This document shows positions 1 to 64,000 of a DNA stretch of 64,000 nucleotides, piece after piece. Source of the DNA: an uncultured Gammaproteobacteria bacterium (lineage in GTDB: Bacteria > Patescibacteriota > Patescibacteriia > Patescibacteriales > GWE2-39-37); contig CAYUCS010000001.1 of NCBI GenBank assembly GCA_964443495.1, forward strand, positions 75,542-139,541, in the 5' to 3' direction. The position numbers were made by a program, and so were the translations under genes. The notes under the pieces are model-generated. The model ran no database searches, was not told where the DNA came from, and saw only the letters and a list, made by a program, of their open reading frames with translations. Each line of letters opens with the position of its first letter. Within the stretch, counting starts at the first letter, position 1.

Positions 1-2157
1 AATCAGCGATTGATAGATAAGCTCGATGGCAAGCCGGCAGAGCCAGGTTCGACTGCGGAACGTGCCAGATTCGATAATAGGACCGCCCCGACCGCCCCTG
101 AGATGGTAAAAGATGCGACATCGGGCCATGCCGGTACGGCGGGGCAGGCCGAAAGCCCCGTGACTGCGCCCGAACAGACAACATCAGCCGGCCCGAAGAA
201 CCCTTCGCCAGAACAGGCCGCACCAGCCAGGCCGATTACGACAGAGCGCACGGCCAGGACCGTGCCAGTTGAGCATGTGCCGCCAGCCAAAGAGGCCGCC
301 GCCTTCGATCGGAGCAAGAATTTTACCGAGGAGGCCGTGGTGCACAAAGGCGATGGCGTTGTCAGGGTGCTAAAGCGCCAGATCATTGAGAGTCCGGAGG
401 AATTCGGTTTCAAAGGCAATATCGATGATGCTGCTGCCGTTGCCAAGTACGCTTCCAAGACTGCTGAAAAAGTCGCTGCCGAAACCGGTTATTGGAACCG
501 TGAGACCGGCGAAGAAGTCCGCTTGAGCACCAAGTCTATCGGTCGGGCAGCTTATGTCCTTGAGCGCAAAGGTGACGGCAAGTTCGAGGTGCACGAGCAT
601 TTCAATAGCAAGTCAGGCCAGGAGTGGTTCCAAAAAGAGGAAACCCACGGTAGCGGCTCGGTCTTCGAGGGTGACAAGCATGAAAGCTACGAATACATAC
701 ATAAGGCAAGCGCGGCTAGCCGCATCGGCGAGGGCGGCGGCTCCCGCCCTGAAAAGCTGCCGCCAGAACTGCAAGAATTGCTCGACCAGACGGCCAGCGA
801 TAAAACCGAGAGAAATGAATTGGCCGTCGATCCCCATGGTATTGAAAGCGAGGCGGTCAAGCTTTCCCGGGAAAGGTTCGCAGAGCTGGCATCAGTGGTC
901 GGCAAGGATAGTGAAGGGAATCTGTTGATCAAGGAAACGGAAATTGCCAAAGTCGTCGATTATCATGACGGCATCTCTAATGACGAAAAGGCTAAGCTGG
1001 TTTTTTGGAAAGAACATGCCAAGGAGTTGCCGACCGGCGGACGCGCTAAAGAGTTTTTTAATATGGTGGACCGCGCGTTCGCTGATAAGTCGAAAATAGA
1101 ATACAACAGCCATTTGCTCAAGGCGTATGGACAGATGCCAGAGGACATGAAGTCTCTGCCTGGACGAGCGGTGGGTTATCTCAAGGTGTTCGGCGGTGCC
1201 GGTTATGCCGACATGGCCAGGGATGGAGTCAAGGACATGATCGGCCTGGGGCATCTCAAGGATCTGGATTTCAAGTTGAGCATGCGCAATGATGGTGTCG
1301 TCATTGCCGAGAATATAAAATTGCCAGGTGCGGCCAGGGCGGTCGATGTCTATATCAGCCATGACAAAATCGGCATGATGCAGCCTAACAGCTTTTTCGG
1401 CCTCGGACGCTGGGATTTCTGGAAAGGCGAGCTCGGCGTCAGCAAGGGGCAGCCGACACTGGAGATGGACTCGAAGAATCTGAGGCAGCTGACTCATAAC
1501 ATCAGGAATATCGATAATCTTAACACGTTGAACGAACGGCGTTTCACAGCCGGTGCGGACTCTTACCCTCAGTCAGAAAAGGAAGTGAAAATGATAGACA
1601 ATGAGCCGGAAGAACAGCAAGTCGCGGTAACCCCCGGAAAAGAAGCAGTGATTCCGGCAGAGCCAGAATTTACGAAAGAAGACAGAGAAGCCGTCGTGCC
1701 TGATCACAGCGGCAGCCAGCAGATTGAGGGTGAACATCTCGAGCGGCCCAAAGCACCAGCCAAGGATCTTCGCCTAAGCGACATCCAGCGTCCACGGCTT
1801 GGCGCCGAGAGGCTGAAGCAGTTAGATTTTGTGATGAAGGGCGGCAATATCAGCGGTATCATCAAACTTAATAATAATGAGATTACCCAATATCTTGAAA
1901 CTCGAGGGGTTAAAATCGGCGGAGTAGAGCAGAAGAATCTGGCAGTCGTCTTGGAGAGGCTCAGAAATGCCCGCAATTTGACCGGCATCGAATCTCAGCA
2001 TGCAAAAACGCTCGCCAATATCATTACCATCAAGATGCGCGATCTTGCTAGCCAGAACGAAACCATCAGAACGGAAGCAGCGGAAAAGTTGCAGCAGTTG
2101 CTCGGAGGTCATTACCAGGAATCATCTAAACTTTTTGTCAGCGGTGCCCGCAAATAA
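1..2157 (+). CDS. hypothetical protein, 5' partial (the reading frame is open from base 1; no domain recognised)
   Basis: Long ORF in frame 1 with no in-frame stop before the window edge. Coding-like composition. No recognisable catalytic motif. Confidence 0.5.
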   Translation, partial: NQRLIDKLDGKPAEPGSTAERARFDNRTAPTAPEMVKDATSGHAGTAGQAESPVTAPEQTTSAGPKNPSPEQAAPARPITTERTARTVPVEHVPPAKEAAAFDRSKNFTEEAVVHKGDGVVRVLKRQIIESPEEFGFKGNIDDAAAVAKYASKTAEKVAAETGYWNRETGEEVRLSTKSIGRAAYVLERKGDGKFEVHEHFNSKSGQEWFQKEETHGSGSVFEGDKHESYEYIHKASAASRIGEGGGSRPEKLPPELQELLDQTASDKTERNELAVDPHGIESEAVKLSRERFAELASVVGKDSEGNLLIKETEIAKVVDYHDGISNDEKAKLVFWKEHAKELPTGGRAKEFFNMVDRAFADKSKIEYNSHLLKAYGQMPEDMKSLPGRAVGYLKVFGGAGYADMARDGVKDMIGLGHLKDLDFKLSMRNDGVVIAENIKLPGAARAVDVYISHDKIGMMQPNSFFGLGRWDFWKGELGVSKGQPTLEMDSKNLRQLTHNIRNIDNLNTLNERRFTAGADSYPQSEKEVKMIDNEPEEQQVAVTPGKEAVIPAEPEFTKEDREAVVPDHSGSQQIEGEHLERPKAPAKDLRLSDIQRPRLGAERLKQLDFVMKGGNISGIIKLNNNEITQYLETRGVKIGGVEQKNLAVVLERLRNARNLTGIESQHAKTLANIITIKMRDLASQNETIRTEAAEKLQQLLGGHYQESSKLFVSGARK

Positions 2158-2326
2158 CCGGACTTTTAGCTATCAAGAAGGCTTATTCGGTGAAAAAATC
2201 CTTGATTTATTAGGCTACTTCTAGTAAAATAGAAGTAGTTTTATTTTGTTTAAATTAAGCCATTTTTAGCGGTTTTTGTCCAGTTTGTCGCTGGTGGGAT
2301 TTTGCTAAAATTAGCATTGAGAAATT

Positions 2327-2971
2327 ATGTATATCACTTGGTTGGGACAGTCATGCTTCAAAATTCAGGACAAGACAGGCGCTGATGGCGTGACCCTGAT
2401 CACTGATCCGTTCGGCAGCCAGTTCGGGCTGAAGGTGCCAAAATTGGAAGCGGACATCCTGACGATTTCCCATGATCACCCGGATCACAATAACAAGGAT
2501 GCCGTCAAGGGCAATCCTTACCTTATTAGTACGGCCGGAGAGTTTGAAATCAAGAATGTCGCGGTCGAGGGGGTTGAGTCATTCCATGATGACAAAAAAA
2601 ACGCAGATAGTGTCAAGAATATAATTTTCCGCATCGACATCGATGATATAGTCGTGGTGCACTTAGGCGACCTGGGCCAGGCCTTGGAGCCGAAACAGCT
2701 CGAAAGCTTGGTCGGTGCCGACATATTGCTGATCCCGGTCGGCGGGAAATATACGCTTGATGCGAAAAAGGCCGTCGAAGTTGTCAGCCAGATCGAGCCG
2801 AGAGTCGTCATTCCGATGCATTACCATGTGCCGGGATTGAAAGTCGATATCGAGGGCGTAGATAAATTCGTCAAGGAACTTGGCATCAAGCCGCGCTACG
2901 AGGAAAAGCTGAAAATCAGCAAGAAAGATCTGCCGCAGGAAGAGATGGAACTGATAATTTTAAACCTGTAG
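2327..2971 (+). CDS. MBL-fold metal-dependent hydrolase (UPF0173-like)
   Basis: ISHDHPDHNN metal-binding motif, about 214 aa, and a later HYHV..G motif typical of small beta-lactamase-fold hydrolases. Confidence 0.7.
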   Translation: MYITWLGQSCFKIQDKTGADGVTLITDPFGSQFGLKVPKLEADILTISHDHPDHNNKDAVKGNPYLISTAGEFEIKNVAVEGVESFHDDKKNADSVKNIIFRIDIDDIVVVHLGDLGQALEPKQLESLVGADILLIPVGGKYTLDAKKAVEVVSQIEPRVVIPMHYHVPGLKVDIEGVDKFVKELGIKPRYEEKLKISKKDLPQEEMELIILNL

Positions 2972-3069
2972 TTTAAAATTAATTTTCAATTGAAGTTGAA
3001 TAAAGAGAAAATCAATAAATATTTAAAATAAAACGATTTTCAACAAGTAAATTTTCCGACCTCCATGTT

Positions 3070-3099
3070 TGAAAATTGAAAATTGAAAATTGAAAATTG
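3070..3099. repeat. Tandem heptamer array (TGAAAAT)x4 immediately upstream of the 3106 start
   Basis: Direct reading: tgaaaat tgaaaat tgaaaat tgaaaat tg. Confidence 0.9.
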
Positions 3100-3105
3100 T
3101 TACGT

Positions 3106-3798
3106 ATGCCAAGGAGGAAAAAAGCAGCGGCATCGACCGATGCTGCGTCCAGTTCTGTAAAACCGGAAAAGAAAAAGAAGCGGGTAGGAGTAGCCGTGCG
3201 CGTCCTCAAGGAAAAGTCCAAACCGGCCGTAAAGGCGGTTCCGCCTGTTGCCGATGCAGCTGCTCCCGCAGTTGTCGCAACCCAGCCCGCAGTTTCCGCC
3301 GCTCCAGTCGCGCCCCCAGTCGAGCTCGCCCCGGCCCCAGTCAAGCCGCTCCCCCAGGAGCCGGCGCCGCTCCAGCCGCAAACAGCGAGCGAAAAGCCAA
3401 GCAGGCCTTATTCTGACAAGGAGAAAGCGATGATCATGTGGACCGCAGTGATTTTTATCATGATAATGGTTTTCGGCTTGTGGTTCATGAGCATCAAACT
3501 GCAGCTGCAGAGCGAGTCGGTCAAGCAGCCTGCCAACGAATTCGATTTCAAGAAAGTGAGCGAGGATATTTCCAGCGCCATGCGTGAAGCGAATGAAAGC
3601 CTGAGGCAGCTGGCTTCGACAACGCCGACCAGTACGCCAGAAACCGCCACGTCGACTGTCGATGCCATCATGGCTTCCTCCACTGGGGTTATAGCGACAA
3701 CGACCTCGCTTGATGAAGCGGCGATACAGAATACCATCAAAGAGCTAGAGGCGCAGATTAATCGCGCCACCACCACAGCAACTTCGACCGCAAGATAA
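3106..3798 (+). CDS. Pro/Ala-rich membrane-anchored hypothetical protein
   Basis: ATG at 3106 in the frame of the 3097 ORF. Low-complexity PAVAPP region followed by one TM helix (IMWTAVIFIMIMVFGLWFM) and a Thr/Ser-rich tail. Confidence 0.45.
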   Translation: MPRRKKAAASTDAASSSVKPEKKKKRVGVAVRVLKEKSKPAVKAVPPVADAAAPAVVATQPAVSAAPVAPPVELAPAPVKPLPQEPAPLQPQTASEKPSRPYSDKEKAMIMWTAVIFIMIMVFGLWFMSIKLQLQSESVKQPANEFDFKKVSEDISSAMREANESLRQLASTTPTSTPETATSTVDAIMASSTGVIATTTSLDEAAIQNTIKELEAQINRATTTATSTAR

Positions 3799-3870
3799 GA
3801 ACAGTTAAATAGAGTGCAAACCGGCCCATGGATTGCTCCTGCCGGTTTTGCCGTTTAAGAAGATATTACT

Positions 3871-6417
3871 ATGGCCAAACAAGCCAAACCTAAAAGCCCC
3901 CAAGAAGAAGAGGTTAATGAGCCGAATAAGGAGGGCAAGGAAGTCAAGCTTATCAATGACCAGGCCATGACCGCCTGGGGTATCGTCGAGCCGCAACCGA
4001 TCGTCGAGGAGATGCGCAAATCATACTTGGATTACGCCATGAGCGTAATCGTTTCGCGCGCCTTGCCTGATGTCCGTGACGGCTTGAAGCCGGTCCATCG
4101 GCGCATCCTGTACGCCATGTGGTCTATCGGCCTCCGTTCCAATGCTAAGTTCCGCAAATCCGCCACCGTCGTCGGTGAAGTTTTGGGCAAATACCACCCG
4201 CACGGCGACACCGCGGTGTATGATTCGATGGTTCGAATGGCCCAAGACTTTTCCATGCGCTATCCATTGGTCAGGGGACAAGGCAACTTCGGTTCCATTG
4301 ACGGAGATAGCCCTGCCGCTATGCGTTACACTGAGGCAAAACTGGCATCAATCGCGGAAGAATTGATTTTCGATATCGATAAGGACACCGTCAATTTCGT
4401 ACCGAATTACGATGGCTCGCAGAAAGAGCCGCGCGTGATGCCGGCCAAGCTGCCGCAGCTGCTCCTGAACGGCACTATGGGCATCGCTGTCGGCATGTCT
4501 ACCAACATACCGCCGCACAATCTGACCGAGTTGGTCAACGGCATTAATCATTTAATAGATAATCCCGATGCTACGGTCGAAGAGCTGATGCAGTTCATTA
4601 CCGGCCCTGATTTTCCGACCGGCGGCGTCATTTACAACAAGCAGGACATCCTTCAGGCTTATGCGACCGGCAAGGGCGGCATCGTCATGCGCGGCAAGGC
4701 TGAGATCGTCGAGAACAAGGCGGGCAATTTCCAGATCGTCATCACGGAAATTCCTTATCAGGTCAACAAGGCAACATTGGTGGAGAAGATCGCCGATTTG
4801 GTCAAATTGAAGAAGCTTGAGGGCATCAAGGACCTGCGCGACGAATCCGATCGCGAAGGCGTCCGCGTAGTCTTGGATTTGAAGAAAGAGGCTTATCCGA
4901 AAAAGATTTTGAACGCCCTGTTCAAGCTGACCCAGCTGCAGGAAAAATTCCACGTCAATATGCTGGCGCTAGTCGATGGCATCCAGCCCAAGGTGCTGAC
5001 CTTGAAGATGGTGTTGGAAGAATACATCAAGCATCGCGCCGACGTGATCCGCCGCCGCACCCAATTCGAGCTCGACAAAGCCAAGGATCGCGCCCACATC
5101 TTGGAAGGCTTGATGATCGCTTTGCACAATATTGATGCCATCATCAAAACCATCAAGGAGTCGAAGGACCGTGATATCGCCAAGGAAAACTTGATCAAGA
5201 AGTTCAAGCTGACCGAGCGCCAAGCCATCGCTATCTTGGAGATGCGCCTCGCCCAGCTGGCCAATTTGGAACGCATCAGGATCGAGCAGGAATTGAAGGA
5301 CAAGCTGAAGTTGATAAAGGAATTGGAAGGAATATTGAAGTCCCCGGAAAAGATCCGCACCATCATCAAGGATGAAACCAGCGCGCTTTTGGATAAGTTC
5401 GGCGATGAGCGCCGCACTCGGGTCGTCGAGCATGCGATCGGCGATTTTTCAGTCGAGGACCTGGTTCCTAACGAGCAGGCAGTGGTCGTCATGACCCGCG
5501 ACGGCTATATCAAGCGCGTTTCGCCGGAAACCTTCAAGGTCCAGGGGCGCGGCGGCAAGGGCGTTATCGGCGCGACGACCAAAGAGGAGGACATGGTCGA
5601 ATTCATGTTCACTATCATGACTCATTCCGACGTACTGTTCTTTACCACCAAGGGCCGCGTTTTCCAGCTCAAAGGCTACGACGTGCCGGTGGCTTCACGC
5701 ACGGCCAAGGGCAACGCCATCGTCAATTTCTTGCAGCTGGCCAGTGACGAGAAGGTGACTTCCGTCTTGCCGCTCGACAAGATCGCTGATAAGAAGTTTT
5801 TATTTTTCGCCACCGAGAAAGGCTTGGTCAAGAAGACCGACCTGCACGCTTTCGATAACGTGCGCCGCAGCGGCTTGATTGCCATCAAGATAAAAGAGGA
5901 TGACAAGCTGATCTGGGTCAAGCCGACCAGCGGCAAGGATCAGATCCAGCTGATTACCGCCGAGGGGCAAGCCATCCGCTTCGAAGAGACCGATGTCCGT
6001 GACATGGGCAGGGGAGCCGCCGGCGTTTTCGGCATGCGCCTCAAGAAGACCGATGCCATTGTCGGCATGGGCGTCATCGGGACCGACAAGGAAAAGGTCA
6101 AGCGTTCCCAGGTCCTGACCATCATGGCTCACGGTTTCGGCAAACGGACCGAGCTCGGCCTTTATAAAGTACAGGGCCGCGGCGGGTCAGGCATCCGTAC
6201 AGCCAAGGTTACTGACAAGACCGGCAAACTGGTTAACGCTTTCGTCTTGGACAGCGAGGTTATGAATGACCGCGACTTGGTCGTGATATCGGAAAAGGGC
6301 CAGGTCATCAGGCTTCCGTACAAGAGCGTGCCGGAGCTCGGACGCGACACCCAGGGCGTCCGCCTGATGCGCCTGAAGGAAGGCGGCGATGAAGTCGCCA
6401 GCGTTACTTGGATATAA
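3871..6417 (+). CDS. gyrA: DNA gyrase subunit A
   Basis: [36 protein letters not shown], and C-terminal beta-pinwheel repeats (QGRGGKG). 848 aa. Confidence 0.95.
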
Positions 6418-6446
6418 TCGAATTAATTAAAATAAATTATTTTTTT

Positions 6447-7439
6447 ATGAAAAAAATAATCATGCTTTCCTTGGCGGTCGTGCTCATTGCAACCGGCTGT
6501 TCCCTGGGCGGCAAAAAGCAGGTTGTGCTCAAGCCGAATGAGGCTCAAGCCAAGGCCGAGAAGTTCATCAACGAAATCCTTTTGGGCGGCCAGCAGAAGG
6601 CGACCCTGAACAATTTCGCTCTTGATGCCGATACTGACATGTATAAATTCGAAGTTGCCATTCCTGGCAACGACAAGCCGATCGAGGCCTATCTTACCAA
6701 GGACGGCAAGACTTTTTTCCCGCAGTCACTTAACCTCGAAGAAATAGAGAAGCAGGCCGCCGGCCAGGGTGGCGACCAAAGCACGCCTGAACAGAAGAAG
6801 CCGGCTGCTGCCGCTCCGAAGTCTGACAAGCCTAAGGTCGAGCTGTTCGTTATGAGCTATTGCCCATACGGCACCCAGATCGAGAAAGGCATCGTGCCCG
6901 TAGTCGAGAAGCTGGGCGAAGCGATCGACTTCAAGTTGAAGTTCGTCAATTATGCCATGCACGACGAAAAAGAAATTAAGGAAAACCTGCTGCAATATTG
7001 CATCGACAAAGAAGACAACTCCAAGCTGCTGCCCTATCTCAAGTGCTTCCTCAAGAGCGACGAATCGGCTAAGTGCTTGACCGAAGCCAAGGTCAACACC
7101 GGCAAGGTCAACGCATGCGTCAAGTCTTCTGACGAGAAATTCCAGGTCACTGAAAAATATAAGAACAAGGAAGGCTGGACCGGCCAGTTCCCACCATTCG
7201 ATGTGCATAAAGCTGACAATGAGAAGTACGGCGTCCAAGGCTCCCCGACATTGGTCATCAACGGCGAGCAAGTCTCTTCTGGCCGGTCATCATCGGCACT
7301 GCTGAAGACTATCTGCTCGGCTTTCAACAAAGCTCCGGCAGCCTGCTCGACCGAACTGTCTTCGGCTGAACCAGCTCCTGGTTTCGGCGACGGCACTACT
7401 CAGGGAGGCAGCACCGGCGCAGCCGGCTGCGGCCAGTAA
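6447..7439 (+). CDS. Lipoprotein with a thioredoxin/glutaredoxin-like domain (monothiol CPYG motif)
   Basis: ATG at 6447 gives the signal peptide MKKIIMLSLAVVLIATGC (lipobox). ELFVMSYCPYGTQ lies in a Trx-like context. Lys-rich linker. Confidence 0.6.
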   Translation: MKKIIMLSLAVVLIATGCSLGGKKQVVLKPNEAQAKAEKFINEILLGGQQKATLNNFALDADTDMYKFEVAIPGNDKPIEAYLTKDGKTFFPQSLNLEEIEKQAAGQGGDQSTPEQKKPAAAAPKSDKPKVELFVMSYCPYGTQIEKGIVPVVEKLGEAIDFKLKFVNYAMHDEKEIKENLLQYCIDKEDNSKLLPYLKCFLKSDESAKCLTEAKVNTGKVNACVKSSDEKFQVTEKYKNKEGWTGQFPPFDVHKADNEKYGVQGSPTLVINGEQVSSGRSSSALLKTICSAFNKAPAACSTELSSAEPAPGFGDGTTQGGSTGAAGCGQ

Positions 7440-7463
7440 TCATTAGTTGAGCGTAATAGTGAA

Positions 7464-7487
7464 CGGGCAAGGAGAGATCCTTGCCCG
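7464..7487 (+). terminator. 10-bp perfect stem with GAGA (GNRA) loop between the lipoprotein gene and the next CDS
   Basis: cgggcaagga GAGA tccttgcccg, followed only by ttt. A hairpin is certain; terminator function is uncertain. Confidence 0.35.
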
Positions 7488-7500
7488 TTTGCGTAAATAT

Positions 7501-8211
7501 ATGGCGTTAGTATTCGATATCGAAACCGTCGGAGCTGATTTTGATCAGCTTGATAAGACGACACAGGAACAATTGACGCGCTGGATCAGGCGCGAGGCTG
7601 GGGAAAATCAGGCTCAGTACGATGCCTTGATGGCTGAAATGAAGGACGGGCTAGGCTTCTCCCCGCTGACCGGCGAAATCGTGGCGCTGGGAATATACGA
7701 CACGGACAAAAATCGCGGTGTCGTTTATTTCCAGTCGCCCGAGCTCGAGCTTAAGGATTATCAGGAGGAAAATTTTACCTTTAAGCCGCGTACCGAAGCC
7801 GAAATGCTGCAAGCCTTCTGGACTGGCGCCCGCCATTATCATGAGTTCATCAGTTTCAACGGCAGGGCTTTCGACGTCCCGTTCATGCAGATCCGTTCGG
7901 CCGTCCATCGGATCAGGCCCACGGCCGACCTGCTGTCGAATCGCTACCTGTCCAGCCAGGCGCGCGAGCATAAGCATATCGACTTGATGGATCAGCTGTC
8001 GTTTTACGGCGCGGTCCGGCGCAAGAACAGCCTGCATCTGTATTGCCAAGCTTTCGGCATCTCGAGTCCCAAGGCGAACGGCATTTCCGGGGAAGAAGTC
8101 GGCCGTTTCTTCAAGGAGCGCCGCTATCAGGATATCGCCGAGTATAACAGCTGGGATTTGATCGCTACGGCCGAACTGTATAAAATTTGGCAGGATTATA
8201 TCCGATTTTGA
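7501..8211 (+). CDS. Predicted 3'-5' exonuclease, RNase H-like (PolB-exonuclease-related family)
   Basis: N-terminal LVFDIETVG acidic motif and a later FNGRAFDVPFM motif. The ATG at 7501 follows the hairpin. The 7447 TTG is less likely. Confidence 0.55.
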   Translation: MALVFDIETVGADFDQLDKTTQEQLTRWIRREAGENQAQYDALMAEMKDGLGFSPLTGEIVALGIYDTDKNRGVVYFQSPELELKDYQEENFTFKPRTEAEMLQAFWTGARHYHEFISFNGRAFDVPFMQIRSAVHRIRPTADLLSNRYLSSQAREHKHIDLMDQLSFYGAVRRKNSLHLYCQAFGISSPKANGISGEEVGRFFKERRYQDIAEYNSWDLIATAELYKIWQDYIRF

Positions 8212-8227
8212 CGCCTTCCCGCCTGTA

Positions 8228-8256
8228 TTGACATATACGGCATAATATTGTAAGAT
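8228..8256 (+). promoter_or_regulatory. sigma70-like promoter TTGACA-N17-TAAGAT upstream of rpsA
   Basis: TTGACA at 8228-8233, a 17-nt spacer, TAAGAT at 8251-8256. The identical architecture recurs upstream of rpoB. Confidence 0.4.
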
Positions 8257-8403
8257 AGACCCATCATTAAAAATGAATAGACGCCTATAATAAACTCCCT
8301 GATTTCAGTCCGCCCAAGGCGGAGGAGGCGGTCAGGGAACTTGCTATAAAAAATGCAGGGTAAACCCGATTTTTTTATTGGGCAAGTTGAAAAAAAACAT
8401 ACT

Positions 8404-9612
8404 ATGGCAGATGCAAAAAAGCAGGCTGACCTCGTGGTAACAGCTGAGCAGGCTCCGGAGAACGATGAGTTTGCAGCAATCTTAACTAAAGAAAAGGACG
8501 GCATCCATGTGCCGCAGGTCGGCGAGACCGTCACCGGTTTGGTCGTTTCCGCCTCCAAGGCCGAGGTTCGCTTAGATATTGACGGCACCTTCATCGGTAT
8601 CGTCCGCGGTCGCGAGTTGTATGACGAAGCGCCGGAGTACGCCAGCTTGAAGCCGGGCGACACCATCGAAGCGACCGTCATTGAGGAAGAAAATGAGAAT
8701 GGCAATATCGAATTGTCGTTCCGCTATGCTGGCCAGGAAAAAGCCTGGGCCGGTCTGCGCGATTCATTCGCCAATAAAAGCGTCATCAAGGTACGCGTCA
8801 TCGACGCCAACCGCGGCGGTTTGTTGGCTAGCTTCGGTCAGATTGCCGGTTTCTTGCCGGTATCGCAATTGGCTCCTGAAAACTATCCGCGCGTTTCCGG
8901 CGGAGACAAGAGCCGTATCTTGGAAAAATTGAAATCTTTCGTCGGCAACGAGATCGAAGTCCGCGTCATGACTTTGGACGACAAGGGTGAGAAAATCATC
9001 TTCTCCGAAAAGGAAGCTTGGAACGAGAAGCAGAAGGATGTGATTGCCAAGTACAAGATCGGCACCCGGGTAACCGGTAAGATCACTGCCGTGACCGACT
9101 TCGGTGTCTTCATCAGCTTCGGCGATAACCTGGAAGGCTTGATCCATATTTCCGAGCTCGCTTGGCAGCGTATCGACGATCCAGCCGATCTTTTCAAGAC
9201 CGGCCAGGAAATCGATGCCGAGATCATCAACATTGATGGTTCCAAGATTTTCCTTTCCGCCAAGAAATTGGCCCGCGATCCGTGGGACAATATCAGCGAG
9301 AAATTCAAGGTCGGCGACGTCGTGAAGACCACCATCTTGAAGGTCAATCCGTTCGGCTTGTTCGTTAAGTTGGACGAGGACATCCATGGCTTGGCTCATG
9401 TCAGCCAGTTGGCCTTGGCTCCCGGTCAGAAGATCGAAGAGCTTTACAAGGTCAATGAAGAGGTGGACTTCAAGATCATTTCCATCGAACCGCGCGAGCA
9501 TCGCCTGGGCTTAGCCAATCCGGCAGTCGAAGCGGCTGAAGACAAGGCGGAGAAGAAGGAAAAGAAGGCAAAAGTTGAGAAGAAGGAAGAAGCCGAAGAA
9601 AAAGCCGAATAA
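8404..9612 (+). CDS. rpsA: 30S ribosomal protein S1 (4 S1 domains)
   Basis: Repeated S1-fold signatures (GxxVxGxV...G.G..G..H.SE.). ATG at 8404 (MADAKK). Lys/Glu-rich tail. Confidence 0.85.
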   Translation: MADAKKQADLVVTAEQAPENDEFAAILTKEKDGIHVPQVGETVTGLVVSASKAEVRLDIDGTFIGIVRGRELYDEAPEYASLKPGDTIEATVIEEENENGNIELSFRYAGQEKAWAGLRDSFANKSVIKVRVIDANRGGLLASFGQIAGFLPVSQLAPENYPRVSGGDKSRILEKLKSFVGNEIEVRVMTLDDKGEKIIFSEKEAWNEKQKDVIAKYKIGTRVTGKITAVTDFGVFISFGDNLEGLIHISELAWQRIDDPADLFKTGQEIDAEIINIDGSKIFLSAKKLARDPWDNISEKFKVGDVVKTTILKVNPFGLFVKLDEDIHGLAHVSQLALAPGQKIEELYKVNEEVDFKIISIEPREHRLGLANPAVEAAEDKAEKKEKKAKVEKKEEAEEKAE

Positions 9613-9619
9613 TATAGCA

Positions 9620-9652
9620 AAAAAACACCGGCCGTTCGGCCGGTGTTTTTTT
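9620..9652. terminator. Bidirectional rho-independent terminator between convergent rpsA and uvrB
   Basis: aaaaaa-CACCGGCCG-ttcg-GCCGGTG-ttttttt. A-tract upstream and T-tract downstream. Confidence 0.7.
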
Positions 9653-9654
9653 AT

Positions 9655-11472
9655 CTACAGGATGCTGTCATGCATTTTGGCGGTGGTTGATGACGGAGTG
9701 ATGCCGTGTTTCTTGTTGTAGGCTTCTTGGATTTTGCGGCGGCGTTTGGTTTCATTCAGGGCATAGCGCATTGCCGGAGTGATCTTGTCGCCGTACATTA
9801 TCACGCGCCCTTCGGCATGTCGGGCAGCCCGTCCCATGGTCTGCACTAACGAGGTCTCGTTGCGCAGGAAGCCGGACATGTCGGCGTCCAGAATGGCCAC
9901 TAGGGAGACTTCCGGGAGATCAAGTCCTTCGCGGAGCAAGTTAATGCCGACCAAGACGTCATATTTGCCTGAGCGCAAGTCGCGCAGGATATCGACCCGT
10001 TCGAGGGTTTCGATTTCGCTATGCAGGTATTGGACTTTGATGCGGTGCTCTTGCAGGAAGGCTGATAATTCCTCGGCCATGCGCTTAGTCAGGGTGGTGA
10101 CCAGTACTCGCTGGCCCTTAGCGACGGTGGCCTCGATCTCCTTGATCAGGTCAGGCACCTGGCCTTTGCTTGGGCGCACCTCGACTACCGGATCCAAAAG
10201 GCCGGTCGGGCGGACGATCTGCTCGACTACGCGTTGCGAGTTCTTGATTTCATAGGAGCTCGGCGTGGCGCTGACGTATATGATCTGCTTGATTTTCTGG
10301 TTGAATTCCTCGAAGTTGAGCGGCCGGTTGTCTCTGGCGGAGGGCAGGCGGAAGCCGTAGTCGATCAGGTTCTGCTTGCGCGATTGGTCGCCGGCATACA
10401 TGCCGCCGATTTGGGGCAGGGTGACATGCGATTCGTCGACCATGACCAGGTAATCGTCGGGGAAAAAATCCATCAGGGTTTCGGGCGGCATGCCGGGCGC
10501 GCGGCCGGAAAGATGACGCGAGTAATTCTCGATCCCGTTGCAATAGCCGATCTGCTCGATCATTTCCAGGTCGTAGTTGGTCTTGCGTTGCAGGCGATAC
10601 GCCTCGACATCCTTGCCTTCTTTCGTCAGTTGTTTCAGCCGTTCGTTCAATTCCTTACGTATCGTCTCGATGGCGGCGGTCATGCGCTCTTCCGGCGTCA
10701 TGAAATGTTTGGCCGGCAGGATACGTATTTCTTTGACTTCGTTTTCCGGCTTGTTGTGAAAAGTTTCAGCCCAGGGCAGCTGCTTGCCCGGAACGATATT
10801 GAAGAGGTAGATTTTTTCAATCGTATCGCCGTACATCAGGATGCGCACCATCGCCTCGCCGGTCGCAAGGTGGACGTCGATGGTCTCGCCCTTGACCCGG
10901 AACTGTCCGCGCAAGAACTCGGCGTCATTCCTTTGGAATTGCAGACGTATCAGCTCGAGCAGGAGTTCATTACGCTTGATGACTTGCCCCACGGCCAAGT
11001 GCTTGCTCAGGGCCTCGTAGTCGGCTTTCTCGCCTAAGCCGTAGATGCAAGAAACAGAGGCCACGATAATGACGTCTCGGCGATTCAAAAGAGATTGGGT
11101 GGCAGCGTGGCGCAAGCGGTCGATTTCCTCATTGATGGTCGCCTCCTTTTCGATGTAGGTGTCGCTTTGCGGGATGTAGGCTTCAGGCTGGTAATAGTCG
11201 TAGTAGGAAACGAAGTAGTGGACTGCGTTGTGCGGGAAGAATTGGCGGAATTCGCCGTAGAGTTGGGCAGCCAAAGTCTTGTTGTGGGAAATAATCAGCG
11301 TCGGCCGCTGGGTCGCTTCAATGACCTTGGCCATGGTGAAAGTCTTGCCCGAGCCGGTCACGCCTAAAAGCGTCTGGTCGCGGAAACCCTGCTTAAGACC
11401 ATCAACCAGCCCCTTGATGGCTTTGGGTTGGTCGCCGGCCGGTTTGAATTTTGAATCGAAGATGAAATTCAT
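9655..11472 (-). CDS. uvrB: Excinuclease ABC subunit B (appears to lack the C-terminal UVR/UvrC-interaction domain)
   Basis: [19 protein letters not shown]...[12 protein letters not shown] Walker A, and the helicase motif DESHVT. Ends shortly after ...KKHGITP, so 605 aa versus roughly 660-670 typical. Confidence 0.9.
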
Positions 11473-11508
11473 AAAAGTAAGTTCAATATATCAATCTATC
11501 ATGTTTTT

Positions 11509-11549
11509 GGCAAAAAAAGAAAGCCCTGCACGTTGTGACGTGCAGGGGC
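11509..11549 (-). terminator. Rho-independent terminator for the minus-strand gene 11572..11970
   Basis: Minus-strand reading: 9-bp stem (ccctgcacg/cgtgcaggg), loop tcacaa, then tttctttttttgcc. Confidence 0.55.
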
Positions 11550-11571
11550 AAAAAAGGGGTGGGGCAACACT

Positions 11572-11970
11572 TCATCGAATCTCTCTCAGCTTAGGTTTGA
11601 GAAATATCCTTGCATGGCGTACCGCAACTCCGTTTTGGAGGTTGAACCCGATTTCAAACTGATAGAAATGGGTTTTTTCAAAAGCATGGAAGAATCTCAT
11701 CGTGATGGCAAAGAGGTTGGTCGCGTCAAGCAGTTGGTGTACCTGCAGTGCATCTGCCTCCTTGAATGAGTCAAGAAGATCGTTGCCGATGTTTTTATCG
11801 GATTTGATTTTTTCGGGCAACTTCCTGATTAGGCCTTCGGTAGGCACACCCACGGTCAAGGCGGATAGGATGTTTTGACAGAATTGTTCTGCCGCCATAA
11901 CTCCTGGTTTATTAGAAGAATCCTTGGCTGCCTCTTCCAACTTCCGGCTTCTTATCACTGTGATATCCAT
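11572..11970 (-). CDS. hypothetical protein (132 aa)
   Basis: ORF with its own downstream terminator. No recognisable motif. Confidence 0.4.
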   Translation of the reverse strand: MDITVIRSRKLEEAAKDSSNKPGVMAAEQFCQNILSALTVGVPTEGLIRKLPEKIKSDKNIGNDLLDSFKEADALQVHQLLDATNLFAITMRFFHAFEKTHFYQFEIGFNLQNGVAVRHARIFLKPKLREIR

Positions 11971-12052
11971 TACTCCCTCCTGTTTTCATAATATTGTTGG
12001 CCATAAGGCGCAAAGAACAGATTTGTTGCTAACTATAGCATTTTTATATACT

Positions 12053-12077
12053 TTTGTCAAGGTATATTATTGACAAA
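12053..12077. promoter_or_regulatory. Perfect inverted repeat TTTGTCAA-N9-TTGACAAA overlapping a TTGACA -35-like hexamer upstream of the ClpX-like gene
   Basis: Read directly. Two more palindromes follow: AGCCAATATTGGCT at 12125-12138 and CAATTTTACGTAAATTG at 12147-12163. Confidence 0.35.
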
Positions 12078-12206
12078 AACATAAAATTCATGTTAATTTG
12101 GAATATCGTTAAAATCAGTTATTTAGCCAATATTGGCTGTTAATGGCAATTTTACGTAAATTGTTCTGTACAATTCACTTCAACCACGCTATGTAAGGAG
12201 GAAAAC

Positions 12207-13775
12207 ATGGAGGCAAAGCAGAGGGGCCAATTGGTCGCGGAAGAGGTAAAGCGGGTGCTGGATGCCCTGGAAGGTGTCATTCACAGCGATAAGGATGAAT
12301 CCGGAGAAGCCATCAGCAGGTGCGCCGATAGCGATTTTATCGCTAACTTTACCATGCGACCTGCAGAACTGATTTCTCAGCTCGAGAAAAAGGTAATCGG
12401 GCAAGAACCAGCCTTGCGGGTCTTGGCAACCAAGGTCTGCGGGCATTACAACGCGGTCCGTTCAAGGCTGGCCAAAGGCTCGAATCCGATGGATGATGTC
12501 GATCGCATCAAGTCGAACATCCTTTTGGTGGGGCCGACCGGCTCTGGCAAGTCGTTCTTGCTGAAGCTGATCGCTAAGATCGTCGGTGTGCCCTTCGTGA
12601 AGGTTGATGCCACTAAATTCACCGAAGCTGGCTATGTCGGCGGTGACGTGGAGGACATCGTCCGGGACCTGGCACGCAAGACCAAACTGAAAGACGGGCA
12701 AGTTGATGTCGCGTTGGCTCAGTTCGGCATCGTTTTTATCGACGAGGTCGACAAGATCGCTTCGTCGAACGGTTCGATCGGACCTGATGTTTCCCGTCGC
12801 GGCGTCCAGCAAGCGCTGCTGACCTTGATCGAGGACGCCGAGGTTTCGCTGAAAGAAAAGCCGGACGTCGAACAGCTAGTCAGGGCTTATAAGCTTGTCA
12901 GCGAGGGCAAGGAGATGCCGCCTCAGACCATTAACACCAAGAATATCCTGTTCGTTTTTGCTGGCGCATTCCCCGGACTCGAGGAAATTGTCAGCAAAAG
13001 GCTGACTCAAAAGCAGCTTGGCTTCGGTGCTGAAATTCGTCGCAAGTCCGATAACAAGGACATTTTACGGAAGGCGACGAACGAGGACCTGAAGAATTTC
13101 GGCATGGAGCCGGAATTGCTGGGCCGCATTCCGGTGCGAGTCGTGCTGGACGAGCTGACTGAAGACCAGCTGTTTACGATTCTTCGCAGCCCGGAAGCTC
13201 CCATCATCATGCACTTCAGCGAAGTAATGGAGTCTTACGGCGTCAGTGTCGATTTCGACGACGACGTCCTGCGCCACATTGCCAAGCTGGCCGTCTCCGA
13301 GGGTACGGGTGCCAGGGGGTTGCTAGCCGCATTCGAAGCGACTGTCGGCATCTATGAAACGCATCTCTCTGCCACTCAGGTGACAAAGCTGACTTTCAGC
13401 TTGCCCATGGTTGACGGGTCCATCGAGCCGTCGGAGTTCATCAAGGCCTTGAATTGCGGCTTCGCTGAACGCCAGGAAGAAGCTCGAAGAAAGATCGAAG
13501 ATGGCAAGAAGCATCAGGATTCGTTTGATGGTTATGTCGAGTATGTCAAAAGCAAGCACGGCTTAGTCCTTCAGTTCGAGGACGAAGCCCGTAACAGGAT
13601 TACGATCTTAGCACTGGAAGGCAAGCAGTCCACGCGCGAAGCCTGTTTCAAGATTTTCGGCGAATGCGAGGCCGCCTTCAGCCTTCTTGCCAGCAAGGGA
13701 AGGACGCACTTGGTCGTGACGGTTGCCGCCGTTGACAACCCAATGAGCTTCCTGGAAAACGCCTTCAAGGAGTAG
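12207..13775 (+). CDS. ClpX-like AAA+ ATPase lacking the N-terminal zinc-binding domain, with an extra C-terminal region of about 150 aa
   Basis: VIGQEPALRVLATKV...ILLVGPTGSGKSFL...VDATKFTEAGYVGGDVEDIV...VFIDEVDKIA, and an LGF tripeptide at the IGF-loop position. No C4 zinc finger. Strong SD (taaggagg) 8 nt upstream. Confidence 0.75.
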   Translation: MEAKQRGQLVAEEVKRVLDALEGVIHSDKDESGEAISRCADSDFIANFTMRPAELISQLEKKVIGQEPALRVLATKVCGHYNAVRSRLAKGSNPMDDVDRIKSNILLVGPTGSGKSFLLKLIAKIVGVPFVKVDATKFTEAGYVGGDVEDIVRDLARKTKLKDGQVDVALAQFGIVFIDEVDKIASSNGSIGPDVSRRGVQQALLTLIEDAEVSLKEKPDVEQLVRAYKLVSEGKEMPPQTINTKNILFVFAGAFPGLEEIVSKRLTQKQLGFGAEIRRKSDNKDILRKATNEDLKNFGMEPELLGRIPVRVVLDELTEDQLFTILRSPEAPIIMHFSEVMESYGVSVDFDDDVLRHIAKLAVSEGTGARGLLAAFEATVGIYETHLSATQVTKLTFSLPMVDGSIEPSEFIKALNCGFAERQEEARRKIEDGKKHQDSFDGYVEYVKSKHGLVLQFEDEARNRITILALEGKQSTREACFKIFGECEAAFSLLASKGRTHLVVTVAAVDNPMSFLENAFKE

Positions 13776-13870
13776 TGTGCATATGGGGCTAATAATAGCT
13801 AATTTTTTAAGATATTATTCCGGAAGCTCTGCCCTATTGCGTGATTTGAAGAACGAACGCACTTTGTCGA

Positions 13871-13913
13871 TCCGAATAATTCGGAAAGCCCACGCACCAG
13901 TGGGCTTTTTTTT
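13871..13913 (+). terminator. Two tandem hairpins ending in T7: terminator of the ClpX-like gene
   Basis: TCCGAA-taa-TTCGGA, then GCCCAC-gcacca-GTGGGC-ttttttt. Confidence 0.65.
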
Positions 13914-13960
13914 GACAAATTGCTTAAATTAGGTTAAATTATAGCTATAATATAGGTAAA
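13909..13960 (+). promoter_or_regulatory. Candidate promoter for ileS (TTGACA ... TAAATT / TATAAT)
   Basis: TTGACA directly after the terminator T-run. TAAATT 17 nt downstream and TATAAT further on. Confidence 0.35.
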
Positions 13961-14001
13961 ACAAGGGGCTTAGCCGAGGGCTAGGCCTTCTATTTATTAA
14001 T

Positions 14002-17000
14002 ATGTCAGAATCAACCACCAGGTCACAAGGAGCCAGCCAGTTTCCCCAGATGGAAGAAGAGGTCTTAACTTTTTGGGATAAGGCGAGAATTTTTGAGAAA
14101 TCGGTCGAGCGCGACGCCCCGAAGGGCGATTACGTTTTTTACGACGGACCGCCTTTCGCCACCGGCACGCCGCACTATGGGCATATCGTGGCCAGCTTGA
14201 TGAAAGACGTGGTGCCGCGCTATTGGACGATGCAGGGTTACAAAGTCGAACGCAAGTGGGGCTGGGATTGCCACGGCCTGCCGATCGAGAACATCGCGGA
14301 AAAGGAACTTGGGTTCCGACAAAAGAAAGAAATCATCGAATACGGCATCGATAAGTTCAACGAGCTTTGCCGCTCGAAGGTTTTGGGCTACGTCGAAGAG
14401 TGGGAGAAGGTGGTCCGCCGCCTCGGGCGCTGGGCTGACATGAAGAACAGCTACCGCACCATGGACCTCGACTATATGGAATCGATCTGGTGGGTCTTCA
14501 AGGAATTGTGGGACCGCGATCTGATTTACGAAGGTTATCGTTCGATCCACGTCTGCCCGCGCTGCGAGACCACGCTGTCACAGCAGGAGGTGAGCGAAGG
14601 CTATAAGGACGTGAAGGATTTATCGGCTATCGCGAAGTTTGAGTTGGTCGACGAGCCGGGCACATTCGTGCTGGCTTGGACGACTACGCCTTGGACTTTG
14701 ATTGGCAATGTGGCATTGGCAGTCGGCGCTGATATTGATTATGTAAAACTAAGAGTTTTGAATGGGCAAAAAAGATCAGATTCTGGCGAATTAGAGTATA
14801 TTAATGTTATCCTCGCTAAAGAAATTTTTGATAAAGCTAGAAGAGAGTCGGAAGCATCAATTACTTTATCTGGTATAGCTATAAATCTCGGATTTGGAGC
14901 AGCACATCAAGTAAAAGAAGGTGAGCAGGCAATTAAACAATATCCAGAGATTGTTGGTGAATTTAAGGGCAAAGATTTGGTTGGCAAGAAGTATAGGCCA
15001 TTATTCGATTATTATTACAATCAACCGAATTTAGAAAACAAAGAGAATGGCTGGAAGATTTACGCTGGCGATTTCGTGACGACCGAGGACGGTACCGGCG
15101 TGGTGCACATCGCCCCGGCTTTTGGCGAGGACGATTTGAATTTGGGCAAGGCTAACAACCTGCCCTTCGTCCAGCATGTGGGCATGGATGGCGTCATCAA
15201 GCCCGAGGCGGGTGAGTTCGCCGGTATGCACGTCAAAGCCATTGATGACTACACTAAAACAGATATCGAGATTATCAAATACCTGGCGCACAACGGACTC
15301 TTGTTTCATAAAGAGAAGTACGAGCACAGCTATCCGCATTGCTGGCGTTGCGATACGCCGCTGATCAATTACGTGACTACTTCGTGGTTCGTTAACGTTT
15401 TGAAAGTCAAAGACGCGGCCTTGGAAAATGCCAAGTCGATCAACTGGTCGCCAGCGCACATCAAAGAGGGCCGCTTCGGCAACTGGCTCGCCGGCGCCCG
15501 CGACTGGTCGATCAGCCGCCAGCGTTTCTGGGCGAGCGTGATGCCGATTTGGCAGTGCAGCTGCGGCGAGCGTGTGGTCTTCGGTTCGGTGGCAGATTTG
15601 GAAAATGCCTCAGGTCAGAAAGTGACTGATTTGCATAAGCATATCGTAGACCATATCACGGTGCCGTGCGCCAAGTGCGGCGGCACGATGCGGCGCGTCC
15701 CGGATGTGCTCGACACCTGGTTTGATTCCGGCTCGATGCCGTATGCCCAGATGCATTATCCGTTCGAGAACAAGGACAAGTTCGAGCCGAATTTCCCGGC
15801 CGAGTTCATCGCCGAGGGCATCGATCAGACGCGCGCCTGGTTCTATTATCTGCATATCCTGGCGACCGCCATCAAAGAGCGGCCGGCGTTCAAGAACGTG
15901 ATCGTCAACGGTATCGTTCTGGCCGAGGACGGCAAGAAGATGTCCAAGCGCCTGCAGAATTATCCCGATCCGATGTACGTCTTGGAGCACTATGGCGCCG
16001 ATGCTATCCGCTGCTACCTGGCCAGCTCGGGTGTCGTTTCGGCCGAGAATCTCAATTTCGCGGAAAAGGGAGTGGAAGAAGCGCTGCGCAAGAACATTAT
16101 GATTTTGTGGAATGTCTATAAATTCTATGAGATGTACGCTGGCGAAATGCATGGAGAGGCTGAATCGGAAAGCGTCTTGGATCAATGGATATTGGCGCGC
16201 TTGAATGAGCTGATCGAGGAAGTCACAAAGAATATGGATGCATACGATCTGCCACGTTCTGTTCGTCCGATCGGCGATTTCATCAACGACCTGTCGACCT
16301 GGTATATCCGACGCTCACGCGACCGTTTCAAGGGTGATGACGAGGCGGATAAGCAGGCGGCCTTGGCCACGACCGGTTATGTGTTGACTGTGCTGTCCGA
16401 GGTGATGGCGCCATTCATGCCATTCATCGCCGAGCAGATTTGGCAGAAAGTTACGGGTAATAATTTTAGTGATGAGAATAAATCGGTTCACCTGGAGGCA
16501 TGGCCAACATTCGAATCCGCGGATAAAACTGTACTTGGACAGATGGAAGCAATTCGAAAAATTGTCGAAGCTGGTTTGGCAAAGCGCGATGAAGCGGGAA
16601 TTAAAATACGTCAGCCACTTCCGTATTATTCAACAGACATTTCTTTCTTTAAAGATGTTTTGGATGGCAAAGATGAGAGTATTAAAAACATGATTAAGCC
16701 TTTTGTTGAAATTGTAAAAGATGAGTTAAATGTTTTGGAATTGCGTGGCGGACAGAATGAATTGGGTACAGAAATGACCGAGGAGTTGCTGATGGAAGGC
16801 GTTAAACGCGAGTTGGTGCGCTTCATCAACGCCATGCGCAAGAACGCCGGGTTGACCATCCAAGACAGGATTGTCGTTTATTGGAATATCGCAGAAGCTG
16901 ATTTTGCCAAACCGATGGTCAAGAAAGTGTTTGTCGAGATGGGCGAGGGATTGTCCAAGGATGTCTTGGCTGATGAAATCAGAGAAGAGCACACTATGGC

Positions 17001-17067
17001 AGTCGATTTGGAAAAGGAAGTCAAAGCTAATGGCGAAGTCGTCTGGCTCGGCATCAAAAAGGCCTGA
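14002..17067 (+). CDS. ileS: Isoleucyl-tRNA synthetase, type 2 (eukaryote/archaeal-like HYGH form)
   Basis: PPFATGTPHYGHI and KMSKRL class-I motifs. 1021 aa. Contains two AT-rich internal patches. Confidence 0.9.
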   Translation: MSESTTRSQGASQFPQMEEEVLTFWDKARIFEKSVERDAPKGDYVFYDGPPFATGTPHYGHIVASLMKDVVPRYWTMQGYKVERKWGWDCHGLPIENIAEKELGFRQKKEIIEYGIDKFNELCRSKVLGYVEEWEKVVRRLGRWADMKNSYRTMDLDYMESIWWVFKELWDRDLIYEGYRSIHVCPRCETTLSQQEVSEGYKDVKDLSAIAKFELVDEPGTFVLAWTTTPWTLIGNVALAVGADIDYVKLRVLNGQKRSDSGELEYINVILAKEIFDKARRESEASITLSGIAINLGFGAAHQVKEGEQAIKQYPEIVGEFKGKDLVGKKYRPLFDYYYNQPNLENKENGWKIYAGDFVTTEDGTGVVHIAPAFGEDDLNLGKANNLPFVQHVGMDGVIKPEAGEFAGMHVKAIDDYTKTDIEIIKYLAHNGLLFHKEKYEHSYPHCWRCDTPLINYVTTSWFVNVLKVKDAALENAKSINWSPAHIKEGRFGNWLAGARDWSISRQRFWASVMPIWQCSCGERVVFGSVADLENASGQKVTDLHKHIVDHITVPCAKCGGTMRRVPDVLDTWFDSGSMPYAQMHYPFENKDKFEPNFPAEFIAEGIDQTRAWFYYLHILATAIKERPAFKNVIVNGIVLAEDGKKMSKRLQNYPDPMYVLEHYGADAIRCYLASSGVVSAENLNFAEKGVEEALRKNIMILWNVYKFYEMYAGEMHGEAESESVLDQWILARLNELIEEVTKNMDAYDLPRSVRPIGDFINDLSTWYIRRSRDRFKGDDEADKQAALATTGYVLTVLSEVMAPFMPFIAEQIWQKVTGNNFSDENKSVHLEAWPTFESADKTVLGQMEAIRKIVEAGLAKRDEAGIKIRQPLPYYSTDISFFKDVLDGKDESIKNMIKPFVEIVKDELNVLELRGGQNELGTEMTEELLMEGVKRELVRFINAMRKNAGLTIQDRIVVYWNIAEADFAKPMVKKVFVEMGEGLSKDVLADEIREEHTMAVDLEKEVKANGEVVWLGIKKA

Positions 17068-17089
17068 TTGATTCAGGCAAGGAGGGGAG

Positions 17090-17272
17090 ATGGGTTCTTT
17101 CAAATGCAATGAATGCGCGGCTTTAACAACCGGGCAAAAGGCCAAGTGCAGGCATCGGAAATCAGACAGGAGGTGTACTTGCATCCGCTTGCGGCATTGC
17201 GAAACAGACGCGAAGCTGGATGTCATCAAGTATGTCAATCCGTCATGCGAATTGCATGGCACCAAGGCTTAG
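17090..17272 (+). CDS. Small Cys-rich hypothetical protein (60 aa, 7 Cys)
   Basis: aggagg lies 4 nt before the ATG. CNEC...CRHRKSDRRCTC...C...C pattern. May be non-coding. Confidence 0.25.
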   Translation: MGSFKCNECAALTTGQKAKCRHRKSDRRCTCIRLRHCETDAKLDVIKYVNPSCELHGTKA

Positions 17273-17329
17273 CACTGCTATCGATATGGGGAGAAGCCTT
17301 CCCCTGATTTATAACTGAACGATTAATAT

Positions 17330-18385
17330 ATGAGAAAAGTTAAAGCGCTAGTCTTGCTATCTGGCGGCTTGGATTCCATGCTCGCAGCACGGACGCTGAT
17401 CGAGCAAGGCGTAGAAGTGGTCGGCCTGACTTTCATCAGCGAATTTTTCGGCGCCAAGCGCGGGCTCGAAGCGGCCGCCAAGCTCGGCATACCGTCGATA
17501 CCGACCAACTTCGCGGCCAAGCATCTGGAGATGGTCAAACAGCCGAAATACGGTTACGGCAAGAATATGAATCCCTGCATCGACTGCCACGCGATGATGT
17601 TACGCGAAGCTAAGGAAATAATGGAGGGCAAAGAGATGGTTTTGGTTTATCCGGATAACTCGATCAAGGCCATGGCGCATAAATATGATTTTATCGCCAC
17701 GGGCGAGGTATTAGGCCAGCGGCCGATGTCGCAGAACGGCCGGGCCTTGAAGATAGTCGCAGATTATTCAGGCGTGGGCGATCGCCTGCTTCGTCCGTTG
17801 TCCGCCAAGCTGCTGCCGGAAACCTTGCCGGAAAAAGAAGGCAAAGTCGATCGCGAGAAATTATTGGACATCAATGGGCGTTCGCGACATCGCCAAGTCG
17901 AATTGGCAGCTCATTACGGTTTGACCGATTATCCGAGTCCGGCCGGCGGCTGTTTGCTGACCGATCCGGGCTTCGGCCTGAAACTGAAGGAGATGTTCAT
18001 CAATTGGCCGGACTGTGCCGGCGAGGATGTCGCCTTCATCAAGCTCGGCCGCAGCTTCTGGTTCAAGCTTAGGGGGGAGAGCGTCTTGGTGACGGTCGGA
18101 CGCGATGAGGAAGAGAACGAAAAGCTTTTGAAGCTTGCTCGTCCGGGAGACGCGATTGCTGAAGTCGATGGCGTTAATGGTCCAGTCGTCGTGATCCACG
18201 CTAAGTCCAGGATCGAAGCGCCAGAAAGATTGAGCGTCGAAGTGCCGCGTGAAATCAGGCCCGAAGCTCTTCTTCGCGAACATCAGAACGAGTCCGGCCT
18301 GTTCGCGGTCGTTGCGCTGATTACCGGTTATTATGCCAACCGAGCCAGAGGAACGAAGGCAGATGTAATTTTTAAAATCAAATAA
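17330..18385 (+). CDS. mnmA: tRNA-specific 2-thiouridylase-like PP-loop ATPase (MnmA-like, with a CxxC motif)
   Basis: LLSGGLDS PP-loop, LGIPSIPTNFAAKH, NPCIDCH, DFIATGE. Colinear with MnmA as recalled from memory. Confidence 0.55.
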   Translation: MRKVKALVLLSGGLDSMLAARTLIEQGVEVVGLTFISEFFGAKRGLEAAAKLGIPSIPTNFAAKHLEMVKQPKYGYGKNMNPCIDCHAMMLREAKEIMEGKEMVLVYPDNSIKAMAHKYDFIATGEVLGQRPMSQNGRALKIVADYSGVGDRLLRPLSAKLLPETLPEKEGKVDREKLLDINGRSRHRQVELAAHYGLTDYPSPAGGCLLTDPGFGLKLKEMFINWPDCAGEDVAFIKLGRSFWFKLRGESVLVTVGRDEEENEKLLKLARPGDAIAEVDGVNGPVVVIHAKSRIEAPERLSVEVPREIRPEALLREHQNESGLFAVVALITGYYANRARGTKADVIFKIK

Positions 18386-18441
18386 TCTTACTAACTGGCT
18401 GGCGATTGCGGCAAGCAACGACAGCCATTAAAAGCAAATAT

Positions 18442-19002
18442 ATGACAGCACTTTGGATCGTGCTCGGCATCGTGGCGCTAGCCGCCTTCTATCTGATTGC
18501 CGTGTACAACGGGCTTATCCGCCTGAAGAACCGTACCGATGAAGCCTGGAGCGACATCGACGTGCAGCTGAAGCGCCGCCACGACCTGATCCCGAATCTG
18601 GTCGAAACCGTCAAAGGCTATGCCGCACATGAGCAGGGTACTTTGCAGAAGGTGATCGAAGCGCGCAACGTCGCCTTGCAGGCCATGTCCGGCGGCAGCT
18701 CCAAGCAGCTGGCCGAGGCGGAGAATGCCCTGTCTGGCACCTTGAAGAGCCTGTTCGCCTTGTCTGAGAATTATCCGGACCTGAAAGCGAACCAGAATTT
18801 CCTCGAGCTGCAGCGCGAGCTGACTGACACCGAGGACAAGGTCCAGGCCTCCCGCCGCTTCTACAACGGCAACGTCCGCGACCTCAACACCAAGATCCAG
18901 GTCTTCCCGACCAACCTGTTCGCCCAGAAGCTCGGGTTCACTGCCCGCGAATTCTTCGAAGCAGCGGCTGAAGAAAAGGAGAATATCCAAGTCAAATTCT
19001 AG
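18442..19002 (+). CDS. lemA: LemA family protein
   Basis: N-terminal TM followed by YNGLIRLKNRTDEAWSDIDVQLKRRHDLIPNLVETVKGYAAHE, which is LemA-typical. Confidence 0.85.
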   Translation: MTALWIVLGIVALAAFYLIAVYNGLIRLKNRTDEAWSDIDVQLKRRHDLIPNLVETVKGYAAHEQGTLQKVIEARNVALQAMSGGSSKQLAEAENALSGTLKSLFALSENYPDLKANQNFLELQRELTDTEDKVQASRRFYNGNVRDLNTKIQVFPTNLFAQKLGFTAREFFEAAAEEKENIQVKF

Positions 19003-19069
19003 CGTAGTTGTCAGGCTGACGGCGCCTGGTTTTACGGGCGCCGGAGCGTAACAATTATCTTCGAACCTT

Positions 19070-20767
19070 ATGCGACCTACCATCAAGTTCGGCCTGATGA
19101 CGCTATTGGCGGCAGCGATTTTTTTTCTGCCAGCGAGCCACGTTTCTGCCAGCGAGCAGATAAAGTCATTCAGTTCGGATATAACCATAAATAAGGACGC
19201 GAGCCTCGATATCGTCGAGGAGATCGTTTACGATTTCGGCACGGCTTTCAAGCACGGCATATATCGCGATATCCCGGTTTCATACAAGACAGACAAAGGC
19301 GGCAGGTCGATCGAGATATATCGAGTGTCAGTAACCGACGAGAAGGGTTTGGCACAGATGTTTTCTGAAACCCGGTCCGGCAGCATCAAGAAGATTAAGA
19401 TCGGCGATCCTAATCTGACCGTAACCGGCCTGAAGACTTATCGTATCCGTTATAGCGTCAATGGAGCGATCAATTACTTCGATGACCATGACGAATTGTA
19501 TTGGAACGTGACCGGCAACGAATGGCAGGTACCGATCGGCCTGGCGCGGGCGAAGATATCGGTGTCCCCGGCGACAGCGACGAGCTCGCTGTCAACCTAC
19601 TGCTATTACGGCAAATCCGGCAGCAAGGATAAATGCGACTCGAGGACAGCTGCAGGGGTGGCTGATTATTCCAGCGCTAGTCTTTTGGCCGGACAGGGCA
19701 TGACGGCCGTAGTCGGCTTCCCGAAGGGGTTGGTCGTCCACGCCGAGCCTGTCTCGGGATCAGAGTCGGGACAGTTTGGGCTTTTCGGAGCCTTGATTAT
19801 CATCTATATCTTCATCAACGCGTTGATGCCGATTGTCGCTTTCGTGGTAATGTATCGACGCTGGCGCCGTTTCGGTCGCGACCCGAAGGTAGGGACCATA
19901 ATTCCTCAGTATGATGCTCCGAACAGCATCAGCCCGGCTTTGGTCGGCGTGATTGTCGACGATGCCACCACCATGGACGCTTATTCAGGTGAGATTATCA
20001 ATCTGGCGGTAAAAGGATATTTGAAAATAAATCGTCTGGAGAGCACGAAGCTGTTCGTTACCGAAGAGGATTTCGAGCTGGTCAGATTGAAGCCCGAAGA
20101 TGCCGGCTTGAAAAAATACCAGCAGTCATTGATGCAGCTCTTGTTCAGGGACGGAGATTCGGTAAAACTGAGCAGTTTGGCCGGAAAGCGCATTTCAGAG
20201 ATCGACGCCTTGGACAAAGATGTGAACGAGGAAGTGACAGGACTCGGCTTTTATCCGGCGAACCCGGAGAAGATCAGAAACAAATATATGGGCACGGGCG
20301 GCTTGATGCTCCTGGGCATCTTCATCGGCTTGTTCGGTCTGTTGCCGGCCGGCATCATCGTGATGGCTTTCGGCTACTTCATGCCAGTGAAGACCTTGGC
20401 GGGCGTAGAAGCCAAGGAACACTTGCTCGGGCTTAAGATGTATCTTTCGGTGGCGGAAAAGGACCGCTTAGAATTCCATAACGCGCCGGAAAAGGATCCG
20501 GCCCAATTCGAGAAACTCCTGCCATACGCGATCGCTTTGAACGTGACCGACCAATGGGCCAAGAAGTTCGAGGGCATTTATCGAGAGAATCCATCCTGGT
20601 ACAATGATCCGGTCCATCCATTCACACCGATCGTGTTCGCCCATAGTCTTTCCTCCTTTAGCGGCAGTTTGGCCTCATCTGGCACCGCTCCGAGCGGGCA
20701 CAGCGGCTTGTCCGGCGGCGGTTCATCCGGAGGCGGCTTCGGTGGAGGCGGAGGCGGCAGCTGGTAA
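19070..20767 (+). CDS. DUF2207-family membrane protein (LemA partner) with a Gly-rich tail
   Basis: Signal peptide, large extracellular domain, TM segments in the C-terminal third, terminal SGGGSSGGGFGGGGGGSW. Adjacent to lemA. Confidence 0.7.
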   Translation: MRPTIKFGLMTLLAAAIFFLPASHVSASEQIKSFSSDITINKDASLDIVEEIVYDFGTAFKHGIYRDIPVSYKTDKGGRSIEIYRVSVTDEKGLAQMFSETRSGSIKKIKIGDPNLTVTGLKTYRIRYSVNGAINYFDDHDELYWNVTGNEWQVPIGLARAKISVSPATATSSLSTYCYYGKSGSKDKCDSRTAAGVADYSSASLLAGQGMTAVVGFPKGLVVHAEPVSGSESGQFGLFGALIIIYIFINALMPIVAFVVMYRRWRRFGRDPKVGTIIPQYDAPNSISPALVGVIVDDATTMDAYSGEIINLAVKGYLKINRLESTKLFVTEEDFELVRLKPEDAGLKKYQQSLMQLLFRDGDSVKLSSLAGKRISEIDALDKDVNEEVTGLGFYPANPEKIRNKYMGTGGLMLLGIFIGLFGLLPAGIIVMAFGYFMPVKTLAGVEAKEHLLGLKMYLSVAEKDRLEFHNAPEKDPAQFEKLLPYAIALNVTDQWAKKFEGIYRENPSWYNDPVHPFTPIVFAHSLSSFSGSLASSGTAPSGHSGLSGGGSSGGGFGGGGGGSW

Positions 20768-20787
20768 GAAATAATTAAATCAAATAT

Positions 20788-21699
20788 ATGCCAACAATCT
20801 ATAATAATGCTGATTCGAATACGCGCAAGACTTGGTTCTTGATGACCGGCTTCTTCGTCTTCATCATGCTGGTCGGCTTCGTCTTCAGCCAGGCCATGAA
20901 CGATTCGATCATCCTCTATGTCGCGGTCGCCTTCAGCGTCATTTCATCATTCGTCAGCTATTGGTGGAGCGACAAGATCGTCTTAGCGATGAGCGGCGCC
21001 AAGGAAATCGATCACGACTCCAACCGCGAGCTCTACCATATCGTCGAGAACCTCTGTATTACCGCCGGTTTGCCGGTGCCTAAAATCTATGTCATCGACG
21101 ACACGGCACCGAACGCCTTCGCCACCGGCCGCGATCCGGAGCATGCCGTCGTGGCCGTGACCATCGGCCTTTTGCAGAAGCTGGACAAGGCCGAGCTCGA
21201 GGGCGTCATCGCTCACGAGCTATCGCACATCGGCAATCGCGACATCTTGATTTCGACCGTCGTGACCGTCCTGGTCGGCGTGGTCGTACTTCTGGCCGAC
21301 TGGTTCCGCCACTGGTCGTTTTTCGGCCACAGCAAATCCGACAGCGATAACCGCGACGGCCGCATTACTTTGATTATCACCGTCCTGGCAATCGTCCTGT
21401 CGATCCTGGCCCCGATTTTCGCCTATATGATGCAGTTCGCCATCTCGCGCAAGCGCGAGTTTTTAGCTGACGCCGACGGCGCTTTGCTGACACGCTACCC
21501 AGAAGGTTTGGCACGCGCGCTGGAGAAGATTTCTGCCGATCAGGAGCCGCTCGAAGTAGCTAACCGCGCCACGGCTCATATGTACATCGTTACCCCGCTT
21601 AAAGGCGAAGCGGCTATCGGCTGGTTTTCGAAATTATTCATGACCCACCCGCCGGTCGAGGAGCGCATCGCGGCCTTGCGCGGCCAGTCAACGAAATAA
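20788..21699 (+). CDS. htpX: Zinc metalloprotease HtpX (M48 family)
   Basis: HELSHIGNRD HExxH motif, four TM segments, and THPPVEERI at the C-terminus. Confidence 0.85.
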   Translation: MPTIYNNADSNTRKTWFLMTGFFVFIMLVGFVFSQAMNDSIILYVAVAFSVISSFVSYWWSDKIVLAMSGAKEIDHDSNRELYHIVENLCITAGLPVPKIYVIDDTAPNAFATGRDPEHAVVAVTIGLLQKLDKAELEGVIAHELSHIGNRDILISTVVTVLVGVVVLLADWFRHWSFFGHSKSDSDNRDGRITLIITVLAIVLSILAPIFAYMMQFAISRKREFLADADGALLTRYPEGLARALEKISADQEPLEVANRATAHMYIVTPLKGEAAIGWFSKLFMTHPPVEERIAALRGQSTK

Positions 21700-21701
21700 G
21701 C

Positions 21702-22043
21702 ATGCAAGCAATCATTGATAATCTATCGAAAATTCCCTGGCAGATATTGCTCGTCTTAAGTGCGGCCGGGGTGGCACTCGGTGACTATTATGGCAAATAT
21801 TGGTCGCTCAATCAGAAGTCGTCTTTTTATGCCGTGGCAGTGTTCGGCTATTTCTTGTCTGGGTTCTTTTATTTGCCGACCCTGCTTAAAAAGGGCTTGG
21901 TGCTAACCTCCTTGATCTGGAGCATATTATCTATAACGTTTTTTCTGTTCATCGGATTGGTGATATTCAAGGAAACGCTTACGACAACCCAGATTGTCGG
22001 CGTCGTTTTCGGCGTCATTGCTCTTGTCATCTTGTCTATATAA
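21702..22043 (+). CDS. Small 4-TM membrane protein (SMR/EamA-like half transporter?)
   Basis: 113 aa, four hydrophobic helices. Start overlaps the htpX stop region. Confidence 0.4.
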   Translation: MQAIIDNLSKIPWQILLVLSAAGVALGDYYGKYWSLNQKSSFYAVAVFGYFLSGFFYLPTLLKKGLVLTSLIWSILSITFFLFIGLVIFKETLTTTQIVGVVFGVIALVILSI

Positions 22044-22061
22044 ATAATTAATGAAAAACAT

Positions 22062-23474
22062 ATGGCGAAAATAGATTATCAAAAATTAGAGAAGGAATTA
22101 TTCTTTGAAAAGCGCAATGCTTGGGAAGTTTGGGACGAGAAACAGGCCAAGGCCGCGATGGATTTTTCTGAGGGGTACAAGAAGTTCTTGGACGAAGCCA
22201 AGACGGCGCGCGAGTCGGTCGAGGCTGGCATCCGTTTGGCTGAAAAGTCAGGCTTCAAATCGTTGGGCAAGGCTGGCAAGTTGAAGGCTGGCGACAAGGT
22301 CTATGCCGTTAACAAGAACAAGACGCTGGCGCTAGTAGTTGTGGGCAAGGACATGGTTGAAGACGGTTTCAGCCTGGTGATGTCCCACATCGATTCGCCG
22401 CATCTGGATCTCAAGGTTAATCCGTTATACGAAGATGAGCAGATGGCTTTCTTCAAGACGCATTATTACGGAGGCATCAAGAAATATCATTGGCCGACCA
22501 CGCCCTTGGCTTTACACGGCACGGTCGTCCTGGCCAGTGGAAAGAAAGTTGAGATCAAGATCGGCGAAAAAGAGAGCGACCCGATCTTCATGATTACTGA
22601 CCTCTTGCCGCACCTCGGACGCAGCCAAGCTAAGAAGACTATGGACGAAGCGATCGTTGGTGAAGAGTTGAATATCCTGGTCGGTTCATTGCCAGTCAAA
22701 GATGATAAGGTCAAGGCCAAAGTAAAATTAGCCATCATGGAATATCTGAATAAGGAATACGGCATCATCGGCGAGGATTTCTTCAGCGCCGAGATCGAGG
22801 CCATGCCTGAGGCTAAGGCGCGCGACTTGGGCTTTGACCGTTCGTTCGTGGCCGCCTTCGGTCAGGATGACCGGGTGTGTGCCTATTCGTCGCTTGCCGC
22901 TTTGCTCAAGAGCAAGCCGGGCAAGCGTACCCAAGTCTGCCTGTGGGTCGATCGCGAAGAGATCGGTTCCGACGGTACGACCGGAGCCAAGTCGATTTTC
23001 ATCGAAAGCTTGATTGCTGAGCTTTTGGAAAAGACCGGCAAGAAGGGCACGATGCGCGAGGTCTATCAGGTCATGGAAAAAAGCGAAGCGCTTTCAAGCG
23101 ACGTCACGGCCGGCTTTGACCCTGATTACAAGAGCGTCCACGATCCGATGAACGTGGCCAAGATAGGCTGCGGCGTCGCCATCGAGCGGTACACCGGCCA
23201 CGGCGGCAAATACGGCACGACCGAGGCCAGCGCCGAGTTCGTTCAGAGGTTGCGTACGATTTTCAACAAGAACAAGGTGATTTGGCAGACGGCTGGATTA
23301 GGCAAAGTCGACGAGGGTGGTGGCGGCACAATCGCCAAATTTTTGGCTGAGCGCAATATGGATGTGATCGATATCGGCGTAGCTTTGATGAACATGCATG
23401 CCCCGATGGAGATCGCCTCGAAGGCGGATATCTATTCGGCCTACCAGTCATACGTCGCTTTTTATCAAGCATAA
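22062..23474 (+). CDS. M18-family aminopeptidase
   Basis: SHIDSPHLDLKVNP and a later HGGKYGT...DIGVALMNMHAPMEI metal-binding region. 470 aa. Confidence 0.7.
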   Translation: MAKIDYQKLEKELFFEKRNAWEVWDEKQAKAAMDFSEGYKKFLDEAKTARESVEAGIRLAEKSGFKSLGKAGKLKAGDKVYAVNKNKTLALVVVGKDMVEDGFSLVMSHIDSPHLDLKVNPLYEDEQMAFFKTHYYGGIKKYHWPTTPLALHGTVVLASGKKVEIKIGEKESDPIFMITDLLPHLGRSQAKKTMDEAIVGEELNILVGSLPVKDDKVKAKVKLAIMEYLNKEYGIIGEDFFSAEIEAMPEAKARDLGFDRSFVAAFGQDDRVCAYSSLAALLKSKPGKRTQVCLWVDREEIGSDGTTGAKSIFIESLIAELLEKTGKKGTMREVYQVMEKSEALSSDVTAGFDPDYKSVHDPMNVAKIGCGVAIERYTGHGGKYGTTEASAEFVQRLRTIFNKNKVIWQTAGLGKVDEGGGGTIAKFLAERNMDVIDIGVALMNMHAPMEIASKADIYSAYQSYVAFYQA

Positions 23475-23477
23475 AAT

Positions 23478-23822
23478 ATGGGAATCAAAGTAGAATTCAA
23501 TCCGGATCTTTGCTTGCGCGATATCAGCGAATATCGGGCTGGCCGGCGCCTTGAAGCAGAATGTTTGCCCGAGCAGCTGGCCGAGGGTGCTGTTTACGAT
23601 TTCTTGAAATCCGACCAACGGTTATACTGGCTTTTCGGGGAGTTGCCTTTGCGTGAAACCAAGGGCGGCGAGCAGTTGTCGCGTCCCAAGGCGAGCGTGG
23701 TGGTGACCGAAGTGACCCATTTCGTGGAGGGTGGCAAGATATTCACCAAAGGCAAATATAAAGTGGCCAAAATATTAGCGGAAGATGACGATTATTTCGA
23801 GGGTTATGAAATTAAGAAATGA
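23478..23822 (+). CDS. hypothetical protein (114 aa)
   Basis: ORF translationally adjacent to the aminopeptidase. Confidence 0.4.
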   Translation: MGIKVEFNPDLCLRDISEYRAGRRLEAECLPEQLAEGAVYDFLKSDQRLYWLFGELPLRETKGGEQLSRPKASVVVTEVTHFVEGGKIFTKGKYKVAKILAEDDDYFEGYEIKK

Positions 23823-23967
23823 AGCATGAGCAATAAGGAACTGCAGGAAAAATTGAAACCGAAAAAGCGGAACAACCCGCTGGATGACGTGGTCAAGACC
23901 ATCTTGAAATCGCAAGCCGATTGCTGCGTGCGGGCGAAGGTCAAGCTAGAAGAATTAGAAAAACAGG

Positions 23968-25230
23968 ATGAAGAAAAATAAGAAGCCGGAACTGCTGGCA
24001 CCGGCTGGCAATATCGAGAAAATGAAGACGGCGTTCGCTTTCGGGGCGGATGCTGTTTATGCCGGTATCCCCGATTTCTCTTTGCGTACGCGCATCAATG
24101 ACTTCACGTTGGCCAGCCTGGAAGAGGCGGTCGGCTATGCGCGTGAGCGAGGGAAGAAAGTTTATGTGACGATCAACATCTTCGCTCATAACGAGCACTT
24201 GGCCAAGCTGCCGGCGTATCTGAAAGAGTTGAAAAGAATCAAGCCCGACGCTTTGATCGTGTCCGACCCCGGTGTCATCAGCCTGATCAAAAAACACTGG
24301 CCGGAAGCGGAGATCCATCTTTCGACCCAGGCGAATTGCACCAATTCATCAGCCGCTGATTTTTGGTTCAGAAGCGGCGTGAAGCGCGTCATCTTGGGAC
24401 GCGAGGTCGCCTATCAAGACATCTTATCGATCAAGAAGGCCGTGCCGAAATTGGAGCTGGAGACCTTTGTCCATGGCGCCATGTGCATGGCCTATTCCGG
24501 CCGCTGCTTCCTGTCGAAATTCTTGGTCGATCGCAGCGGCAACCTGGGCGACTGCGTCCAGCCATGCCGTTGGAATTATGACGCGCAAAGCATCGCCATC
24601 AAGCCGGACGGCCATCAAGCGGAGTTCGAATTGGTGGAAGAGAAACACGGCTCCTATATCCTTAACTCCAATGACATGTGCCTGATGAAGCGCATGCCGG
24701 AATTGATGGCCAGCGGTCTGGATTCGTTGAAGATAGAGGGCCGTGCCAAGAGCGCTTATTATCTTGCGGCCGTCGTCGGAGCTTACCGCAAGGCGATTGA
24801 TGAATTGTCGGATGGCAAATCGGATGATAAGGCGCAACGATCGATATCGAAAAAGCTGTTCAAGGAGTTAGAAGAAAAACTGGTCCATCGGGGCTATACC
24901 GAAGGCTTCATGTTCGGCGAGGGCCGGAGCGCGCAGAATCTGTCGAATTCTCATAACGAGTGCGCCTGGGAGTTCTGCGGGCAGGTCGCTGGCGAGAAAA
25001 ATGGGCTTACTTTGGTCAAAGTACACAATGCCTTACGAGTCGGCGATCAGATTGAGGTGCTTTTGCCCGGTTATGATATAATAAGGAAAAAGGTGGGCAA
25101 GATTATTGATGCTGAAACAGGGGAGTCGCTAGAATCGGCTCATGGAGGACAGGGGCGGATGGTGCTGCTGGATCTGGGACGAGAAGTTCCTGAATTTAGC
25201 GTTTTACGGAGAAAAATAAGGTTTATGTAA
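23968..25230 (+). CDS. Peptidase U32 family protein (RlhA/TrhP-type RNA hydroxylation enzyme family)
   Basis: PELLAPAGNIEKMKTAFAFGADAVYAG, and a CxxxC...C cluster in the C-terminal half. Confidence 0.8.
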   Translation: MKKNKKPELLAPAGNIEKMKTAFAFGADAVYAGIPDFSLRTRINDFTLASLEEAVGYARERGKKVYVTINIFAHNEHLAKLPAYLKELKRIKPDALIVSDPGVISLIKKHWPEAEIHLSTQANCTNSSAADFWFRSGVKRVILGREVAYQDILSIKKAVPKLELETFVHGAMCMAYSGRCFLSKFLVDRSGNLGDCVQPCRWNYDAQSIAIKPDGHQAEFELVEEKHGSYILNSNDMCLMKRMPELMASGLDSLKIEGRAKSAYYLAAVVGAYRKAIDELSDGKSDDKAQRSISKKLFKELEEKLVHRGYTEGFMFGEGRSAQNLSNSHNECAWEFCGQVAGEKNGLTLVKVHNALRVGDQIEVLLPGYDIIRKKVGKIIDAETGESLESAHGGQGRMVLLDLGREVPEFSVLRRKIRFM

Positions 25231-25300
25231 CATGTAGCATGTAACATGTAGCATCTTCGGAGGCTTCTTGTTACATGGTACATGCTGCAAGCTACATGAA
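25227..25300. repeat. Perfect tandem 14-mer (GTAACATGTAGCAT x2) followed by inverted partial copies, immediately upstream of ruvA
   Basis: Units at 25227-25240 and 25241-25254. Downstream, gttacatg...gctacatg are reverse complements of the unit halves. Seven CATG within 75 nt. Confidence 0.5.
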
Positions 25301-25302
25301 AA

Positions 25303-25890
25303 ATGATTTCCTACCTCAAAGGACAACTTAAAGCAAAGCATAAGAATTATTTCATCATCGTGGTCCATGATGTCGGCTACCAGGTGTTCGTCAATCAGAC
25401 GTTGTTCACAGAGTTCGTTGTCGGTCAGGCCGTAGAGCTTTACACTCATCAATACATCAAGGAAGATGCGCTTGATCTGTACGGCTTCAAGAACCTGGAA
25501 GAATTGGAGATGTTCGAGCTGCTTTTGTCCATTTCCGGGGTCGGGCCGAAGTCGGCTTTAGGCATCTTGTCGGTTGCCACGACCGAAGAGCTTAAGGTGA
25601 CGATTGCCCGAGGCGACTCATCGATCCTGACCAAGGTTTCAGGCATCGGGCGCAAGACGGCCGAGCGCATCGTGCTCGAGCTTCGTGACAAAGTGGTTTC
25701 TATCGGAACCGGAGATATGGTTGCCGGTGGCGGCGCTGCCGCCGGGCTGGCACAGTCGGACGAGATCGACGCCTTGATGGCGCTCGGCTACAGCTTGCAG
25801 CAAGCGCGTGAAGCCTTGCGCGACATCGATCCGTCATTGAAGAATTCTAGCGAACGCATCAGGGCCGCCCTGAAAACTTTAGGAAAATAA
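25303..25890 (+). CDS. ruvA: Holliday junction DNA helicase RuvA
   Basis: MISYLKGQL...HDVGYQVFV OB-fold start, LLSISGVGPKSAL HhH motifs, and C-terminal domain III. Confidence 0.85.
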   Translation: MISYLKGQLKAKHKNYFIIVVHDVGYQVFVNQTLFTEFVVGQAVELYTHQYIKEDALDLYGFKNLEELEMFELLLSISGVGPKSALGILSVATTEELKVTIARGDSSILTKVSGIGRKTAERIVLELRDKVVSIGTGDMVAGGGAAAGLAQSDEIDALMALGYSLQQAREALRDIDPSLKNSSERIRAALKTLGK

Positions 25891-25899
25891 ATCAAACAT

Positions 25900-26889
25900 A
25901 TGAACATAATCCACATCACGGACAAAAAACAGCTTGATGATTTTGTCGGTTCGCAGAAAAATAGCCAATTCATCCAGTCGTGGGAATGGGGCGAGTTCCA
26001 AAAGAATGTCAGCGGCAACGTCTGGCGTATCGCAGTCGAGGACGGAGGGCAGCTTTTGGCTTCAGCTAAAGTCATCAAGAAGGATCTGCCGATGGGCAAG
26101 AGTTATTTTTATTGCGGGCGCGGCCCGATTTTCGCTGATGCCGTCTGGCATGAGGAGGCGGCGCGCTTGCTCTATGCCGAAATCGAGCGTATCGCCAAGG
26201 ATGAGTTGGTGATGTTCATGCGTTTCGATCCGTATTTCGATTATCACACCGAAATGCAGCGCCTAGCTGGCAACCGCCCCTTCTTCAAGACGACCGACGT
26301 GCAGCCCAGCAAGACTTTGATCGTGGATATTTCCTGCGAACCGGAGGACATCCTGAAAAATATGCATCAGAAGACCAGGTACAACATCAAGTTGGCAGAG
26401 AAGAAGGGAATCAAGGTTGTCGAAGGCGGCAAGGTGCGTTTCGAAGAATTCTGGGCGCTGCTTGATCAGACGACCGGACGCGATAACTTCAGGCCGCACG
26501 GCCGAAGTTATTATCAGGAGATGTTGGAGCTGCCGTCGGATTTCTTGAAGCTGCTTTTCGCCGAATACCGAGGCAAGCCGATCGCCACCAGCATCGTTTC
26601 GTTCTTCGGCGACACTGCCACCTATCTCCATGGAGGCTCGGCCAATGATGAGCGCAATGTCATGGCGCCTTACGCGTTGCAGTGGCAGACCATATTGATG
26701 GCCAAGGAGGCTGGAATGAAATATTATGATCTCCATGGCGCGGATGAGAAGAAATGGCCGGGCGTAACCAAGTTCAAGCAGGGGTTCGGCGGCGTCCCGG
26801 TCGAGTATCCGGGGACTTTCGATCTGGTGTTCGACCAAGGCTGGTACGCGATCTATAAGATGGTCAGGCAGGTGCGCCGAAGCTTTTAG
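25900..26889 (+). CDS. FemAB-family peptidoglycan aminoacyltransferase
   Basis: Size and the paired GNAT-like halves (YFYCGRGP...; KPIATSIVSFFGDTATYLHGGS) are typical of FemX/FemAB. Confidence 0.65.
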   Translation: MNIIHITDKKQLDDFVGSQKNSQFIQSWEWGEFQKNVSGNVWRIAVEDGGQLLASAKVIKKDLPMGKSYFYCGRGPIFADAVWHEEAARLLYAEIERIAKDELVMFMRFDPYFDYHTEMQRLAGNRPFFKTTDVQPSKTLIVDISCEPEDILKNMHQKTRYNIKLAEKKGIKVVEGGKVRFEEFWALLDQTTGRDNFRPHGRSYYQEMLELPSDFLKLLFAEYRGKPIATSIVSFFGDTATYLHGGSANDERNVMAPYALQWQTILMAKEAGMKYYDLHGADEKKWPGVTKFKQGFGGVPVEYPGTFDLVFDQGWYAIYKMVRQVRRSF

Positions 26890-26892
26890 CGC

Positions 26893-26994
26893 AATTTTCA
26901 ATTTACAATTATCAATTTTCAATGAGCTTTCAATTTTATAAATTGAGCCATTGATTCATTTATTGAAAATTGTAAATTGATCATTGAAAATTAA
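26893..26994. repeat. Inverted arrays of CAATTTT / AAAATTG-type heptamers (the same family as at 3070)
   Basis: Left arm: CAATTTT CAATTTA CAATTAT CAATTTT CAATGAG. Right arm: TGAAAAT TGTAAAT TGATCAT TGAAAAT. Confidence 0.85.
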
Positions 26995-27008
26995 GAAAAA
27001 ATATAAAC

Positions 27009-28409
27009 ATGAATACCCTTTTAAATATCATTAAGCGTCTAATCCCTAAGAAACTCTTTAAAAGTCTTCAGCCGAGCTATCACTACGTAATGAGCTGGCT
27101 GGCTTCGGTCGTATATCGTGCGCCGTCGAACAAGCTGATCGTCATCGGCGTCACCGGCACCACCGGCAAGACGACCAGCACTTTCTTGATCGCCAAGACT
27201 CTCGCGGCTTTGGGCTACAAAGTCGGCTACACCTCGACCGCCATGTTCAACGACGGCCAGCGTGAGTGGCTCAATGACAAAAAGATGACCATGCCCGGAC
27301 GCTTCTTTACTCAAGCTATCTTGGCAAAGATGGTGGAGAACGGCTGCCAGTACGCGATTGTCGAAACGACCTCGGAGGGTATTCGCCAATTCCGCCACCG
27401 CTTCATCAATTATGACATCCTGGTCTTTACCGGTCTTTACCCGGAGCACATCGAATCCCACGGCGGCTTTGAGAACTACAAGAACGCCAAGGGCCAGTTA
27501 TTCGCTCACTTGAAAAGCTGCAAGACCAAATATATAGACGATCAGAAGCATGTCAGCCTCGCTGAGTCTTCCATGAAGAAACTTGATCTCCAACGAGTCA
27601 AGAAAACGATCATCCTGAATCTTGACGATGAGCACGTCGATTACTTCGGCCAGTTCTGGTCGGAAAGTAAATGGGGCTTCAGCCAGCGCAACTATTCTTC
27701 CAGCCGGGAATTGACCGCTTTGTCATATGGCCACATCGCCAGTTCGCAGGCAGGCATCTCTTTTTCAGTCAATGACGCTAAGTTCCGCTTGAAATTATTG
27801 GGCGAGTTCAATGCCACCAATGCCATGACGGCAATCGCTGTAGCCATGGATCAGGGCAAAGAGCTCGGCCGGATCAGGGCAGCCATTGAAACTATCAACG
27901 GCGTGCCAGGGCGGCTTGAGCGAATTGATGCCGGCCAGGACTTCGCCGTGATAGTCGATTACGCCTTTGAGCCCAACGCAGTCAGCAAGCTGTATAAAGC
28001 TATCGAATCCATTCCGCACCAGCGCAAGATCCACGTCCTAGGTTCCGCTGGAGGCGGACGTGACACTTCAAGGCGGCCGATTCTCGGACGGATAGCCGGC
28101 GAGCAGGCCGATGCGGTTATCGTGACCAACGAGGACCCTTATGATGAGAATCCGGAAATTATCGCCGACCAGGTGGTGGTGGGCGCTGAAAAAGCGGGCA
28201 AGGTAATGAATGAAAACCTGTTCAAGATAATGGACCGCCGCCAAGCGATTGCCAAGGCGCTCAGCCTGGCGCAAGAAAATGATATCGTATTGGTCACCGG
28301 AAAGGGCTCTGAACAAGGCATCGCCGGACCGCATGGCAAAATCGAGCCCTGGGATGACCGGAAAGTGGTGAGGGAAGAGCTGAAAAGGCTGTCCGCCGGC
28401 AGGCCTTAA
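27009..28409 (+). CDS. Mur ligase family protein (MurE-like)
   Basis: VIGVTGTTGKTTST P-loop, and an ADAVIVTNEDPYDENP motif resembling the MurE DNPR region. 466 aa. Confidence 0.7.
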   Translation: MNTLLNIIKRLIPKKLFKSLQPSYHYVMSWLASVVYRAPSNKLIVIGVTGTTGKTTSTFLIAKTLAALGYKVGYTSTAMFNDGQREWLNDKKMTMPGRFFTQAILAKMVENGCQYAIVETTSEGIRQFRHRFINYDILVFTGLYPEHIESHGGFENYKNAKGQLFAHLKSCKTKYIDDQKHVSLAESSMKKLDLQRVKKTIILNLDDEHVDYFGQFWSESKWGFSQRNYSSSRELTALSYGHIASSQAGISFSVNDAKFRLKLLGEFNATNAMTAIAVAMDQGKELGRIRAAIETINGVPGRLERIDAGQDFAVIVDYAFEPNAVSKLYKAIESIPHQRKIHVLGSAGGGRDTSRRPILGRIAGEQADAVIVTNEDPYDENPEIIADQVVVGAEKAGKVMNENLFKIMDRRQAIAKALSLAQENDIVLVTGKGSEQGIAGPHGKIEPWDDRKVVREELKRLSAGRP

Positions 28410-28571
28410 AGGCTAAGGACGAAAGCCGAATAAAGCCGCAATATTTTTGCTTCATTATCGGGTTTTAGCCTTGAAAATTTGACAGGTGTACACAAAGTGG
28501 AAAAGTGTGGCCGGACACCAAGATGGCGGAGTGCTGTGAAGTATAAAAATTTGCTAATTTTAAATAAAATA

Positions 28572-28600
28572 TGGCAAATCTTGCCAGGTTTTATTTTTTT
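28572..28600 (+). terminator. Hairpin plus T-run in the middle of the murE-rpoB spacer
   Basis: TGGCAA-atc-TTGCCA aggttttatttttttt. Confidence 0.35.
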
Positions 28601-28611
28601 TGCATCTACTC

Positions 28612-28640
28612 TTGACAACTTAGGCCAAGGTTGTTAAGAT
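28612..28640 (+). promoter_or_regulatory. sigma70-like promoter TTGACA-N17-TAAGAT for rpoBC
   Basis: Same hexamers and spacing as the rpsA promoter. Confidence 0.45.
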
Positions 28641-28901
28641 AATAAAGCATCAAAATACTTAACATTTAAAACTACTTGGAAGTTTTACAGAGAAAACGGA
28701 ACACTGTCACAGCGTTGTGATATCGAATACCGTTTTTTTATTTTTTTGACCGACTGCCTCTCCCTTTTTATTGTGCTAAAGTTAGATAATTATCGGCTTG
28801 CATGCGAAGGCCGAATATTTAAAAATTTTCTCCCCGTGCGTTAAATTTCTAAAAATAGAGTGGCTATCTTCCCAAGGTAAATTAAATACCAATTAATATA
28901 A

Positions 28902-28931
28902 CTCAAGAGTAACTAAACTTGAGATTTTTTT
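28902..28931 (+). promoter_or_regulatory. Hairpin plus T8 abutting the rpoB start codon (attenuator-like)
   Basis: CTCAAG-agtaactaaa-CTTGAG-attttttt-ATG. No SD sequence. Confidence 0.35.
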
Positions 28932-32387
<3,456 letters not shown>

Positions 32388-32410
32388 TTAATAATAACAC
32401 TCGACATACT

Positions 32411-35400
32411 ATGCTTAATCCTATCAAAACGACCGACTTCGATGCGATCAAGCTCAAGCTCGCTTCTCCGGACGCGATCACGACTTGGTCCCATGGCGAA
32501 GTGACTCGGCCGGAAACGATCAACTACAGGACGCAGAAACCGGAAAAGGACGGCCTTTTCTGCGAGCGCATCTTCGGTCCGTCCAAAGACTGGGAGTGCT
32601 ATTGCGGACGTTACAAGAAGATCCGCTACAAGGGCATCGTTTGCGACAAGTGCGGCGTCGAAGTCACCCGCTCGATTGTCCGCCGCGAACGCATGGGCCA
32701 CATCACCCTGCAGGCGCCGGTGACCCATATCTGGTTTCTGCGCGGCATCTCCTCGAAGATCGGCTTGATTTTCGACCTATCGATGCAGGCCTTGGAGAAG
32801 GTGGTCTATTTCGCCAGCTTCATCATCATGGATGTGAATGAAGAGCTGAAGGAAGCGACGATCGAGCAGATCAAACAGGAATTCAAATCGAAGAAGAAGT
32901 CCTTGGAATCGGAGTTCACCAACCAGGTCAACGAGATCAAGAACCGCAAGGCCAAGCTGCTTTCGCAGGGCAAGACCGAATTGGAAATCGACCAGGAAAT
33001 CAGCGAGGAGATCGATTCCTTGACCAAGATCCGCGACGAGAAGATCGAAGCCTTGAACCAGGCTTTTGAGCAGGCCCAGAAGGAATTGAAGGAATTGAAG
33101 CCTTTCGCCATCATTTCGGAGAGCACTTATCAGAATCTGAGCTTGAAATATGGCCATATCTTCGAGGCTGGTATCGGCGCCGAAGCGATCCGTCGCCTGC
33201 TGGCCGGCATCGACTTGGCCGAATCCATCGAAAAATTGGAGCAGGAAATGCTCGAGGCCAACGAGACCAAGAAATCCCGCCTGGTCCGCCGCTTGAAGCT
33301 TTTGAAGAGCTTGCAAGCCAACGACCTGCGGCCGGAATGGATGGTCATGACCGTTATCCCGGTCATCCCGCCGGATCTGCGTCCGATGGTTCCGCTCGAC
33401 GGAGGCCGTTTCGCCACTTCCGACCTGAACGACCTCTATCGCCGCGTCATCAACCGCAACAACCGCTTGAAGCAATTGATCGACTTGTCCGCTCCGGAAG
33501 TCATCTGCCGCAACGAGAAGCGCATGTTGCAGGAAGCGGTCGATGCCTTGATCGATAATTCGGCCCGCCACGGCAAGACCGTGGTCGCCTCGACCGGACA
33601 GAAACGCATGCTCAAGTCTTTGGCCGATTCGCTCAAGGGCAAACAGGGCCGCTTCCGCCAGAACTTGCTCGGCAAGCGTATCGACTACTCCGGCCGTTCC
33701 GTTATCGTGGTCAACCCTAATCTGCATCTCGACCAGTGCGGCCTGCCGAAGACCATGGCTATCGAATTGTTCAAGCCGTTCATCATCAGCCAATTGATCA
33801 AGAAGGAGATAGTGCATAACGTCCGCAGCGCTTCCCGCTATATCGAAGCCGGTCATGACGAAGTCTGGGATATTTTGGAAAATATCATTACAGATGCCTA
33901 TGTCTTCCTCAACCGCGCCCCGACCCTGCATCGCCTGGGTATCCAGGCCTTCAAGCCGATCTTGATCGAGGGCAAGGCCTTGCAGATCCATCCGTTGGTC
34001 TGTACCGCTTTCAACGCCGACTTCGACGGTGACCAGATGGCCGTCCACGTGCCGCTGACCAAGGAGGCGGTGGCCGAGGCTCGCGACTTGATGCTCGCAT
34101 CGCATAACCTTTTGAAGCCGGCTACCGGCGATCCGATCGTCGCACCGGCCCAGGATATCGTTTGGGGCGCTTTCTACATGACCGTCATCAAGGGCGAAGA
34201 AAAGGAAGACAAGTTCCTCAAGGCCTTCTCGTCGCCGCTTGAGGCCGAGTTGGCATACAGCTTGGGCGAGCTGAAGATGCACGACCTGATCCGTGTCCGC
34301 GTCAACGGCGAGATGACCCGCACCACTATCGGCCGCCTGCTTTTCAACGACGTCCTGCCGGAGAAATTGCAGTTTGTCAACGCGGTGGTCGGCAAGAGCA
34401 AGCTTAAGAACTTGATCAAGGACTGCTTGCGCCATTACGGCGAGGAGCGCACCGTGCGCTTCGTCGATGAATTGAAGCATGTCACGTTAAAATATATCAC
34501 CAAATCCGGCCTGTCCTGGGGCATGGGCGACTTGCCTGACTTTACCGAACGCGAGCAGATGATCAACGAGGCCAATGACAAGGTTGACCGTATCCAGGAG
34601 CAATACGAGGAAGGCTTGTTGACCGATAGCGAACGCTACGGCAAAGTCATCGAGACCTGGACCGACGTCAAGGAGAAGATTACCGATCTCTGTAAGACCG
34701 GCTTGCCGGTCGACGGCCCGGTTTATTCCATGATCGAATCCGGCGCTCGCGGTTCATGGGCGCAGCTGACCCAGATCATCGGTATGAAAGGTTTGGTGAC
34801 CTCTCCTTCCGGCGACATCATCGAGTTGCCGGTCCGTGGTAACTTCAACAAAGGCTTCGGAGTCTTGGAATACTTCATTTCCACCCATGGTGTGCGTAAA
34901 GGTTTGTCCGATACCGCTTTGCGTACCGCCAACGCCGGTTATCTGACCCGCCGTTTGGTCGATGTTTCCCAGGATGTCGTCATCATGTCCGATGATTGCG
35001 GCGATACTAAGGGCATCATCTATACCAAGAAAGAGAGCGAAGAGTCCGGACACGACCTCTTGAAGCGCATTGTCGGCCGCTTTTTGGCTGCTGATCTCAA
35101 GAATGCTGACGGCAAAGTCTTGCTGCCAGCCGACACCTTGGTGACGGAAGCCGAGGCCGACGAACTCAAGGGAGAATTGATCGAGGAGGCCAATATCCGA
35201 TCAGTTTTGAGCTGCAAGCTGCATAAGGGCATCTGTGCCAAATGCTATGGCTACGATTTGGCCTATAACCAGCCGGTCAAGATGGGCACGGCTGTCGGCA
35301 TCATTGCCGCCCAGTCCATCGGCGAGCCTGGTACCCAGCTGACCATGAGAACCTTCCACACCGGCGGTGTGGCTGGTCTTGAAGATATCACCCAAGGTTT

Positions 35401-36337
35401 GCCTCGAGTCGAAGAAATTTTCGAGTGCCGCAGTCCGAAGCGCAAGGCCTTCATTTCTGATGTCGATGGCATCGTAAAGATCGAGACTGCCCAGCGTGAA
35501 ATCCAGGATGAGCACGGCAAGACCGTCTTGGTCTCGAATCCGCAGGTCAAGATCCTGAAGATCTACCACCGCGGCCACGAGTCGGAGAAGTACCTCTTCG
35601 CTGACGCGGCTGAGAACAAGAAGGAAGCCAAGAAGGTCGTGGCCAAAGTTCTGGTCAAGGAAGGCCAGACCGTACATAAGGGTGACGAGCTCTTCGCCGT
35701 CGGCGATGTTGTCATGACCGCCAAGCAGAGCGGCACCGTCAAGATCGAGGATAAGGCTGTCAAGGTGACTAGCGAAGTAGATAAGGTCAAAGAGTATATC
35801 ATCCCGAAGGGCTATAATGTCTGGGTCAAGAACGACCAGGAAGTGAAGCGCGGCGACCAGCTGACCGAGGGCAACATCGATTTGCAGCAGCTCTACCAGC
35901 TGCGCAACCGCATCGAGACCCAGAAGTATATCATCCGCGAAATCCAATCCGTCTACTCTTCACAGGGCCAGCCGTTGAATGATAAGCACGTCGAAATCAT
36001 CGCCCGCCAGATGTTCTCCCGCGTATTCGTCCAGGATGCCGGCGAGACTGAATTGCTGCCAGGCGAAGTGGTCGAGAAATCGATCTTCGATCGCGCCAAC
36101 GAGGCGACCGAGACCGAGGGCAAGGCTGCGGCCAAGGGCGACGAGCTCCTCTTGGGCATGACCAAGACTTCGCTTTCGACCGATAGCTTCCTGTCAGCCG
36201 CTTCGTTCCAGGAGACTGCCAAGGTCTTGATCGAAGCCGCGGTTACCGGTAAGATCGATAATCTCGAGGGCTTGAAAGAGAATGTCATTATCGGCCGCTT
36301 GATTCCGGCAGGTACCGGTTATAAGCACAAGCAATAG
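32411..36337 (+). CDS. rpoC: DNA-directed RNA polymerase subunit beta'
   Basis: 1308 aa. Zn-finger CxxC...CxxC near the N-terminus, NADFDGDQMAVH catalytic motif, C-terminal GTGYKHKQ. Confidence 0.97.
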   Translation: MLNPIKTTDFDAIKLKLASPDAITTWSHGEVTRPETINYRTQKPEKDGLFCERIFGPSKDWECYCGRYKKIRYKGIVCDKCGVEVTRSIVRRERMGHITLQAPVTHIWFLRGISSKIGLIFDLSMQALEKVVYFASFIIMDVNEELKEATIEQIKQEFKSKKKSLESEFTNQVNEIKNRKAKLLSQGKTELEIDQEISEEIDSLTKIRDEKIEALNQAFEQAQKELKELKPFAIISESTYQNLSLKYGHIFEAGIGAEAIRRLLAGIDLAESIEKLEQEMLEANETKKSRLVRRLKLLKSLQANDLRPEWMVMTVIPVIPPDLRPMVPLDGGRFATSDLNDLYRRVINRNNRLKQLIDLSAPEVICRNEKRMLQEAVDALIDNSARHGKTVVASTGQKRMLKSLADSLKGKQGRFRQNLLGKRIDYSGRSVIVVNPNLHLDQCGLPKTMAIELFKPFIISQLIKKEIVHNVRSASRYIEAGHDEVWDILENIITDAYVFLNRAPTLHRLGIQAFKPILIEGKALQIHPLVCTAFNADFDGDQMAVHVPLTKEAVAEARDLMLASHNLLKPATGDPIVAPAQDIVWGAFYMTVIKGEEKEDKFLKAFSSPLEAELAYSLGELKMHDLIRVRVNGEMTRTTIGRLLFNDVLPEKLQFVNAVVGKSKLKNLIKDCLRHYGEERTVRFVDELKHVTLKYITKSGLSWGMGDLPDFTEREQMINEANDKVDRIQEQYEEGLLTDSERYGKVIETWTDVKEKITDLCKTGLPVDGPVYSMIESGARGSWAQLTQIIGMKGLVTSPSGDIIELPVRGNFNKGFGVLEYFISTHGVRKGLSDTALRTANAGYLTRRLVDVSQDVVIMSDDCGDTKGIIYTKKESEESGHDLLKRIVGRFLAADLKNADGKVLLPADTLVTEAEADELKGELIEEANIRSVLSCKLHKGICAKCYGYDLAYNQPVKMGTAVGIIAAQSIGEPGTQLTMRTFHTGGVAGLEDITQGLPRVEEIFECRSPKRKAFISDVDGIVKIETAQREIQDEHGKTVLVSNPQVKILKIYHRGHESEKYLFADAAENKKEAKKVVAKVLVKEGQTVHKGDELFAVGDVVMTAKQSGTVKIEDKAVKVTSEVDKVKEYIIPKGYNVWVKNDQEVKRGDQLTEGNIDLQQLYQLRNRIETQKYIIREIQSVYSSQGQPLNDKHVEIIARQMFSRVFVQDAGETELLPGEVVEKSIFDRANEATETEGKAAAKGDELLLGMTKTSLSTDSFLSAASFQETAKVLIEAAVTGKIDNLEGLKENVIIGRLIPAGTGYKHKQ

Positions 36338-36364
36338 TTTTTTGCTCCTTAAGATACTAAATCA

Positions 36365-36397
36365 AAAGGCCCCCGATTCTTCGGGGGCCTTTTGATT
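36365..36397. terminator. Bidirectional rho-independent terminator (rpoC on +, TA pair on -)
   Basis: aaaa-GGCCCCCGA-ttct-TCGGGGGCC-ttttg. Confidence 0.75.
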
Positions 36398-36615
36398 TAT
36401 TGAGTATCGAGTGTCGAAAGCAGTTTTTTTAGCTTCGGGCTGGCACCTGCCTTTTCGAAATCGCCGAGAAACTTCGAGGCGTTGAGCATCTCGATCAGGA
36501 CCGGTTTGCCCAGGGCGGAGAAGTGGATGATGAGATTGCCGAACTCTTTGGTCTGGGCGATAGGATCGGCAGCCAGCTCCCACCAGGCGATATTTGATTC
36601 AGTATCGTATTGCAT
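36397..36615 (-). CDS. DUF2283-like small protein (putative antitoxin partner)
   Basis: Start at the internal ATG (MQYDTESNIAWWEL...). GKPVLIEMLNASKFL matches the DUF2283 pattern recalled as ...GIEILDASK. Confidence 0.55.
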   Translation of the reverse strand: MQYDTESNIAWWELAADPIAQTKEFGNLIIHFSALGKPVLIEMLNASKFLGDFEKAGASPKLKKLLSTLDTQ

Positions 36616-36623
36616 GTTTTTGG

Positions 36624-36842
36624 TCAGGCTTTTACCGGGAAAAAGGTGAGGATGCGGACGACCTCTGCCTGCTTCTGGTAGATTACTCGCCAATCATCTT
36701 TGGTGGCGGAAAAATATTTGCCCTTCTTGGCCACTTTGTCGGGAGACAGGACGACATCCTGGATCTGTTCTTTGATGACATAGACCTTATGTTTTTGCAG
36801 GATATCGAATTTTTGGTTAGCGTAAGCGGTGAAGTAAATCAT
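36624..36842 (-). CDS. DUF4258-like small protein (putative RelE-fold toxin partner)
   Basis: 72 aa. C-terminal WRVIYQKQAEVVRILTFFP resembles the DUF4258 C-terminal pattern. 8-nt gap to the DUF2283 gene. Start overlaps the upstream gene's stop by 4 nt. Confidence 0.45.
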   Translation of the reverse strand: MIYFTAYANQKFDILQKHKVYVIKEQIQDVVLSPDKVAKKGKYFSATKDDWRVIYQKQAEVVRILTFFPVKA

Positions 36843-37816
36843 GAGCCGTATTGCCTTACCCGCAGGCCGTTGGAGCCGTATTTTTTATTTATTTGGTCGG
36901 CGGTGTATATGCCGATCGCTTTTCCCGGCGTCCTTGCCTTATCGCCATGCGAGTCTGCAAATTGGCCGTTGCCCAGAGCTATAAAGACGTGGCCATATGA
37001 TTTGCCGCTATCGCCAGCCCTCCAACCCACAAGCGTTCCTTCAGGAAGTGAAGCCAATGAGGCCGAATCATATGTTCTCGTTTGGGAATTTTTGAAAATA
37101 TTGGCTGTTCCGCCGTCAATGGTTATATTCTTGCTGCTTTTTAGCACGTAGGCTGCAAAGCCAGAGCAGTCGAAACAGACAGTGCCATTAGGCCCTTGTC
37201 CGCCTTTGCCAAAGCAGTCGCCTGGCTTGATGGTTGAGTTAAGGCCGTAAGTTACATTGCCAACGGCTGAAGCGACAATATCTTTAATGGAGCCGCTCTG
37301 TAGTAATTTTGCGGAAGAGGCAATGAAGGGTGAATTGACATCCATCGCATCCTCGGTGTCCCCAAGGTTATACTTTTCAATCATTGTGATTTGAAGGGTG
37401 CTGCCGTTGGTTAAGTCGGGGTTTATTTGGTTAAGTACGGTATATGACGCCAGCATGAGAACTAGCCCTGTAATACTACCTGTTATCCATGCTTTAGCCT
37501 CAGAAATACGCGTAGCGTTGCCTGCCGAAGTCAGCCACAGCAGTCCTCCAAACATCATGGTAACAGTGGCAATGATTCCAACGACTGCAACTGCGTAGTT
37601 ATAAAGACTGGCGATATATTCCCAAATCCAGTTATTGCACATCTTGTCGCCGCATTGCGCCGGTTCGCTCAGGCGTTTCATACCCGGTATTTTTACCTGC
37701 AAGCTGTCGGTAGGATTCTTGATTGTTGGCATGCCGGAATCGGAGGCTATTGAAGCTTGGTTGGGTAAAAAAGTGAGGGCGAAAGAAAAAAGAAATATTG
37801 TTAATATTTTTTTCAT
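36839..37816 (-). CDS. Secreted TrbC/VirB2-like pilin-type N-module fused to an NlpC/P60 (DCSG) peptidoglycan hydrolase domain
   Basis: Signal peptide, two hydrophobic helices around a MMFGGLLWLTSAGN turn, C-terminal GDCFG...CFDCSGFAAYVL...GHVFIALG (Cys/His). Confidence 0.55.
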   Translation of the reverse strand: MKKILTIFLFSFALTFLPNQASIASDSGMPTIKNPTDSLQVKIPGMKRLSEPAQCGDKMCNNWIWEYIASLYNYAVAVVGIIATVTMMFGGLLWLTSAGNATRISEAKAWITGSITGLVLMLASYTVLNQINPDLTNGSTLQITMIEKYNLGDTEDAMDVNSPFIASSAKLLQSGSIKDIVASAVGNVTYGLNSTIKPGDCFGKGGQGPNGTVCFDCSGFAAYVLKSSKNITIDGGTANIFKNSQTRTYDSASLASLPEGTLVGWRAGDSGKSYGHVFIALGNGQFADSHGDKARTPGKAIGIYTADQINKKYGSNGLRVRQYGS

Positions 37817-37825
37817 GGCGGTATT

Positions 37826-38698
37826 TTAAGGTCCGTACCCAAGAACACTACGACAGTTGGGTTCTGAAATAAATTCATATTTTTGCCATCCTGATCCGCA
37901 AATTTCGAGACAAGATCGGTTTACGGATACTCTGGCGTATCTAAAGTCACCAGTTGAACTTTTACAGCAGGTTAGTCCAGTCGAATTAGCCAAATATTCA
38001 TCCCTGGTAACGCCGCACTTCTCCGCGATACTAGTGTTTTCTTCGCATTTTAGGCTGGAGATATTCCACCTACATCTCACAACGTTGTCGCAAAGGGCTT
38101 TTGTATTATAAAATGAGCAGTTGGCCTTGGTGCTTGCGGTTGCCAGACAGTCGGTTCCAAGCCAAATGCATTTCGCATCAGCCTCACAGTCTGTTTTGTC
38201 AAGCTGTTCACAGCCGTTTATTACTGATGTATCAGTGTATGTGCTGGTCGGAGCTTTTTTTATTTGTGTAATTTCTCTGGTTTTAAGGTTGACCAAATCA
38301 GTGTTTATGGTTGCTAATAAGATGTATGCGCCGAAAGCCAGGAGCAGGCCGGTTATCGAAGATGTGACGAAAGATTTGGCGGTAGCGATCTTGTCCGGGC
38401 TGCCAGCGGCGGTCAGCCAGAGCAGACCGCCGATCATCATGAATACCGTAGCCAGGATGCCGGCAACGCCGGAAAGGTATTTGAAAAAGGTTTTGATATA
38501 CTCTGCAATCGGACGGGTGTTCGTGACATTGGTGAAGTCGATTTGAGCCGGTTGCCCCGGAACCTGTACTTGCGGCGTGAACTTGACCTCGGTCGCTAAC
38601 GCAGTGCCACCCACGCCGATAAAAAAGAATAAGCCTGCCAAGAACATCAAGCCGTTTACCATGATGATTATTTTTTTGCTCATAGCCGTCAAGTTCAT
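37826..38698 (-). CDS. Secreted TrbC/VirB2-like pilin-type N-module fused to a Cys-rich (about 20 Cys) C-terminal domain
   Basis: N-terminal half is a paralog of the adjacent gene (AEYIKTFFKYLSGVAGILATVFMMIGGLLWLTAAGSP). C-terminal 150 aa is rich in C...C pairs. Confidence 0.5.
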   Translation of the reverse strand: MNLTAMSKKIIIMVNGLMFLAGLFFFIGVGGTALATEVKFTPQVQVPGQPAQIDFTNVTNTRPIAEYIKTFFKYLSGVAGILATVFMMIGGLLWLTAAGSPDKIATAKSFVTSSITGLLLAFGAYILLATINTDLVNLKTREITQIKKAPTSTYTDTSVINGCEQLDKTDCEADAKCIWLGTDCLATASTKANCSFYNTKALCDNVVRCRWNISSLKCEENTSIAEKCGVTRDEYLANSTGLTCCKSSTGDFRYARVSVNRSCLEICGSGWQKYEFISEPNCRSVLGYGP

Positions 38699-39387
38699 TT
38701 TTTGATTAAGTCATCGATTATCCGCTGCCAGATATCAAGCGGCAGGTCGCCATCCACCTTGGTGCCGTTGATCAGCCAAGTCGGGGTGCCTTTGACGCCG
38801 ATCTTTTCGGCATACTCCAGGTTGGCCAGGATCTTGTATTGCTCGGCTTGGCTGGCCAGGCACTTGGTGAAGCCAAAGGTCTTGACGCCGACTTGTTCCG
38901 CTAATTTTACGATGTCAGAGGTGGTTGCGATTTTCCCTTGGTTCTGGAAAAGTTTGTCGTGCATCGCCCAGAATTTGCCTTGCTGTCCGGCGCACCTAGC
39001 AGCCAAAGACAGCTCTAAAGATTGTTCGCTGATGTTGGGATAGTCTCGGAAGACGACTTTGATGTCGTCCGGGTATTTGGCGCCGAGCGAGCGGATTTTG
39101 GAGAAGCTTGATTTTGAATTGGGGCAGGAGAAGTCGCTGAACTCCACGATGGTTATCTTGGGGGAGCTGGTGCCGAACCAGTAGTTGTCCTTGCCTTCAG
39201 TGTCAGCGTAGTTGCGGCCCGAGGCCACGGTTGAAAGCTGCTGGCTGGCGTAATTCTTGGCGGCGAAAAATGCGGCCGTAAAGATGGTTATGACCAGCGC
39301 AAGAAAAATCCACAATAAGATGGCCCACCAGCGCAACGGCCAGGGTTTTTTAATGATGGCTTGTGATTGGGTGTCAGGTAATGCCAT
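38695..39387 (-). CDS. DsbA-like thioredoxin-fold protein, membrane-anchored, with a CPNS (CxxS) motif
   Basis: N-terminal TM, ITIVEFSDFSCPNSK verified codon by codon, GTPTWLING near the C-terminus (DsbA-like cis-Pro region). Confidence 0.65.
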   Translation of the reverse strand: MALPDTQSQAIIKKPWPLRWWAILLWIFLALVITIFTAAFFAAKNYASQQLSTVASGRNYADTEGKDNYWFGTSSPKITIVEFSDFSCPNSKSSFSKIRSLGAKYPDDIKVVFRDYPNISEQSLELSLAARCAGQQGKFWAMHDKLFQNQGKIATTSDIVKLAEQVGVKTFGFTKCLASQAEQYKILANLEYAEKIGVKGTPTWLINGTKVDGDLPLDIWQRIIDDLIKK

Positions 39388-39641
39388 TTGGATAAAAAGT
39401 GTTTTTATTATACCATATTAATCATGAGCAAACAAAATCATGATGCGGCCGAAAACCGGCTCGCACGTCGCGCCGCTCGGCGCATGAAAAGGGGAAGGCC
39501 GAAAATGCGTGTCGCCGGATCTTCGGTCAAGGCGCTGCAAAAATTGATCATAAAGCGTTCGAAGTAATGGGTTTGACTATTTTCGTAATAGGGGTAAAAT
39601 AATCTAGTAATTATATTTGCTTAAATTAGCCTAAAAATAAT

Positions 39642-42080
39642 ATGGAAAAGTATAACTTTACTGAAAATGAAGCCAAATGGCAGAAATATTGGCTGGAAAA
39701 CGGACTCTTTGCTGCTTCAAGCGATGAAGCAAAGCCAAAAAAGTATATTCTGGACATGTTTCCATACCCTTCCGGCGCCGGCCTGCATATCGGCCATGTC
39801 GAGTCCTATACTGCTACTGATATCTATTCCCGTTATTGCCGCCTGAAGGGCTTTAATGTGTTGCACCCCCAAGGCTGGGACGCTTTCGGTTTGCCTGCAG
39901 AGAATTATGCCATCAAGACCGGCGTGCATCCGACCGAAACGACAAAGCAGTCGATTGCCACGTTCATAAAGCAGATCAATTCGCTGGGTTTTTCCTACGA
40001 TTGGTCCAGGGAGATAAATTCATCGGAGCCAGCGTATTACAAATGGACCCAGTGGCTATTTTTGCAATTCTACAAGAACGGCTTGGCCTATAAGAAAAAG
40101 GCTAAGGTCAACTGGTGCGACAGCTGCCAGACGGTTCTGGCTAATGAACAAGCAGAGGGCGGGGTTTGTGATCGTTGCGGCAGCATCGTGGTGCAGAAAG
40201 ATCTGGAGCAATGGTTCTTCAAGATTTCCGACTTTATCGAAGACCAGGAAGCTGGCGACAAAACGATCAAAGGCTTGATTTCCGGCTTGGACGACGTCGA
40301 TTGGCCGGAATCGACCAAGGCAGCGCAGAAGAACTGGATCGGCCGCTCCGAAGGTGCGGAAATAGATTTCAAAATCAAGGATAGTGAATTGAAGATCAAA
40401 GTGTTTACGACGCGCGTCGATACAATTTTCGGCTGCACCTATGTGGTTGTGGCGCCCGAGCATCCATCGGTCGGCCAATTGAATGATGTTATCGGTAACG
40501 GGCAGGAAGTGGCTGATTATCTGGAAGCGGCTCGTGCCAAGACTGACTTGGATCGCATGGAAGCCAAGGATAAGACTGGCGTCAGGCTTGAGGGGGTGAC
40601 CGCCATCAATCCTTTTAACAATGAGGAAGTGCCGGTGTTTGTGGCTGATTATGTCTTGGGAAATTATGGCACCGGTGCCGTCATGGCCGTGCCGGCGCAT
40701 GACGAGCGCGATTGGGAGTTTGCCAAAAAATACGGCTTAGAAATAATCGAAGTGATTGCTTCGGGAGAGGGCCGGACGGATTCCGAGGCGGCTTTTACCG
40801 ATGACGGGACGCTGACCAATTCAGGAGCTTACGACGGGCTGTCATCCGCTGAGGCTAGAAAAAAGCTGTCTGCCTGGTTGGCCGAAACTGGCAACGGCGG
40901 CATCAAGATCAATTACAAGCTGCGCGACTGGCTGATCAGCCGCCAGCGTTATTGGGGTGCCCCGATCCCGATCATATATTGCGATGCTTGCGGTGCCGTG
41001 CCGGTGCCTGAAAAGGATTTGCCGGTCGTCCTGCCGACGGATGTCGATTTCAAGCCGACTGGCGAATCGCCGCTGGTCGGTTCCAAGGCTTTCCATGACG
41101 TAGCTTGCCCGAATTGCGGCGCAAAGGCCAGGCGCGAATCAGACACCATGGATACCTTCGTCTGCTCATCTTGGTACTATTTGCGTTATGCTGACCCGAA
41201 GAATGATGGAGTTTTTGCCAGTGATAAAGCGATCAAGCGATGGATGCCAGTCGATGTCTATCTCGGCGGGGCCGAGCACACCGTGCTTCATTTGCTGTAT
41301 GCTCGTTTCTTTACCAAAGTCCTGCAAAAATTAGGCATTGTCGATTTTAACGAGCCGTTCTTGAAGCTCAGGCATCAGGGCATCATCCTGGGTGCCGACG
41401 GCAACAAGATGAGCAAGTCCAAGGGCAATGTCGTCAATCCTGATGAGGTGGTGGCCCAGGTCGGCGCGGATGCGCTGCGCATGTACGAGATGTTCATGGG
41501 GCCGCTTGAGGAAATGAAGCCTTGGAACACCCAGGGCATTGTCGGCATAACCAGATTCCTTGATAGGACGTGGCAGCTTCAAGAGAAGCTCGTCGATGAT
41601 GAATCGGTAACAATGAATGAATCGGATGTGTTAATGCATAAAACAATTAAGAAAGTAACCGAGGATATAGAGACTTTTAAATTCAATACGGCCATTGCCG
41701 CGCTAATGATCCTTTTGAATGAATTTGAAAAACGGCCAAGCATCACTAAAGGTCAGTATTCATCGTTCATCATCCTATTAAACCCTTTTGCGCCGCACCT
41801 GACTGAGGAGTTGTGGCAGCTTTTGGGCAATGAGAAAAGTATCATGTTCGAGTCTTGGCCTGAGTATGACTTGGAAAAGACCAAGGACAAGACGATAAAG
41901 CTGGTACTTCAGGTCAATGGCAAGGTCAGGGACATGATCGATGCCGAAGCTGGCCTTGATGAAGCGGCTGCCAGGGCCTTGGCTGAAAGCAACCAGGCGA
42001 TCATGAAGTGGCTCGAGGGCAAGGAAGTCAAAAAAGTCATCTACGTCCGGGACAAGCTAGTAAATATCGTAGTAGCATAA
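39642..42080 (+). CDS. leuS: Leucyl-tRNA synthetase (bacterial type)
   Basis: PYPSGAGLHIGHV HIGH motif, KMSKSKGN, 812 aa. Confidence 0.95.
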   Translation: MEKYNFTENEAKWQKYWLENGLFAASSDEAKPKKYILDMFPYPSGAGLHIGHVESYTATDIYSRYCRLKGFNVLHPQGWDAFGLPAENYAIKTGVHPTETTKQSIATFIKQINSLGFSYDWSREINSSEPAYYKWTQWLFLQFYKNGLAYKKKAKVNWCDSCQTVLANEQAEGGVCDRCGSIVVQKDLEQWFFKISDFIEDQEAGDKTIKGLISGLDDVDWPESTKAAQKNWIGRSEGAEIDFKIKDSELKIKVFTTRVDTIFGCTYVVVAPEHPSVGQLNDVIGNGQEVADYLEAARAKTDLDRMEAKDKTGVRLEGVTAINPFNNEEVPVFVADYVLGNYGTGAVMAVPAHDERDWEFAKKYGLEIIEVIASGEGRTDSEAAFTDDGTLTNSGAYDGLSSAEARKKLSAWLAETGNGGIKINYKLRDWLISRQRYWGAPIPIIYCDACGAVPVPEKDLPVVLPTDVDFKPTGESPLVGSKAFHDVACPNCGAKARRESDTMDTFVCSSWYYLRYADPKNDGVFASDKAIKRWMPVDVYLGGAEHTVLHLLYARFFTKVLQKLGIVDFNEPFLKLRHQGIILGADGNKMSKSKGNVVNPDEVVAQVGADALRMYEMFMGPLEEMKPWNTQGIVGITRFLDRTWQLQEKLVDDESVTMNESDVLMHKTIKKVTEDIETFKFNTAIAALMILLNEFEKRPSITKGQYSSFIILLNPFAPHLTEELWQLLGNEKSIMFESWPEYDLEKTKDKTIKLVLQVNGKVRDMIDAEAGLDEAAARALAESNQAIMKWLEGKEVKKVIYVRDKLVNIVVA

Positions 42081-42083
42081 AAT

Positions 42084-42112
42084 AAAAACATCCGCCTTGG
42101 CGGATGTTTTTT
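42084..42112. terminator. Bidirectional rho-independent terminator after leuS
   Basis: aaaaa-CATCCGCC-ttgg-GGCGGATG-tttttt. Confidence 0.75.
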
Positions 42113-42116
42113 AGGG

Positions 42117-43079
42117 CTAAATCTTGCTGATAAGCCAGCGGCCGTCGGGTTGTTTTTCCAAGTGGAAGTTGATCGTAACTTTGTAACCCCCGAGCGAGAA
42201 AAATACGTCAGTTGAGTATATTTTTTGGGTTGCTGTCGAGTTGGTCAGCCTGGCACCGGAGAGCATGTTGGCGAAAGTCAGGCGCCCGTCGCTTTTCAAG
42301 AATCCGATGGTGTAAGAAATCTGGCCATGCATGGAGGGAGTGAAAAAGGACAGCGCCTTTCCGGTGTCGTTCGCCCGGATCGCATCAGCCGCCCCATCCA
42401 GGACGGATTCGGTGGTCGTGGCGGGCTGATCGGGGTTGGTTGCAAGGTACGAGTAGTCGATAGTGATGTTTTCCAGGTTGGAATCCGAGATGCCAAGACC
42501 GAGTTGCCGCATAACCGCCAAAGCCGTGGCCGGAGAACCTAAGTAATAGCGCTTGCGGTCGAGCGGATTGATGTACCAAGCCTGGCCCTTGCTTTCGACT
42601 TGCAAAAGGATCTTGCCCTTGACTCGTTCAGACAGGCTCGAGTTCATGGATAATCTGCCCCAACCGAAGGGATTGAACTGTTTTTGCAGCTCAGTTTTGT
42701 CGGAAAAGCTGTCTTTGTCGGTGTCGGCATTGAGGATGCTCGTTCCAAGGGCCTCTTCCAGGTCGTCGTTAAGGCCATCGTTATCGGTGTCCTTGCCGCT
42801 TACAGAGATTAATCCGACGGGCAGTTGGTAAAGGTCGGCGTTGGTCACGCCAGCGCCAAGGCGTTTCATAACGGACAGGGCATCGGCCGGCCGCCCCAAA
42901 TAGCTGCGTTTCTGGTCGAGCGGGTTGACATACCAGGCCTCGCCCTTGCTTTCGACTTGCAACAATATCCGTCCGGCCAGCCTGAGAGCTAGCGGCTCGG
43001 CAGCTTTGGCGGCAAAGCCGCAAACGGCCGCTGCGGCCGCCAACGAGAGAATGAGTGATTTGCGGTGCTGGTTATTCAT
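42117..43079 (-). CDS. Secreted protein with an internal ~50-aa duplication and Asp-rich (DxDxDG-like) calcium-binding-type repeats
   Basis: Signal peptide. The GRILLQVESKGEAWYVNPLDQKRSYLG...MKRLG and GKILLQVESKGQAWYINPLDRKRYYLG...MRQLG repeats. DTDNDGLNDD and DTDKDSFSDK. Confidence 0.5.
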   Translation of the reverse strand: MNNQHRKSLILSLAAAAAVCGFAAKAAEPLALRLAGRILLQVESKGEAWYVNPLDQKRSYLGRPADALSVMKRLGAGVTNADLYQLPVGLISVSGKDTDNDGLNDDLEEALGTSILNADTDKDSFSDKTELQKQFNPFGWGRLSMNSSLSERVKGKILLQVESKGQAWYINPLDRKRYYLGSPATALAVMRQLGLGISDSNLENITIDYSYLATNPDQPATTTESVLDGAADAIRANDTGKALSFFTPSMHGQISYTIGFLKSDGRLTFANMLSGARLTNSTATQKIYSTDVFFSLGGYKVTINFHLEKQPDGRWLISKI

Positions 43080-43114
43080 GGGATATTTGGTATAATTGAA
43101 TTATAAACCATAGA

Positions 43115-43579
43115 ATGATATTTATGAAGCTGCCATATAAAAAGATCGCATTCTGGTCGATATCAGCCCTCGTCGTCAGCGGTGCAGCATTCGCGGTATT
43201 CGGCCTGGTCCAATTAAGGGAATTCAAGCAGGTGGCCAATGCTACCGGCGGTTTGCCGTGGCAGGATGCCGGCAAGATTTCCTATGTCCAGATGGGCTGC
43301 ACGCGCAGCTGTATGGGCAAATGCTGCTGCGCGTTATGCGATGCTTCTTGCGAAGGATCGACCCAGATAAACTTTACCGGCCAGCAGGGCACGATGTTCA
43401 TGTGCGTTCCGGCCGGGTTCATGTACAAAGGCGGCGGCACGATTCCGATGATGGGGACCGATATCATCGCCGGCGGCATTAGCAATGTCATGCCGATGGT
43501 AGTCGGTATCCCTGGCATGGCAGCTAGCAGGATGCAGCGTCTGGCCGATGCTTTCGGCCGTTTATTCAATTGGCTTTAA
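43115..43579 (+). CDS. Small secreted/membrane Cys-, Met- and Gly-rich protein
   Basis: N-terminal TM, then CTRSCMGKCCCALCDASCEG and a Met/Gly-rich tail. Confidence 0.45.
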   Translation: MIFMKLPYKKIAFWSISALVVSGAAFAVFGLVQLREFKQVANATGGLPWQDAGKISYVQMGCTRSCMGKCCCALCDASCEGSTQINFTGQQGTMFMCVPAGFMYKGGGTIPMMGTDIIAGGISNVMPMVVGIPGMAASRMQRLADAFGRLFNWL

Positions 43580-43582
43580 TCC

Positions 43583-44440
43583 ATGGCCGACCTGCTTAAG
43601 CAAACCCAAGAATTATGCCAAACCTACGGCATTAAGCCTGCCCATTCCAAGGGGCAGAATTTTTTAATAAAAGAAGAAATATACGATAAAGTCGTCGAGG
43701 CCGCGGAGGTGAACAAGGATGACGTAATTCTGGAGGTCGGGCCCGGCTTGGGCTTTTTGACCGCCAAGCTGGCGCAAAAAGCTAAGCAGGTAGTGGCGGT
43801 GGAGATCGACGAGAAACTGGCTGATTTTTTGAAAATGGCCATGTTAAGCAAAAAAATATCCAATGTGGCCATAGTCAATGAAGACGTGACAAAACTATCT
43901 TTGAATCTGGGCAGTTCGACCCGTTATAAAGTGGCGGCCAACCTGCCTTATAATATAACCTCGTTTTTTTTACGTAAATTCTTGACGAGCGGCCATCGCC
44001 CGGCCTTGATGTCTGTATTGATACAAAAAGAAGTGGCCGAGCGTATCGTGGCCAAGGCAGGAAACATGAGCCTATTGGCCTTGTCGGTCCAGTTTTACGC
44101 CGATGCTGAAATAATCGCTAATGTTCCGCCTGAATCGTTCTGGCCAGCCCCCAAGGTGGATAGCGCCATAATCAAGATCAGGACTTATGGCGAACAAGAG
44201 CGTGCAACAAGGGGATTGGCGAACCTTGATGAAAAAAAGTTTTTCCGTTTGGCTAAGTTCGGCTTTAGCGCAAAACGAAAAATGCTTAAGAATAATCTGG
44301 CGGCCGGTTTTCATGTAACGGTGGCCGAGGCCCAGGCAAAAATCGAACAAGCCGGCCTTGACAATAAGGTCAGGGCGGAAGCCTTGTCGCTTGAACAGTG
44401 GCTGAGGTTGTACGGTTTATGGTTTGAAAGTATCGGCTAA
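43583..44440 (+). CDS. rsmA: 16S rRNA (adenine1518-N6/adenine1519-N6)-dimethyltransferase
   Basis: KGQNFLI...ILEVGPGLGFLT SAM motif, NLPYNI. Confidence 0.9.
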   Translation: MADLLKQTQELCQTYGIKPAHSKGQNFLIKEEIYDKVVEAAEVNKDDVILEVGPGLGFLTAKLAQKAKQVVAVEIDEKLADFLKMAMLSKKISNVAIVNEDVTKLSLNLGSSTRYKVAANLPYNITSFFLRKFLTSGHRPALMSVLIQKEVAERIVAKAGNMSLLALSVQFYADAEIIANVPPESFWPAPKVDSAIIKIRTYGEQERATRGLANLDEKKFFRLAKFGFSAKRKMLKNNLAAGFHVTVAEAQAKIEQAGLDNKVRAEALSLEQWLRLYGLWFESIG

Positions 44441-44496
44441 TAGCAATTTTTATAATCTTTAGTCGCTAAACTTTAGCCCTGCCTGCCGGTAGACGT

Positions 44497-44518
44497 TTTT
44501 TTAAAAAGCTCTTGGAGC
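44497..44518 (+). terminator. Hairpin AAAGCTC-ttg-GAGCTTT plus ttgtt after rsmA
   Basis: 7-bp stem and a short T-run. An extended -10 (TGtTATAAT) follows. Confidence 0.4.
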
Positions 44519-44562
44519 TTTTTGTTGCCTTGTGTTATAATAAGTGCATAAATATTTCCCCC

Positions 44563-45246
44563 ATGCTTGAGGACTCTAAGGAGGTCAACAATCAAGAGTC
44601 TGGGCCGCAAGAGCCGGCGCAGGCAGCTCGTCCAAGTATCAATAAGAACCAGAAATTATTTCTGGCTGTTTTGCTATTGATCGGTTTATCAATGATCGGC
44701 CTTTGGGCGGCACAGCTGCGACAGGGGATTTACCAGCCTTTCCGTCCCAAAAATAGCGGTACTTCCGAAAATGCCCCAGCTGTCGACAATCAGCTTTCCG
44801 AGCAGGCCGACACGGACAAGGACGGACTTTTGGACGTGGATGAAACCGGGGCCTATGGAACGTCGCCATATCTTGAAGATACTGACGGTGACAATATTAA
44901 CGACGGCGCCGAGGTTAGGGCTGGCACTGACCCTAATTGCCCTGAAGGTAATAAGTGCGGCGCCCCCACGACCAGCGGCGCGGAAAATGGCACCACCTCC
45001 GCCGCCATCATCAGCGATGCGGCCACGTCTTCCCCAGCTGCAAAAACCGCTACGCCCGCATCCCAGACTGATTCATCTGCCGGCGGCCTTTCGGAGCAGG
45101 ACATGAAAAACATGCTTGAAGGCAAGATGAGCGCTAGCGCTTTGCGCCAGGCTTTGCTCAAATCAGGGGCCGACCCCAAATTGCTTGACCAGCTGAGCGA
45201 CGAGGACCTGGTGAGCAGCTATAAGAAGTCTCTCAATAGCCAATAA
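44563..45246 (+). CDS. Membrane-anchored protein with Asp-rich DxDxDG calcium-binding-type repeats
   Basis: ATG at 44563 after a TGnTATAAT promoter element. TM LFLAVLLLIGLSMIGLW. DTDKDGLLDVDETG and DTDGDNINDGAE. Confidence 0.45.
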   Translation: MLEDSKEVNNQESGPQEPAQAARPSINKNQKLFLAVLLLIGLSMIGLWAAQLRQGIYQPFRPKNSGTSENAPAVDNQLSEQADTDKDGLLDVDETGAYGTSPYLEDTDGDNINDGAEVRAGTDPNCPEGNKCGAPTTSGAENGTTSAAIISDAATSSPAAKTATPASQTDSSAGGLSEQDMKNMLEGKMSASALRQALLKSGADPKLLDQLSDEDLVSSYKKSLNSQ

Positions 45247-45269
45247 CGGTAAATTGATAAGCAAAATAT

Positions 45270-48200
45270 ATGTACAAATGGTTTAAGGCAAAATTTATAA
45301 AAGCATCAATTTCGGTGTTGGCCGTCGTTTTAATTTCCGGATCTCTTGGCCTGATGTTTGGAGTCGGTAGAGCCGATGCCGCGGGCGAGTCTTTTCCGGC
45401 AAGCATGCCTTGGGTTACTCCGGTTTCCAATCCTTTTGATATTAAAACTTCCGATCAGTCGGCTCTAAGTTCTTACGCGCAACTGTACAAAAAGCAAGAG
45501 GAGCAGAAGCAGACTTCTATTTGGGGCACTTTGAAGGATTACGCGAGCAAGCTCAAGGATTGGGCTCGGGAAGATTTGTGGAACGAGGTGGTCGTGGCTG
45601 GCGGCTCGAAAGCGCTTGGCTCCGCAGTGCGAAACGCTTTGAATACCATTGCAATGGACACCGCCACCTGGCTCGGATCCGGCGGCAATGGCCAAAAACC
45701 ATTATTTTATACCGAAGGATGGGGCGCCTATCTGACCAATGTAGCCGACAACGCAGCTGGCACTTTTGTCGAGCAGCTTGGCAAACAGAACGGTTATGCC
45801 AAGTTCAATCTCTGTAAGCCGAACTTCGCTCTGCAAATGAAGATCGGCTTGGGACTGGTGCAGTCGGTCAAACCATCCGCGCCAGCCTGTACCTTTTCTA
45901 AATTGGTCAGCAACTGGGAGAACGAACTTTCCAGCGAGGATTTCATGGACAAGATACAGTCGTCCTTCGATCCTACAAACAATGATTTCGGAGTAGCGTT
46001 TTCTTTGCAGACCGGCATGTTCCAGCAGATCAATGAAGATAAATATTCGAAATTACTGACCCGCCAAGAGGGCCAGGGGTATATCAATCAAGGAACAAGC
46101 AAGATCGGCGAATCGCTTGGTTTGCCAGCCAAATCAGAAGTCGAGCGCAAGAATTACCTTGATGCCGGCATGAAGGCCAATGCGATCACGCAGTATACCG
46201 GCTATGCGCTAGTAGATGCTGCAAATGTCTTTATTAACCAATTGGCCATAACCGCCTTCAACGAATTGATGAAAAAGCTGGGCGGCAAGAACTACTCTTC
46301 CGGCTACGGCAACTGGAACAGCCTTATCAGCAACTTCAAGGCCGGTCCGGATGCCACTATCGGCGGAGGTATCGCCGCCACGAAAAATCAGCTTCGCAAG
46401 ATCGGAGAACCTCAGTTCAATGTCCGAGGCGATTACAACATCTTGTCAGAATTAAGCTCCTGTCCCAAGCCGGACAAGGCCGGTCCGACCAATTGCGTCA
46501 TCGATGATAAATTCAAGCAGGGAATCCTGGACAAGAAAACCGTGGCCGAAGCCATCAAGCTCGGCTATCTTAACGGGGAGAAGATTGTCGGCTTCTCGAG
46601 CGATGGCGTCGAGCCGCGCTATACGGACGCTTATCCATATCGATCTCTGATAATCTTGCGCAAATTCCGCATCTTGCCCGTCGGCTGGGAAATTGCCGCC
46701 CAGTATATCCGTGACAATCTCGATCCGACAAAGCCTAATGGTGTAGGACCGAAATCCCTGGGTGATTTAGTGGCGTGCTTCGATCAGAATGACGAATATC
46801 CTGGATACTATGCTGCCTGGTGCCAAGGCCTGGTGGATCCGAATTGGCTTTTGAAATCACCATTGAATTATTGCCGTCGCGAGGGACCAGGACCGGAAAA
46901 CATCTCCGATGATGAAGCGACTCTGGTCAGGGGAGACAAGTATTGCGCCGACGAGCAGTCTTGCATCAAGGAAAAGGCGGATGGCTCTTGCGAATATTAC
47001 GGCTATTGCACCGAAGAGCGCCGCAAGTGGAAATTCAATTCCGAATCCTGCGAACCATTGTATAACACCTGCCAAACTTTCAAGAGTGAGAGCGGAGCCT
47101 CGGTTTCTTATTTGAAAAATACCCTTGATTATAGCGGATGCTCCGTGGACAATGCCGGCTGTACCGATTACTGTACAGCTTACAACTTCGCAACCGGCAA
47201 GTATGCCTGTACCGCCACTTCTACCGGCAATAAGGTCTTTTTGGATCGCGATGCCGGCAGCTGCGATCAGAAGGCCGAAGGTTGTACCTCTTTCATCAGG
47301 ACGAAAGAGGGCACGGGCGCTAACCTGCTGTTGAATTCCAGCTTTGAAGACGATTTGGCCACTGGCGCTTGGGCCGCCCTGGGTGCGACCACCTCCGATG
47401 CTTTTTCCGGCTTCAGCAGCTTACAGCTCACGCCTGGCGTATTGACAAAGAATTTTTCTGCCGGCCCGGGGTTAACTTATGTCGGCGGCGAGTATAATAT
47501 AGAAGGCGAGTCGTATACGATTTCCCTGTACTCCAAAAACTGTCCGGCTGGCAGCACGGTTTCTTTGATGGACGGCGCCAATACCGAGTCTGTTTCGATC
47601 GAGTCGGCCGGCACGTGGACATTGAATTCACTTTCCCATGTCTTCATGAGTTCCGGTCCAGCCTTTGATTTCCAATTCAACACCCCTGGCGGCTCGAGCT
47701 GCTTGATTGATGCGGTAAAGATCGAAAAGAGCATCGGCGCTACGCCGTATAGCGAGTACGGTACGACCGGCTTAGTACACGAGAAATACGCACCGAGCTA
47801 CCTTGGCTGCGATGGCGTGGCTGATCCGGCGGAGTGCAAAGATTTTGCCAGAAGCTGCAAATTCGAGGAGGTCGGTTGCGAGCTGTATACTCCGGTCAGC
47901 GGGGATATGCCCGTTCCAGGCAAAGTCAAGCCAGCAGACTACTGCGTGGCCGAATGCGTCGGCTTTGATACCTATCTGCAGTCTCAGACCACTTTCGATT
48001 CATTGCGGCCGGATTATTTCATTCCGAAGACGGCCAAGGCCTGCAGTGCTGAAACCAATGGCTGCGACCAGTTTACTAATCTGGACAAACTTGGGAGCGG
48101 TGCCGAGGCGACCGAATATTATTCATATCTGCGTCAGTGCATTACTTCCGGCGGCACGCAGTTTTATACTTGGGAAGGCTCGAACGAGACTGGCTTCCAG

Positions 48201-51200
48201 TTGAAGGTCGTATCTTTGAAGGCTGATACCGACGCTCACCCGTGGGGTCCGCTCGACCTCGATGGTAACCCGGTTACGCCGAATGTGGCTGATTACATGG
48301 GTGACCCGGCCATAACTGGCGATCGTTTGCAGGAAGTTGCCAAGTGTAATGAACGGATATACCAACTGAAGCAGACTGACCCGGGCTATAATCCTGATTG
48401 CCGCGAATATTATAATACGGCCGGTGTAAAATCCTACCATCTCTATAGCCAGACTATCAGCGAGGACGCCAATTGCCATCCTTATCGCCGCACAGAAGTC
48501 AATATCGACCCTTCCATCACAGTCGCTGGCGCGTGCGTCGGTGCTGACAGGAATTGGAACGCCGCGACTGGCGAGTGCGCGGTCTGCATCAATGGCGGCA
48601 CGTGGAACGTGCAGCAGGGCGCTTGCGTCTATCAGGCCATTCCTGGCCAGGGAACCCAGTGTTCGGCTGCCGCGAATGGCTGCCGCGAGTACACTGGCAA
48701 CACCGGCCAGAGCGTAAGGATCTTGTCAAATAGTGATTTCGAGGACAGCACATTGCAGGGTTGGACCAATTTCAATGGCGCAGCGGCACCGACGCTCAGT
48801 CCCGAGTCAGTCAACATGGGCGGCCACTCTATCTATGTCCAGACCGCTGCGAATAATCAGGGCATAGTGCTTAAAATGCCGACTTCAACCATGCAGGTTG
48901 GCGGGTCTTATGCGATAACATTGATTGCCAAGACACGGACTCCGGTCAATCTCAAGGTGCGTCTTACCAACGCGGCTGCCGCCAATGTCGATTTTGTCGG
49001 CGTCGGAGCGTTAACGGCCGATTGGCAGATGTATCGGGCTAACCTTTCTGAGATGACGGTCGTCGAGGCAGAGAACTTGATTATCGAGGCGGATGTTCCG
49101 GCGGAGTTCTTTGTTGATAACATCAAGCTCACGGAAATATCCAACCGCTTCTATTTGATCAAGAATTCTTGGAATACGCCAGAGACCTGCAATCAGGATT
49201 TGAACAAGAAGCCTTATCCTTTATATATGCTTGGTTGCAATGAGTATAAGGACAGGGATAACCTGACTCACTATTTGAGGTCGTTCTCTTATCTTTGCGG
49301 CGAAGGTTCGGTCGGTTGCGAATTGATGGTTGACATTCACAATTCGACCAACCCGCTTCAGGAGAGTTATAATGCCGTTACGGCTAGGGCAGAGGATGAC
49401 TTGACGGTCCAGGCCGACAACTATGTTTATGCGGTTTATGACAAGAAGAAGCTGTGCCAGTCTGAAGATGTCGGTTGCCAGCGCTTAGGCAAGCCTTACG
49501 ATTATTCCGGCGAACGGCTCCACTCCGACGTGTATCTTAAAAATAACCCCGATAATTATAAGAAGGCGATGTGCGACTATCCCGGCTTAAGCTGCGACGA
49601 ATATGCATCCGGCGATAGCATGACCTATTTCAAGAATCCTGGAGATCTGACTTGCGAGTGGCGCCCGGGTCCGAAAAACGTCTTTGCCTGGTACAAGAAG
49701 AAGGTGAAACGTTGCAATGCCACCGGCCCTGTTTGTTCGACTGATAAGGATTGCGTTTCGCCCCAGAAATGCGAAACCGAAACGGCTGACATATTGTGCT
49801 CAAACGATGCCGGAGTCAATCCGAAAACTTTCGGCATCGGTACCGGTTTCCGCACGGCCCAACCGACAAGGGATGCTGCCGGGGCAAATTGGGTCGGCGT
49901 CTGCCCGGCAGAAGAGTCCGGCTGTACCGAATTCATCGATCCTAAGAGCAGTTTCAACCAGAACCTGCTATTCAATAACGATTTCGCGCAGAACATCAAT
50001 CTTGGAGATGAGCCTAACCGTGACGGCTGGCCCGGAAATATTCAGGGGGTGAAGCTGGATGCCAATACATTGTATGTCCTGAGTGGCACCGGTAATGCCG
50101 GCAGCAGCGTGACGGTCGGCAACTGCACCTCGGCTATCGGCGGTTCAAACGTCAGCCTTTTGGATGCCGCAACCAACTCGTTAAATGCTCCTGCAGCAGC
50201 AGTCACTTTGACGCTCGGGGTCTCGCCGACCAAGACCAGCCTAGCTTTTTATTCTAACAATTCCATAAGATGCAATATCAGTGTCGTGCCGGCCGGTCCA
50301 TTGACTGGCTTGGATTTGGGATTGTATAAAGCCGCCGTCGATTACCAAGTGGACAAGAATCTCGACAGCACCAGCTGCAACGGCCTGGTTGACCAGAGTC
50401 AGGGTTGCGTATTGTTCAATAAGCGGGGGCAGGATGGAGCATCGGTCACGAGCTTGAATTACGATGTCGATACGAGCAGCAGCAGCCCGTCCGTGAGCGT
50501 CGGAATCGAGCGAGATTCCAATATCCTGCTCAAGGTTGCCCCAGACCGCATTTGCGACAAATGGCTTTCTTGCAGATCATCGGTTACCCTGAAAGATCAG
50601 GACGGCAACGACAAGAATGTCTGTCTCGATATCGCACTATGCAACCAGTTCGGCTTCGAAGGCGGCTGCAACGGCACCATCAGCAAGGATAGAAATAATC
50701 AGACCTACAATTATCCGAATCTTGGCGGCGGCCTCTTGAGCGCCAACCAGGTCGGCAACATTAGTGGCTATGCCAAGGTAGGCAAGAATCAGGCCGGTCA
50801 GACCGATGCCCAGATCCCATTCGGTTCGATGCTCCAGTACGGCGCTTCGGCCAACGTTTACAATGGCAACATGGAGCTTGCTGGCGAAAACGGTTATCCG
50901 ATCGGTTGGAAATATCATCTTTCTAACGATGTGTGGGACGAGAAGTCTTTCAAGGTAATTAACACGGTTGCTGCCGTCCAGAATGAAGGCGTCGGCGGCG
51001 CGCCGGAAGGCAGCGGCATCCTGAAGCTCGGCGTCAGGCACGTAATCACTTCAAATTCATTTACCGTCAAGGGTGGCGAGTTTTATATTCTTCAGGCGCA
51101 GGTGAACACCGCCAGGCTGAAGGGCGATGACAATGCCGACCGTGTGCACATGAGGTTTATTTGCATCGATAACGCTATGGCAGAAATCCAGATGGACGAT

Positions 51201-53540
51201 AAGCAAATCTTGCCAGGCGAACTGTGGCATCAGGCCATGTCACCAAGAGTGCAGGCCCCGGCCAATTGTTCAAGGGCAGCAGTCAGATTCGAGGCTGATC
51301 CGGGCATGGAAGGTAATTTCTTCGTTGATGACGTCAAAGTCAAGCCGGTACTAGAAAACCGCACGAACGAATATGTCAGCCAGTCTTGCCGGCTTTACCC
51401 GAAGTCGGAAGCCAAGTCTTGCCAGTATCAGGACAACAGCGGGGTCAGGTACAACGGTTGGTATGGATATTGTCTGGAGAAGGATCGTTATCCGGGCTCC
51501 AACGATGCTTGCTTGCTCTGGTGGCCAGTTGACAAGATAAATGGCGACCCGTTCAGCAAAGAAAATACTTTCAAGGGTTATGATGGCAAGTTCCCGGCTT
51601 ATTATTGCGCCGAGCTGGATGGCAATTATCGTTACGTCGAGAAGCGCTCTGCTGGAATGGTTCTGCATCAGACTGCTTCTAGGGCCTGTTTCTGGGGCAA
51701 CTTCTTTAATGCGGTACTTCTTGGCGCGGTCACTGGGTGGGGTATGGTGCCAGGTTTCGACATTTTGGGCTATAATGGCACTTCTGCTACTGGCGGGCCG
51801 TATTGTCCGACCGGGGCAGGCTATCTGACTCAGACCGCCATGGTGGATTGCAGCTGTGGCTTCTTTGATACGGATTGCACTCAGCATTATTACACTTATT
51901 GTTTGCCAGCTTCTCGAAAATACATAGTTGGTAATGCGGGTGAGACCAACAATGAGTGGGGCGGCGGCGCGTGGTATCAGTTCAATGGCAGCTTGCTCAA
52001 GTGGCAATCTTTGGCTGGGTCCGTCACCACCGAAATCGATAATAGTGTCAGGATTCTTGATATGAGTGCAGCTGGAGCTGGCAATGACGGCGTCTTAGTT
52101 GATCCTGATAAGTATGACTTCCTCCCATGCAAAAAATTCTATCAGACGGTCAGTGAAACGGGTGAGAATAAAGTCTGGCTAGGGCGCTTGGGCGAGGATT
52201 CGAGATATTCTCCGCCGGGCCTGGCCTATCAGTACAAGCAGGATGATGCGCCATACGGATCAGCCGTGCCGCCGACTCCCTTGGATAATCCTTACGATTG
52301 GGATGGCCACACCAAGCCTGGCCGACAGCCGATTTCCTTCAAGCTGCCGGAAAGCCAGCAGGTCCGGGCCGGCTCACCTTACGGCTGTACGGGTGCAAAA
52401 TGCTCCCAGGTCGGCCATTGTGCCGACAGTGGCAGAACCTGCGTGTCCTTGAATTCCGTTACTGAATCGGTTGATTTATGCGCTACGCTAGGTGCTGCTG
52501 CTACGGTTTCTGGCGGTGCCTATAATACGCCCAACCGCTGCTACGCGTCTGAAGTAGCACAAGTCGTGCCGACCAATGTCATGTCCACCCAGTGCACCCG
52601 CATTGCTACCGGCCTTCCTTGCACGCCACAGAGCACAGCTGCATGTAATTGCATTTCGCAACCTACGGGCTTAGCGGCTCCGGCTCCGGCCAACGCGACA
52701 ATTTGCCGCAACGCTGCAAATGCCTATTGCGACCCGGGCTTGTGCAGCGCTCCTGTTGGAGCGGCCTCGTGCAACACCGTCTCGATCGGCGTAACCAATA
52801 TTACTACCGCGGCTGCTGGCGGGCCTTCAGATAATTTGGCCATGGTCTATCCGTCGACGGCATCTTCGACCAATCCAAACGCCAGAACCTGGACACCGCC
52901 GGAATATGCTTGCGAATACGGCGAAGAATGCGTCATTACGCCACAGCCGGATTGGCCAGTCGCCTCGCCGCAGGTGGCGCGTACGGCGGCTCAGACATAC
53001 CCCGCTTTGGAAAACCTCAAGCGCATGTTCGCTAAGAATTACGGCGTCTGGATCTGGAATCCGGCAACCAAGCACTACGAGAAGGATTTCAATCCGGTAG
53101 AGAATTGGGACATCAACAACGACCCGGCTGCCGGCTTCTGCGGCTCTCCGAGACCGGCCTGGAATCCGGGCATTTCGAACGATTATTGCCGCATCCGACC
53201 GGTGGTCGATAACGTGTTAGTCGACAAGAACGTGGTGCGCAAGGGCGATAACGTAATTCTAACCTTTAACTCGCATGTCGATGTCAATCAGTTGCCGGTA
53301 GTATACTATAAGATCGTTTGGGGCGATGGCAAGCCTGATACGGTCGTGACAGGAGAATTCGGTGATCGTCCTAACGCCAACAACCCTCATGTGGTTACCC
53401 ACCGTTATGAGTATAATGATATCCAGGGATGCGCGGCCAACCCTTGCGCCCCCATACAGCCTACCGTAGTCTTGATGGATAACTGGGGAACTGAGAGCGT
53501 AGTTGTGCCGGGTCCGGCGATATCGGTATTCTCGAATTAA
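45270..53540 (+). CDS. Giant (2756 aa) secreted cysteine-rich surface protein with repeated CBM-like (N-x-x-F-E ... G-W) modules
   Basis: Continuous ORF. N-terminal signal/TM (ISVLAVVLISGSLGLMFGVGRADAAG). Many C...C pairs. LLNSSFEDDLATGAW, ILSNSDFEDSTLQGW, LLFNNDFAQNI...GW, and NVYNGNMELAGENGYPIGW motifs. Confidence 0.75.
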   Translation: MYKWFKAKFIKASISVLAVVLISGSLGLMFGVGRADAAGESFPASMPWVTPVSNPFDIKTSDQSALSSYAQLYKKQEEQKQTSIWGTLKDYASKLKDWAREDLWNEVVVAGGSKALGSAVRNALNTIAMDTATWLGSGGNGQKPLFYTEGWGAYLTNVADNAAGTFVEQLGKQNGYAKFNLCKPNFALQMKIGLGLVQSVKPSAPACTFSKLVSNWENELSSEDFMDKIQSSFDPTNNDFGVAFSLQTGMFQQINEDKYSKLLTRQEGQGYINQGTSKIGESLGLPAKSEVERKNYLDAGMKANAITQYTGYALVDAANVFINQLAITAFNELMKKLGGKNYSSGYGNWNSLISNFKAGPDATIGGGIAATKNQLRKIGEPQFNVRGDYNILSELSSCPKPDKAGPTNCVIDDKFKQGILDKKTVAEAIKLGYLNGEKIVGFSSDGVEPRYTDAYPYRSLIILRKFRILPVGWEIAAQYIRDNLDPTKPNGVGPKSLGDLVACFDQNDEYPGYYAAWCQGLVDPNWLLKSPLNYCRREGPGPENISDDEATLVRGDKYCADEQSCIKEKADGSCEYYGYCTEERRKWKFNSESCEPLYNTCQTFKSESGASVSYLKNTLDYSGCSVDNAGCTDYCTAYNFATGKYACTATSTGNKVFLDRDAGSCDQKAEGCTSFIRTKEGTGANLLLNSSFEDDLATGAWAALGATTSDAFSGFSSLQLTPGVLTKNFSAGPGLTYVGGEYNIEGESYTISLYSKNCPAGSTVSLMDGANTESVSIESAGTWTLNSLSHVFMSSGPAFDFQFNTPGGSSCLIDAVKIEKSIGATPYSEYGTTGLVHEKYAPSYLGCDGVADPAECKDFARSCKFEEVGCELYTPVSGDMPVPGKVKPADYCVAECVGFDTYLQSQTTFDSLRPDYFIPKTAKACSAETNGCDQFTNLDKLGSGAEATEYYSYLRQCITSGGTQFYTWEGSNETGFQLKVVSLKADTDAHPWGPLDLDGNPVTPNVADYMGDPAITGDRLQEVAKCNERIYQLKQTDPGYNPDCREYYNTAGVKSYHLYSQTISEDANCHPYRRTEVNIDPSITVAGACVGADRNWNAATGECAVCINGGTWNVQQGACVYQAIPGQGTQCSAAANGCREYTGNTGQSVRILSNSDFEDSTLQGWTNFNGAAAPTLSPESVNMGGHSIYVQTAANNQGIVLKMPTSTMQVGGSYAITLIAKTRTPVNLKVRLTNAAAANVDFVGVGALTADWQMYRANLSEMTVVEAENLIIEADVPAEFFVDNIKLTEISNRFYLIKNSWNTPETCNQDLNKKPYPLYMLGCNEYKDRDNLTHYLRSFSYLCGEGSVGCELMVDIHNSTNPLQESYNAVTARAEDDLTVQADNYVYAVYDKKKLCQSEDVGCQRLGKPYDYSGERLHSDVYLKNNPDNYKKAMCDYPGLSCDEYASGDSMTYFKNPGDLTCEWRPGPKNVFAWYKKKVKRCNATGPVCSTDKDCVSPQKCETETADILCSNDAGVNPKTFGIGTGFRTAQPTRDAAGANWVGVCPAEESGCTEFIDPKSSFNQNLLFNNDFAQNINLGDEPNRDGWPGNIQGVKLDANTLYVLSGTGNAGSSVTVGNCTSAIGGSNVSLLDAATNSLNAPAAAVTLTLGVSPTKTSLAFYSNNSIRCNISVVPAGPLTGLDLGLYKAAVDYQVDKNLDSTSCNGLVDQSQGCVLFNKRGQDGASVTSLNYDVDTSSSSPSVSVGIERDSNILLKVAPDRICDKWLSCRSSVTLKDQDGNDKNVCLDIALCNQFGFEGGCNGTISKDRNNQTYNYPNLGGGLLSANQVGNISGYAKVGKNQAGQTDAQIPFGSMLQYGASANVYNGNMELAGENGYPIGWKYHLSNDVWDEKSFKVINTVAAVQNEGVGGAPEGSGILKLGVRHVITSNSFTVKGGEFYILQAQVNTARLKGDDNADRVHMRFICIDNAMAEIQMDDKQILPGELWHQAMSPRVQAPANCSRAAVRFEADPGMEGNFFVDDVKVKPVLENRTNEYVSQSCRLYPKSEAKSCQYQDNSGVRYNGWYGYCLEKDRYPGSNDACLLWWPVDKINGDPFSKENTFKGYDGKFPAYYCAELDGNYRYVEKRSAGMVLHQTASRACFWGNFFNAVLLGAVTGWGMVPGFDILGYNGTSATGGPYCPTGAGYLTQTAMVDCSCGFFDTDCTQHYYTYCLPASRKYIVGNAGETNNEWGGGAWYQFNGSLLKWQSLAGSVTTEIDNSVRILDMSAAGAGNDGVLVDPDKYDFLPCKKFYQTVSETGENKVWLGRLGEDSRYSPPGLAYQYKQDDAPYGSAVPPTPLDNPYDWDGHTKPGRQPISFKLPESQQVRAGSPYGCTGAKCSQVGHCADSGRTCVSLNSVTESVDLCATLGAAATVSGGAYNTPNRCYASEVAQVVPTNVMSTQCTRIATGLPCTPQSTAACNCISQPTGLAAPAPANATICRNAANAYCDPGLCSAPVGAASCNTVSIGVTNITTAAAGGPSDNLAMVYPSTASSTNPNARTWTPPEYACEYGEECVITPQPDWPVASPQVARTAAQTYPALENLKRMFAKNYGVWIWNPATKHYEKDFNPVENWDINNDPAAGFCGSPRPAWNPGISNDYCRIRPVVDNVLVDKNVVRKGDNVILTFNSHVDVNQLPVVYYKIVWGDGKPDTVVTGEFGDRPNANNPHVVTHRYEYNDIQGCAANPCAPIQPTVVLMDNWGTESVVVPGPAISVFSN

Positions 53541-53541
53541 G

Positions 53542-54141
53542 ATGATTGAAATCAACCAACAACAAGCTGCGCTGGATTTGCGTCTGGCGCAAGCGGCCGA
53601 ACGCAATGGCATCGAGTCCGAAGAGCCAGTTGTTGAGCAGCCGGAAATGTCGTTGCGCCAACGGCTAGCGGCAAAAAGAAAGGCAGAAAAGTATAAGTAC
53701 GCTGCGGATGAGAGGCTTGATCGGGCAAGGATTAGGACAGAAGAACGATTTATAAAGGCTTCCTCAGCCAGAGCGTTACGGGCAGCATGGCTGAGCGAAG
53801 GGACGATAGTCGGTTTTTTGTTCGGATTGGCTTATATTAATCTCCATGTATTCCTAAGGTTAGTCTTCGGTCCGGATATGTTTTGCAAGCTAGGTGAGGA
53901 GTGGTCGTTAGGCAAAGCTGGGTCAGTCGGAAAGACGGCAAGCATAGGTGCTTTTTGGGCAGAGGTCCTGCAACTAATCTTCTTTGACTTATTGATATTT
54001 GGTGCAGTCGCTTATTCCATTTTTTGGCTTTATTTGCTGGCGGAGTTGATAAATATACCTTCGTGGGAGACGGTTAAGGAAGTGGGTATACTTTTCTTTG
54101 AGCCTTTATGGGAATTGATAAAAACTAACATGACGTCATGA
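53542..54141 (+). CDS. Membrane protein (hypothetical), first gene after the giant ORF
   Basis: ATG 2 nt after the giant gene's stop. Polar N-terminal half and 3-4 TM in the C-terminal half. Stop overlaps the next start (ATGA). Confidence 0.5.
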   Translation: MIEINQQQAALDLRLAQAAERNGIESEEPVVEQPEMSLRQRLAAKRKAEKYKYAADERLDRARIRTEERFIKASSARALRAAWLSEGTIVGFLFGLAYINLHVFLRLVFGPDMFCKLGEEWSLGKAGSVGKTASIGAFWAEVLQLIFFDLLIFGAVAYSIFWLYLLAELINIPSWETVKEVGILFFEPLWELIKTNMTS

Positions 54142-56783
54142 GGAAAATTTCTTCTTTTATGAAGGGTAATGGCAGGACATTTTTTTACGCGCTAGTTATA
54201 GTTGCGTCTTTACTTGTGGCGAATTCGTCATATGCTGCCTATGGTGAAGAAACAATCAAGACAGTATTTGGTGGCGTCGGCGTTGCAGTAACGACGGTCG
54301 TCGGTATTTTTGCTTACATGATTACTACTGTATTTGGTCTTGCTCTAACGGTGATGGCCGCGTTGTTGGTTCAAGTTGCCCAGTATAGCGACATTATCAA
54401 TGTGCCGGCAGTCAGAGAAGGGTGGATAATTGTCAGAGACCTCTGCAATATGTTCTTTGTTTTGATTTTCTTGATAATCGCATTTGCCACGATTTTGCGG
54501 ATGGAGAATTACAGTGCCAAGCGTTTGCTGCCCAAGTTGATTATCATGGCCATTTTGATTAATTTTTCCAAAACCATCTTTGGCTTATTGATTGATTTTT
54601 CGCAGATTATCATGCTGACCTTCGTTGTTGCCTTCAAGAATGGAGGTGGCTGGTTTATGGATGCATTTAGAGTGCAGGATTGGTATAAGTTCAATCTTAA
54701 AGATAATTCAGGCGCAGCAACGCAATGGGGAACGGTTATTGCCATGATTTTGTCTGTTTTTGCATCAGCTGTTGCCTTAGTAATGGTAATCGTGATTTTA
54801 GCAGTTTTGGTAATCCGCATAGTGATGCTTTGGATTTATACGATTTTGTCGCCCTTCGTCTTTTTGGGCTGGGCCTTCCCCCCAGTCGGTAAATATACGG
54901 AACAAATTTGGACCGATTTTATAAAACAACTGATAGTTGGCCCGGTCTTGGCCTTTTTCCTGTGGCTAGCATTGGCATTTGCTTCGGGCAGCGCGATGAC
55001 AATGGGACAACCGTTTAACGATAAGGAGGTGTGTGCAGGCATTAGCGGTTTGTTTTGTACTGGTCAGTTGCAAAAATTCGTCATTATGCTCGGAATGATG
55101 CTTGGCGGTTTGATGACTGCTCAGTCGGTTGGTGGAGCCGGTGCTAAGGCGGCAAATTGGGGCATGAACAAGATCAAGACTGGCCAGGTCTGGGCCGGCA
55201 ATAAGTTTAATCGCGGACTCCAGGATGTCACGCGTATCAGTGCCGCCAAGGAGTACTTGTCACAGCGAAGCGCGGCCAAAGATGGGGCCCGTGCTGACCG
55301 TATCCAGGGGCAGGTTGCCTGGATGCAAGGCAAGACTAGTGCAATACAGAGCACTTTTGTTGCCGAACCGAGCAAATTCGTAAGCAAACATTGGGGCAAG
55401 TTCGGTAGCAATGAAGCGGCTAGAATCAGGAAGGAGGTTGTCGGTGACAGGGATAAGCTTAAGTCAGTCCAGGAAGAGAATGGGTATTATTATAGGGAAA
55501 ACATCAAGGATAAGCTTGGTAAGAGCAAGGTCGTTGTTGGAAGCAAGGTTTACGATAAGACATCGTTCGGCTGGGCCGATACGCTTACTGGTAGATCATA
55601 CACCGACGATAAGATGAAGGATATTTTGAAGAATGTCGAAGTCGCTAAGCTTAAAAAGACTATCACCAACAAAGAGGCTGCGGCTAGCAAGCACGAAGCC
55701 AGGCAAAAGAAGGCTGATAAATACCTCAAGACAGGGTTGGCCGTCGGCGGAGGCGCTTTGGCTGCCGCGACCGGGGGTGCAAGTCTAGCGGCGTTATATT
55801 CCGGTTTGACGGCATCTTTGGGTGGAATCACAGTAAGCGGCGCCGCAGTGGGTGCAGCCTTAGGTGGCGCGATTGGTGCAGGAGCCGGCGCCGGAGCAGG
55901 TGCAGGCACGATTGATAAGCTGAAAAAATTGAAAGATGCCGGAAGTGTCGATGGCAATTCCTTGTCAAAATATAGGAACGAGCAAGTCACTAAAGCCCAG
56001 GACAAGATGAAAGATGATAGTGATGGTGAGGTTTTGGCGACACTGGACAATTCGAGCAAGAGTCCGTTCGTGCGTATGGCTGCCTTGATGGAATCAATGA
56101 ACCGCCATCTTGTTGATGCGCAACAGATAAATCGTTATCGTAACGATTTTCAGGCACAGGGCGGTCTTCTTGGCGGAGCCAAGCCCGGCTCGACTGGAGA
56201 TATTAAGCCTTGGAATGACAAAAAGCTGGAGAGCCGCTTCAGCGCGAATATAGACAAGAATAAGTTTTTGGCCGCAACTAAGGATTTCGAACTTGCCAAA
56301 GGTACCGATGTTGCAGCCAAGGAGGCCCAGGATCGAATCAGTGGCAGCCTGGCTAGCGGAGCCATATCAATGAAGGACCTGGATGTCGAGACTTTGACCA
56401 ACTCCATCAATTCCTTGGCTTTGAACATCAAAAATTCCAAGTTCATTAAGGAGTGGAAGGAAAATCTTAATCCTAATCAGCAAGGTGCCGTCCTTAGGGC
56501 TTTAGAAAACTCCAAGCTTTATGATGCTAAGACTAAGCTGGCTTTCATTTCCAATATTGAAAAAGCGTTTGGCAAGGGCAAAGCGATGCCCGGTACCGAT
56601 AAAGAAAAGTTCATCAAGGGCCTGTCAATCGATGATATTAGTGAGATATTGACAAAGGGCAAGGCTGAGCAAGTCCAGGCCTTGAAGGAGGCTATTGCGG
56701 CCGATGATGCTGTATTGCCTGATGCCCTTCGAAATTCAAGCTCACCAAAGGCGGCTGGTATTAAAAAAGATCTGGGAATATAA
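54138..56783 (+). CDS. VirB6/TrbL-like polytopic membrane protein with a long hydrophilic C-terminal extension
   Basis: Signal-like N-terminus, about 6 further TM helices in the first 340 aa, then 540 aa hydrophilic with a (GA)n stretch. Confidence 0.45.
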   Translation: MRKISSFMKGNGRTFFYALVIVASLLVANSSYAAYGEETIKTVFGGVGVAVTTVVGIFAYMITTVFGLALTVMAALLVQVAQYSDIINVPAVREGWIIVRDLCNMFFVLIFLIIAFATILRMENYSAKRLLPKLIIMAILINFSKTIFGLLIDFSQIIMLTFVVAFKNGGGWFMDAFRVQDWYKFNLKDNSGAATQWGTVIAMILSVFASAVALVMVIVILAVLVIRIVMLWIYTILSPFVFLGWAFPPVGKYTEQIWTDFIKQLIVGPVLAFFLWLALAFASGSAMTMGQPFNDKEVCAGISGLFCTGQLQKFVIMLGMMLGGLMTAQSVGGAGAKAANWGMNKIKTGQVWAGNKFNRGLQDVTRISAAKEYLSQRSAAKDGARADRIQGQVAWMQGKTSAIQSTFVAEPSKFVSKHWGKFGSNEAARIRKEVVGDRDKLKSVQEENGYYYRENIKDKLGKSKVVVGSKVYDKTSFGWADTLTGRSYTDDKMKDILKNVEVAKLKKTITNKEAAASKHEARQKKADKYLKTGLAVGGGALAAATGGASLAALYSGLTASLGGITVSGAAVGAALGGAIGAGAGAGAGAGTIDKLKKLKDAGSVDGNSLSKYRNEQVTKAQDKMKDDSDGEVLATLDNSSKSPFVRMAALMESMNRHLVDAQQINRYRNDFQAQGGLLGGAKPGSTGDIKPWNDKKLESRFSANIDKNKFLAATKDFELAKGTDVAAKEAQDRISGSLASGAISMKDLDVETLTNSINSLALNIKNSKFIKEWKENLNPNQQGAVLRALENSKLYDAKTKLAFISNIEKAFGKGKAMPGTDKEKFIKGLSIDDISEILTKGKAEQVQALKEAIAADDAVLPDALRNSSSPKAAGIKKDLGI

Positions 56784-56793
56784 AAGCAAAACT

Positions 56794-57927
56794 ATGTCTA
56801 ATATAGCTAATCAATTTTTGACAAAGTTAGAAAGTCTTCCGCCCGAGGCTCAGTTTTATTTTGATTCGGAGTTTTTGGGCCTTAAAATAAAGGACTTGTC
56901 TTCCAGATACGGACTTGCTGATACGGATATAAACGAACTGGTCTATTTGGCAGTTGCGGGTGACTTCAACTTTGCCAGCATTGATAACCATGAAGTTTTC
57001 TTAGGAATCAAGGATGATGTTTTGAAAAAGCAGCTTATAAGCGATTTTTGGGGCGCAATCATTTTGCCCGTTGCGGGATATGTCGGCATTCCTGCTCTTG
57101 CGGGAGCAATCAAGTCCAGGTTGGGCGATTGGCAAAGATACACCATTGACATCAATGAGCTAGAAGAAGAATTGAAAGACGAGCACTCGAGAGTTATGGA
57201 AGAGTTGGCAATCATTAAGGATGAAATAACGGACATTAATGAGGAGGTGAACGTCGCGCGGAGCCTTTTTGCCAATGGCTTGTTGTATGTCCTGCAAAAC
57301 AATGATGATAATTCTATTTTTGATCTTAACGCCGGCTTAGTTTATTTGTTAAACAAGGAACCGTCCTTGAAAGATGAGCTAGCCGAGTTCATTATTGAAA
57401 ACCAAGAAAAGCTCTCAGAAAAAACCATACTTATCGATGGTAAGCAGGAGCAACCGACAGTGGCCAATTGGCTGAAAGATTTTATGCAGAAGCAGGGCGG
57501 AGGGAATATTAATAATTTGGCAGTGACCCAATATCTTACCAATTCTGAGAACGCGAAGATTCTTGATCGTGAACAAAAGACATTGTTGGGTGATGTTTTG
57601 GAGCTGTATAGAAATATCAAGTTTTTTCCTGAAAGCATGAAAGATGTTCCGCCAGAGCAGTGGTTTATTGTTCCTGTTGAGCCCTTATTTTTGGAGTCTG
57701 TCAGAAAGAAGGCCGGCACAAACAAGATAGATGCCAGTAAACCATTACTAGTCAAGTCTCCGCAAAATGTCCGGTCGGAAAAGGTCGATGTAGAGCCGAT
57801 GCCACAACCGATTGTTAATCCAACTGAAGCAAGAAGAAAAGAATTGCAATTGATGGCCGAAACCTTTCCTGTCGGCAGCCTTGAGCGCAGGGCTTTGGAG
57901 CAGGAAATCGCAAGTCTGAATAAATAA
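56794..57927 (+). CDS. hypothetical protein (N-terminal domain paralogous to the next gene)
   Basis: ATG at 56794 (MSNIANQFLTKLESLPPEAQ). Confidence 0.5.
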   Translation: MSNIANQFLTKLESLPPEAQFYFDSEFLGLKIKDLSSRYGLADTDINELVYLAVAGDFNFASIDNHEVFLGIKDDVLKKQLISDFWGAIILPVAGYVGIPALAGAIKSRLGDWQRYTIDINELEEELKDEHSRVMEELAIIKDEITDINEEVNVARSLFANGLLYVLQNNDDNSIFDLNAGLVYLLNKEPSLKDELAEFIIENQEKLSEKTILIDGKQEQPTVANWLKDFMQKQGGGNINNLAVTQYLTNSENAKILDREQKTLLGDVLELYRNIKFFPESMKDVPPEQWFIVPVEPLFLESVRKKAGTNKIDASKPLLVKSPQNVRSEKVDVEPMPQPIVNPTEARRKELQLMAETFPVGSLERRALEQEIASLNK

Positions 57928-57934
57928 AACAATT

Positions 57935-59392
57935 ATGAGTTTTGATTATCTTAGAAAATTCAACGAGCTGCCCGTCGAAGTGAAAGAGGCCGCTTCTTCG
58001 CCGGAAGCGATGGCTGTCTTGGACAAGCTGGAAGAGCAATATCATGTCAATCTGGCCAGCTCGGTCATGCGCATCCTGGTTAAGGAAATCAAGTTGTCCG
58101 AGTTGGACAAGCATTTGCTGATCGATTTAAAGATGGGCCCAGCCGAGGCTGTGGCCGTAGCCGCCTCATTGAGGGACAAGATTCTGTCTCCGGCTATGAA
58201 ATATCTTGAAACGGAGGCTTCGGCGCCGGTCGCAAAAGGACAGGAGCTGGTAGAAATTGAGCACAATCTTCCTGACGCGCCAGCCAATCACGGGCACGCG
58301 GAAGAAGAAGTGGTTGAGCTTTCCCAGGAGCTGAAGGAGCTTAATCGCGAAAAGACTTTGCAGTTGGATCTTAAGGTGAGCAACCAGGAAGATATTTTCA
58401 ATGAAGAGGACGAGACGGAAATCAAGGTCTTGACGGAACAGATCGGCACGATCGAGAAGCCCAAGGATGGCCAAGCGGAAGCGAATCTGGCCAAGCTCAT
58501 CGAGGAATGCAAGATAAGTTTTTCCAGCCAGATCTTAGTCGATCGTTTCCGGCAGATTCTTAGCACTTACTTAAAGGGAATAAGGAAGAAGATCGAGACC
58601 AAGGATGCCATGCTTAAACCCATCGAGGCGGGCGGACTGAACCTTGATAACGCTGAAATAGAGCGCGTTATGCAGTTGGCTCAGAAATACGCACCAACGG
58701 ACGATGGCGCCAAGATCGAGCAGCCGAAGAAAATCGTACTGCCCGAAGACAAGTTGGCGTCTGATCGGATGGCAGTGCTGAAAGAGATCGGTGCGCGCGA
58801 TGTCGAATACGATCTGGGCAAGGCCATCGAGGCCCGCCAAAGCCAAGTGCCAGCCAGCGAGCCGGCGAAACCGGTGACTGAGCCGATCGCGCCGCAAGCA
58901 GCGCCGATTACGCCAGCAACACCCGTCACGCCGCCCCCGGTAGTCGAAGCGCCGAAGCCCGAAACGGCACAGCTGACGGCAGAGCCAGCGAAAAAAACAT
59001 TCTCGTTTTTCCGCAGCTCCGATGCGATAGGCAAGAAAAAGATGCAGGACGTGAAATTCGTGCCCAAGACCATGGGGCCGATCGATGAGCTGCGCTTCAT
59101 GGATACGGTCAGTTTTCGACGTTTGGGCAAGGTAGCTTCCGAGAGCACTGCGAAGCTGAAGGATAAGATAGCTCTTTTGGAAAAAGAGCAGTATGCTAAG
59201 AAGCTCGAGGGCATAAAGGCCTGGAGGCAGAGCCCGCTGAACCAGCTTTATATCTCGATGACCCAGAACGCCTTGAGCAAAGGCGCCAGTATTGACCAGA
59301 TCATAGCGCAAAAATCGCAAGCTAACGAAGATTGTTTGAACCAGGCGGAGTTTGAAGCTATAATGAAGTTAAATCAAGATTTAAGATTCTAG
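57935..59392 (+). CDS. hypothetical acidic protein (N-terminal domain paralogous to the previous gene)
   Basis: MSFDYLRKFNELPVEVKEAASSPEAMAVLD... Pro-rich linker PITPATPVTPPPVVEAPKP. Confidence 0.5.
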   Translation: MSFDYLRKFNELPVEVKEAASSPEAMAVLDKLEEQYHVNLASSVMRILVKEIKLSELDKHLLIDLKMGPAEAVAVAASLRDKILSPAMKYLETEASAPVAKGQELVEIEHNLPDAPANHGHAEEEVVELSQELKELNREKTLQLDLKVSNQEDIFNEEDETEIKVLTEQIGTIEKPKDGQAEANLAKLIEECKISFSSQILVDRFRQILSTYLKGIRKKIETKDAMLKPIEAGGLNLDNAEIERVMQLAQKYAPTDDGAKIEQPKKIVLPEDKLASDRMAVLKEIGARDVEYDLGKAIEARQSQVPASEPAKPVTEPIAPQAAPITPATPVTPPPVVEAPKPETAQLTAEPAKKTFSFFRSSDAIGKKKMQDVKFVPKTMGPIDELRFMDTVSFRRLGKVASESTAKLKDKIALLEKEQYAKKLEGIKAWRQSPLNQLYISMTQNALSKGASIDQIIAQKSQANEDCLNQAEFEAIMKLNQDLRF

Positions 59393-59395
59393 GAT

Positions 59396-59830
59396 ATGCA
59401 GCAATTCACAGTACCGCAGTTTATCGATGTCGAAGACAAGATTATCGGGCCGATTACCACGCGCCAATTCGTCATAATTTTGGCTTCATTCATGATAATC
59501 GCCCTGTGCTACCGCCTTTTTGATTTCTCAGCCTTTATCTTTTTTTCGGTCATCATTTTCGCGGTAATGGTGGTATTGGCATTCGTCAAGATTAACGGAC
59601 GGCCGTTTCATTTTTTTCTACTGAACATCATCCAGACCTTCAAGCGCCCCAAGACCAGGATCTGGCTCAAGGAAGATGATGTCGAGTCGTCGGTCGAGGC
59701 GGAGGATCCTTCACTGAAAAGGTTTGAGCCGGTACCGGTCAAGGAATATACTTTGGGCGGCTCAAGGCTTGATGAGATGTCGTTGATCGTCGATACCCAA
59801 GGTGCATATCGCGGAGAAATCAGAAAATAA
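59396..59830 (+). CDS. PrgI/VirB3-like small membrane protein
   Basis: MQQFTVPQFIDVEDKIIGPITTRQF followed by two TM helices. This matches the PrgI-family N-terminus as recalled from memory. Confidence 0.45.
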   Translation: MQQFTVPQFIDVEDKIIGPITTRQFVIILASFMIIALCYRLFDFSAFIFFSVIIFAVMVVLAFVKINGRPFHFFLLNIIQTFKRPKTRIWLKEDDVESSVEAEDPSLKRFEPVPVKEYTLGGSRLDEMSLIVDTQGAYRGEIRK

Positions 59831-59837
59831 AAACATT

Positions 59838-60515
59838 ATGGAAAATAAGCTAGCCGCCGGAAAAATAAACAAGTCAACACAGCATTATCTGGACATCGCG
59901 GAAATCCGCGATGATACGGTGATAATGAAAGACAGCACCATGCGTTCGGTGCTGTTGGTTTCGAGCATTAATTTCTCACTCAAGAGCGAGGACGAGCAGA
60001 ATGCCGTCATCTCGTCTTATGTCAGCTTCCTGAATAATATCGATTTTCCAGTCCAGATCGTAATCCAGTCGCGCGAACTCGATATCGAGAAATACCTGAA
60101 CAGCCTGAAACAGAAAGAAAAAGGGCAGACTAATGAACTTTTGAAAATCCAGATCAATGACTACATACAGTATATCGGCGAATTGATCTCGATCGGCAAG
60201 ATTATGAGCAAGCGTTTTTACGTGGTCGTCTCCTTCAATCCGATGTCCGATAAGCAGAAAGGTTTCTTCAGCTCGATGAAAGAAGCGTTCAAGCCGGTCA
60301 ACCTGGTCAAGATGAAGAGAGAGACTTTCTTGCGCCGCCGCCACGAGCTTACTCGCCGAGTCGATAACGTCATGAGCGGCTTGGCCTCGATCGGCCTGAA
60401 ATCAGTGGAATTAGACACGCAAAGCTTGATCGAGCTTTATTACAATACATACAATCCGGTCGTTTCCGCACATGAAAAGCTGGTTGATATTAAAAAATTG
60501 CGCGTAACCGAATAA
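59838..60515 (+). CDS. VirB4/TrbE-like N-terminal domain protein (separate ORF)
   Basis: ATG at 59838 (MENKLAAGKINKSTQHYLDIAEIRDDTVIMKDSTMRSVLLVSSINF...). Precedes the ATPase ORF and is in a different frame. Confidence 0.5.
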   Translation: MENKLAAGKINKSTQHYLDIAEIRDDTVIMKDSTMRSVLLVSSINFSLKSEDEQNAVISSYVSFLNNIDFPVQIVIQSRELDIEKYLNSLKQKEKGQTNELLKIQINDYIQYIGELISIGKIMSKRFYVVVSFNPMSDKQKGFFSSMKEAFKPVNLVKMKRETFLRRRHELTRRVDNVMSGLASIGLKSVELDTQSLIELYYNTYNPVVSAHEKLVDIKKLRVTE

Positions 60516-60517
60516 AC

Positions 60518-62437
60518 ATGTTCAATTTAAACGATGTAAAAAACCAAAATACCCAGACAACAGGCCAGGCAGCAGCGCAAAAGCCGGTCATGCCGGTCGT
60601 GGACCCCAAGGAAACCAAGGAGGCTCGCGACATTATCGAGCAGGAAAAGGCCTTCCGACGCGGCGTCGTTTCGATCCGTGACCTTATCGCCCCGGCCAGT
60701 TTCCAGATCAATTCAGATTACTTGCGCTTGGGCGAGAAATTCGTCCGTACCTTGTTCGTCATCAATTATCCGCGTTATATCAGTGTGGGCTGGTTCTCGC
60801 CGATTATCAACCTGAATTCGACTTTCGATATCGCCATGTTTTTCTACCCGGTAGCTGCCGGAGTGGTCTTGAAGCAGCTGAAGAACAAGGTGGGCGCCTT
60901 GGAGGCTCAGATCATCGCCGACGCGGAAAAGGGAGCTGCTCGCGATCCGTTGCGCGAGACGGCTTTGAGAGATATTGAGGCCTTGCGCGACGCCTTGACT
61001 CAGGGAACCGAGAAATTCTTCCAGTTCGCTTTGTATGTTTCACTGTATGCCGATTCCAAAGAAGAGCTGGACAACCTTTCCGATGAGATCGAGAATATTT
61101 TCGGATCGCGCCTAGTCTATTCCCGCCGAGTCTTCTTCCAAGCGGAACAAGGCTTTAATTCGACTATGCCGCTGGGTAACGATGAGCTGTTCATCTGCTT
61201 CAATATGAACTCTTCTCCGGTCGCTTCATCATTTCCGTTCATGTCTTCGGAATTAACGACAGACAACGGCGTGCTGTACGGCATTAACAGGCACAATAAC
61301 AGCTTGATCCTATTTGACCGCTTCAGCTTGCAGAACGCCAATTCAGTGGTGTTTGCCACCTCCGGTTCTGGAAAATCCTATACCGTCAAATTAGAAATTT
61401 TACGCAGCTTAATGATCGGTACGGAGGTTATCATTATCGATCCGGAATACGAGTACAAGCATTTGTCCGACGCGGTCGGAGGCACATACATCAACATCTC
61501 GTTGTCGAGCGAAAATAAAATCAATCCGTTCGATTTGCCGCGCTCGATCGGCGGCGATGCAAGGGCTGAGGACATCATCCGCAGCGCTGTCATTACGGTC
61601 AAGGGCCTTTTGAAGATCATGCTCGGCCAGTTGACCAACGAAGAGGATTCGATCATTGATCGCGCCCTTTTGGAAACCTATGCCAAGAAAGACATTACGC
61701 CAGACGCCGACCTGTCAAAGGTCGAAGCGCCGATCCTCCAGGATTTCCAGGACATTCTCGAGGGCATGGAAGGTTCAGCCGACCTTGTGGTCCGCTTGAA
61801 GAAATATACCGAAGGCACGTTCGCCGGGCTGTTGAACAATCCGACCAACGTCAAGATGGATAACCAGCTGATTTGCTTTTCCGTCCGCGATTTGGAGGAT
61901 GAGTTGCGCCCGATGTCCATCTATACCATCATCAATTATATCTGGAATATCGTCCGTTCAGAAACCAAGCGACGCATCCTGGTGATCGATGAAGCCTGGT
62001 GGATGATGCAGCATGAAGATTCGGCGAAGTTCATTTTTGCCTTGGTCAAGCGCTGCCGCAAGTACTACCTTGGCGTCACGACGATCACCCAGGATGTCAA
62101 CGACTTTTTGCGTTCGCCATACGGCCAGGCCATCGTGACCAACTCTTCATTGCAATTGCTCCTGAAGCAGTCGCCCGCCTCGATCGAGATGATCCAAAAG
62201 ACCTTTAGCCTGACGGAAGGCGAGAAGTACCTGCTGATGGAGTGCGGCGTGGGCGAGGGCATCTTCTTTGCCGGGCCTAGGCACGCGGCCATAAAAGTGG
62301 TAGCTTCATACACCGAGGACCAGCTGATTACCACCGACCCGAAGCAGCTTTTGGAAATAGAGGAGGCGAAGCGTGAATTCGCAGCTAGCGTCGATACGGC
62401 GCAGGGATCTGCCCAGGACATGAATATCGACTTATAA
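60518..62437 (+). CDS. VirB4/TrbE/CagE-like type IV secretion ATPase (C-terminal ATPase portion)
   Basis: Walker A VVFATSGSGKSYT, Walker B-like ILVIDEAWWMM, overall VirB4 architecture. Confidence 0.8.
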   Translation: MFNLNDVKNQNTQTTGQAAAQKPVMPVVDPKETKEARDIIEQEKAFRRGVVSIRDLIAPASFQINSDYLRLGEKFVRTLFVINYPRYISVGWFSPIINLNSTFDIAMFFYPVAAGVVLKQLKNKVGALEAQIIADAEKGAARDPLRETALRDIEALRDALTQGTEKFFQFALYVSLYADSKEELDNLSDEIENIFGSRLVYSRRVFFQAEQGFNSTMPLGNDELFICFNMNSSPVASSFPFMSSELTTDNGVLYGINRHNNSLILFDRFSLQNANSVVFATSGSGKSYTVKLEILRSLMIGTEVIIIDPEYEYKHLSDAVGGTYINISLSSENKINPFDLPRSIGGDARAEDIIRSAVITVKGLLKIMLGQLTNEEDSIIDRALLETYAKKDITPDADLSKVEAPILQDFQDILEGMEGSADLVVRLKKYTEGTFAGLLNNPTNVKMDNQLICFSVRDLEDELRPMSIYTIINYIWNIVRSETKRRILVIDEAWWMMQHEDSAKFIFALVKRCRKYYLGVTTITQDVNDFLRSPYGQAIVTNSSLQLLLKQSPASIEMIQKTFSLTEGEKYLLMECGVGEGIFFAGPRHAAIKVVASYTEDQLITTDPKQLLEIEEAKREFAASVDTAQGSAQDMNIDL

Positions 62438-62464
62438 TAATCGCGCTTTGGCGCAATCAAACAT

Positions 62465-63055
62465 ATGGATCGTCGTTTTGTAGGATTTTTTTTCATCGGT
62501 TTAGGAGTTATCATTCTGATTTTGATAATCTATTTCCTGTTTTTCTTCAAATTCAATAAGCCGCAAGACGTACCGAAGCAGCAGGGGGCGACTTCTACCC
62601 CGGCGGTCAAGACCGTTGTCGAGCCGCCGAAAATCCTTGAGGTCAAGCCGGTGACCAAGGAAGAGCTCGACCAGGAGGGGGTCAAGAGGTTGGCGGCCAG
62701 CTTTGCCGAACGGTTCGGCAGCTATTCCAGCCATTCGAATTTCCAGAACATGGAAGATTTGAAGCTGTTCATGACCGACAAGATGAAAACTTGGTCCGAA
62801 GACTTCGTCAAGACCCAAGCTTTGAAACAAGCGGGCAACACAGAGTATTATGGCATTACGACCAAGGCAGTCACCAAGAAAATGGTTGATTTCGACGAGT
62901 CGAAGGGTACCGCCAAGGTTTTGATCCAGACACAGCGTCGCGAAACCGTCGGTTCGGCTGGCAATCCTGTCAGTTTCGGCCAGTCGATCGAAGTCAGCCT
63001 GCTAAAACAAGGGGGCACATGGAAGGTCGACCAGGCCTATTGGAAGGACAGATAG
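62465..63055 (+). CDS. Membrane-anchored protein (VirB8-like size and topology; speculative)
   Basis: N-terminal TM (FFFIGLGVIILILIIYFLFFF) followed by a ~150-aa soluble domain. Confidence 0.4.
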   Translation: MDRRFVGFFFIGLGVIILILIIYFLFFFKFNKPQDVPKQQGATSTPAVKTVVEPPKILEVKPVTKEELDQEGVKRLAASFAERFGSYSSHSNFQNMEDLKLFMTDKMKTWSEDFVKTQALKQAGNTEYYGITTKAVTKKMVDFDESKGTAKVLIQTQRRETVGSAGNPVSFGQSIEVSLLKQGGTWKVDQAYWKDR

Positions 63056-63056
63056 G

Positions 63057-63779
63057 ATGGGCCACCTTAAGCTGGTAAAAAACAAGATTTCAGCCATTGG
63101 ATCTTGTTTTTTTGACGCTATTTTCCCGAAACGCTGTGTCGCTTGCGGCGCCCAAGGCGAGTGGCTGTGCCGTGCTTGCTCCGAGCTGCAGCTGTTCCGT
63201 CCAGAACAGGATTGCCTGGTTTGCGGCCGCCCCAACGTTGACGGCAGCAAGTGTGCCCAGTGCGTTCAGTTCGCCCATACCAGGCAAGTTTTGTGCGCCT
63301 TCAGTTACCGGCAGGATGCGCTGGTGAAATTGGTAAAAATGTTCAAATATGACTTTGTGAAGTCGGTCGGACCGACATTGGAAGAATTGATGACGGATTT
63401 CGTATTCGAGCAAGGCGGGTTAGTTCGCGACGCCTTGGTCTTGCCGGTGCCTTTGCACCCCAAACGTTTGCGTTGGCGCGGCTACAATCAGTCGGCAGTG
63501 TTGGCCGAAGCTTTGGCTAGGCGCTTCGGCTGGCGCTATGATGCCGGAATTTTGGAACGGCACAAGATGACCAAGCCTCAGGCCAAGCTGGAAACGGAGG
63601 CTCGTTGCCTTAATGTCGACGGCTGTTTTTCGGTCAAGCCAGGAACTGGTCTTGCAGGCAAGAGAGTTATCTTGGTTGATGACGTGGTTACGACCGGGGC
63701 AACTATCGAGGCCTGCGCTTCGGCCTTGAAGCGAGCCGGTGCCAGGTCGGTCGATGTCGTGGCGCTCATAAGAGGTTAG
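63057..63779 (+). CDS. comF: ComF-family protein (ComFC-like phosphoribosyltransferase with an N-terminal Zn ribbon)
   Basis: CVACGAQGEWLCRAC...CLVCGRP...CAQC, and a VILVDDVVTTGATIEAC PRTase motif. Confidence 0.8.
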   Translation: MGHLKLVKNKISAIGSCFFDAIFPKRCVACGAQGEWLCRACSELQLFRPEQDCLVCGRPNVDGSKCAQCVQFAHTRQVLCAFSYRQDALVKLVKMFKYDFVKSVGPTLEELMTDFVFEQGGLVRDALVLPVPLHPKRLRWRGYNQSAVLAEALARRFGWRYDAGILERHKMTKPQAKLETEARCLNVDGCFSVKPGTGLAGKRVILVDDVVTTGATIEACASALKRAGARSVDVVALIRG

Positions 63780-63886
63780 TCGGCGCTCAAAAGGAGGGTT
63801 TACAAAAGCAGTGCTTTATATTAGAATGTGTATATCGCTCAATAACCAAGTATTTTGGTTATTTTTGTGTAAAAATAGCAAAAAAT

Positions 63887-63976
63887 GGAGAGATGCCTGA
63901 GTGGTTGAAAGGAGCATCCTGCTAAGATGTTGAGCCTTCACGGGCTCCGAGGGTTCGAATCCCTCTCTCTCCGCCA
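63887..63976 (+). tRNA. tRNA-Ser (anticodon GCU), long variable arm, encoded CCA
   Basis: GGAGAGA acceptor stem closing with TCTCTCC-G-CCA. Anticodon loop CTGCTAA. T-arm GAGGGTTCGAATCCCTC. 90 nt. Confidence 0.85.
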
Positions 63977-64000
63977 ATACAATTTAGTATCGTGCAGACT

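Follow-up and report, generated by a model that had tools for sequence, protein, structure and literature searches.

A putative type IV secretion accessory operon with two modular VirB2-like pilins and exchangeable C-terminal domains in a patescibacterium

Organization of the operon

The window, that is, the whole stretch of 64 kb analysed here, comes from a patescibacterium close to Ca. Falkowbacteria. Five consecutive minus-strand ORFs are called between 36397 and 39387, and the five-gene operon that had been proposed there is real. It is located between rpoC and leuS, and this chromosomal synteny is kept around the operon in several genomes. The features are listed below, where L001, L009 and L010 are relatives.

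38695..39387, minus strand: DsbA-like thioredoxin-fold protein (230 aa), matching Pfam Thioredoxin_4 (9e-25, 88.2 bits) and DSBA (6.8e-18, 65.6 bits)
37826..38698, minus strand: modular pilin 1 (290 aa), whose signal peptide and VirB2-like two-helix module are followed by a variable C-terminal domain with 14 Cys
38279..38536, minus strand: pilin module of pilin 1, covering residues 55-140, with INTDLVNLK at its end and 73-80% identity in syntenic relatives
37829..38278, minus strand: variable Cys-rich C-terminal domain of pilin 1, a replaceable cassette whose counterparts in L001, L009 and L010 are 18-21% identical to it
36839..37816, minus strand: modular pilin 2 (325 aa), with a signal peptide, a Cys55/Cys60 pair, a VirB2-like two-helix module, a linker and an NlpC/P60 domain
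37397..37654, minus strand: pilin module of pilin 2, covering residues 55-140, with INPDLTN at its end
36842..37222, minus strand: NlpC/P60 catalytic domain (about residues 199-325), with the codons of catalytic Cys217 at 37166-37168 and His276 at 36989-36991
36624..36842, minus strand: 72-aa cytoplasmic protein, whose start overlaps the pilin 2 stop (ATGA)
36397..36615, minus strand: DUF2283 protein (72 aa), matching PF10049 (7.8e-6, 26.4 bits, cut-off 23)
36358..36399, no strand: bidirectional intrinsic terminator, a hairpin that separates the operon from the convergent rpoC

The preliminary description counted four start/stop overlaps. Two of them are ATGA overlaps (38698/38695 and 36842/36839), but the other two junctions are gaps of 9 and 8 nt. 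It should be noted that in the public annotation pilin 1 (P0093, 285 aa) begins at the second ATG (38683), which would leave an 11-nt gap and no overlap. The strong bidirectional terminator described at the end of the operon is present as a hairpin with a perfect 19-bp stem, with a folding energy of -33.2 kcal/mol and z = -8.67, and none of 200 shuffled sequences folds as well. This hairpin was missed by a simple scanner, presumably because its A/T tracts pair into the stem.

Of the two small genes at the end, the first had been taken for a DUF4258 gene. This assignment is not borne out, as the protein has no match to PF14076 or any other family in Pfam at E <= 1, nor any match in NCBIfam, PHROGs or PDB, and the NCBI name of its ortholog is 'hypothetical protein'. 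The DUF2283 assignment of the second stands, its match being above the cut-off and its ortholog being named 'DUF2283 domain-containing protein' by NCBI.

Two VirB2-like pilin modules

The two middle proteins do share an N-terminal module, as had been claimed, which extends over 86 residues with 47% identity, and these two modules are the only ones of their kind within the 64-kb window. Both match PF18895 (T4SS_pilin) above the Pfam cut-off of 26.6, with 33.6 bits (4.1e-8, residues 62-128) for pilin 1 and 31.5 bits (1.9e-7) for pilin 2. The suggested TrbC/VirB2 relationship is thus upheld at the level of a related family, and the modules do not score as generic signal anchors, although PF04956 itself is not reached. 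Relatives with the same module match PF18895 and PF04956 TrbC (P0104, 1.2e-42; P0116, 1.9e-28), and the TrbC matches of the pilin 1 orthologs are sub-threshold.

Hydropathy indicates the same topology for both proteins, a signal peptide followed by two hydrophobic helices. In the AF2 models the helices are located at residues 57-91 and 96-126 of pilin 1, whose hairpin is of moderate confidence, and at 63-96 and 101-131 of pilin 2, and they are joined by the short basic loop SAGNATRISEAK. The mature pilins are not small hairpin-only proteins, since C-terminal domains of 150 and 185 residues come after the hairpin. Solved conjugative pilins have no sequence match to the module, and the best Foldseek match of the hairpin, the archaeal conjugation pilin 8dfu, is not significant (E = 0.9), so that the fold is not discriminating. 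A generic hairpin unmatched by solved pilins would also suit housekeeping envelope proteins, in which the two-helix module is a mere membrane anchor, the NlpC/P60 protein an autolysin for the cell's own growth and division, and the Cys-rich protein a generic surface protein, with no tie to type IV secretion. We consider this explanation unlikely, and the PF18895 and TrbC profile matches speak against it.

The C-terminal domain of pilin 2

The DCSG-type NlpC/P60 domain proposed for pilin 2 is recovered by Pfam (NLPC_P60, 30.3 bits, 4.5e-7, cut-off 23), and its catalytic residues withstand alignment, with D216-C217-S218 and H276 being invariant in 23 homologs. The third polar catalytic residue is Asp288 (D/E/Q in homologs) or His290. 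Pilin 2 also aligns with 7cfl, 6b8c and CwlO at their catalytic FDCSGF and GHV motifs. In the PDB, 7cfl is matched by phmmer at 2e-5 and is also the top Foldseek match of the domain (4e-6, probability 1.00), together with 8tw1, 3h41 and MepS. The AF2 model of pilin 2 has a mean pLDDT of 79.4, with the domain after the helices mostly above 90, and an ortholog with 76% identity carries the name 'C40 family peptidase'. Based on the profile, the alignment and the model, the C-terminal domain of pilin 2 is predicted to be an intact NlpC/P60 peptidoglycan endopeptidase.

The domain also weakly matches phage tail-lysin PHROGs (2.7e-6), as might be expected if a holin-like two-TM segment had been fused to an endolysin in a remnant of a prophage or lysis cassette. 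However, this match covers the catalytic domain only, the other four proteins have no PHROG match, no phage genes are found nearby, and the rpoC-leuS synteny is conserved in several genomes; such an origin is extremely improbable.

The Cys-rich domain of pilin 1 and the DsbA-like protein

The C-terminal domain of pilin 1 had been credited with roughly 20 cysteines, while 14 are counted, at residues 163-282, all of them after helix 2. AF2 models this domain below pLDDT 50 with no assignable fold; no homologs were found for it by k-mer search, and weak similarity is seen to P0226, P0118 and P0206. The GC content of the cassette is 0.43, compared with 0.50-0.55 in its flanks.

The first gene of the operon had been proposed as the oxidoreductase for this domain. 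It does encode a protein of the DsbA type, with a thioredoxin fold with helical insertion according to the Thioredoxin_4 and DSBA profiles, an extracytoplasmic location and an N-terminal membrane anchor (residues 23-41, by hydropathy). However, the CXXC of DsbA is replaced by CPNS, and this monothiol site (C88-P-N-S) is not that of a classical DsbA oxidant. The protein also has a Cys132/Cys176 pair and a cis-Pro-like T-P-T loop, both of them conserved. A monothiol CPNS cannot hold the classical DsbA active-site disulfide, so that, as far as the sequence goes, this protein more probably works as an isomerase or a mixed-disulfide chaperone. The homologs in L001, L009 and L010 (78-95% identity) keep CPNS, and CXXC takes its place in more distant associated homologs (L004, L007 and L008).

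The DsbA-like gene adjoins pilin genes in L004, L006, L012, L013, L014, L016 and L018. Among 80 loci, a pilin-module ORF comes directly after the DsbA-like gene at all four with CXXS, compared with a pilin ORF nearby at 2 of the 76 with CXXC (Fisher p = 9.5e-6). Therefore, CXXS DsbA-like genes track pilin adjacency. The three complete pilin ORFs after CXXS loci encode 32-36 Cys, and the fourth is cut by the contig end.

Exchange of the C-terminal domains

In four syntenic relatives (L001, L009 and L010 among them), the flanks are 75-99% identical and both C-terminal domains are replaced. The replacement begins just past an IN(P/T)DL motif, the conserved end of helix 2. For example, the window and L009 share 95% identity in the DsbA-like protein and 99% in the DUF2283 protein, versus 21% in the C-terminal domain of pilin 1 and 18% in that of pilin 2. 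The blastn homology in pilin 1 stops at 38283 or 38258, and that of pilin 2 to L009 and L010 is limited to 37747..37374. The second slot contains NlpC/P60 in the window and L001, VanY in L010 (6e-12) and an unassigned domain in L009, and across this exchange the pilin modules, the DsbA-like gene and the downstream genes are conserved. The strongest feature of the locus is that both C-terminal domains are exchanged like cassettes between close relatives, which could not be seen from the one sequence. Such rapid replacement of a catalytic domain between near-identical strains would be unexpected for a housekeeping autolysin.

In polymorphic toxins such as CdiA-CT, Rhs and LXG, unrelated C-terminal domains are attached, past a sharp junction motif, to an N-terminal part that is conserved. 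Likewise, the loci here have a conserved N-terminal region followed by unrelated C-terminal domains in otherwise near-identical surroundings, swapped at a fixed junction motif. The cargo set (NlpC/P60, VanY/M15, M23, SLT and lysozyme) mirrors cell-wall-targeting effectors, and a G-D-T/S motif after the module is nearly invariant in the NlpC/P60 subgroup. The pilin module could then be a trafficking domain, and the C-terminal parts antibacterial effectors that are cleaved and delivered to hosts or competitors, with the small downstream genes conferring protection. However, conservation of the 36624..36842 gene in L001, L009 and L010 is 75-88% irrespective of the upstream cargo, which means that this gene is not a co-varying immunity gene. 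The DUF2283 gene is likewise conserved (81-99%), so that the pair spans 75-99% identity across three cargo types, and both products lack signal peptides and hydrophobic segments; consequently, they are not cognate immunity proteins for extracytoplasmic enzymes. Unlike in polymorphic toxins, the N-terminal region is a pilin module, the cargo consists of cell-wall enzymes or Cys-rich domains, and the window contains no orphan cassettes. An effector system of this kind is therefore quite improbable.

A search with the module profile retrieved 32,473 cluster representatives at E <= 1e-3. Among the closest relatives, 94% of 122 single-module proteins have a C-terminal extension of 80 aa or more, which is usually Cys-rich; these 122 top matches contain 12 Cys at the median, and 90% of them have an even number. 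A cell-wall hydrolase domain was recognised in about 23 of the 140 closest relatives (about 16%), and the types comprise SLT, VanY, M15, 3D, NlpC/P60, lysozyme and glucosaminidase. Thus the fusion of a pilin to a hydrolase, which had been regarded as unusual, is recurrent within Patescibacteria and involves many hydrolase types.

Link to type IV secretion

A type IV secretion system (T4SS) cluster core is found in the window at 59396..62437.

59396-59830, plus strand: PrgI/VirB3-like (Pfam PrgI, 2.9e-9)
59802-60515, plus strand: TraC-like
60518-62437, plus strand: VirB4-like ATPase (Pfam P-loop_TraG, 2.7e-30 / AAA_10)

The operon lies outside this cluster, on the strand opposite to virB4 and about 21 kb away from it, and in L004 the DsbA-pilin/NlpC genes have no T4SS genes within 10 kb; both arrangements would fit housekeeping envelope proteins. 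However, the same gene types occur repeatedly just downstream of VirB4. VirB4 neighbourhoods had been named as the place to look for homologs, and pilin-hydrolase homologs do follow VirB4 at a distance of two or three genes in L003, L005 and L006, those in L003 and L005 being pilin-NlpC/P60 homologs two genes after it. The order in L006 is VirB4-x-x-pilin+SLT-Thioredoxin_4-pilin, and the window's T4SS cluster is orthologous to the L006 cluster, with 73% identity in VirB4. In other Patescibacteria, homologous pilin-hydrolase, thioredoxin-fold and pilin genes are found directly downstream of VirB4, and the giant-protein/T4SS neighbourhood beside leuS-DsbA-pilins is conserved, which also argues against a housekeeping role. 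We regard the PrgI/TraC-like/VirB4 cluster of the window as the putative partner machinery of the pilins. The cluster has no hydrolase or pilin gene of its own, so a VirB1-like role supplied in cis by pilin 2 is plausible. VirB1 homologs are mostly missing in Patescibacteria, where VirB2-like pilin arrays are widespread, and these arrays are essential in Southlakia epibionticum (PMC10633639; PMC12102498).

Comparison with known systems

The S. epibionticum arrays (SEML1_0006-0019) resemble the present pair in having PF18895/VirB2-like modules, tandem divergent paralogs and a chromosomal location, and in an association, here putative, with an MPF-FATA-like PrgI/VirB4 system without a relaxase (PMC10633639; PMC12102498). 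In contrast, each pilin here bears a large C-terminal domain (an enzyme or a Cys-rich head) that is exchanged from strain to strain, and the pair is encoded away from the VirB4 cluster, in one transcript with a monothiol DsbA-like gene. Those two papers mention none of these traits, and no description of modular T4SS pilins with exchangeable cargo was found in the literature searched.

In the F-like T4SS, TrbB (a CXXC disulfide isomerase) and TraF (no CXXC) set a precedent for T4SS-encoded thioredoxin-fold proteins with Cys-rich clients, namely TraN, TraU and TraH (PMC11315126). As here, a thioredoxin-fold protein is encoded beside Cys-rich T4SS components, and a variant without the full CXXC is tolerated and linked to pilus assembly. 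However, the protein in the window is DsbA-like (Thioredoxin_4, with helical insert and TM anchor), and its CPNS site retains the nucleophilic Cys. In addition, the organism is monoderm, and the clients would be the pilin heads themselves.

NlpC/P60 hydrolases are known from Gram-positive T4SSs, such as CwlT (ICEBs1), Orf14 (Tn916) and those of the CD419 type. PrgK (pCF10) and TraG (pIP501) are further hydrolases of such conjugative systems (PMC12102498). They share with pilin 2 membrane tethering, papain-like (NlpC/P60 or CHAP) domains and a VirB1 role in monoderms, the last being putative for pilin 2, and the pilin 2 homologs occupy the corresponding position after VirB4. The differences are that pilin 2 is anchored by a VirB2-like pilin hairpin instead of a single TM segment or lipobox, and that it has one catalytic domain and no SLT domain. 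In close relatives, peptidases of unrelated families take the place of this catalytic domain.

The fusion of a pilin module to a displayed functional module is also known from modular type IV pilins and two-domain adhesins (Streptococcus sanguinis PilB/PilC, FimH). An incorporation module and a functional module are common to both cases, incorporation being predicted here, whereas the pilin superfamilies are unrelated (T4P or chaperone-usher versus the T4SS VirB2-like hairpin).

Proposed function

Taken together, we consider it moderately probable that the locus is a T4SS accessory operon, in which two modular VirB2-like pilins display exchangeable cargo and a dedicated thioredoxin-fold helper serves them. 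After Sec export, the hairpin would insert N-out/C-out with its R/K-bearing loop inside, and the C-terminal domain would therefore face outward. The module could dock the protein into or beside the T4SS, where it would be a subunit of the pilus or a component close to the membrane. The NlpC/P60 head would cut peptidoglycan stem peptides, in the producer's own wall (a VirB1/CwlT-type role in cis), in the host wall at the contact site, or in both, and the Cys-rich head may be a variable host-contact surface. The membrane-anchored CPNS protein would shuffle or chaperone the head disulfides via mixed disulfides rather than act as a classical oxidant, and cargo swapping may reflect diversifying selection linked to host envelopes. 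Counted against this explanation, a head of 150-190 aa on each subunit may be sterically hard to accommodate in a VirB2-type filament; no short 'major' pilin is found in the window. The separation of the operon from virB4 and the missing sequence match to solved conjugative pilins also weigh against it.

A more specific version of the accessory-operon reading is possible, though rather doubtful at present. VirB2-like pilins may serve as a display scaffold, a T4SS fibre or membrane platform, for swappable peptidoglycan-cutting enzymes and hypervariable disulfide-rich binding heads, with the heads being folded by the monothiol DsbA-like isomerase and swapped per host envelope by recombination at IN(P/T)DL. 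If this is true, the scaffold would be a 'lytic pilus', with which the epibiotic bacterium opens the wall of its host. Pilins that carry different heads in close relatives hint at how ultrasmall host-dependent bacteria may engage host cells.

Organization of the operon

The operon consists of five minus-strand genes, with leuS located upstream on the opposite strand:

39387..38695, minus strand: gene 1, DsbA-like protein, 230 aa (ORF)
38698..37826, minus strand: gene 2, pilin 1, 290 aa (ORF)
37816..36839, minus strand: gene 3, pilin 2, 325 aa (ORF)
36842..36624, minus strand: gene 4, 72-aa protein (ORF)
36615..36397, minus strand: gene 5, DUF2283 protein, 72 aa (internal ATG of a 98-aa ORF)

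The genes are joined by two ATGA overlaps, one 9-nt gap and one 8-nt gap. The public call for pilin 1 (P0093, 285 aa) begins at the second ATG, by which the first overlap would become an 11-nt gap. The operon is closed by a perfect 19-bp hairpin at 36358-36399 (-33.2 kcal/mol, z = -8.7 against shuffled sequences), which is common to the convergent rpoC gene (32411..36337). The operon proposed in the preliminary description is real, and most of its family calls are right. DUF2283 in gene 5 is recovered by Pfam, while the DUF4258 label is unsupported for gene 4, which has no match in Pfam, NCBIfam, PHROGs or PDB and whose ortholog is named 'hypothetical protein' at NCBI. Divergent from the operon, at 39424-39567 on the plus strand, there is a small ORF of very basic composition (MSKQNHDAAENRLARRAARRMKRGRPK...), and a 50-aa gene is called in the same position in three relatives (loci L001, L002 and L010).

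The pilin modules and their C-terminal domains

Both pilins match PF18895 (T4SS_pilin) in Pfam, with 33.6 bits for gene 2 and 31.5 bits for gene 3 compared with a gathering score of 26.6. Their modules share 47% identity across 86 residues, and no others occur in the 64-kb window. The modules had been described as TrbC/VirB2-like; this holds at the level of PF18895, whereas PF04956 (TrbC/VirB2) itself is not reached by the window proteins. In pilin 1 orthologs the PF04956 matches are sub-threshold, and relatives with the same module match PF18895 and PF04956 over the same residues (P0104, 1.2e-42; P0116, 1.9e-28). Judged from these profiles, such dual matches bridge the window module to the VirB2/TrbC superfamily. 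Comparison with PDB gave no sequence match to any pilin, either for the module profile or for a relative with tandem modules. Foldseek with the hairpin was non-discriminating, the top match of the pilin 1 model being the Aeropyrum conjugation pilin 8dfu with E = 0.9. Four related proteins, P0104 (1147 aa), P0106, P0114 and P0116, are predicted polyproteins with 6-11 tandem pilin modules, and they may be real 'poly-pilins' or gene calls fused across pilin arrays.

Each pilin sequence contains a signal peptide and two hydrophobic helices with an R/K-bearing loop. The Cys-rich domain of pilin 1 contains 14 Cys rather than the roughly 20 counted previously, every one in residues 163-282, past helix 2. 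Based on these features together, we infer that the C-terminal domains are placed outside the cytoplasm. The Cys-rich domain alone found zero homologs in the k-mer search, and its AF2 model has pLDDT < 50.

For pilin 2, NLPC_P60 is above threshold in Pfam. In its AF2 model (mean pLDDT 79.4), helices 63-96 and 101-131 make up a long hairpin, which a short linker of low confidence joins to the C-terminal domain. Most of this domain scores above pLDDT 90, and its best Foldseek PDB matches belong to the NlpC/P60 enzymes: 7cfl (the Acd24020 autolysin), 3h41 and MepS. The catalytic residues, whose possible absence had been a concern, are in place: across 23 aligned homologs D216-C217-S218 and H276 never vary, position 288 is mostly D, E or Q, which fits the third polar residue, and phmmer against PDB matches FDCSGF and GHV to the catalytic motifs in known enzymes. 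A G-D-(T/S) motif, nearly invariant in the NlpC/P60-headed subgroup, is located 15-20 residues past the pilin module (pilin 2 positions 152-153, window ~37358-37363, minus strand, from the alignment), and may be either structural or a site of processing.

Distribution of the architecture

A two-module profile retrieved 32,473 cluster representatives with a cut-off of E <= 1e-3, and 6,169 when the cut-off was E <= 1e-10; a locus search with the two-sequence module alignment gave chance pattern matches only. PF18895 was found in 139 of the best 140 new matches, and 122 of the 140 are single-module proteins. Among these 122, the C-terminal extension reaches 80 aa or more in 94% (median 162 aa), and the extensions contain a median of 12 Cys, with an even count in 90% of the proteins, a signature that points to disulfide-bonded extracytoplasmic domains. 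A recognised peptidoglycan hydrolase domain is carried by about 23 of the 140 (SLT 9, VanY 3, SLT_3 3, M15 2, 3D 2, NlpC/P60 2, phage lysozyme 1 and glucosaminidase 1), and the search seeded with pilin 2 added M23 and M15_4 fusions. Therefore, the fusion of a pilin with a hydrolase, previously regarded as unusual, is a recurrent Patescibacterial design and no singular oddity.

No description of such fusions between pilin and wall hydrolase was found in the searched literature, where the terms PF18895 and T4SS_pilin led to essentially one relevant paper (PMC12102498). This recent survey handles PF18895 proteins simply as VirB2-like pilins, and it inferred that pilus biogenesis is independent of VirB1, since VirB1 homologs are mostly missing (PMC12102498). 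The fusion is thus a widespread, so far undescribed variant of known Patescibacterial T4SS pilins.

The thioredoxin-fold partner

Gene 1 matches Thioredoxin_4/DSBA in Pfam. Its product combines an N-terminal membrane anchor with a thioredoxin fold; Cys132 and Cys176 are a conserved pair, a T-P-T loop is present, and the active site reads CPNS, a monothiol motif. Among 80 genome loci retrieved with this protein, six have a pilin-module ORF no more than 6 kb away. A CXXS active site (CPNS, CPFS, CPYS and CPYS) occurs in four of the 80 (L013, L014, L016 and L018, from Falkowbacteria, Uhrbacteria and other Patescibacteria), and all four are directly followed by a pilin-module ORF, while CXXS is found in none of the 74 loci without one. 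The association is significant by Fisher's exact test (p = 9.5e-6 for the 80 loci; p = 0.005 for the approximately 18 taken as Patescibacterial from their record titles). The pilin ORFs past the CXXS genes contain 32-36 Cys in the three complete cases, and that of L014 ends with the contig.

The oxidising disulfide of DsbA is out of reach for a monothiol site. It is established that CXXS variants of protein disulfide isomerase attack and reshuffle substrate disulfides, or form mixed disulfides; by analogy, the gene 1 product can presumably do the same. Like the window operon, F-like T4SSs encode thioredoxin-fold proteins with Cys-rich components and so provide a precedent: TrbB, a CXXC isomerase, and TraF, which has no CXXC and is required for pilus extension, are encoded with the Cys-rich TraN, TraU and TraH (PMC11315126). 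In the relative L006, a Thioredoxin_4 protein (11479-12201) is located between two pilin genes of the VirB4 cluster; it has no C-x-x-[CS] motif at all, and in lacking CXXC recalls F-plasmid TraF.

Exchange of C-terminal domains

Four syntenic relatives contain the same operon (L001/L002, L009 and L010). In these, the DsbA-like protein is 78-95% identical to that of the window, with CPNS in all, the 72-aa protein 75-88%, the DUF2283 protein 81-99% and the pilin modules approximately 66-80%. However, the C-terminal domain of pilin 1 is only 18-21% identical, that is, unrelated, and occurs in three types with 14, 12 and 22 Cys. For pilin 2, the window and L001 have an NlpC/P60 domain in this place, and L010 has VanY/M15 (6e-12); the domain in L009 is left unassigned, since it has no Pfam match, but its H..D and HxH motifs recall LAS/M15 metallopeptidases. 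The blastn homology ends at 38283 or 38258, right after INTDLVNLK, is back over the pilin 2 module only (37747..37374, ending at INPDL), and restarts precisely where the 72-aa gene begins (36843 or 36836). The pilin 1 cassette (37829-38278, minus strand) has a GC content of 0.43 compared with 0.50-0.55 in its flanks, which fits a separate evolutionary origin.

Exchanged C-terminal domains might also be expected of a polymorphic effector system, a reading that we consider quite improbable. No alternative, silent or orphan C-domain cassettes are present in the window. The 72-aa and DUF2283 proteins, tried as cognate immunity proteins, were rejected because they show neither co-variation with the cargo nor export signals; more probably, this small gene pair is unrelated and shares the transcript.

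Neighbourhood and synteny

The window also contains a T4SS neighbourhood:

44512-63055, plus strand: T4SS neighbourhood, starting with a TSP3-repeat protein
45270-53540, plus strand: 2756-aa CBM_4_9 giant protein
between the giant protein and PrgI, plus strand: proteins of 881, 410 and 485 aa, no family match
59396-59830, plus strand: PrgI/VirB3-like protein, followed by a TraC-like protein
60518-62437, plus strand: VirB4-type ATPase, followed by a 196-aa protein
63057-63779, plus strand: ComF-like gene (double zinc ribbon and phosphoribosyltransferase domains), directly 3' of the T4SS cluster

Neither a pilin module nor a hydrolase is found in this cluster. One rival reading, rather unlikely in our view, is an ordinary anchored autolysin without a T4SS role. 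Homologs do adjoin VirB4 clusters, as had been suggested for checking, in L003, L005 and L006. In L003 and L005, pilin-module/NlpC/P60 homologs are located two genes past VirB4, adjoining dnaA. The order in L006, whose VirB4 shares 73% identity with that of the window, is giant protein-...-PrgI-TraC-like-VirB4-x-x-pilin+SLT-Thioredoxin_4-pilin. A DsbA-like gene and pilin-module genes come after leuS in L007, L008, L011 and L012, as in the window, and L012 has the exact layout leuS-DsbA-Cys-rich pilin-pilin+NlpC/P60, despite a DsbA identity of only 41%. The nearest named relative is a Candidatus Falkowbacteria MAG (76% identity for pilin 2). A prophage lysis remnant, the third alternative, was rejected on the PHROGs search and the synteny, and is hardly credible.

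The window T4SS gene order is kept in L006, and the giant protein, which may be a T4SS-associated surface adhesin, is near leuS also in L008 and L011. In L007 (3709-12315) and L008 (7053-13234), a CXXC DsbA-like gene is followed downstream by an odd arrangement, in which pilin-module genes, some of them with M15_4 or VanY heads, are interleaved with the genes for the four subunits of pyruvate:ferredoxin oxidoreductase.

Perspective

We favour, with modest confidence, a T4SS accessory operon of modular VirB2-like pilins. The pilins would be incorporated into the pilus or the machine with their heads facing outward, a peptidoglycan endopeptidase on pilin 2 and a variable disulfide-rich domain on pilin 1. 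The dedicated monothiol DsbA-like protein would assist these heads, which would be exchanged where the pilin module ends, through recombination. The endopeptidase may open the wall in cis, in the manner of VirB1/CwlT, and/or act on the host wall.

The role of the Patescibacterial T4SS has been called 'completely unknown' (PMC11665869), although the sole genetically tractable Patescibacterium cannot do without its T4SS and pilin array. The operon and its relatives suggest an answer, in which the pilin-like proteins themselves often carry the wall-cutting activity as a fusion, and they suggest the variable heads as prime candidates for host recognition. The modular-pilin idea is thereby extended from type IV pili to T4SS pilins, and several targets are opened, such as which peptidoglycan chemotypes of the host the hydrolase is specific for, which clients the CXXS DsbA-like protein has, and how cargo swapping relates to host range. 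The finding bears directly on what the essential Patescibacterial T4SS does.

Follow-up and report, generated by a model that had tools for sequence, protein, structure and literature searches.

Organisation of the gene cluster

The locus was analysed within a window of 64 kb, which is the whole stretch of DNA examined here (Table 1). Eleven genes lie on one strand between 44563 and 63779, where comF ends, and every gap between them is 27 nt or less. The largest is a giant ORF that runs from ATG to TAA without internal stops, and the next ATG follows after a 1-nt gap (TAA G ATG). The gene starting at 54138 opens with an ATGA overlap (-4), and the starts at 56794, 57935, 59396, 59838, 60518, 62465 and 63057 follow gaps of 10, 7, 3, 7, 2, 27 and 1 nt, respectively. 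The initial annotation had described the 2756-aa ORF, nine following genes and these gaps and overlaps, all of which were exact on re-reading. The gene up5 ends 23 nt before the giant gene, and the unit most likely starts with it, one gene earlier than in that annotation.

A terminator-like hairpin with a T-run beyond ksgA is the probable upstream boundary, and an extended -10-like element lies in front of up5 as a candidate promoter. The -35 of this candidate is weak (TTGGAG), and the element is absent from the consensus promoter scan list because its -35 matches at 3 of 6 positions only. At the other end an A/U-rich hairpin with a U-run probably marks the end of the transcription unit. It is followed by a tRNA-Ser gene, the sole match of an Rfam scan of the whole window. 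A sequence scan detected no terminator-like sites inside the junction gaps from 53540 to 63057. Over 44-64 kb the terminator-like sites were at chance level (23 versus 23.9 ± 5.8 expected), and 28 promoter-like sites were counted in the same range against a shuffle mean of 19.3 ± 4.2, about 2 sd above it.

Additionally, genes for two VirB2-like pilin-domain proteins and a DsbA-like oxidoreductase were found 6-8 kb upstream of the unit. The protein in which a pilin domain is fused to an NlpC/P60 cell-wall hydrolase likely has a VirB1-type function, and its gene is outside the unit, yet conserved in the same neighbourhood. The DsbA-like gene is also conserved in the neighbourhood of relatives, and its product is a plausible folding factor for Cys-rich exported proteins. 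The remaining ORFs of the window are housekeeping genes (gyrA, uvrB, ileS, leuS, ruvA and others), which flank the unit on both sides.

Table 1. Features of the cluster and its surroundings, with positions counted in the window. Boundary and promoter assignments are predictions. The cut-off of PF18895 is 26.6 bits.
Feature	Position	Strand	Description
Pilin-NlpC/P60 fusion	36839-37816	-	VirB2-like T4SS pilin domain fused to NlpC/P60 hydrolase; PF18895 31.5 bits, PF00877 30.3 bits
Second pilin-domain protein	37826-38698	-	VirB2-like, C-terminal part with 14 Cys; PF18895 33.6 bits
DsbA-like protein	38695-39387	-	Membrane-anchored thiol-disulfide oxidoreductase; PF13462 E 9e-25, PF01323 E 7e-18
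ksgA	43583-44440		Upstream of hairpin 44479-44499
Terminator-like hairpin + T-run	44479-44499	+	CTGCCTGCCGGTAG then ACGTTTTTTT; 3' of ksgA
Candidate promoter	44533-44541	+	Extended -10-like TGtTATAAT, 22 nt before ATG 44563
up5	44563-45246	+	227-aa bitopic membrane protein, TM 32-50, 2 Cys
Giant gene	45270-53540	+	Giant Cys-rich protein, 2756 aa
g2	53542-54141	+	199 aa, charged N-terminal part and two TM helices
g3	54138-56783	+	881-aa polytopic protein, ~7 TM in residues 1-330
g4	56794-57927	+	377 aa, one hydrophobic segment (81-106), family not recognised
g5	57935-59392	+	485-aa soluble protein, Pro-rich linker, family not recognised
g6	59396-59830	+	PrgI/VirB3-like small membrane protein, 2 TM
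g7	59838-60515	+	TrsD-like, free-standing homologue of VirB4 N-terminal region
g8	60518-62437	+	VirB4-family ATPase
g9	62465-63055	+	VirB8-like bitopic protein: N-terminal TM helix, linker, NTF2-like domain
g10	63057-63779	+	ComF/ComFC-type: double zinc ribbon and PRTase domain
Hairpin + U-run	63842-63867	+	A/U-rich
tRNA-Ser	63887-63976		Downstream of hairpin 63842-63867

Genes of the secretion machine

A type IV secretion system (T4SS)-like module had been read in the genes after the giant ORF, and its parts were checked one by one. The VirB4-like ATPase was confirmed for g8, which scored 368.5 bits with NF045971 (CD1110 family, cut-off 325), matched PF19044 (E 2.7e-30) and carries intact Walker A (ATSGSGKS, residue 280) and Walker B (ILVIDE, residue 487) motifs. 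Close homologues all come from contigs labelled Patescibacteria. Similarly, the PrgI/VirB3 claim held for g6, with PF12666 at 37.8 bits (E 2.9e-9) against a Pfam cut-off of 27, and the guess that the gene at 62465 encodes a VirB8 was borne out by a VirB8-like NTF2-type fold. The TrsD-like g7 had been missed earlier. It matched NCBIfam NF041427 (TrsD) at E 3.8e-7 and 30 bits, under the full-length cut-off of 200, and positions 99-234 of VirB4_plasma (E 7.9e-11), and homologues of g7 matched PF26593 (TraC-like).

The VirB6/TrbL assignment of g3 is weaker. Topology and gene position fit, but the HMM matches were weak and there were none for the window protein itself. Neither g3 nor its family consensus matched Pfam, and NCBIfam gave nothing significant for g3. 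Among the homologues, 5 of 45 matched PF04610 (best E 1e-3), and the precomputed domains of 55 homologues included PF19590 (TrbL_3) in 11 and PF04610 in 1. A g3-family profile run against PDB sequences returned only C-terminal coiled-coil noise and did not find VirB6. The C-terminal half of g3 (540 aa) is Lys/Glu-rich and coiled-coil-like, and matched coiled coils only. Extended VirB6 proteins (Rickettsiales RvhB6, TcpH of pCW3; PMC12857230) share with g3 at least five TM helices and a large hydrophilic C-terminal domain, whereas the VirB6/TrbL sequence support is weak for g3. We regard the protein as extended VirB6/TrbL-like, an assignment that is weakly supported.

The products of g2, g4 and g5 had no significant match in Pfam or NCBIfam, nor had the family consensus of g2 or g4 in Pfam. 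The position of g2 between the giant gene and g3 is conserved, and g5 is always found directly upstream of PrgI. Profile-profile comparison was needed to see that g4 and g5 have a common N-terminal domain of ~100 aa (hhalign probability 98.5%, E 1.6e-15), as BLASTP of one against the other gave nothing (E 1.1).

The last gene, g10, has the ComF architecture of an N-terminal zinc ribbon and a C-terminal PRTase domain. Both PF18912 (DZR_2, 34.3 bits) and PF00156 (40.1 bits) were over cut-off, and TIGR00201 (101 bits versus a cut-off of 233.55) and GntX (112 bits) were under theirs. No VirD4/T4CP, relaxase or VirB11 was found in the unit or in the other scanned ORFs of the window, which upholds the initial annotation, and oriT and a VirD4/TcpA coupling protein were absent from the window. 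The unit also had no homologues of VirB7, VirB9 or VirB10 in Pfam and NCBIfam.

We identify the region as a T4SS because of the VirB4, TrsD and PrgI HMM matches, the VirB8-like fold, the pilin, NlpC/P60 and DsbA-like genes, and the match to a published class of systems. Patescibacteria T4SSs have been described as MPF_FATA-related with TrsD, PrgI, VirB6 and VirB2-like pilins, and as chromosomal, located near ksgA and without relaxase (Quinonero-Coronel 2025, PMC12102498; review PMC12857230). Loci of the ABY1 class commonly include comF, recG and radA, and VirB8 matches occur almost only in ABY1 (PMC12102498). The present locus resembles the ABY1 class in that a TrsD-like gene stands next to virB4, in PrgI/VirB3, in a polytopic protein that is probably VirB6-like and in a VirB8-like protein. 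The nearby VirB2-like pilin genes, the lack of a relaxase and of a nearby T4CP, and the location on the chromosome close to ksgA and to comF, recG and radA agree as well. It differs in the giant protein, up5, g2, g4 and g5, which PMC12102498 does not mention; here their genes adjoin the core without a break and are closely packed with it in this lineage.

The giant protein and its partner up5

The giant protein begins with a Sec-type N-terminus and is otherwise free of TM segments, and neither an LPXTG motif nor a C-terminal TM was found in it. A conserved region from ~95 to 500 is mostly helical in a low-confidence AF2 model; the AF2 prediction of residues 92-700 from a 20-sequence alignment (mean pLDDT 43, pTM 0.26) was unusable and gives no structural tie to a T4SS component. 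The helical region is followed by Cys-rich modules with a repeated GCxx[FYLM] motif. CBM4_9-type beta-sandwich modules are present at 686-831 and 1151-1287, and probably a third at 1861-2029. CBM_4_9 was the sole Pfam match of the protein (E 2.5e-7), and the family consensus matched it in two stretches (E 5e-19). A profile of the family found only CBM jelly rolls among PDB sequences. A fourth module was suspected from a motif at 1562-1699 and was rejected, with no HMM backing it. The stretch ~2110-2580 is variable and is followed by a conserved C-terminal domain.

The protein contains 98 Cys (3.6%), 57 of which are invariant in 26 homologues of ~40% identity, in line with its earlier description as Cys-rich. 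In species-representative genomes the family accounts for 458 stretches, and clustering at 50% identity (E <= 1e-30) gives 1134 clusters. Of 68 loci, 52 have an up5 homologue immediately before the giant gene and on its strand, and in 43 the two are at most 48 nt apart. This small protein carries a bacterial TSP3 (Ca-binding) repeat (PF18884 26.4 bits, cut-off 25; family consensus E 6e-8).

The giant protein had been proposed to be the substrate or the adhesin of the T4SS. It would leave the cytoplasm without needing the T4SS because it has its own Sec-type N-terminus, which makes the substrate role weak; the adhesin role stays a candidate.

Conservation in relatives and proposed role

In a monoderm T4SS encoded by the plasmid pCF10 of Enterococcus faecalis, the prgQ operon codes for the surface proteins PrgA, PrgB and PrgC and then for the T4SS proteins PrgD-PrgL. 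The present unit shares with it the MPF_FATA-type core (PrgI, PrgJ/VirB4, PrgH/VirB6, PrgL/VirB8) and the large surface protein gene upstream in one operon. However, the giant protein has no sequence similarity to PrgB and no LPXTG anchor, so that the likeness to PrgB is functional only; it is twice as long and disulfide-rich, and the locus here is chromosomal, non-mobile and without relaxase or T4CP.

We consider it reasonably probable that the region is a chromosomal, monoderm, MPF_FATA-related T4SS of ABY1/Falkowbacteria Patescibacteria in which the giant protein is the host-contact part. VirB4 and TrsD would energise a membrane channel of VirB3, VirB6 and VirB8, and this channel would support life as an epibiont and not conjugation. 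The giant protein would be exported by Sec, folded oxidatively, possibly by the neighbouring DsbA-like protein, and kept on the surface of the cell alongside up5 and g2, both small membrane proteins. There it could act as an adhesin or extracellular stalk of the T4SS, with its CBM4_9-like modules binding glycans of the host envelope, in a role analogous to that of the PrgB-type adhesins of Gram-positive conjugation operons.

Conservation of the cluster in relatives, which the initial annotation had left to a synteny check, was observed. Considering loci with at least 3.5 kb of sequence downstream of the giant gene (n = 55), a g3 homologue follows on the same strand in 51 (93%), and within 1.5 kb in 31. 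In two relatives (L001, L002), whose giant proteins are 38-39% identical to the one here, the full gene order is kept. Still, the giant protein and up5 may be an independent ABY1 surface, adhesin or envelope protein that lies beside the T4SS in a slowly rearranging block, with read-through due only to genome compactness, an explanation we find rather unlikely but worth weighing. Conservation in this block extends to leuS, ksgA and a DsbA-like gene, and synteny alone is no proof of common function because the order of leuS and ksgA, clearly unrelated genes, is as conserved as that of the giant gene. Housekeeping genes lie between the modules in many genomes: g4 and g5 are often split by pfkB, ahcY, metK or an EamA/riboflavin kinase fusion, and an AAA_14/DUF4143 gene can intervene between the giant gene and g2. 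For four of the 55 giant genes (L009, L038, L045, L074) no g3 homologue occurs within 6-10 kb and neither g2 nor g3 is nearby, two T4SS cores (L088, L089) have no adjacent giant gene, and Patescibacteria commonly have very large surface proteins with no link to a T4SS (PMC13059738). Against mere neighbourhood stand the 93% linkage of g3, the 1-nt spacing of the giant stop and g2 start in this lineage with the ATGA overlap after it, and the envelope nature of up5, the giant protein, g2 and g3 alike. Moreover, the adhesin role is vacant, as a survey of Patescibacteria T4SSs detected no adhesins (PMC12102498). From these genomic patterns, functional coupling of the giant protein and the T4SS is plausible.

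The ComF gene bears on a second explanation, in which the T4SS imports host nucleic acid, ComF together with radA/recG handles it in the cytoplasm and the giant protein serves to capture host or substrate. The idea of such uptake in the manner of ComB is in print (PMC11665869), and it gains from the reported ABY1 link with comF, recG and radA (PMC12102498). Helicobacter pylori ComB is likewise a T4SS without relaxase that is proposed to work with competence proteins, but it belongs to a diderm and has VirB7, VirB9 and VirB10, which are missing here. ComF was read as the end of the unit and is indeed adjacent here with a 1-nt gap, but only five of 10 loci have it immediately after the VirB8-like gene (here, L004, L086, L087 and L090), and DsbA (L002, L056, L085) or radA (two loci) takes this place in the others. 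In the six loci that reach several kb past the VirB8-like gene, radA and/or recG occur within a few kb, except in L090. The unit contains neither ComEC nor ComEA. Genetic tests have been made in one patescibacterium, a Saccharibacterium, which requires its T4SS but can do without comEC, so that the essential role there is not ComEC-dependent uptake (PMC12857230). We think nucleic acid uptake improbable, and infer that ComF is a co-transcribed competence neighbour here and no defining part of the machine.

The Ptl system exports pertussis toxin, whose ptx genes come immediately before ptl in a shared operon. By analogy the giant protein could be cargo that uses Sec, forms disulfides outside the membrane and is finally driven through the wall, or freed from it, by a T4SS without T4CP. 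The two loci are alike in a T4CP-less T4SS with an upstream gene, here immediately upstream, for a Sec-dependent, disulfide-bonded protein, and the many conserved Cys and the DsbA-like gene of the neighbourhood fit. However, the Bordetella system is that of a diderm with VirB7, VirB9, VirB10, VirB11 and a small AB5 toxin as cargo, and the likeness is an analogy only; in a monoderm there is no outer membrane in the way, and a 2756-aa protein whose beta-sandwich and disulfide modules are rigid is an unlikely T4SS passenger. The absence of a T4CP from 64 kb carries little weight because T4CP genes of Patescibacteria are often far from virB4 (PMC12102498). Export of the giant protein in this way is therefore very improbable in our judgement.

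A remnant or active conjugative element is hardly credible. The VirB4 does score over the threshold set for CD1110, a family named after a C. difficile conjugative transposon, but relaxase, T4CP, integrase and flanking repeats were not seen. The locus is flanked by housekeeping genes on either side and stays at one chromosomal position in relatives with giant proteins only ~31-33% identical at lowest. A mobile-element origin was therefore rejected on the absence of integrase, relaxase and repeats together with this conserved position.

Returning to the giant protein as the host-contact part, we tentatively propose a narrower form, which has a real if limited chance of being right. The giant protein, up5, g2 and the g4/g5 paralogues would constitute a dedicated, hitherto unrecognised module of the ABY1 T4SS, a disulfide-stabilised extracellular stalk or tip that docks to glycans of the host envelope and forms or guides a conduit for the exchange of material between epibiont and host.

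The initial annotation held that the combination was not a described system. This has to be corrected for the T4SS and ComF arrangement, as Patescibacteria T4SSs with comF neighbours (PMC12102498) and the ComB analogy (PMC11665869) are both published. A literature search for a giant or Cys-rich protein tied to a CPR T4SS found no description, and CBM_4_9, PF02018 and ComF had no occurrences in the searched supplements of PMC12102498; the linkage of the giant gene to the T4SS appears to be the new part. The T4SS is essential in Southlakia epibionticum according to Wang et al. 2023, as cited in PMC12102498, and the role of Patescibacteria T4SSs has been called completely unknown (PMC11665869, PMC12857230). 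Encoded right before the VirB6-like gene in most relatives, the giant family offers a concrete candidate for host contact in ABY1, and up5, g2, g4 and g5 are additional unannotated partner genes. If the proposal is true, the giant protein would be the missing adhesin of the Patescibacteria T4SS, of a structural class without counterpart in known T4SSs.

Gene layout and components of the secretion system

On re-reading the window, the open reading frames (ORFs) matched exactly the positions in the initial annotation, which had described an 18.5-kb unit (45270-63779) of a giant cysteine-rich protein and a relaxase-less type IV secretion system (T4SS)-like module ending in ComF. The junction between the giant gene and g2 was read directly from the sequence. 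In a sequence scan, no terminator-like site was found within any intergenic gap from the giant gene to g10. Across 44-64 kb such sites were at chance level in comparison to shuffled sequence, and promoter-like sites exceeded the shuffle mean by about 2 sd. Boundary features absent from the initial annotation were found on both sides: upstream a hairpin with a T-run, and downstream an A/U-rich hairpin with a U-run 3' of comF, followed by tRNA-Ser. Based on these features, the transcription unit likely comprises 11 genes (44563-63779), starting with up5, the gene directly upstream of the giant gene.

Features of the locus and its surroundings (window positions)
Feature	Position	Gap to preceding gene (nt)	Description and matches
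Edge ORF	10-2157 (+)		715 aa; no Pfam match at E <= 0.01
GILT-type protein	6408-7439 (+)		343 aa; weak GILT-type thiol reductase match (E 9e-5)
Pilin pair and DsbA	36839-39387 (-)		VirB2-like pilins; membrane-anchored DsbA-like protein
leuS-ksgA interval	42117-43579		Two small conserved exported proteins
ksgA	43583-44440		Upstream of unit
Hairpin and T-run	44479-44499		3' of ksgA
TGtTATAAT	44533-44541		Between hairpin/T-run and up5
up5	44563-45246		227-aa membrane protein with TSP3 repeat
Giant gene	45270-53540	23	2756 aa
g2	53542-54141	TAA G ATG	2 TM helices; no family match (Pfam, NCBIfam; Pfam also on family consensus)
g3	54138-56783	ATGA overlap	Extended VirB6, probable
g4	56794-57927	10	Unannotated
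g5	57935-59392	7	Unannotated
g6	59396-59830	3	PrgI/VirB3; PF12666, 37.8 bits (cut-off 27)
g7	59838-60515	7	TrsD-like, homologous to VirB4 N-terminus; TrsD E 3.8e-7; VirB4_plasma 99-234, E 7.9e-11
g8	60518-62437	2	VirB4 ATPase, Walker A and B present; NF045971, 368.5 bits (cut-off 325); P-loop_TraG E 2.7e-30
g9	62465-63055	27	VirB8-like
g10	63057-63779	1	ComF-type; zinc ribbon and PRTase domain

We are highly confident that the locus encodes a T4SS. The component assignments made initially were mostly right: VirB4 and PrgI/VirB3 scored above HMM cut-offs and g9 was VirB8-like, but HMM support for VirB6/TrbL was weak. Homologues of g7 also matched PF26593. The g3 protein has about seven TM helices and then a 540-aa coiled-coil-like half, an arrangement seen in 'extended VirB6' proteins (PMC12857230). 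No TrbL/VirB6 HMM matched the g3 of the window or the g3 family consensus; PF04610 was matched weakly (E about 1e-3) by 5 of 45 g3 homologues, and a precomputed PF19590 match was present in 11 of 55. We rate g3 as a probable VirB6. The initial annotation also correctly noted the absence of a VirD4-type coupling protein (T4CP), a relaxase and VirB11: none was found among the scanned ORFs of the window, the others being housekeeping genes.

The g4 and g5 proteins share a homologous domain of about 100 aa at their N-termini (hhalign 98.5%, E 1.6e-15); pairwise BLAST between them found nothing. Third-position GC was lower in g2, g3 and g4 (0.47-0.52) than in the giant gene, the remaining T4SS genes and housekeeping genes (0.57-0.76). 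In several related loci a small gene right after g4 matched bAvd (diversity-generating-retroelement accessory)/23S_rRNA_IVP (L003, 15843-16229; L090, 4829-5212; L091, 778-1170); it is absent from the window.

Conservation in related genomes

Synteny was compared in 84 loci around giant-gene homologues, with ORFs labelled by iterated HMMs. Downstream sequence of 3.5 kb or more was available for 55 loci, of which 51 had a g3 homologue downstream on the same strand, at most 1.5 kb away in 31. In 52 of 68 loci up5 was directly 5' of the giant gene, usually within 48 nt. The full order (up5, giant gene, g2, g3, g4, g5, PrgI, TrsD, VirB4, VirB8-like) was kept in two loci, L001 and L002, whose giant proteins are only 38-39% identical to that of the window. 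The closest public genome, a Falkowbacteria MAG (GCA_013336275.1, 83% identity), has the same gene order, comF included. Many contigs with this Patescibacteria-type locus were titled 'uncultured Gammaproteobacteria', 'Tangfeifania' or 'Bacillota' (L014, L018, L025, L028, L033, L058 and others); these names of MAGs are probably placeholders or taxonomic errors.

The claim of a single 18.5-kb unit held for the tight packing in the window and the order kept in relatives, but in many genomes the parts were separated. Housekeeping genes (pfkB, ahcY, metK, an EamA/riboflavin kinase fusion) were inserted exactly between g4 and g5 in many genomes, an AAA_14/DUF4143 gene can separate the giant gene from g2, four giant genes had no g2/g3 nearby and two T4SS cores had no adjacent giant gene. 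Three modules, which in this lineage happen to lie end to end with little space between genes, thus describe the locus better than one unit: up5, giant gene, g2, g3 and g4; g5, PrgI, TrsD, VirB4 and VirB8-like; and comF. As leuS, ksgA and the pilin/DsbA genes were equally syntenic across related loci, gene order alone is no proof of function. That the giant protein and the T4SS are plain neighbours without partnership is unlikely, but the foremost alternative.

The gene 3' of the VirB8-like gene was readable in ten loci. It was comF in the window, L004, L086, L087 and L090, a lipase-like gene in L091 (comF about 3 kb further), DsbA in L002, L056 and L085, and radA in L088 and L089; recG and radA were usually within a few kb of the VirB8-like gene. 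We consider it quite improbable that the system is a ComB-like machine for uptake in which ComF, RadA and RecG take part. In Southlakia epibionticum the T4SS is essential and comEC dispensable (PMC11665869, PMC12857230). ABY1 T4SS loci with comF, recG and radA are published (PMC12102498) and ComB-style uptake has already been voiced (PMC11665869), so the T4SS-plus-ComF reading is not new.

Located 6-8 kb upstream on the opposite strand are two VirB2-like pilin-domain proteins, one of them a fusion with an NlpC/P60 hydrolase, the other carrying 14 Cys in its C-terminal part, and a DsbA-like oxidoreductase. Many related loci keep this trio upstream of leuS; L086 instead has a pilin domain joined to an SLT lytic transglycosylase. 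The two proteins of the leuS-ksgA interval, both recurring at the same position in related loci, are a 320-aa exported protein (minus strand), which is internally duplicated and matches the TSP3 repeat weakly (17 bits, below cut-off), and a 154-aa membrane protein containing 8 Cys. Possibly the edge ORF is the terminal part of a further large protein without annotation. The GILT-type match and the DsbA-like gene, taken together, are a hint that the organism has an extracytoplasmic thiol-disulfide system.

The giant protein

Apart from its Sec-type N-terminus, the giant protein has no hydrophobic segment. Of its 98 Cys, 57 were invariant and 66 at least 80% conserved in 26 homologues (about 40% identity). 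The sole recognisable modules are CBM4_9-type beta sandwiches (686-831 and 1151-1287), which are related to each other (E 2e-8), with a probable third at 1861-2029; the family consensus matched CBM_4_9 (E 5e-19). The most conserved region, about 95-500, is Cys-poor and was predicted to be helical, but at low confidence (pLDDT 43). The family is large and uniform, with matches of 2300-3100 aa, those labelled by organism being Patescibacteria, Falkowbacteria or Parcubacteria. In total 458 stretches were confirmed in a species-representative genome set. A profile of the N-terminal domain found 1134 clusters at 50% identity (E <= 1e-30), and in nearly all cases the match lay N-terminally in a giant protein. 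Ptl-like export of Sec-dependent cargo is very unlikely.

Published systems and proposed mechanism

In a survey of Patescibacteria T4SS by Quinonero-Coronel et al. (2025), VirB4 formed a clade related to MPF_FATA and TrsD was the commonest neighbour, along with PrgI/VirB3, VirB6 and VirB2-like pilin arrays; VirB8 matches were rare and nearly confined to ABY1 (PMC12102498). These systems are chromosomal, near dnaA, ksgA and rnpA, and have no relaxase, with T4CP genes usually elsewhere (PMC12102498). That the locus is a conjugative remnant can practically be dismissed. No adhesins were detected in the survey (PMC12102498), and Patescibacteria are already known for very large surface proteins (PMC13059738). 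No mention of the giant protein, up5, g2, g4 or g5 was found in the literature searched. In its proposed role and its position upstream of T4SS genes the giant protein resembles the pCF10 adhesins PrgB/PrgC, a functional analogy; it does not belong to their family, having neither the LPXTG anchor nor sequence similarity.

The best overall reading, which we consider reasonably probable, is a non-conjugative monoderm T4SS with the giant protein as its host-contact part. VirB4/TrsD, VirB3, and the VirB6-like and VirB8-like proteins would form the membrane core, with pilins and wall hydrolase supplied from genes nearby. Sec would export the giant protein, disulfides would stabilise it, plausibly with help from the DsbA-like protein, and up5, g2 and g3 would hold it at the surface. 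We lean slightly towards the host-contact role, in which the CBM-like modules would bind host envelope glycans. The system as a whole belongs to a kind already published, to which the conserved giant-protein module is the addition.

What the first reader, a model, noticed from the sequence alone, without database searches (positions are those of the whole stretch)
45270..53540. 2756-aa secreted cysteine-rich giant protein with repeated N-x-x-F-E...G-W (CBM4/9-like) modules
A single uninterrupted 8.3-kb ORF with an N-terminal signal/TM and hundreds of Cys in C...C spacing. At least four modules begin with a Leu-Leu/Asn-Ser-x-Phe-Glu motif and contain a conserved G-W. That pattern is typical of carbohydrate-binding/galactose-binding-like beta-sandwiches. 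Giant extracellular proteins in reduced-genome episymbionts are candidates for host-cell attachment. This gene has the highest GC in the window, which argues against recent acquisition.
Basis: partly seen in the sequence, partly recalled or inferred. Interest (0 to 1): 0.6.

Follow-up and report, generated by a model that had tools for sequence, protein, structure and literature searches.

The report
Giant disulfide-rich lectin protein heading T4SS operon
A real 2756-residue secreted, disulfide-stapled protein carrying sugar-binding-type modules turns out to be the first large gene of a conserved type IV secretion operon in ultra-small (Patescibacteria) bacteria, making it the best candidate yet for the missing host-contact part of that machine.

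Summary
The ORF (45270-53540, +) is real and intact. It is co-linear with more than 120 full-length homologues and has a Sec-type signal peptide and 98 cysteines, not hundreds. The cysteines are almost certainly all disulfide-paired: the count is even in 105 of 117 homologues. Three of the four proposed modules are CBM4_9/CBM22-like beta-sandwiches, supported by Pfam, PDB profile, profile-profile comparison and an AlphaFold/Foldseek result. The fourth module is unverified. The "highest GC" claim is wrong, because that region is rpoB/rpoC.

The gene sits at the head of a tightly packed operon: TSP3-like anchor, giant, small 2-TM protein, VirB6-like, two unknowns, PrgI/VirB3, TrsD/TraC-like, VirB4. 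The giant-VirB6 link holds in 47 of 51 genome loci and, reciprocally, in 25 of 29 metagenome loci.

The cysteine-rich scaffold and a family-specific N-terminal domain with no fold match are conserved. The lectin modules are variable and are sometimes swapped for Laminin_G or MAM-like domains.

My best reading (0.55) is an extracellular host-glycan-recognition component of the Patescibacterial T4SS. A 2025 survey of these systems reported no adhesin. Function is inferred, not shown.

The parts
44563..45246 (+). TSP3-repeat, single-pass membrane protein (about 227 aa from ATG 44563). It is the first gene of the unit and a candidate membrane tether for the anchorless giant.
   Evidence: Pfam TSP3_bac E=6e-6. 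One TM segment. A homologue lies directly upstream of the giant in 68 of 72 loci. A promoter-like TTGTTG..TGTTATAAT and a hairpin with a T-run after KsgA lie just upstream. The tether role is inference.
45270..53540 (+). Giant secreted cysteine-rich protein, 2756 aa plus stop codon.
   Evidence: ORF. More than 120 full-length homologues. 340 species-level genomes carry a relative.
45270..45380 (+). Predicted Sec signal peptide (aa 1-37, cleavage after A-D-A).
   Evidence: Basic n-region, hydrophobic core and AxA site. The same feature is present in 109 of 117 homologues. This is a heuristic; no SignalP-type tool was run.
45555..46769 (+). Family-specific N-terminal domain (aa 96-500). It has a helical part followed by a compact alpha/beta subdomain that contains the invariant YPYRS-IILRKFRI-PVGWE motif. 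The confidently modelled subdomain (aa 389-529) runs about 30 residues past this boundary into the next part.
   Evidence: 45% mean identity across the family. 2443 cluster representatives at E<=1e-3, always at the N-terminus of giants. AF2 pLDDT is 90-97 for aa 389-529 and 50-78 for the helical part. No Pfam, PDB-sequence, PDB-fold or BFVD match.
46770..47321 (+). Cys-rich scaffold segment 1 (aa 501-684).
   Evidence: Most conserved part of the protein at 58% mean identity. Its cysteines are invariant. C-x5/6-C hairpin motifs.
47322..47765 (+). Module M1 (aa 685-832), a CBM4_9/CBM22-like beta-sandwich.
   Evidence: AF2 pLDDT about 76-90. Foldseek PDB top hits are CBM22, CBM4, CBM16, CBM61 and the CDTb receptor-binding domain. 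hhalign to M2 gives 97.8%. Replaced by Laminin_G_3 in P0029.
47766..48716 (+). Cys-rich scaffold segment 2 (aa 833-1149).
   Evidence: Invariant cysteines and 47% mean identity. No Pfam or PDB match.
48717..49145 (+). Module M2 (aa 1150-1292), a CBM_4_9 domain.
   Evidence: Pfam PF02018 E=2.5e-7, 31.6 bits against a cutoff of 25.9. PDB profile hit to Xyn10C CBM22 at 8.5e-7.
49146..49946 (+). Cys-rich scaffold segment 3 (aa 1293-1559).
   Evidence: Invariant cysteines and 45% mean identity.
49947..50369 (+). Module M3 (aa 1560-1700). It has the same leading motif (C-x6-C-x-E-[FY]...N-L-[IL]-F-N-x-x-F...DGW), but its fold is unverified.
   Evidence: Motif. No significant profile match to M1, M2 or M4. 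No PDB or Pfam match.
50370..50849 (+). Cys-rich scaffold segment 4 (aa 1701-1860).
   Evidence: Invariant cysteines and 39% mean identity.
50850..51365 (+). Module M4 (aa 1861-2032), a CBM4_9-like / MAM-like beta-sandwich.
   Evidence: hhalign to M1 gives 93.5% and to M2 93.4%. The equivalent slot in homologues hits MAM (1.9e-7) and CBM_4_9_1/BppA domain 1 (9.9e-6, 26.3 bits, just under the 27-bit Pfam cut-off).
51366..51605 (+). Cys-rich scaffold segment 5 (aa 2033-2112).
   Evidence: 53% mean identity and invariant cysteines.
51606..53024 (+). Hypervariable, indel-rich C-terminal region (aa 2113-2585), with one conserved island at aa 2286-2350.
   Evidence: 6-9% mean identity and 19-38% occupancy outside the island. 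In homologues this region holds Cys-rich inserts of up to about 450 aa.
53025..53537 (+). Conserved C-terminal domain (aa 2586-2756) with the motif WGDG...H-x-Y...DNWG. It is Ig/PKD-like by eye only.
   Evidence: Conserved motif. No Pfam hit. Only a weak match to designed Ig domains, E=0.003.
53542..54141 (+). Small 2-TM protein (d1). Its start lies 1 nt after the giant's stop codon.
   Evidence: TM prediction. A homologue was detected downstream of the giant in 24 of 58 loci, which is a lower bound because the protein is short and divergent.
54138..56783 (+). VirB6/TrbL-like polytopic membrane protein (881 aa) with a long hydrophilic C-terminal half.
   Evidence: Several predicted TM segments. 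Homologues carry Pfam TrbL_3. Found downstream of the giant in 47 of 51 loci. The window protein itself has no direct Pfam hit.
56794..57927 (+). Single-pass membrane protein of unknown function (d3).
   Evidence: Syntenic in 32 of 48 loci.
57935..59392 (+). Soluble protein of unknown function (d4).
   Evidence: Syntenic in 27 of 44 loci.
59396..59830 (+). PrgI / VirB3-like protein.
   Evidence: Pfam PrgI E=2.9e-9.
59838..60515 (+). TraC-like / TrsD-like protein (VirB4 N-terminal-like).
   Evidence: Weak Pfam TraC_F_IV hit. Homologues carry PF26593 TraC-like.
60518..62437 (+). VirB4-family T4SS ATPase.
   Evidence: Pfam P-loop_TraG 2.7e-30, AAA_10 and CagE_TrbE_VirB.
62465..63055 (+). N-terminally anchored protein (d8), the last conserved gene of the cluster.
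   Evidence: Syntenic in several loci.
36839..39387 (-). Nearby accessory unit: DsbA (38695-39387), T4SS pilin (37826-38698) and a T4SS pilin-NlpC/P60 fusion (36839-37816).
   Evidence: Pfam hits. DsbA lies within 10 kb of the giant in 35 of 83 genome loci and the pilins in 27 of 83.

Best explanation
The gene encodes a Sec-exported extracellular protein that has no membrane anchor of its own. About 48 disulfides, probably made by the neighbouring DsbA, staple it into a rigid and conserved cysteine-rich scaffold.

The scaffold displays three or four variable lectin-type beta-sandwich cassettes. These are CBM4_9/CBM22-like and are exchanged for Laminin_G or MAM-like domains in relatives.

A conserved, family-specific N-terminal domain most likely docks the protein to the cell-surface face of the type IV secretion apparatus encoded immediately downstream. 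Candidate docking partners are the VirB6-like protein, the small 2-TM protein, and the TSP3-repeat single-pass protein encoded immediately upstream.

In this reading the giant is the host-recognition and attachment arm of the chromosomal, relaxase-less T4SS of ABY1/Paceibacteria-type Patescibacteria. The lectin cassettes bind host envelope glycans and hold the secretion channel against the host cell.

Shown: the gene is real and conserved, it has secretion features, its cysteines are paired, the modules are CBM-like, the scaffold is conserved while the modules vary, and it is in operon-level linkage with VirB6, VirB3 and VirB4.

Inferred: docking to the T4SS, glycan binding, and a role in host contact.
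For: (1) Operon anatomy. The genes run TSP3-like, giant, d1, VirB6-like, d3, d4, PrgI, TraC-like, VirB4, d8, all on one strand. Gaps run from -4 to +27 nt, and no terminator-like site lies between the giant and d1.

(2) Synteny.
- The same gene order occurs in distant homologue loci of 36-40% identity.
- A VirB6-like gene lies downstream of the giant in 47 of 51 genome loci, and a TSP3-like gene upstream in 68 of 72.
- The giant-d1-VirB6 block stays together in six loci where the LeuRS/KsgA flank is lost.
- Reciprocally, starting from VirB6-like genes in metagenomes, the giant lies upstream in 25 of 29 loci that have at least 5 kb of upstream sequence.

(3) Export and oxidative folding.
- A signal-peptide-like N-terminus is present in 109 of 117 homologues.
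- The cysteine count is even in 105 of 117 homologues, p=1e-19. Variable cysteines appear and disappear in pairs, r=0.97-1.0.
- About 63 cysteines are conserved in at least 90% of homologues.
- DsbA lies nearby here and in 35 of 83 loci.

(4) Lectin modules. Support comes from Pfam CBM_4_9, the PDB CBM22 profile hit, the AF2 and Foldseek result and inter-module homology.

(5) Conserved scaffold with variable cassettes. Modules average 27-29% identity, against 39-58% for scaffold segments and 45% for the N-domain. The M1 slot is Laminin_G_3 in P0029, and the M4 slot is MAM or BppA-domain-like in P0006 and P0018.

(6) Literature. The Patescibacterial T4SS is essential for epibiotic growth in Saccharibacteria (PMC10633639). 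It lacks a relaxase, and a phylum-wide survey detected no adhesins such as PrgB (PMC12102498). ABY1 T4SS loci commonly include comF, as this window does.
Against: - All functional links rest on gene neighbourhood. No interaction, localisation or binding data exist.
- The housekeeping genes LeuRS and KsgA are also syntenic, so part of the conservation reflects shared ancestry rather than co-function.
- About 14% of VirB6-anchored loci have no giant upstream (L103, L129, L135, L147). VirB4 lies within 10 kb of the giant in only 15 of 32 loci, though this count is limited by flank length.
- The N-domain has no similarity to VirB5, PrgB or any other T4SS component.
- The AF2 models are of low confidence outside M1 and aa 389-529.
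- CBM-like folds also occur in enzymes and toxins.
Confidence: 0.55

Rival explanations
1. The protein is a generic cell-surface adhesin or coat (S-layer-like) protein. It mediates attachment or envelope integrity independently of the T4SS, and the neighbourhood is inherited synteny only.
For: LeuRS and KsgA are conserved next to it almost as often as the T4SS genes are. Giant-less T4SS loci exist. Large cysteine-rich extracellular proteins are common in CPR genomes and have been interpreted as attachment proteins (PMC4736985; PMC8080830).
Against: The giant stays with d1 and VirB6 when the housekeeping flank is lost. The gene spacing is tight and operon-like. The reciprocal linkage holds in 25 of 29 loci. 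The protein has no anchor of its own, so it needs a partner to stay on the cell.
Confidence: 0.22
2. The protein is a secreted glycan- or cell-wall-degrading enzyme. The uncharacterised N-terminal domain would be a new catalytic domain, functionally analogous to VirB1, that breaches host or own cell wall, and the CBM modules would target it to substrate.
For: CBM4_9 and CBM22 modules are classically appended to glycoside hydrolases. VirB1 homologues are scarce near virB4 in most Patescibacterial classes (PMC12102498). The N-domain subdomain is highly conserved, with invariant E474 and an R/K cluster.
Against: No hydrolase, lyase or peptidase family was detected by Pfam, NCBIfam, PDB sequence or fold search. 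An NlpC/P60 hydrolase is already present, fused to a T4SS pilin nearby. Very few acidic residues are invariant in the N-domain.
Confidence: 0.1
3. The protein is a secreted toxin or effector, or a pore-forming delivery component, directed at the host cell and released by or alongside the T4SS.
For: The Foldseek hits for M1 include receptor-binding domains of the binary toxins CDTb and Ib and of Cry1Ac. The protein lacks an anchor. It is linked to a T4SS.
Against: It carries a Sec signal peptide, so it does not need the T4SS for export in a monoderm. No toxin, enzymatic or pore-forming domain was detected. The toxin hits are to their CBM-like receptor-binding domains only.
Confidence: 0.05
4. 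The ORF is an artefact, that is, an assembly chimera or fused genes.
For: None was found beyond the unusual length.
Against: The protein is co-linear at 100% coverage with independent assemblies at 96%, 83% and 68% identity, and more than 120 homologues of 2.3-3.5 kaa exist. 340 species genomes carry a relative. Median ORF length in the loci is 2714 aa.
Confidence: 0.01

Closest known systems
CBM4_9 / CBM22 carbohydrate-binding modules (Pfam PF02018; e.g. Paenibacillus barcinonensis Xyn10C CBM22, PDB 4XUP)
   Same: M2 passes the Pfam gathering score. M1 is modelled as the same beta-sandwich, and M4 is related to both. The N-terminal strand motif (N-x-x-F-E..GW) and the C-terminal strand ([FY]-[VI]-D-[DN]-[IV]-x-[LV]) are shared.
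   Different: The modules are not attached to any recognisable glycoside hydrolase. Instead they are inserted between long disulfide-rich segments of a 2756-aa protein. Sugar binding was not tested.
Surface adhesins of Gram-positive conjugative T4SSs (PrgB/aggregation substance of pCF10, MPF-FATA class)
   Same: Both are large, Sec-exported surface proteins encoded within a monoderm-type T4SS locus containing PrgI/VirB3, VirB4 and VirB6-like genes. Both have a presumed role in cell-cell contact.
   Different: There is no sequence or domain similarity and no LPXTG sortase signal. The giant is cysteine-rich where PrgB is not, and it has a different domain set. The associated T4SS lacks a relaxase and is chromosomal.
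VirB5-type T4SS tip/stalk adhesins (e.g. TraC of pKM101, TrwJ of R388)
   Same: Both are secreted, have a helical N-terminal region, and are encoded just upstream of virB6. This would fit a protein that sits on VirB6 and contacts the target cell.
   Different: VirB5 is about 220 aa. No Pfam or fold similarity was detected, and the helical part of the model is of low confidence. This is an analogy only.
Large cysteine-rich extracellular proteins of CPR bacteria (Peregrinibacteria, Anantharaman et al. 2016, PMC4736985)
   Same: Both are large, carry a signal peptide, are very cysteine-rich, and are proposed to mediate attachment in reduced-genome CPR bacteria.
   Different: Those proteins were described as weakly similar to Myxococcus cysteine-rich repeats or pappalysin and were not linked to a T4SS. 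NCBIfam, which includes the TIGRFAM cysteine-rich repeat models, gives no hit here.
Phage receptor-binding proteins with swappable CBM-like heads (e.g. lactococcal phage Tuc2009 BppA; Pfam CBM_4_9_1)
   Same: The M4 slot of homologues gives weak, sub-threshold hits to BppA domain 1 (best 26.3 bits against a 27-bit cut-off). Both follow the logic of a conserved scaffold with exchangeable lectin cassettes that set host range.
   Different: The giant is a cellular protein in a chromosomal operon, not a virion component, and its scaffold is unrelated.

Membership tests
CBM_4_9 (PF02018) carbohydrate-binding module | Sequence match to the family HMM above the curated gathering score | tested here: met
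   M2 (aa 1151-1257) scores 31.6 bits against a cutoff of 25.9, E=2.5e-7. A PDB profile hit to CBM22 of Xyn10C gives 8.5e-7.
CBM_4_9 (PF02018) carbohydrate-binding module | Beta-sandwich (jelly-roll) fold | tested here: met
   In the AF2 model, M1 is all-beta with pLDDT about 76-90. Foldseek PDB top hits are CBM22, CBM4, CBM16 and CBM61, with E=1e-5 to 1e-4 and target-normalised TM-scores of 0.52-0.68. M2 and M4 were not modelled.
CBM_4_9 (PF02018) carbohydrate-binding module | All four proposed modules belong to the family | tested here: inconclusive
   M1, M2 and M4 are mutually related at 93-98% hhalign probability. M3 matches only in the first 14-32 columns and has no Pfam or PDB hit.
CBM_4_9 (PF02018) carbohydrate-binding module | Binds carbohydrate | not testable with these tools
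   This needs glycan arrays or binding assays with the isolated modules.
Type IV secretion system component (operon member) | Encoded in a conserved gene cluster with VirB4, VirB3/PrgI and VirB6 | tested here: met
   The cluster is present in the window and in L001 and L002. VirB6-like is downstream in 47 of 51 loci, PrgI in 21 of 40 and VirB4 in 15 of 32; these are flank-limited lower bounds. The reciprocal test gives 25 of 29.
Type IV secretion system component (operon member) | Homology to a known T4SS subunit family (VirB1-11, PrgA/B/C, TcpC and similar) | tested here: not met
   No such Pfam or NCBIfam hit at E<=1. No PDB sequence or fold match for the N-domain.
Type IV secretion system component (operon member) | Physical association with, or functional requirement for, the T4SS | not testable with these tools
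   This needs genetics, pull-downs or cryo-ET.
PrgB-like LPXTG-anchored conjugation adhesin | C-terminal LPXTG sortase signal with TM anchor | tested here: not met
   No LPXTG and no C-terminal hydrophobic segment in the window protein, and no C-terminal hydrophobic segment in any of the 117 homologues (LPXTG was checked only on the ~25 printed).
Myxococcus-type cysteine-rich repeat proteins (TIGR02232-like) | Match to the repeat HMM | tested here: not met
   The NCBIfam scan returned 0 families at E<=1.
PKD / Ig-like domain (C-terminal 130 aa) | Match to PKD or another Ig-like Pfam family | tested here: not met
   None of 10 family members gives such a Pfam hit at E<=1. There is only a weak match to designed Ig domains, E=0.003. 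The fold was not modelled.
Disulfide-bonded extracellular protein | Cysteines occur in pairs, with a signal peptide and an oxidoreductase available | tested here: met
   The cysteine count is even in 105 of 117 homologues, p=1e-19, and variable cysteines co-occur in pairs. Signal peptide features are present. DsbA is at 38695-39387. The actual disulfide connectivity was not determined.

The most novel reading that the evidence does not exclude
This family is the previously unrecognised extracellular host-contact organelle of the Patescibacterial type IV secretion system. It would be a roughly 300-kDa disulfide-stapled stalk that docks through a novel-fold N-terminal domain onto the VirB6-like channel protein. 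Its exchangeable lectin cassettes would determine which host cell the episymbiont can plug into. That would make host range readable from sequence in thousands of uncultured ABY1 and Paceibacteria genomes.
Probability: 0.35. Interest if true: 0.8.

Novelty: new variant of a known kind. Interest (0 to 1): 0.66.

Why it matters
The T4SS of Patescibacteria is essential for the epibiotic lifestyle in the one system where it has been tested. Its function and its way of contacting the host are unknown, and the phylum-wide survey found no adhesin.

This family gives a concrete, testable candidate for the missing host-recognition part. It is large: at least 1144 clusters at 50% identity with E<=1e-30, and at least 340 species genomes. 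It is conserved, secreted and lectin-bearing, and it is physically linked to VirB6, VirB3 and VirB4.

The division into a conserved scaffold and variable cassettes suggests where host specificity is encoded. The N-terminal domain, which is confidently modelled over aa 389-529 but matched no fold in the two libraries that could be searched (PDB and BFVD), is a target for structural work.

If the T4SS link is only inherited synteny, the finding reduces to one more CPR surface adhesin.

Tried and rejected
- NCBIfam scan of the whole protein returned nothing.
- A PDB profile search of the full-length alignment hit only the CBM module.
- PDB profile searches of M3, the C-terminal domain and the N-domain gave nothing significant.
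- Pfam scans of M3 and of C-terminal domain family members returned nothing, so the PKD idea is not supported by sequence.
- The AF2 model of aa 36-1150 had mean pLDDT 53.7. Only M1 and a few short stretches were usable, so the scaffold fold and disulfide map could not be read.
- The AF2 model of the N-domain with a deeper alignment was only partly confident. Foldseek against PDB and BFVD gave no match at E<=0.001.
- Profile-profile comparison of the cysteine-rich segments showed only short, weak C-x6-C motif similarity, at most 59% probability, so they are not a clean tandem repeat.
- The promoter and terminator scan was at chance level overall.
- Literature searches found no paper describing this family or its T4SS linkage. 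The library is incomplete, so this is absence of evidence only.
Full report
**1. The observation**

The window has a single ORF at 45270..53540 on the + strand, encoding 2756 aa. It is not an assembly artefact. A database search returned more than 120 full-length relatives of 2.0-3.5 kaa. These include independent assemblies at 96%, 83% and 68% identity with 100% query coverage. A pattern scan of one genome per species found relatives in 340 genomes.

The protein has 98 cysteines (3.56%), not hundreds. The gene is 0.50-0.54 GC. The GC maximum of the window is at 30-36 kb (0.55-0.57) and encodes rpoB and rpoC. The "highest GC" statement is therefore wrong.

**2. Export and oxidative folding**

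- *Signal peptide.* The N-terminus (MYKWFKAKFIK, then a hydrophobic core, then RADA|AG) looks like a Sec signal peptide. The same arrangement occurs in 109 of 117 homologues that start with Met, usually with an AxA-type site.
- *No anchor.* None of the 117 homologues has a C-terminal hydrophobic segment, and no LPXTG was seen in the ~25 that were checked for it. No dedicated predictor was available, so this is a heuristic.
- *Conserved cysteines.* In a 121-sequence alignment, about 63 cysteines are conserved in at least 90% of sequences, although overall identity is only about 40%.
- *Even cysteine count.* The count in the mature part is even in 105 of 117 homologues (binomial p=1e-19).
- *Paired gain and loss.* The few variable cysteines are gained and lost in pairs: 635/647 with r=0.97, and 758/811 with r=1.0.

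Essentially all cysteines are therefore disulfide-paired, giving about 48 disulfides here. A DsbA gene lies at 38695-39387 on the - strand. DsbA is found within 10 kb of the giant in 35 of 83 genome loci.

**3. Domain anatomy**

*M2.* Pfam gives one hit above threshold, CBM_4_9 at aa 1151-1257. A profile of the family searched against PDB sequences hits only CBM22, CBM4 and CBM16-type modules, again at M2.

*Relationship between modules.* Profile-profile comparison shows M1, M2 and M4 are homologous, at 97.8%, 93.5% and 93.4% probability. M3 matches only in its leading motif. M3 has no PDB or Pfam match.

*M1.* An AlphaFold2 model of aa 36-1150 was poor overall (mean pLDDT 53.7). M1 was modelled as a beta-sandwich with pLDDT about 76-90. 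Its Foldseek PDB hits are CBM22, CBM4, CBM16, CBM61 and the CBM-like receptor-binding domains of binary toxins.

*Linker motif.* M1, M2 and M3 are each preceded by the same short motif, C-x6-C-x-[ES]-[FY].

*Scaffold.* The segments between modules are cysteine-rich. They have no database match and are not a clean repeat.

*Conservation pattern.* Mean identity to 116 homologues is:

| Region | Mean identity |
|---|---|
| N-domain | 45% |
| Scaffold segments | 39-58% |
| Modules M1-M4 | 27-29% |
| C-terminal hypervariable region | 6-9% |

The C-terminal hypervariable region carries large Cys-rich indels in relatives. Cassettes are also exchanged. The M1 slot is Laminin_G_3 in P0029. The M4 slot matches MAM or BppA domain 1 in P0006 and P0018.

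*C-terminal domain.* The last 130 aa or so carry a conserved WGDG..HxY..DNWG motif that looks PKD/Ig-like, but no Pfam family matches.

**4. The N-terminal domain**

Residues 96 to about 530 are family-specific. A profile search of 1.84 billion cluster representatives found 2443 proteins at E<=1e-3 and 1144 at E<=1e-30. In the 150 best hits the domain is always at the N-terminus of giants or of their fragments.

**5. Genomic context, which is the main new result**

Gene order downstream of the giant, all on the same strand, with gaps from -4 to +27 nt:

| Gene | Coordinates |
|---|---|
| Small 2-TM protein (d1) | 53542-54141 |
| 881-aa polytopic protein (VirB6-like) | 54138-56783 |
| Unknown (d3) | 56794-57927 |
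| Unknown (d4) | 57935-59392 |
| PrgI/VirB3 (Pfam 2.9e-9) | 59396-59830 |
| TraC-like/TrsD-like | 59838-60515 |
| VirB4 ATPase (P-loop_TraG 2.7e-30) | 60518-62437 |
| Anchored protein (d8) | 62465-63055 |
| ComF-like gene | 63057-63779 |

Immediately upstream (44563-45246) is a single-pass membrane protein with a TSP3 calcium-binding repeat.

The same order appears in loci of homologues with only 36-40% identity. There the polytopic protein carries Pfam TrbL_3, which is VirB6-like.

Counts over 81 non-redundant genome loci, as flank-limited lower bounds:

| Neighbour | Loci with it |
|---|---|
| TSP3-like gene upstream | 68 of 72 |
| VirB6-like downstream | 47 of 51 |
| d3 | 32 of 48 |
| PrgI | 21 of 40 |
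| VirB4 within 10 kb | 15 of 32 |

LeuRS and KsgA are also syntenic, so part of this is shared ancestry. However, in six loci that have lost that flank, the giant-d1-VirB6 block persists.

I also ran the test in the other direction. Starting from an alignment of VirB6-like proteins in an independent metagenome collection, the giant lies upstream in 25 of 29 loci with at least 5 kb of upstream sequence. Four loci have the T4SS genes without a giant.

A divergent unit at 36839-39387 encodes DsbA, a T4SS pilin and a T4SS pilin-NlpC/P60 fusion.

**6. Literature**

- The Patescibacterial T4SS is a distinct clade related to monoderm MPF-FATA systems. It is usually chromosomal and lacks a relaxase.
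- The survey that established this states that no adhesins such as PrgB were detected, and it does not mention a giant protein (PMC12102498).
- That survey notes comF in ABY1 T4SS loci, as seen here.
- In Southlakia epibionticum the T4SS is essential for epibiotic growth and its role is unknown (PMC10633639, PMC11665869).
- Large cysteine-rich extracellular proteins have been noted in other CPR lineages, without a T4SS link (PMC4736985).
- My searches found no description of this family. The library is incomplete.

**7. Interpretation**

*Best explanation (0.55).* The protein is a Sec-exported, DsbA-oxidised, rigid extracellular scaffold that displays variable lectin cassettes. Its conserved N-domain, and perhaps the TSP3-like anchor, hold it at the T4SS. 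It would serve as the host-glycan recognition and attachment arm of that machine.

- Shown: the gene is real, it is conserved, it has export features, its cysteines are paired, the modules are CBM-like, the scaffold is conserved while the cassettes vary, and it is in operon-level linkage with the T4SS genes.
- Inferred: docking, glycan binding and host contact.

*Rivals.*
- An independent surface adhesin or coat protein (0.22).
- An enzyme whose N-domain is a new catalytic domain (0.10).
- A toxin or effector (0.05).
- An artefact (0.01).

**8. Verdict**

The finding is more interesting than stated because of the T4SS linkage and the size of the family. I rate it as a new variant of a known kind, namely a T4SS-associated surface adhesin. 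It has a new scaffold and a new N-terminal domain. Interest 0.66.

Noticed in passing
window 36839-39387 (- strand): A three-gene unit encodes DsbA (38695-39387), a protein with a T4SS_pilin domain (37826-38698), and a second T4SS_pilin domain fused to an NlpC/P60 cell-wall hydrolase (36839-37816). A VirB2-like pilin fused to a peptidoglycan hydrolase is unusual. It could stand in for the missing VirB1.
   Followed up: partly
window 45270-45570 (giant aa 1-100): Against the 96%-identical relative P0001, 46 of the 104 amino-acid differences fall in the first 100 residues (signal peptide plus the segment after it). Ten more fall in aa 1151-1250 (M2). The remaining ~2,550 residues outside these two stretches are about 98% identical. 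This looks like a local hypervariable or recombined N-terminal segment.
   Followed up: partly
window 54138-56783: The VirB6-like protein has its TM segments in the first 300 aa or so, followed by about 580 aa of hydrophilic, Gly-rich and poorly conserved sequence. This is an 'extended VirB6' architecture. The window copy itself gets no Pfam hit, whereas homologues hit TrbL_3.
   Followed up: partly
window 42117-43079 (-) and 43115-43579 (+): Two further secreted or membrane proteins lie between LeuRS and KsgA. One is a 320-aa protein with a signal peptide and weak, sub-threshold TSP3_bac and DUF4864 Pfam hits. The other is a 154-aa protein with 8 cysteines. Both are syntenic with the giant cluster in many loci.
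   Followed up: no
L103, L129, L135, L147 (metagenome loci): These T4SS clusters have a d2-type VirB6-like gene but no giant upstream. In L135 an AbiE toxin-antitoxin gene and small unknown ORFs sit between KsgA and d1. In L147 the ATP synthase genes precede the cluster. The giant may be elsewhere in those genomes or absent.
   Followed up: partly
window 6408-7439 (+): A 343-aa protein has weak thioredoxin-like/GILT hits. It is a second candidate thiol-disulfide oxidoreductase in the window besides DsbA.
   Followed up: no
window 63057-63779 (+): A ComF-like phosphoribosyltransferase with a double zinc ribbon sits directly after the T4SS cluster. This matches the published remark that ABY1-class T4SS loci commonly include comF.
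   Followed up: no
Genome contigs record titles (L013, L017, L024 and others): Many contigs that carry this Patescibacteria-specific gene cluster are deposited as 'uncultured Gammaproteobacteria bacterium' or 'Tangfeifania sp.' TPA bins. One fragment is labelled Omnitrophota. These are probably mislabelled or mis-binned records.
   Followed up: no
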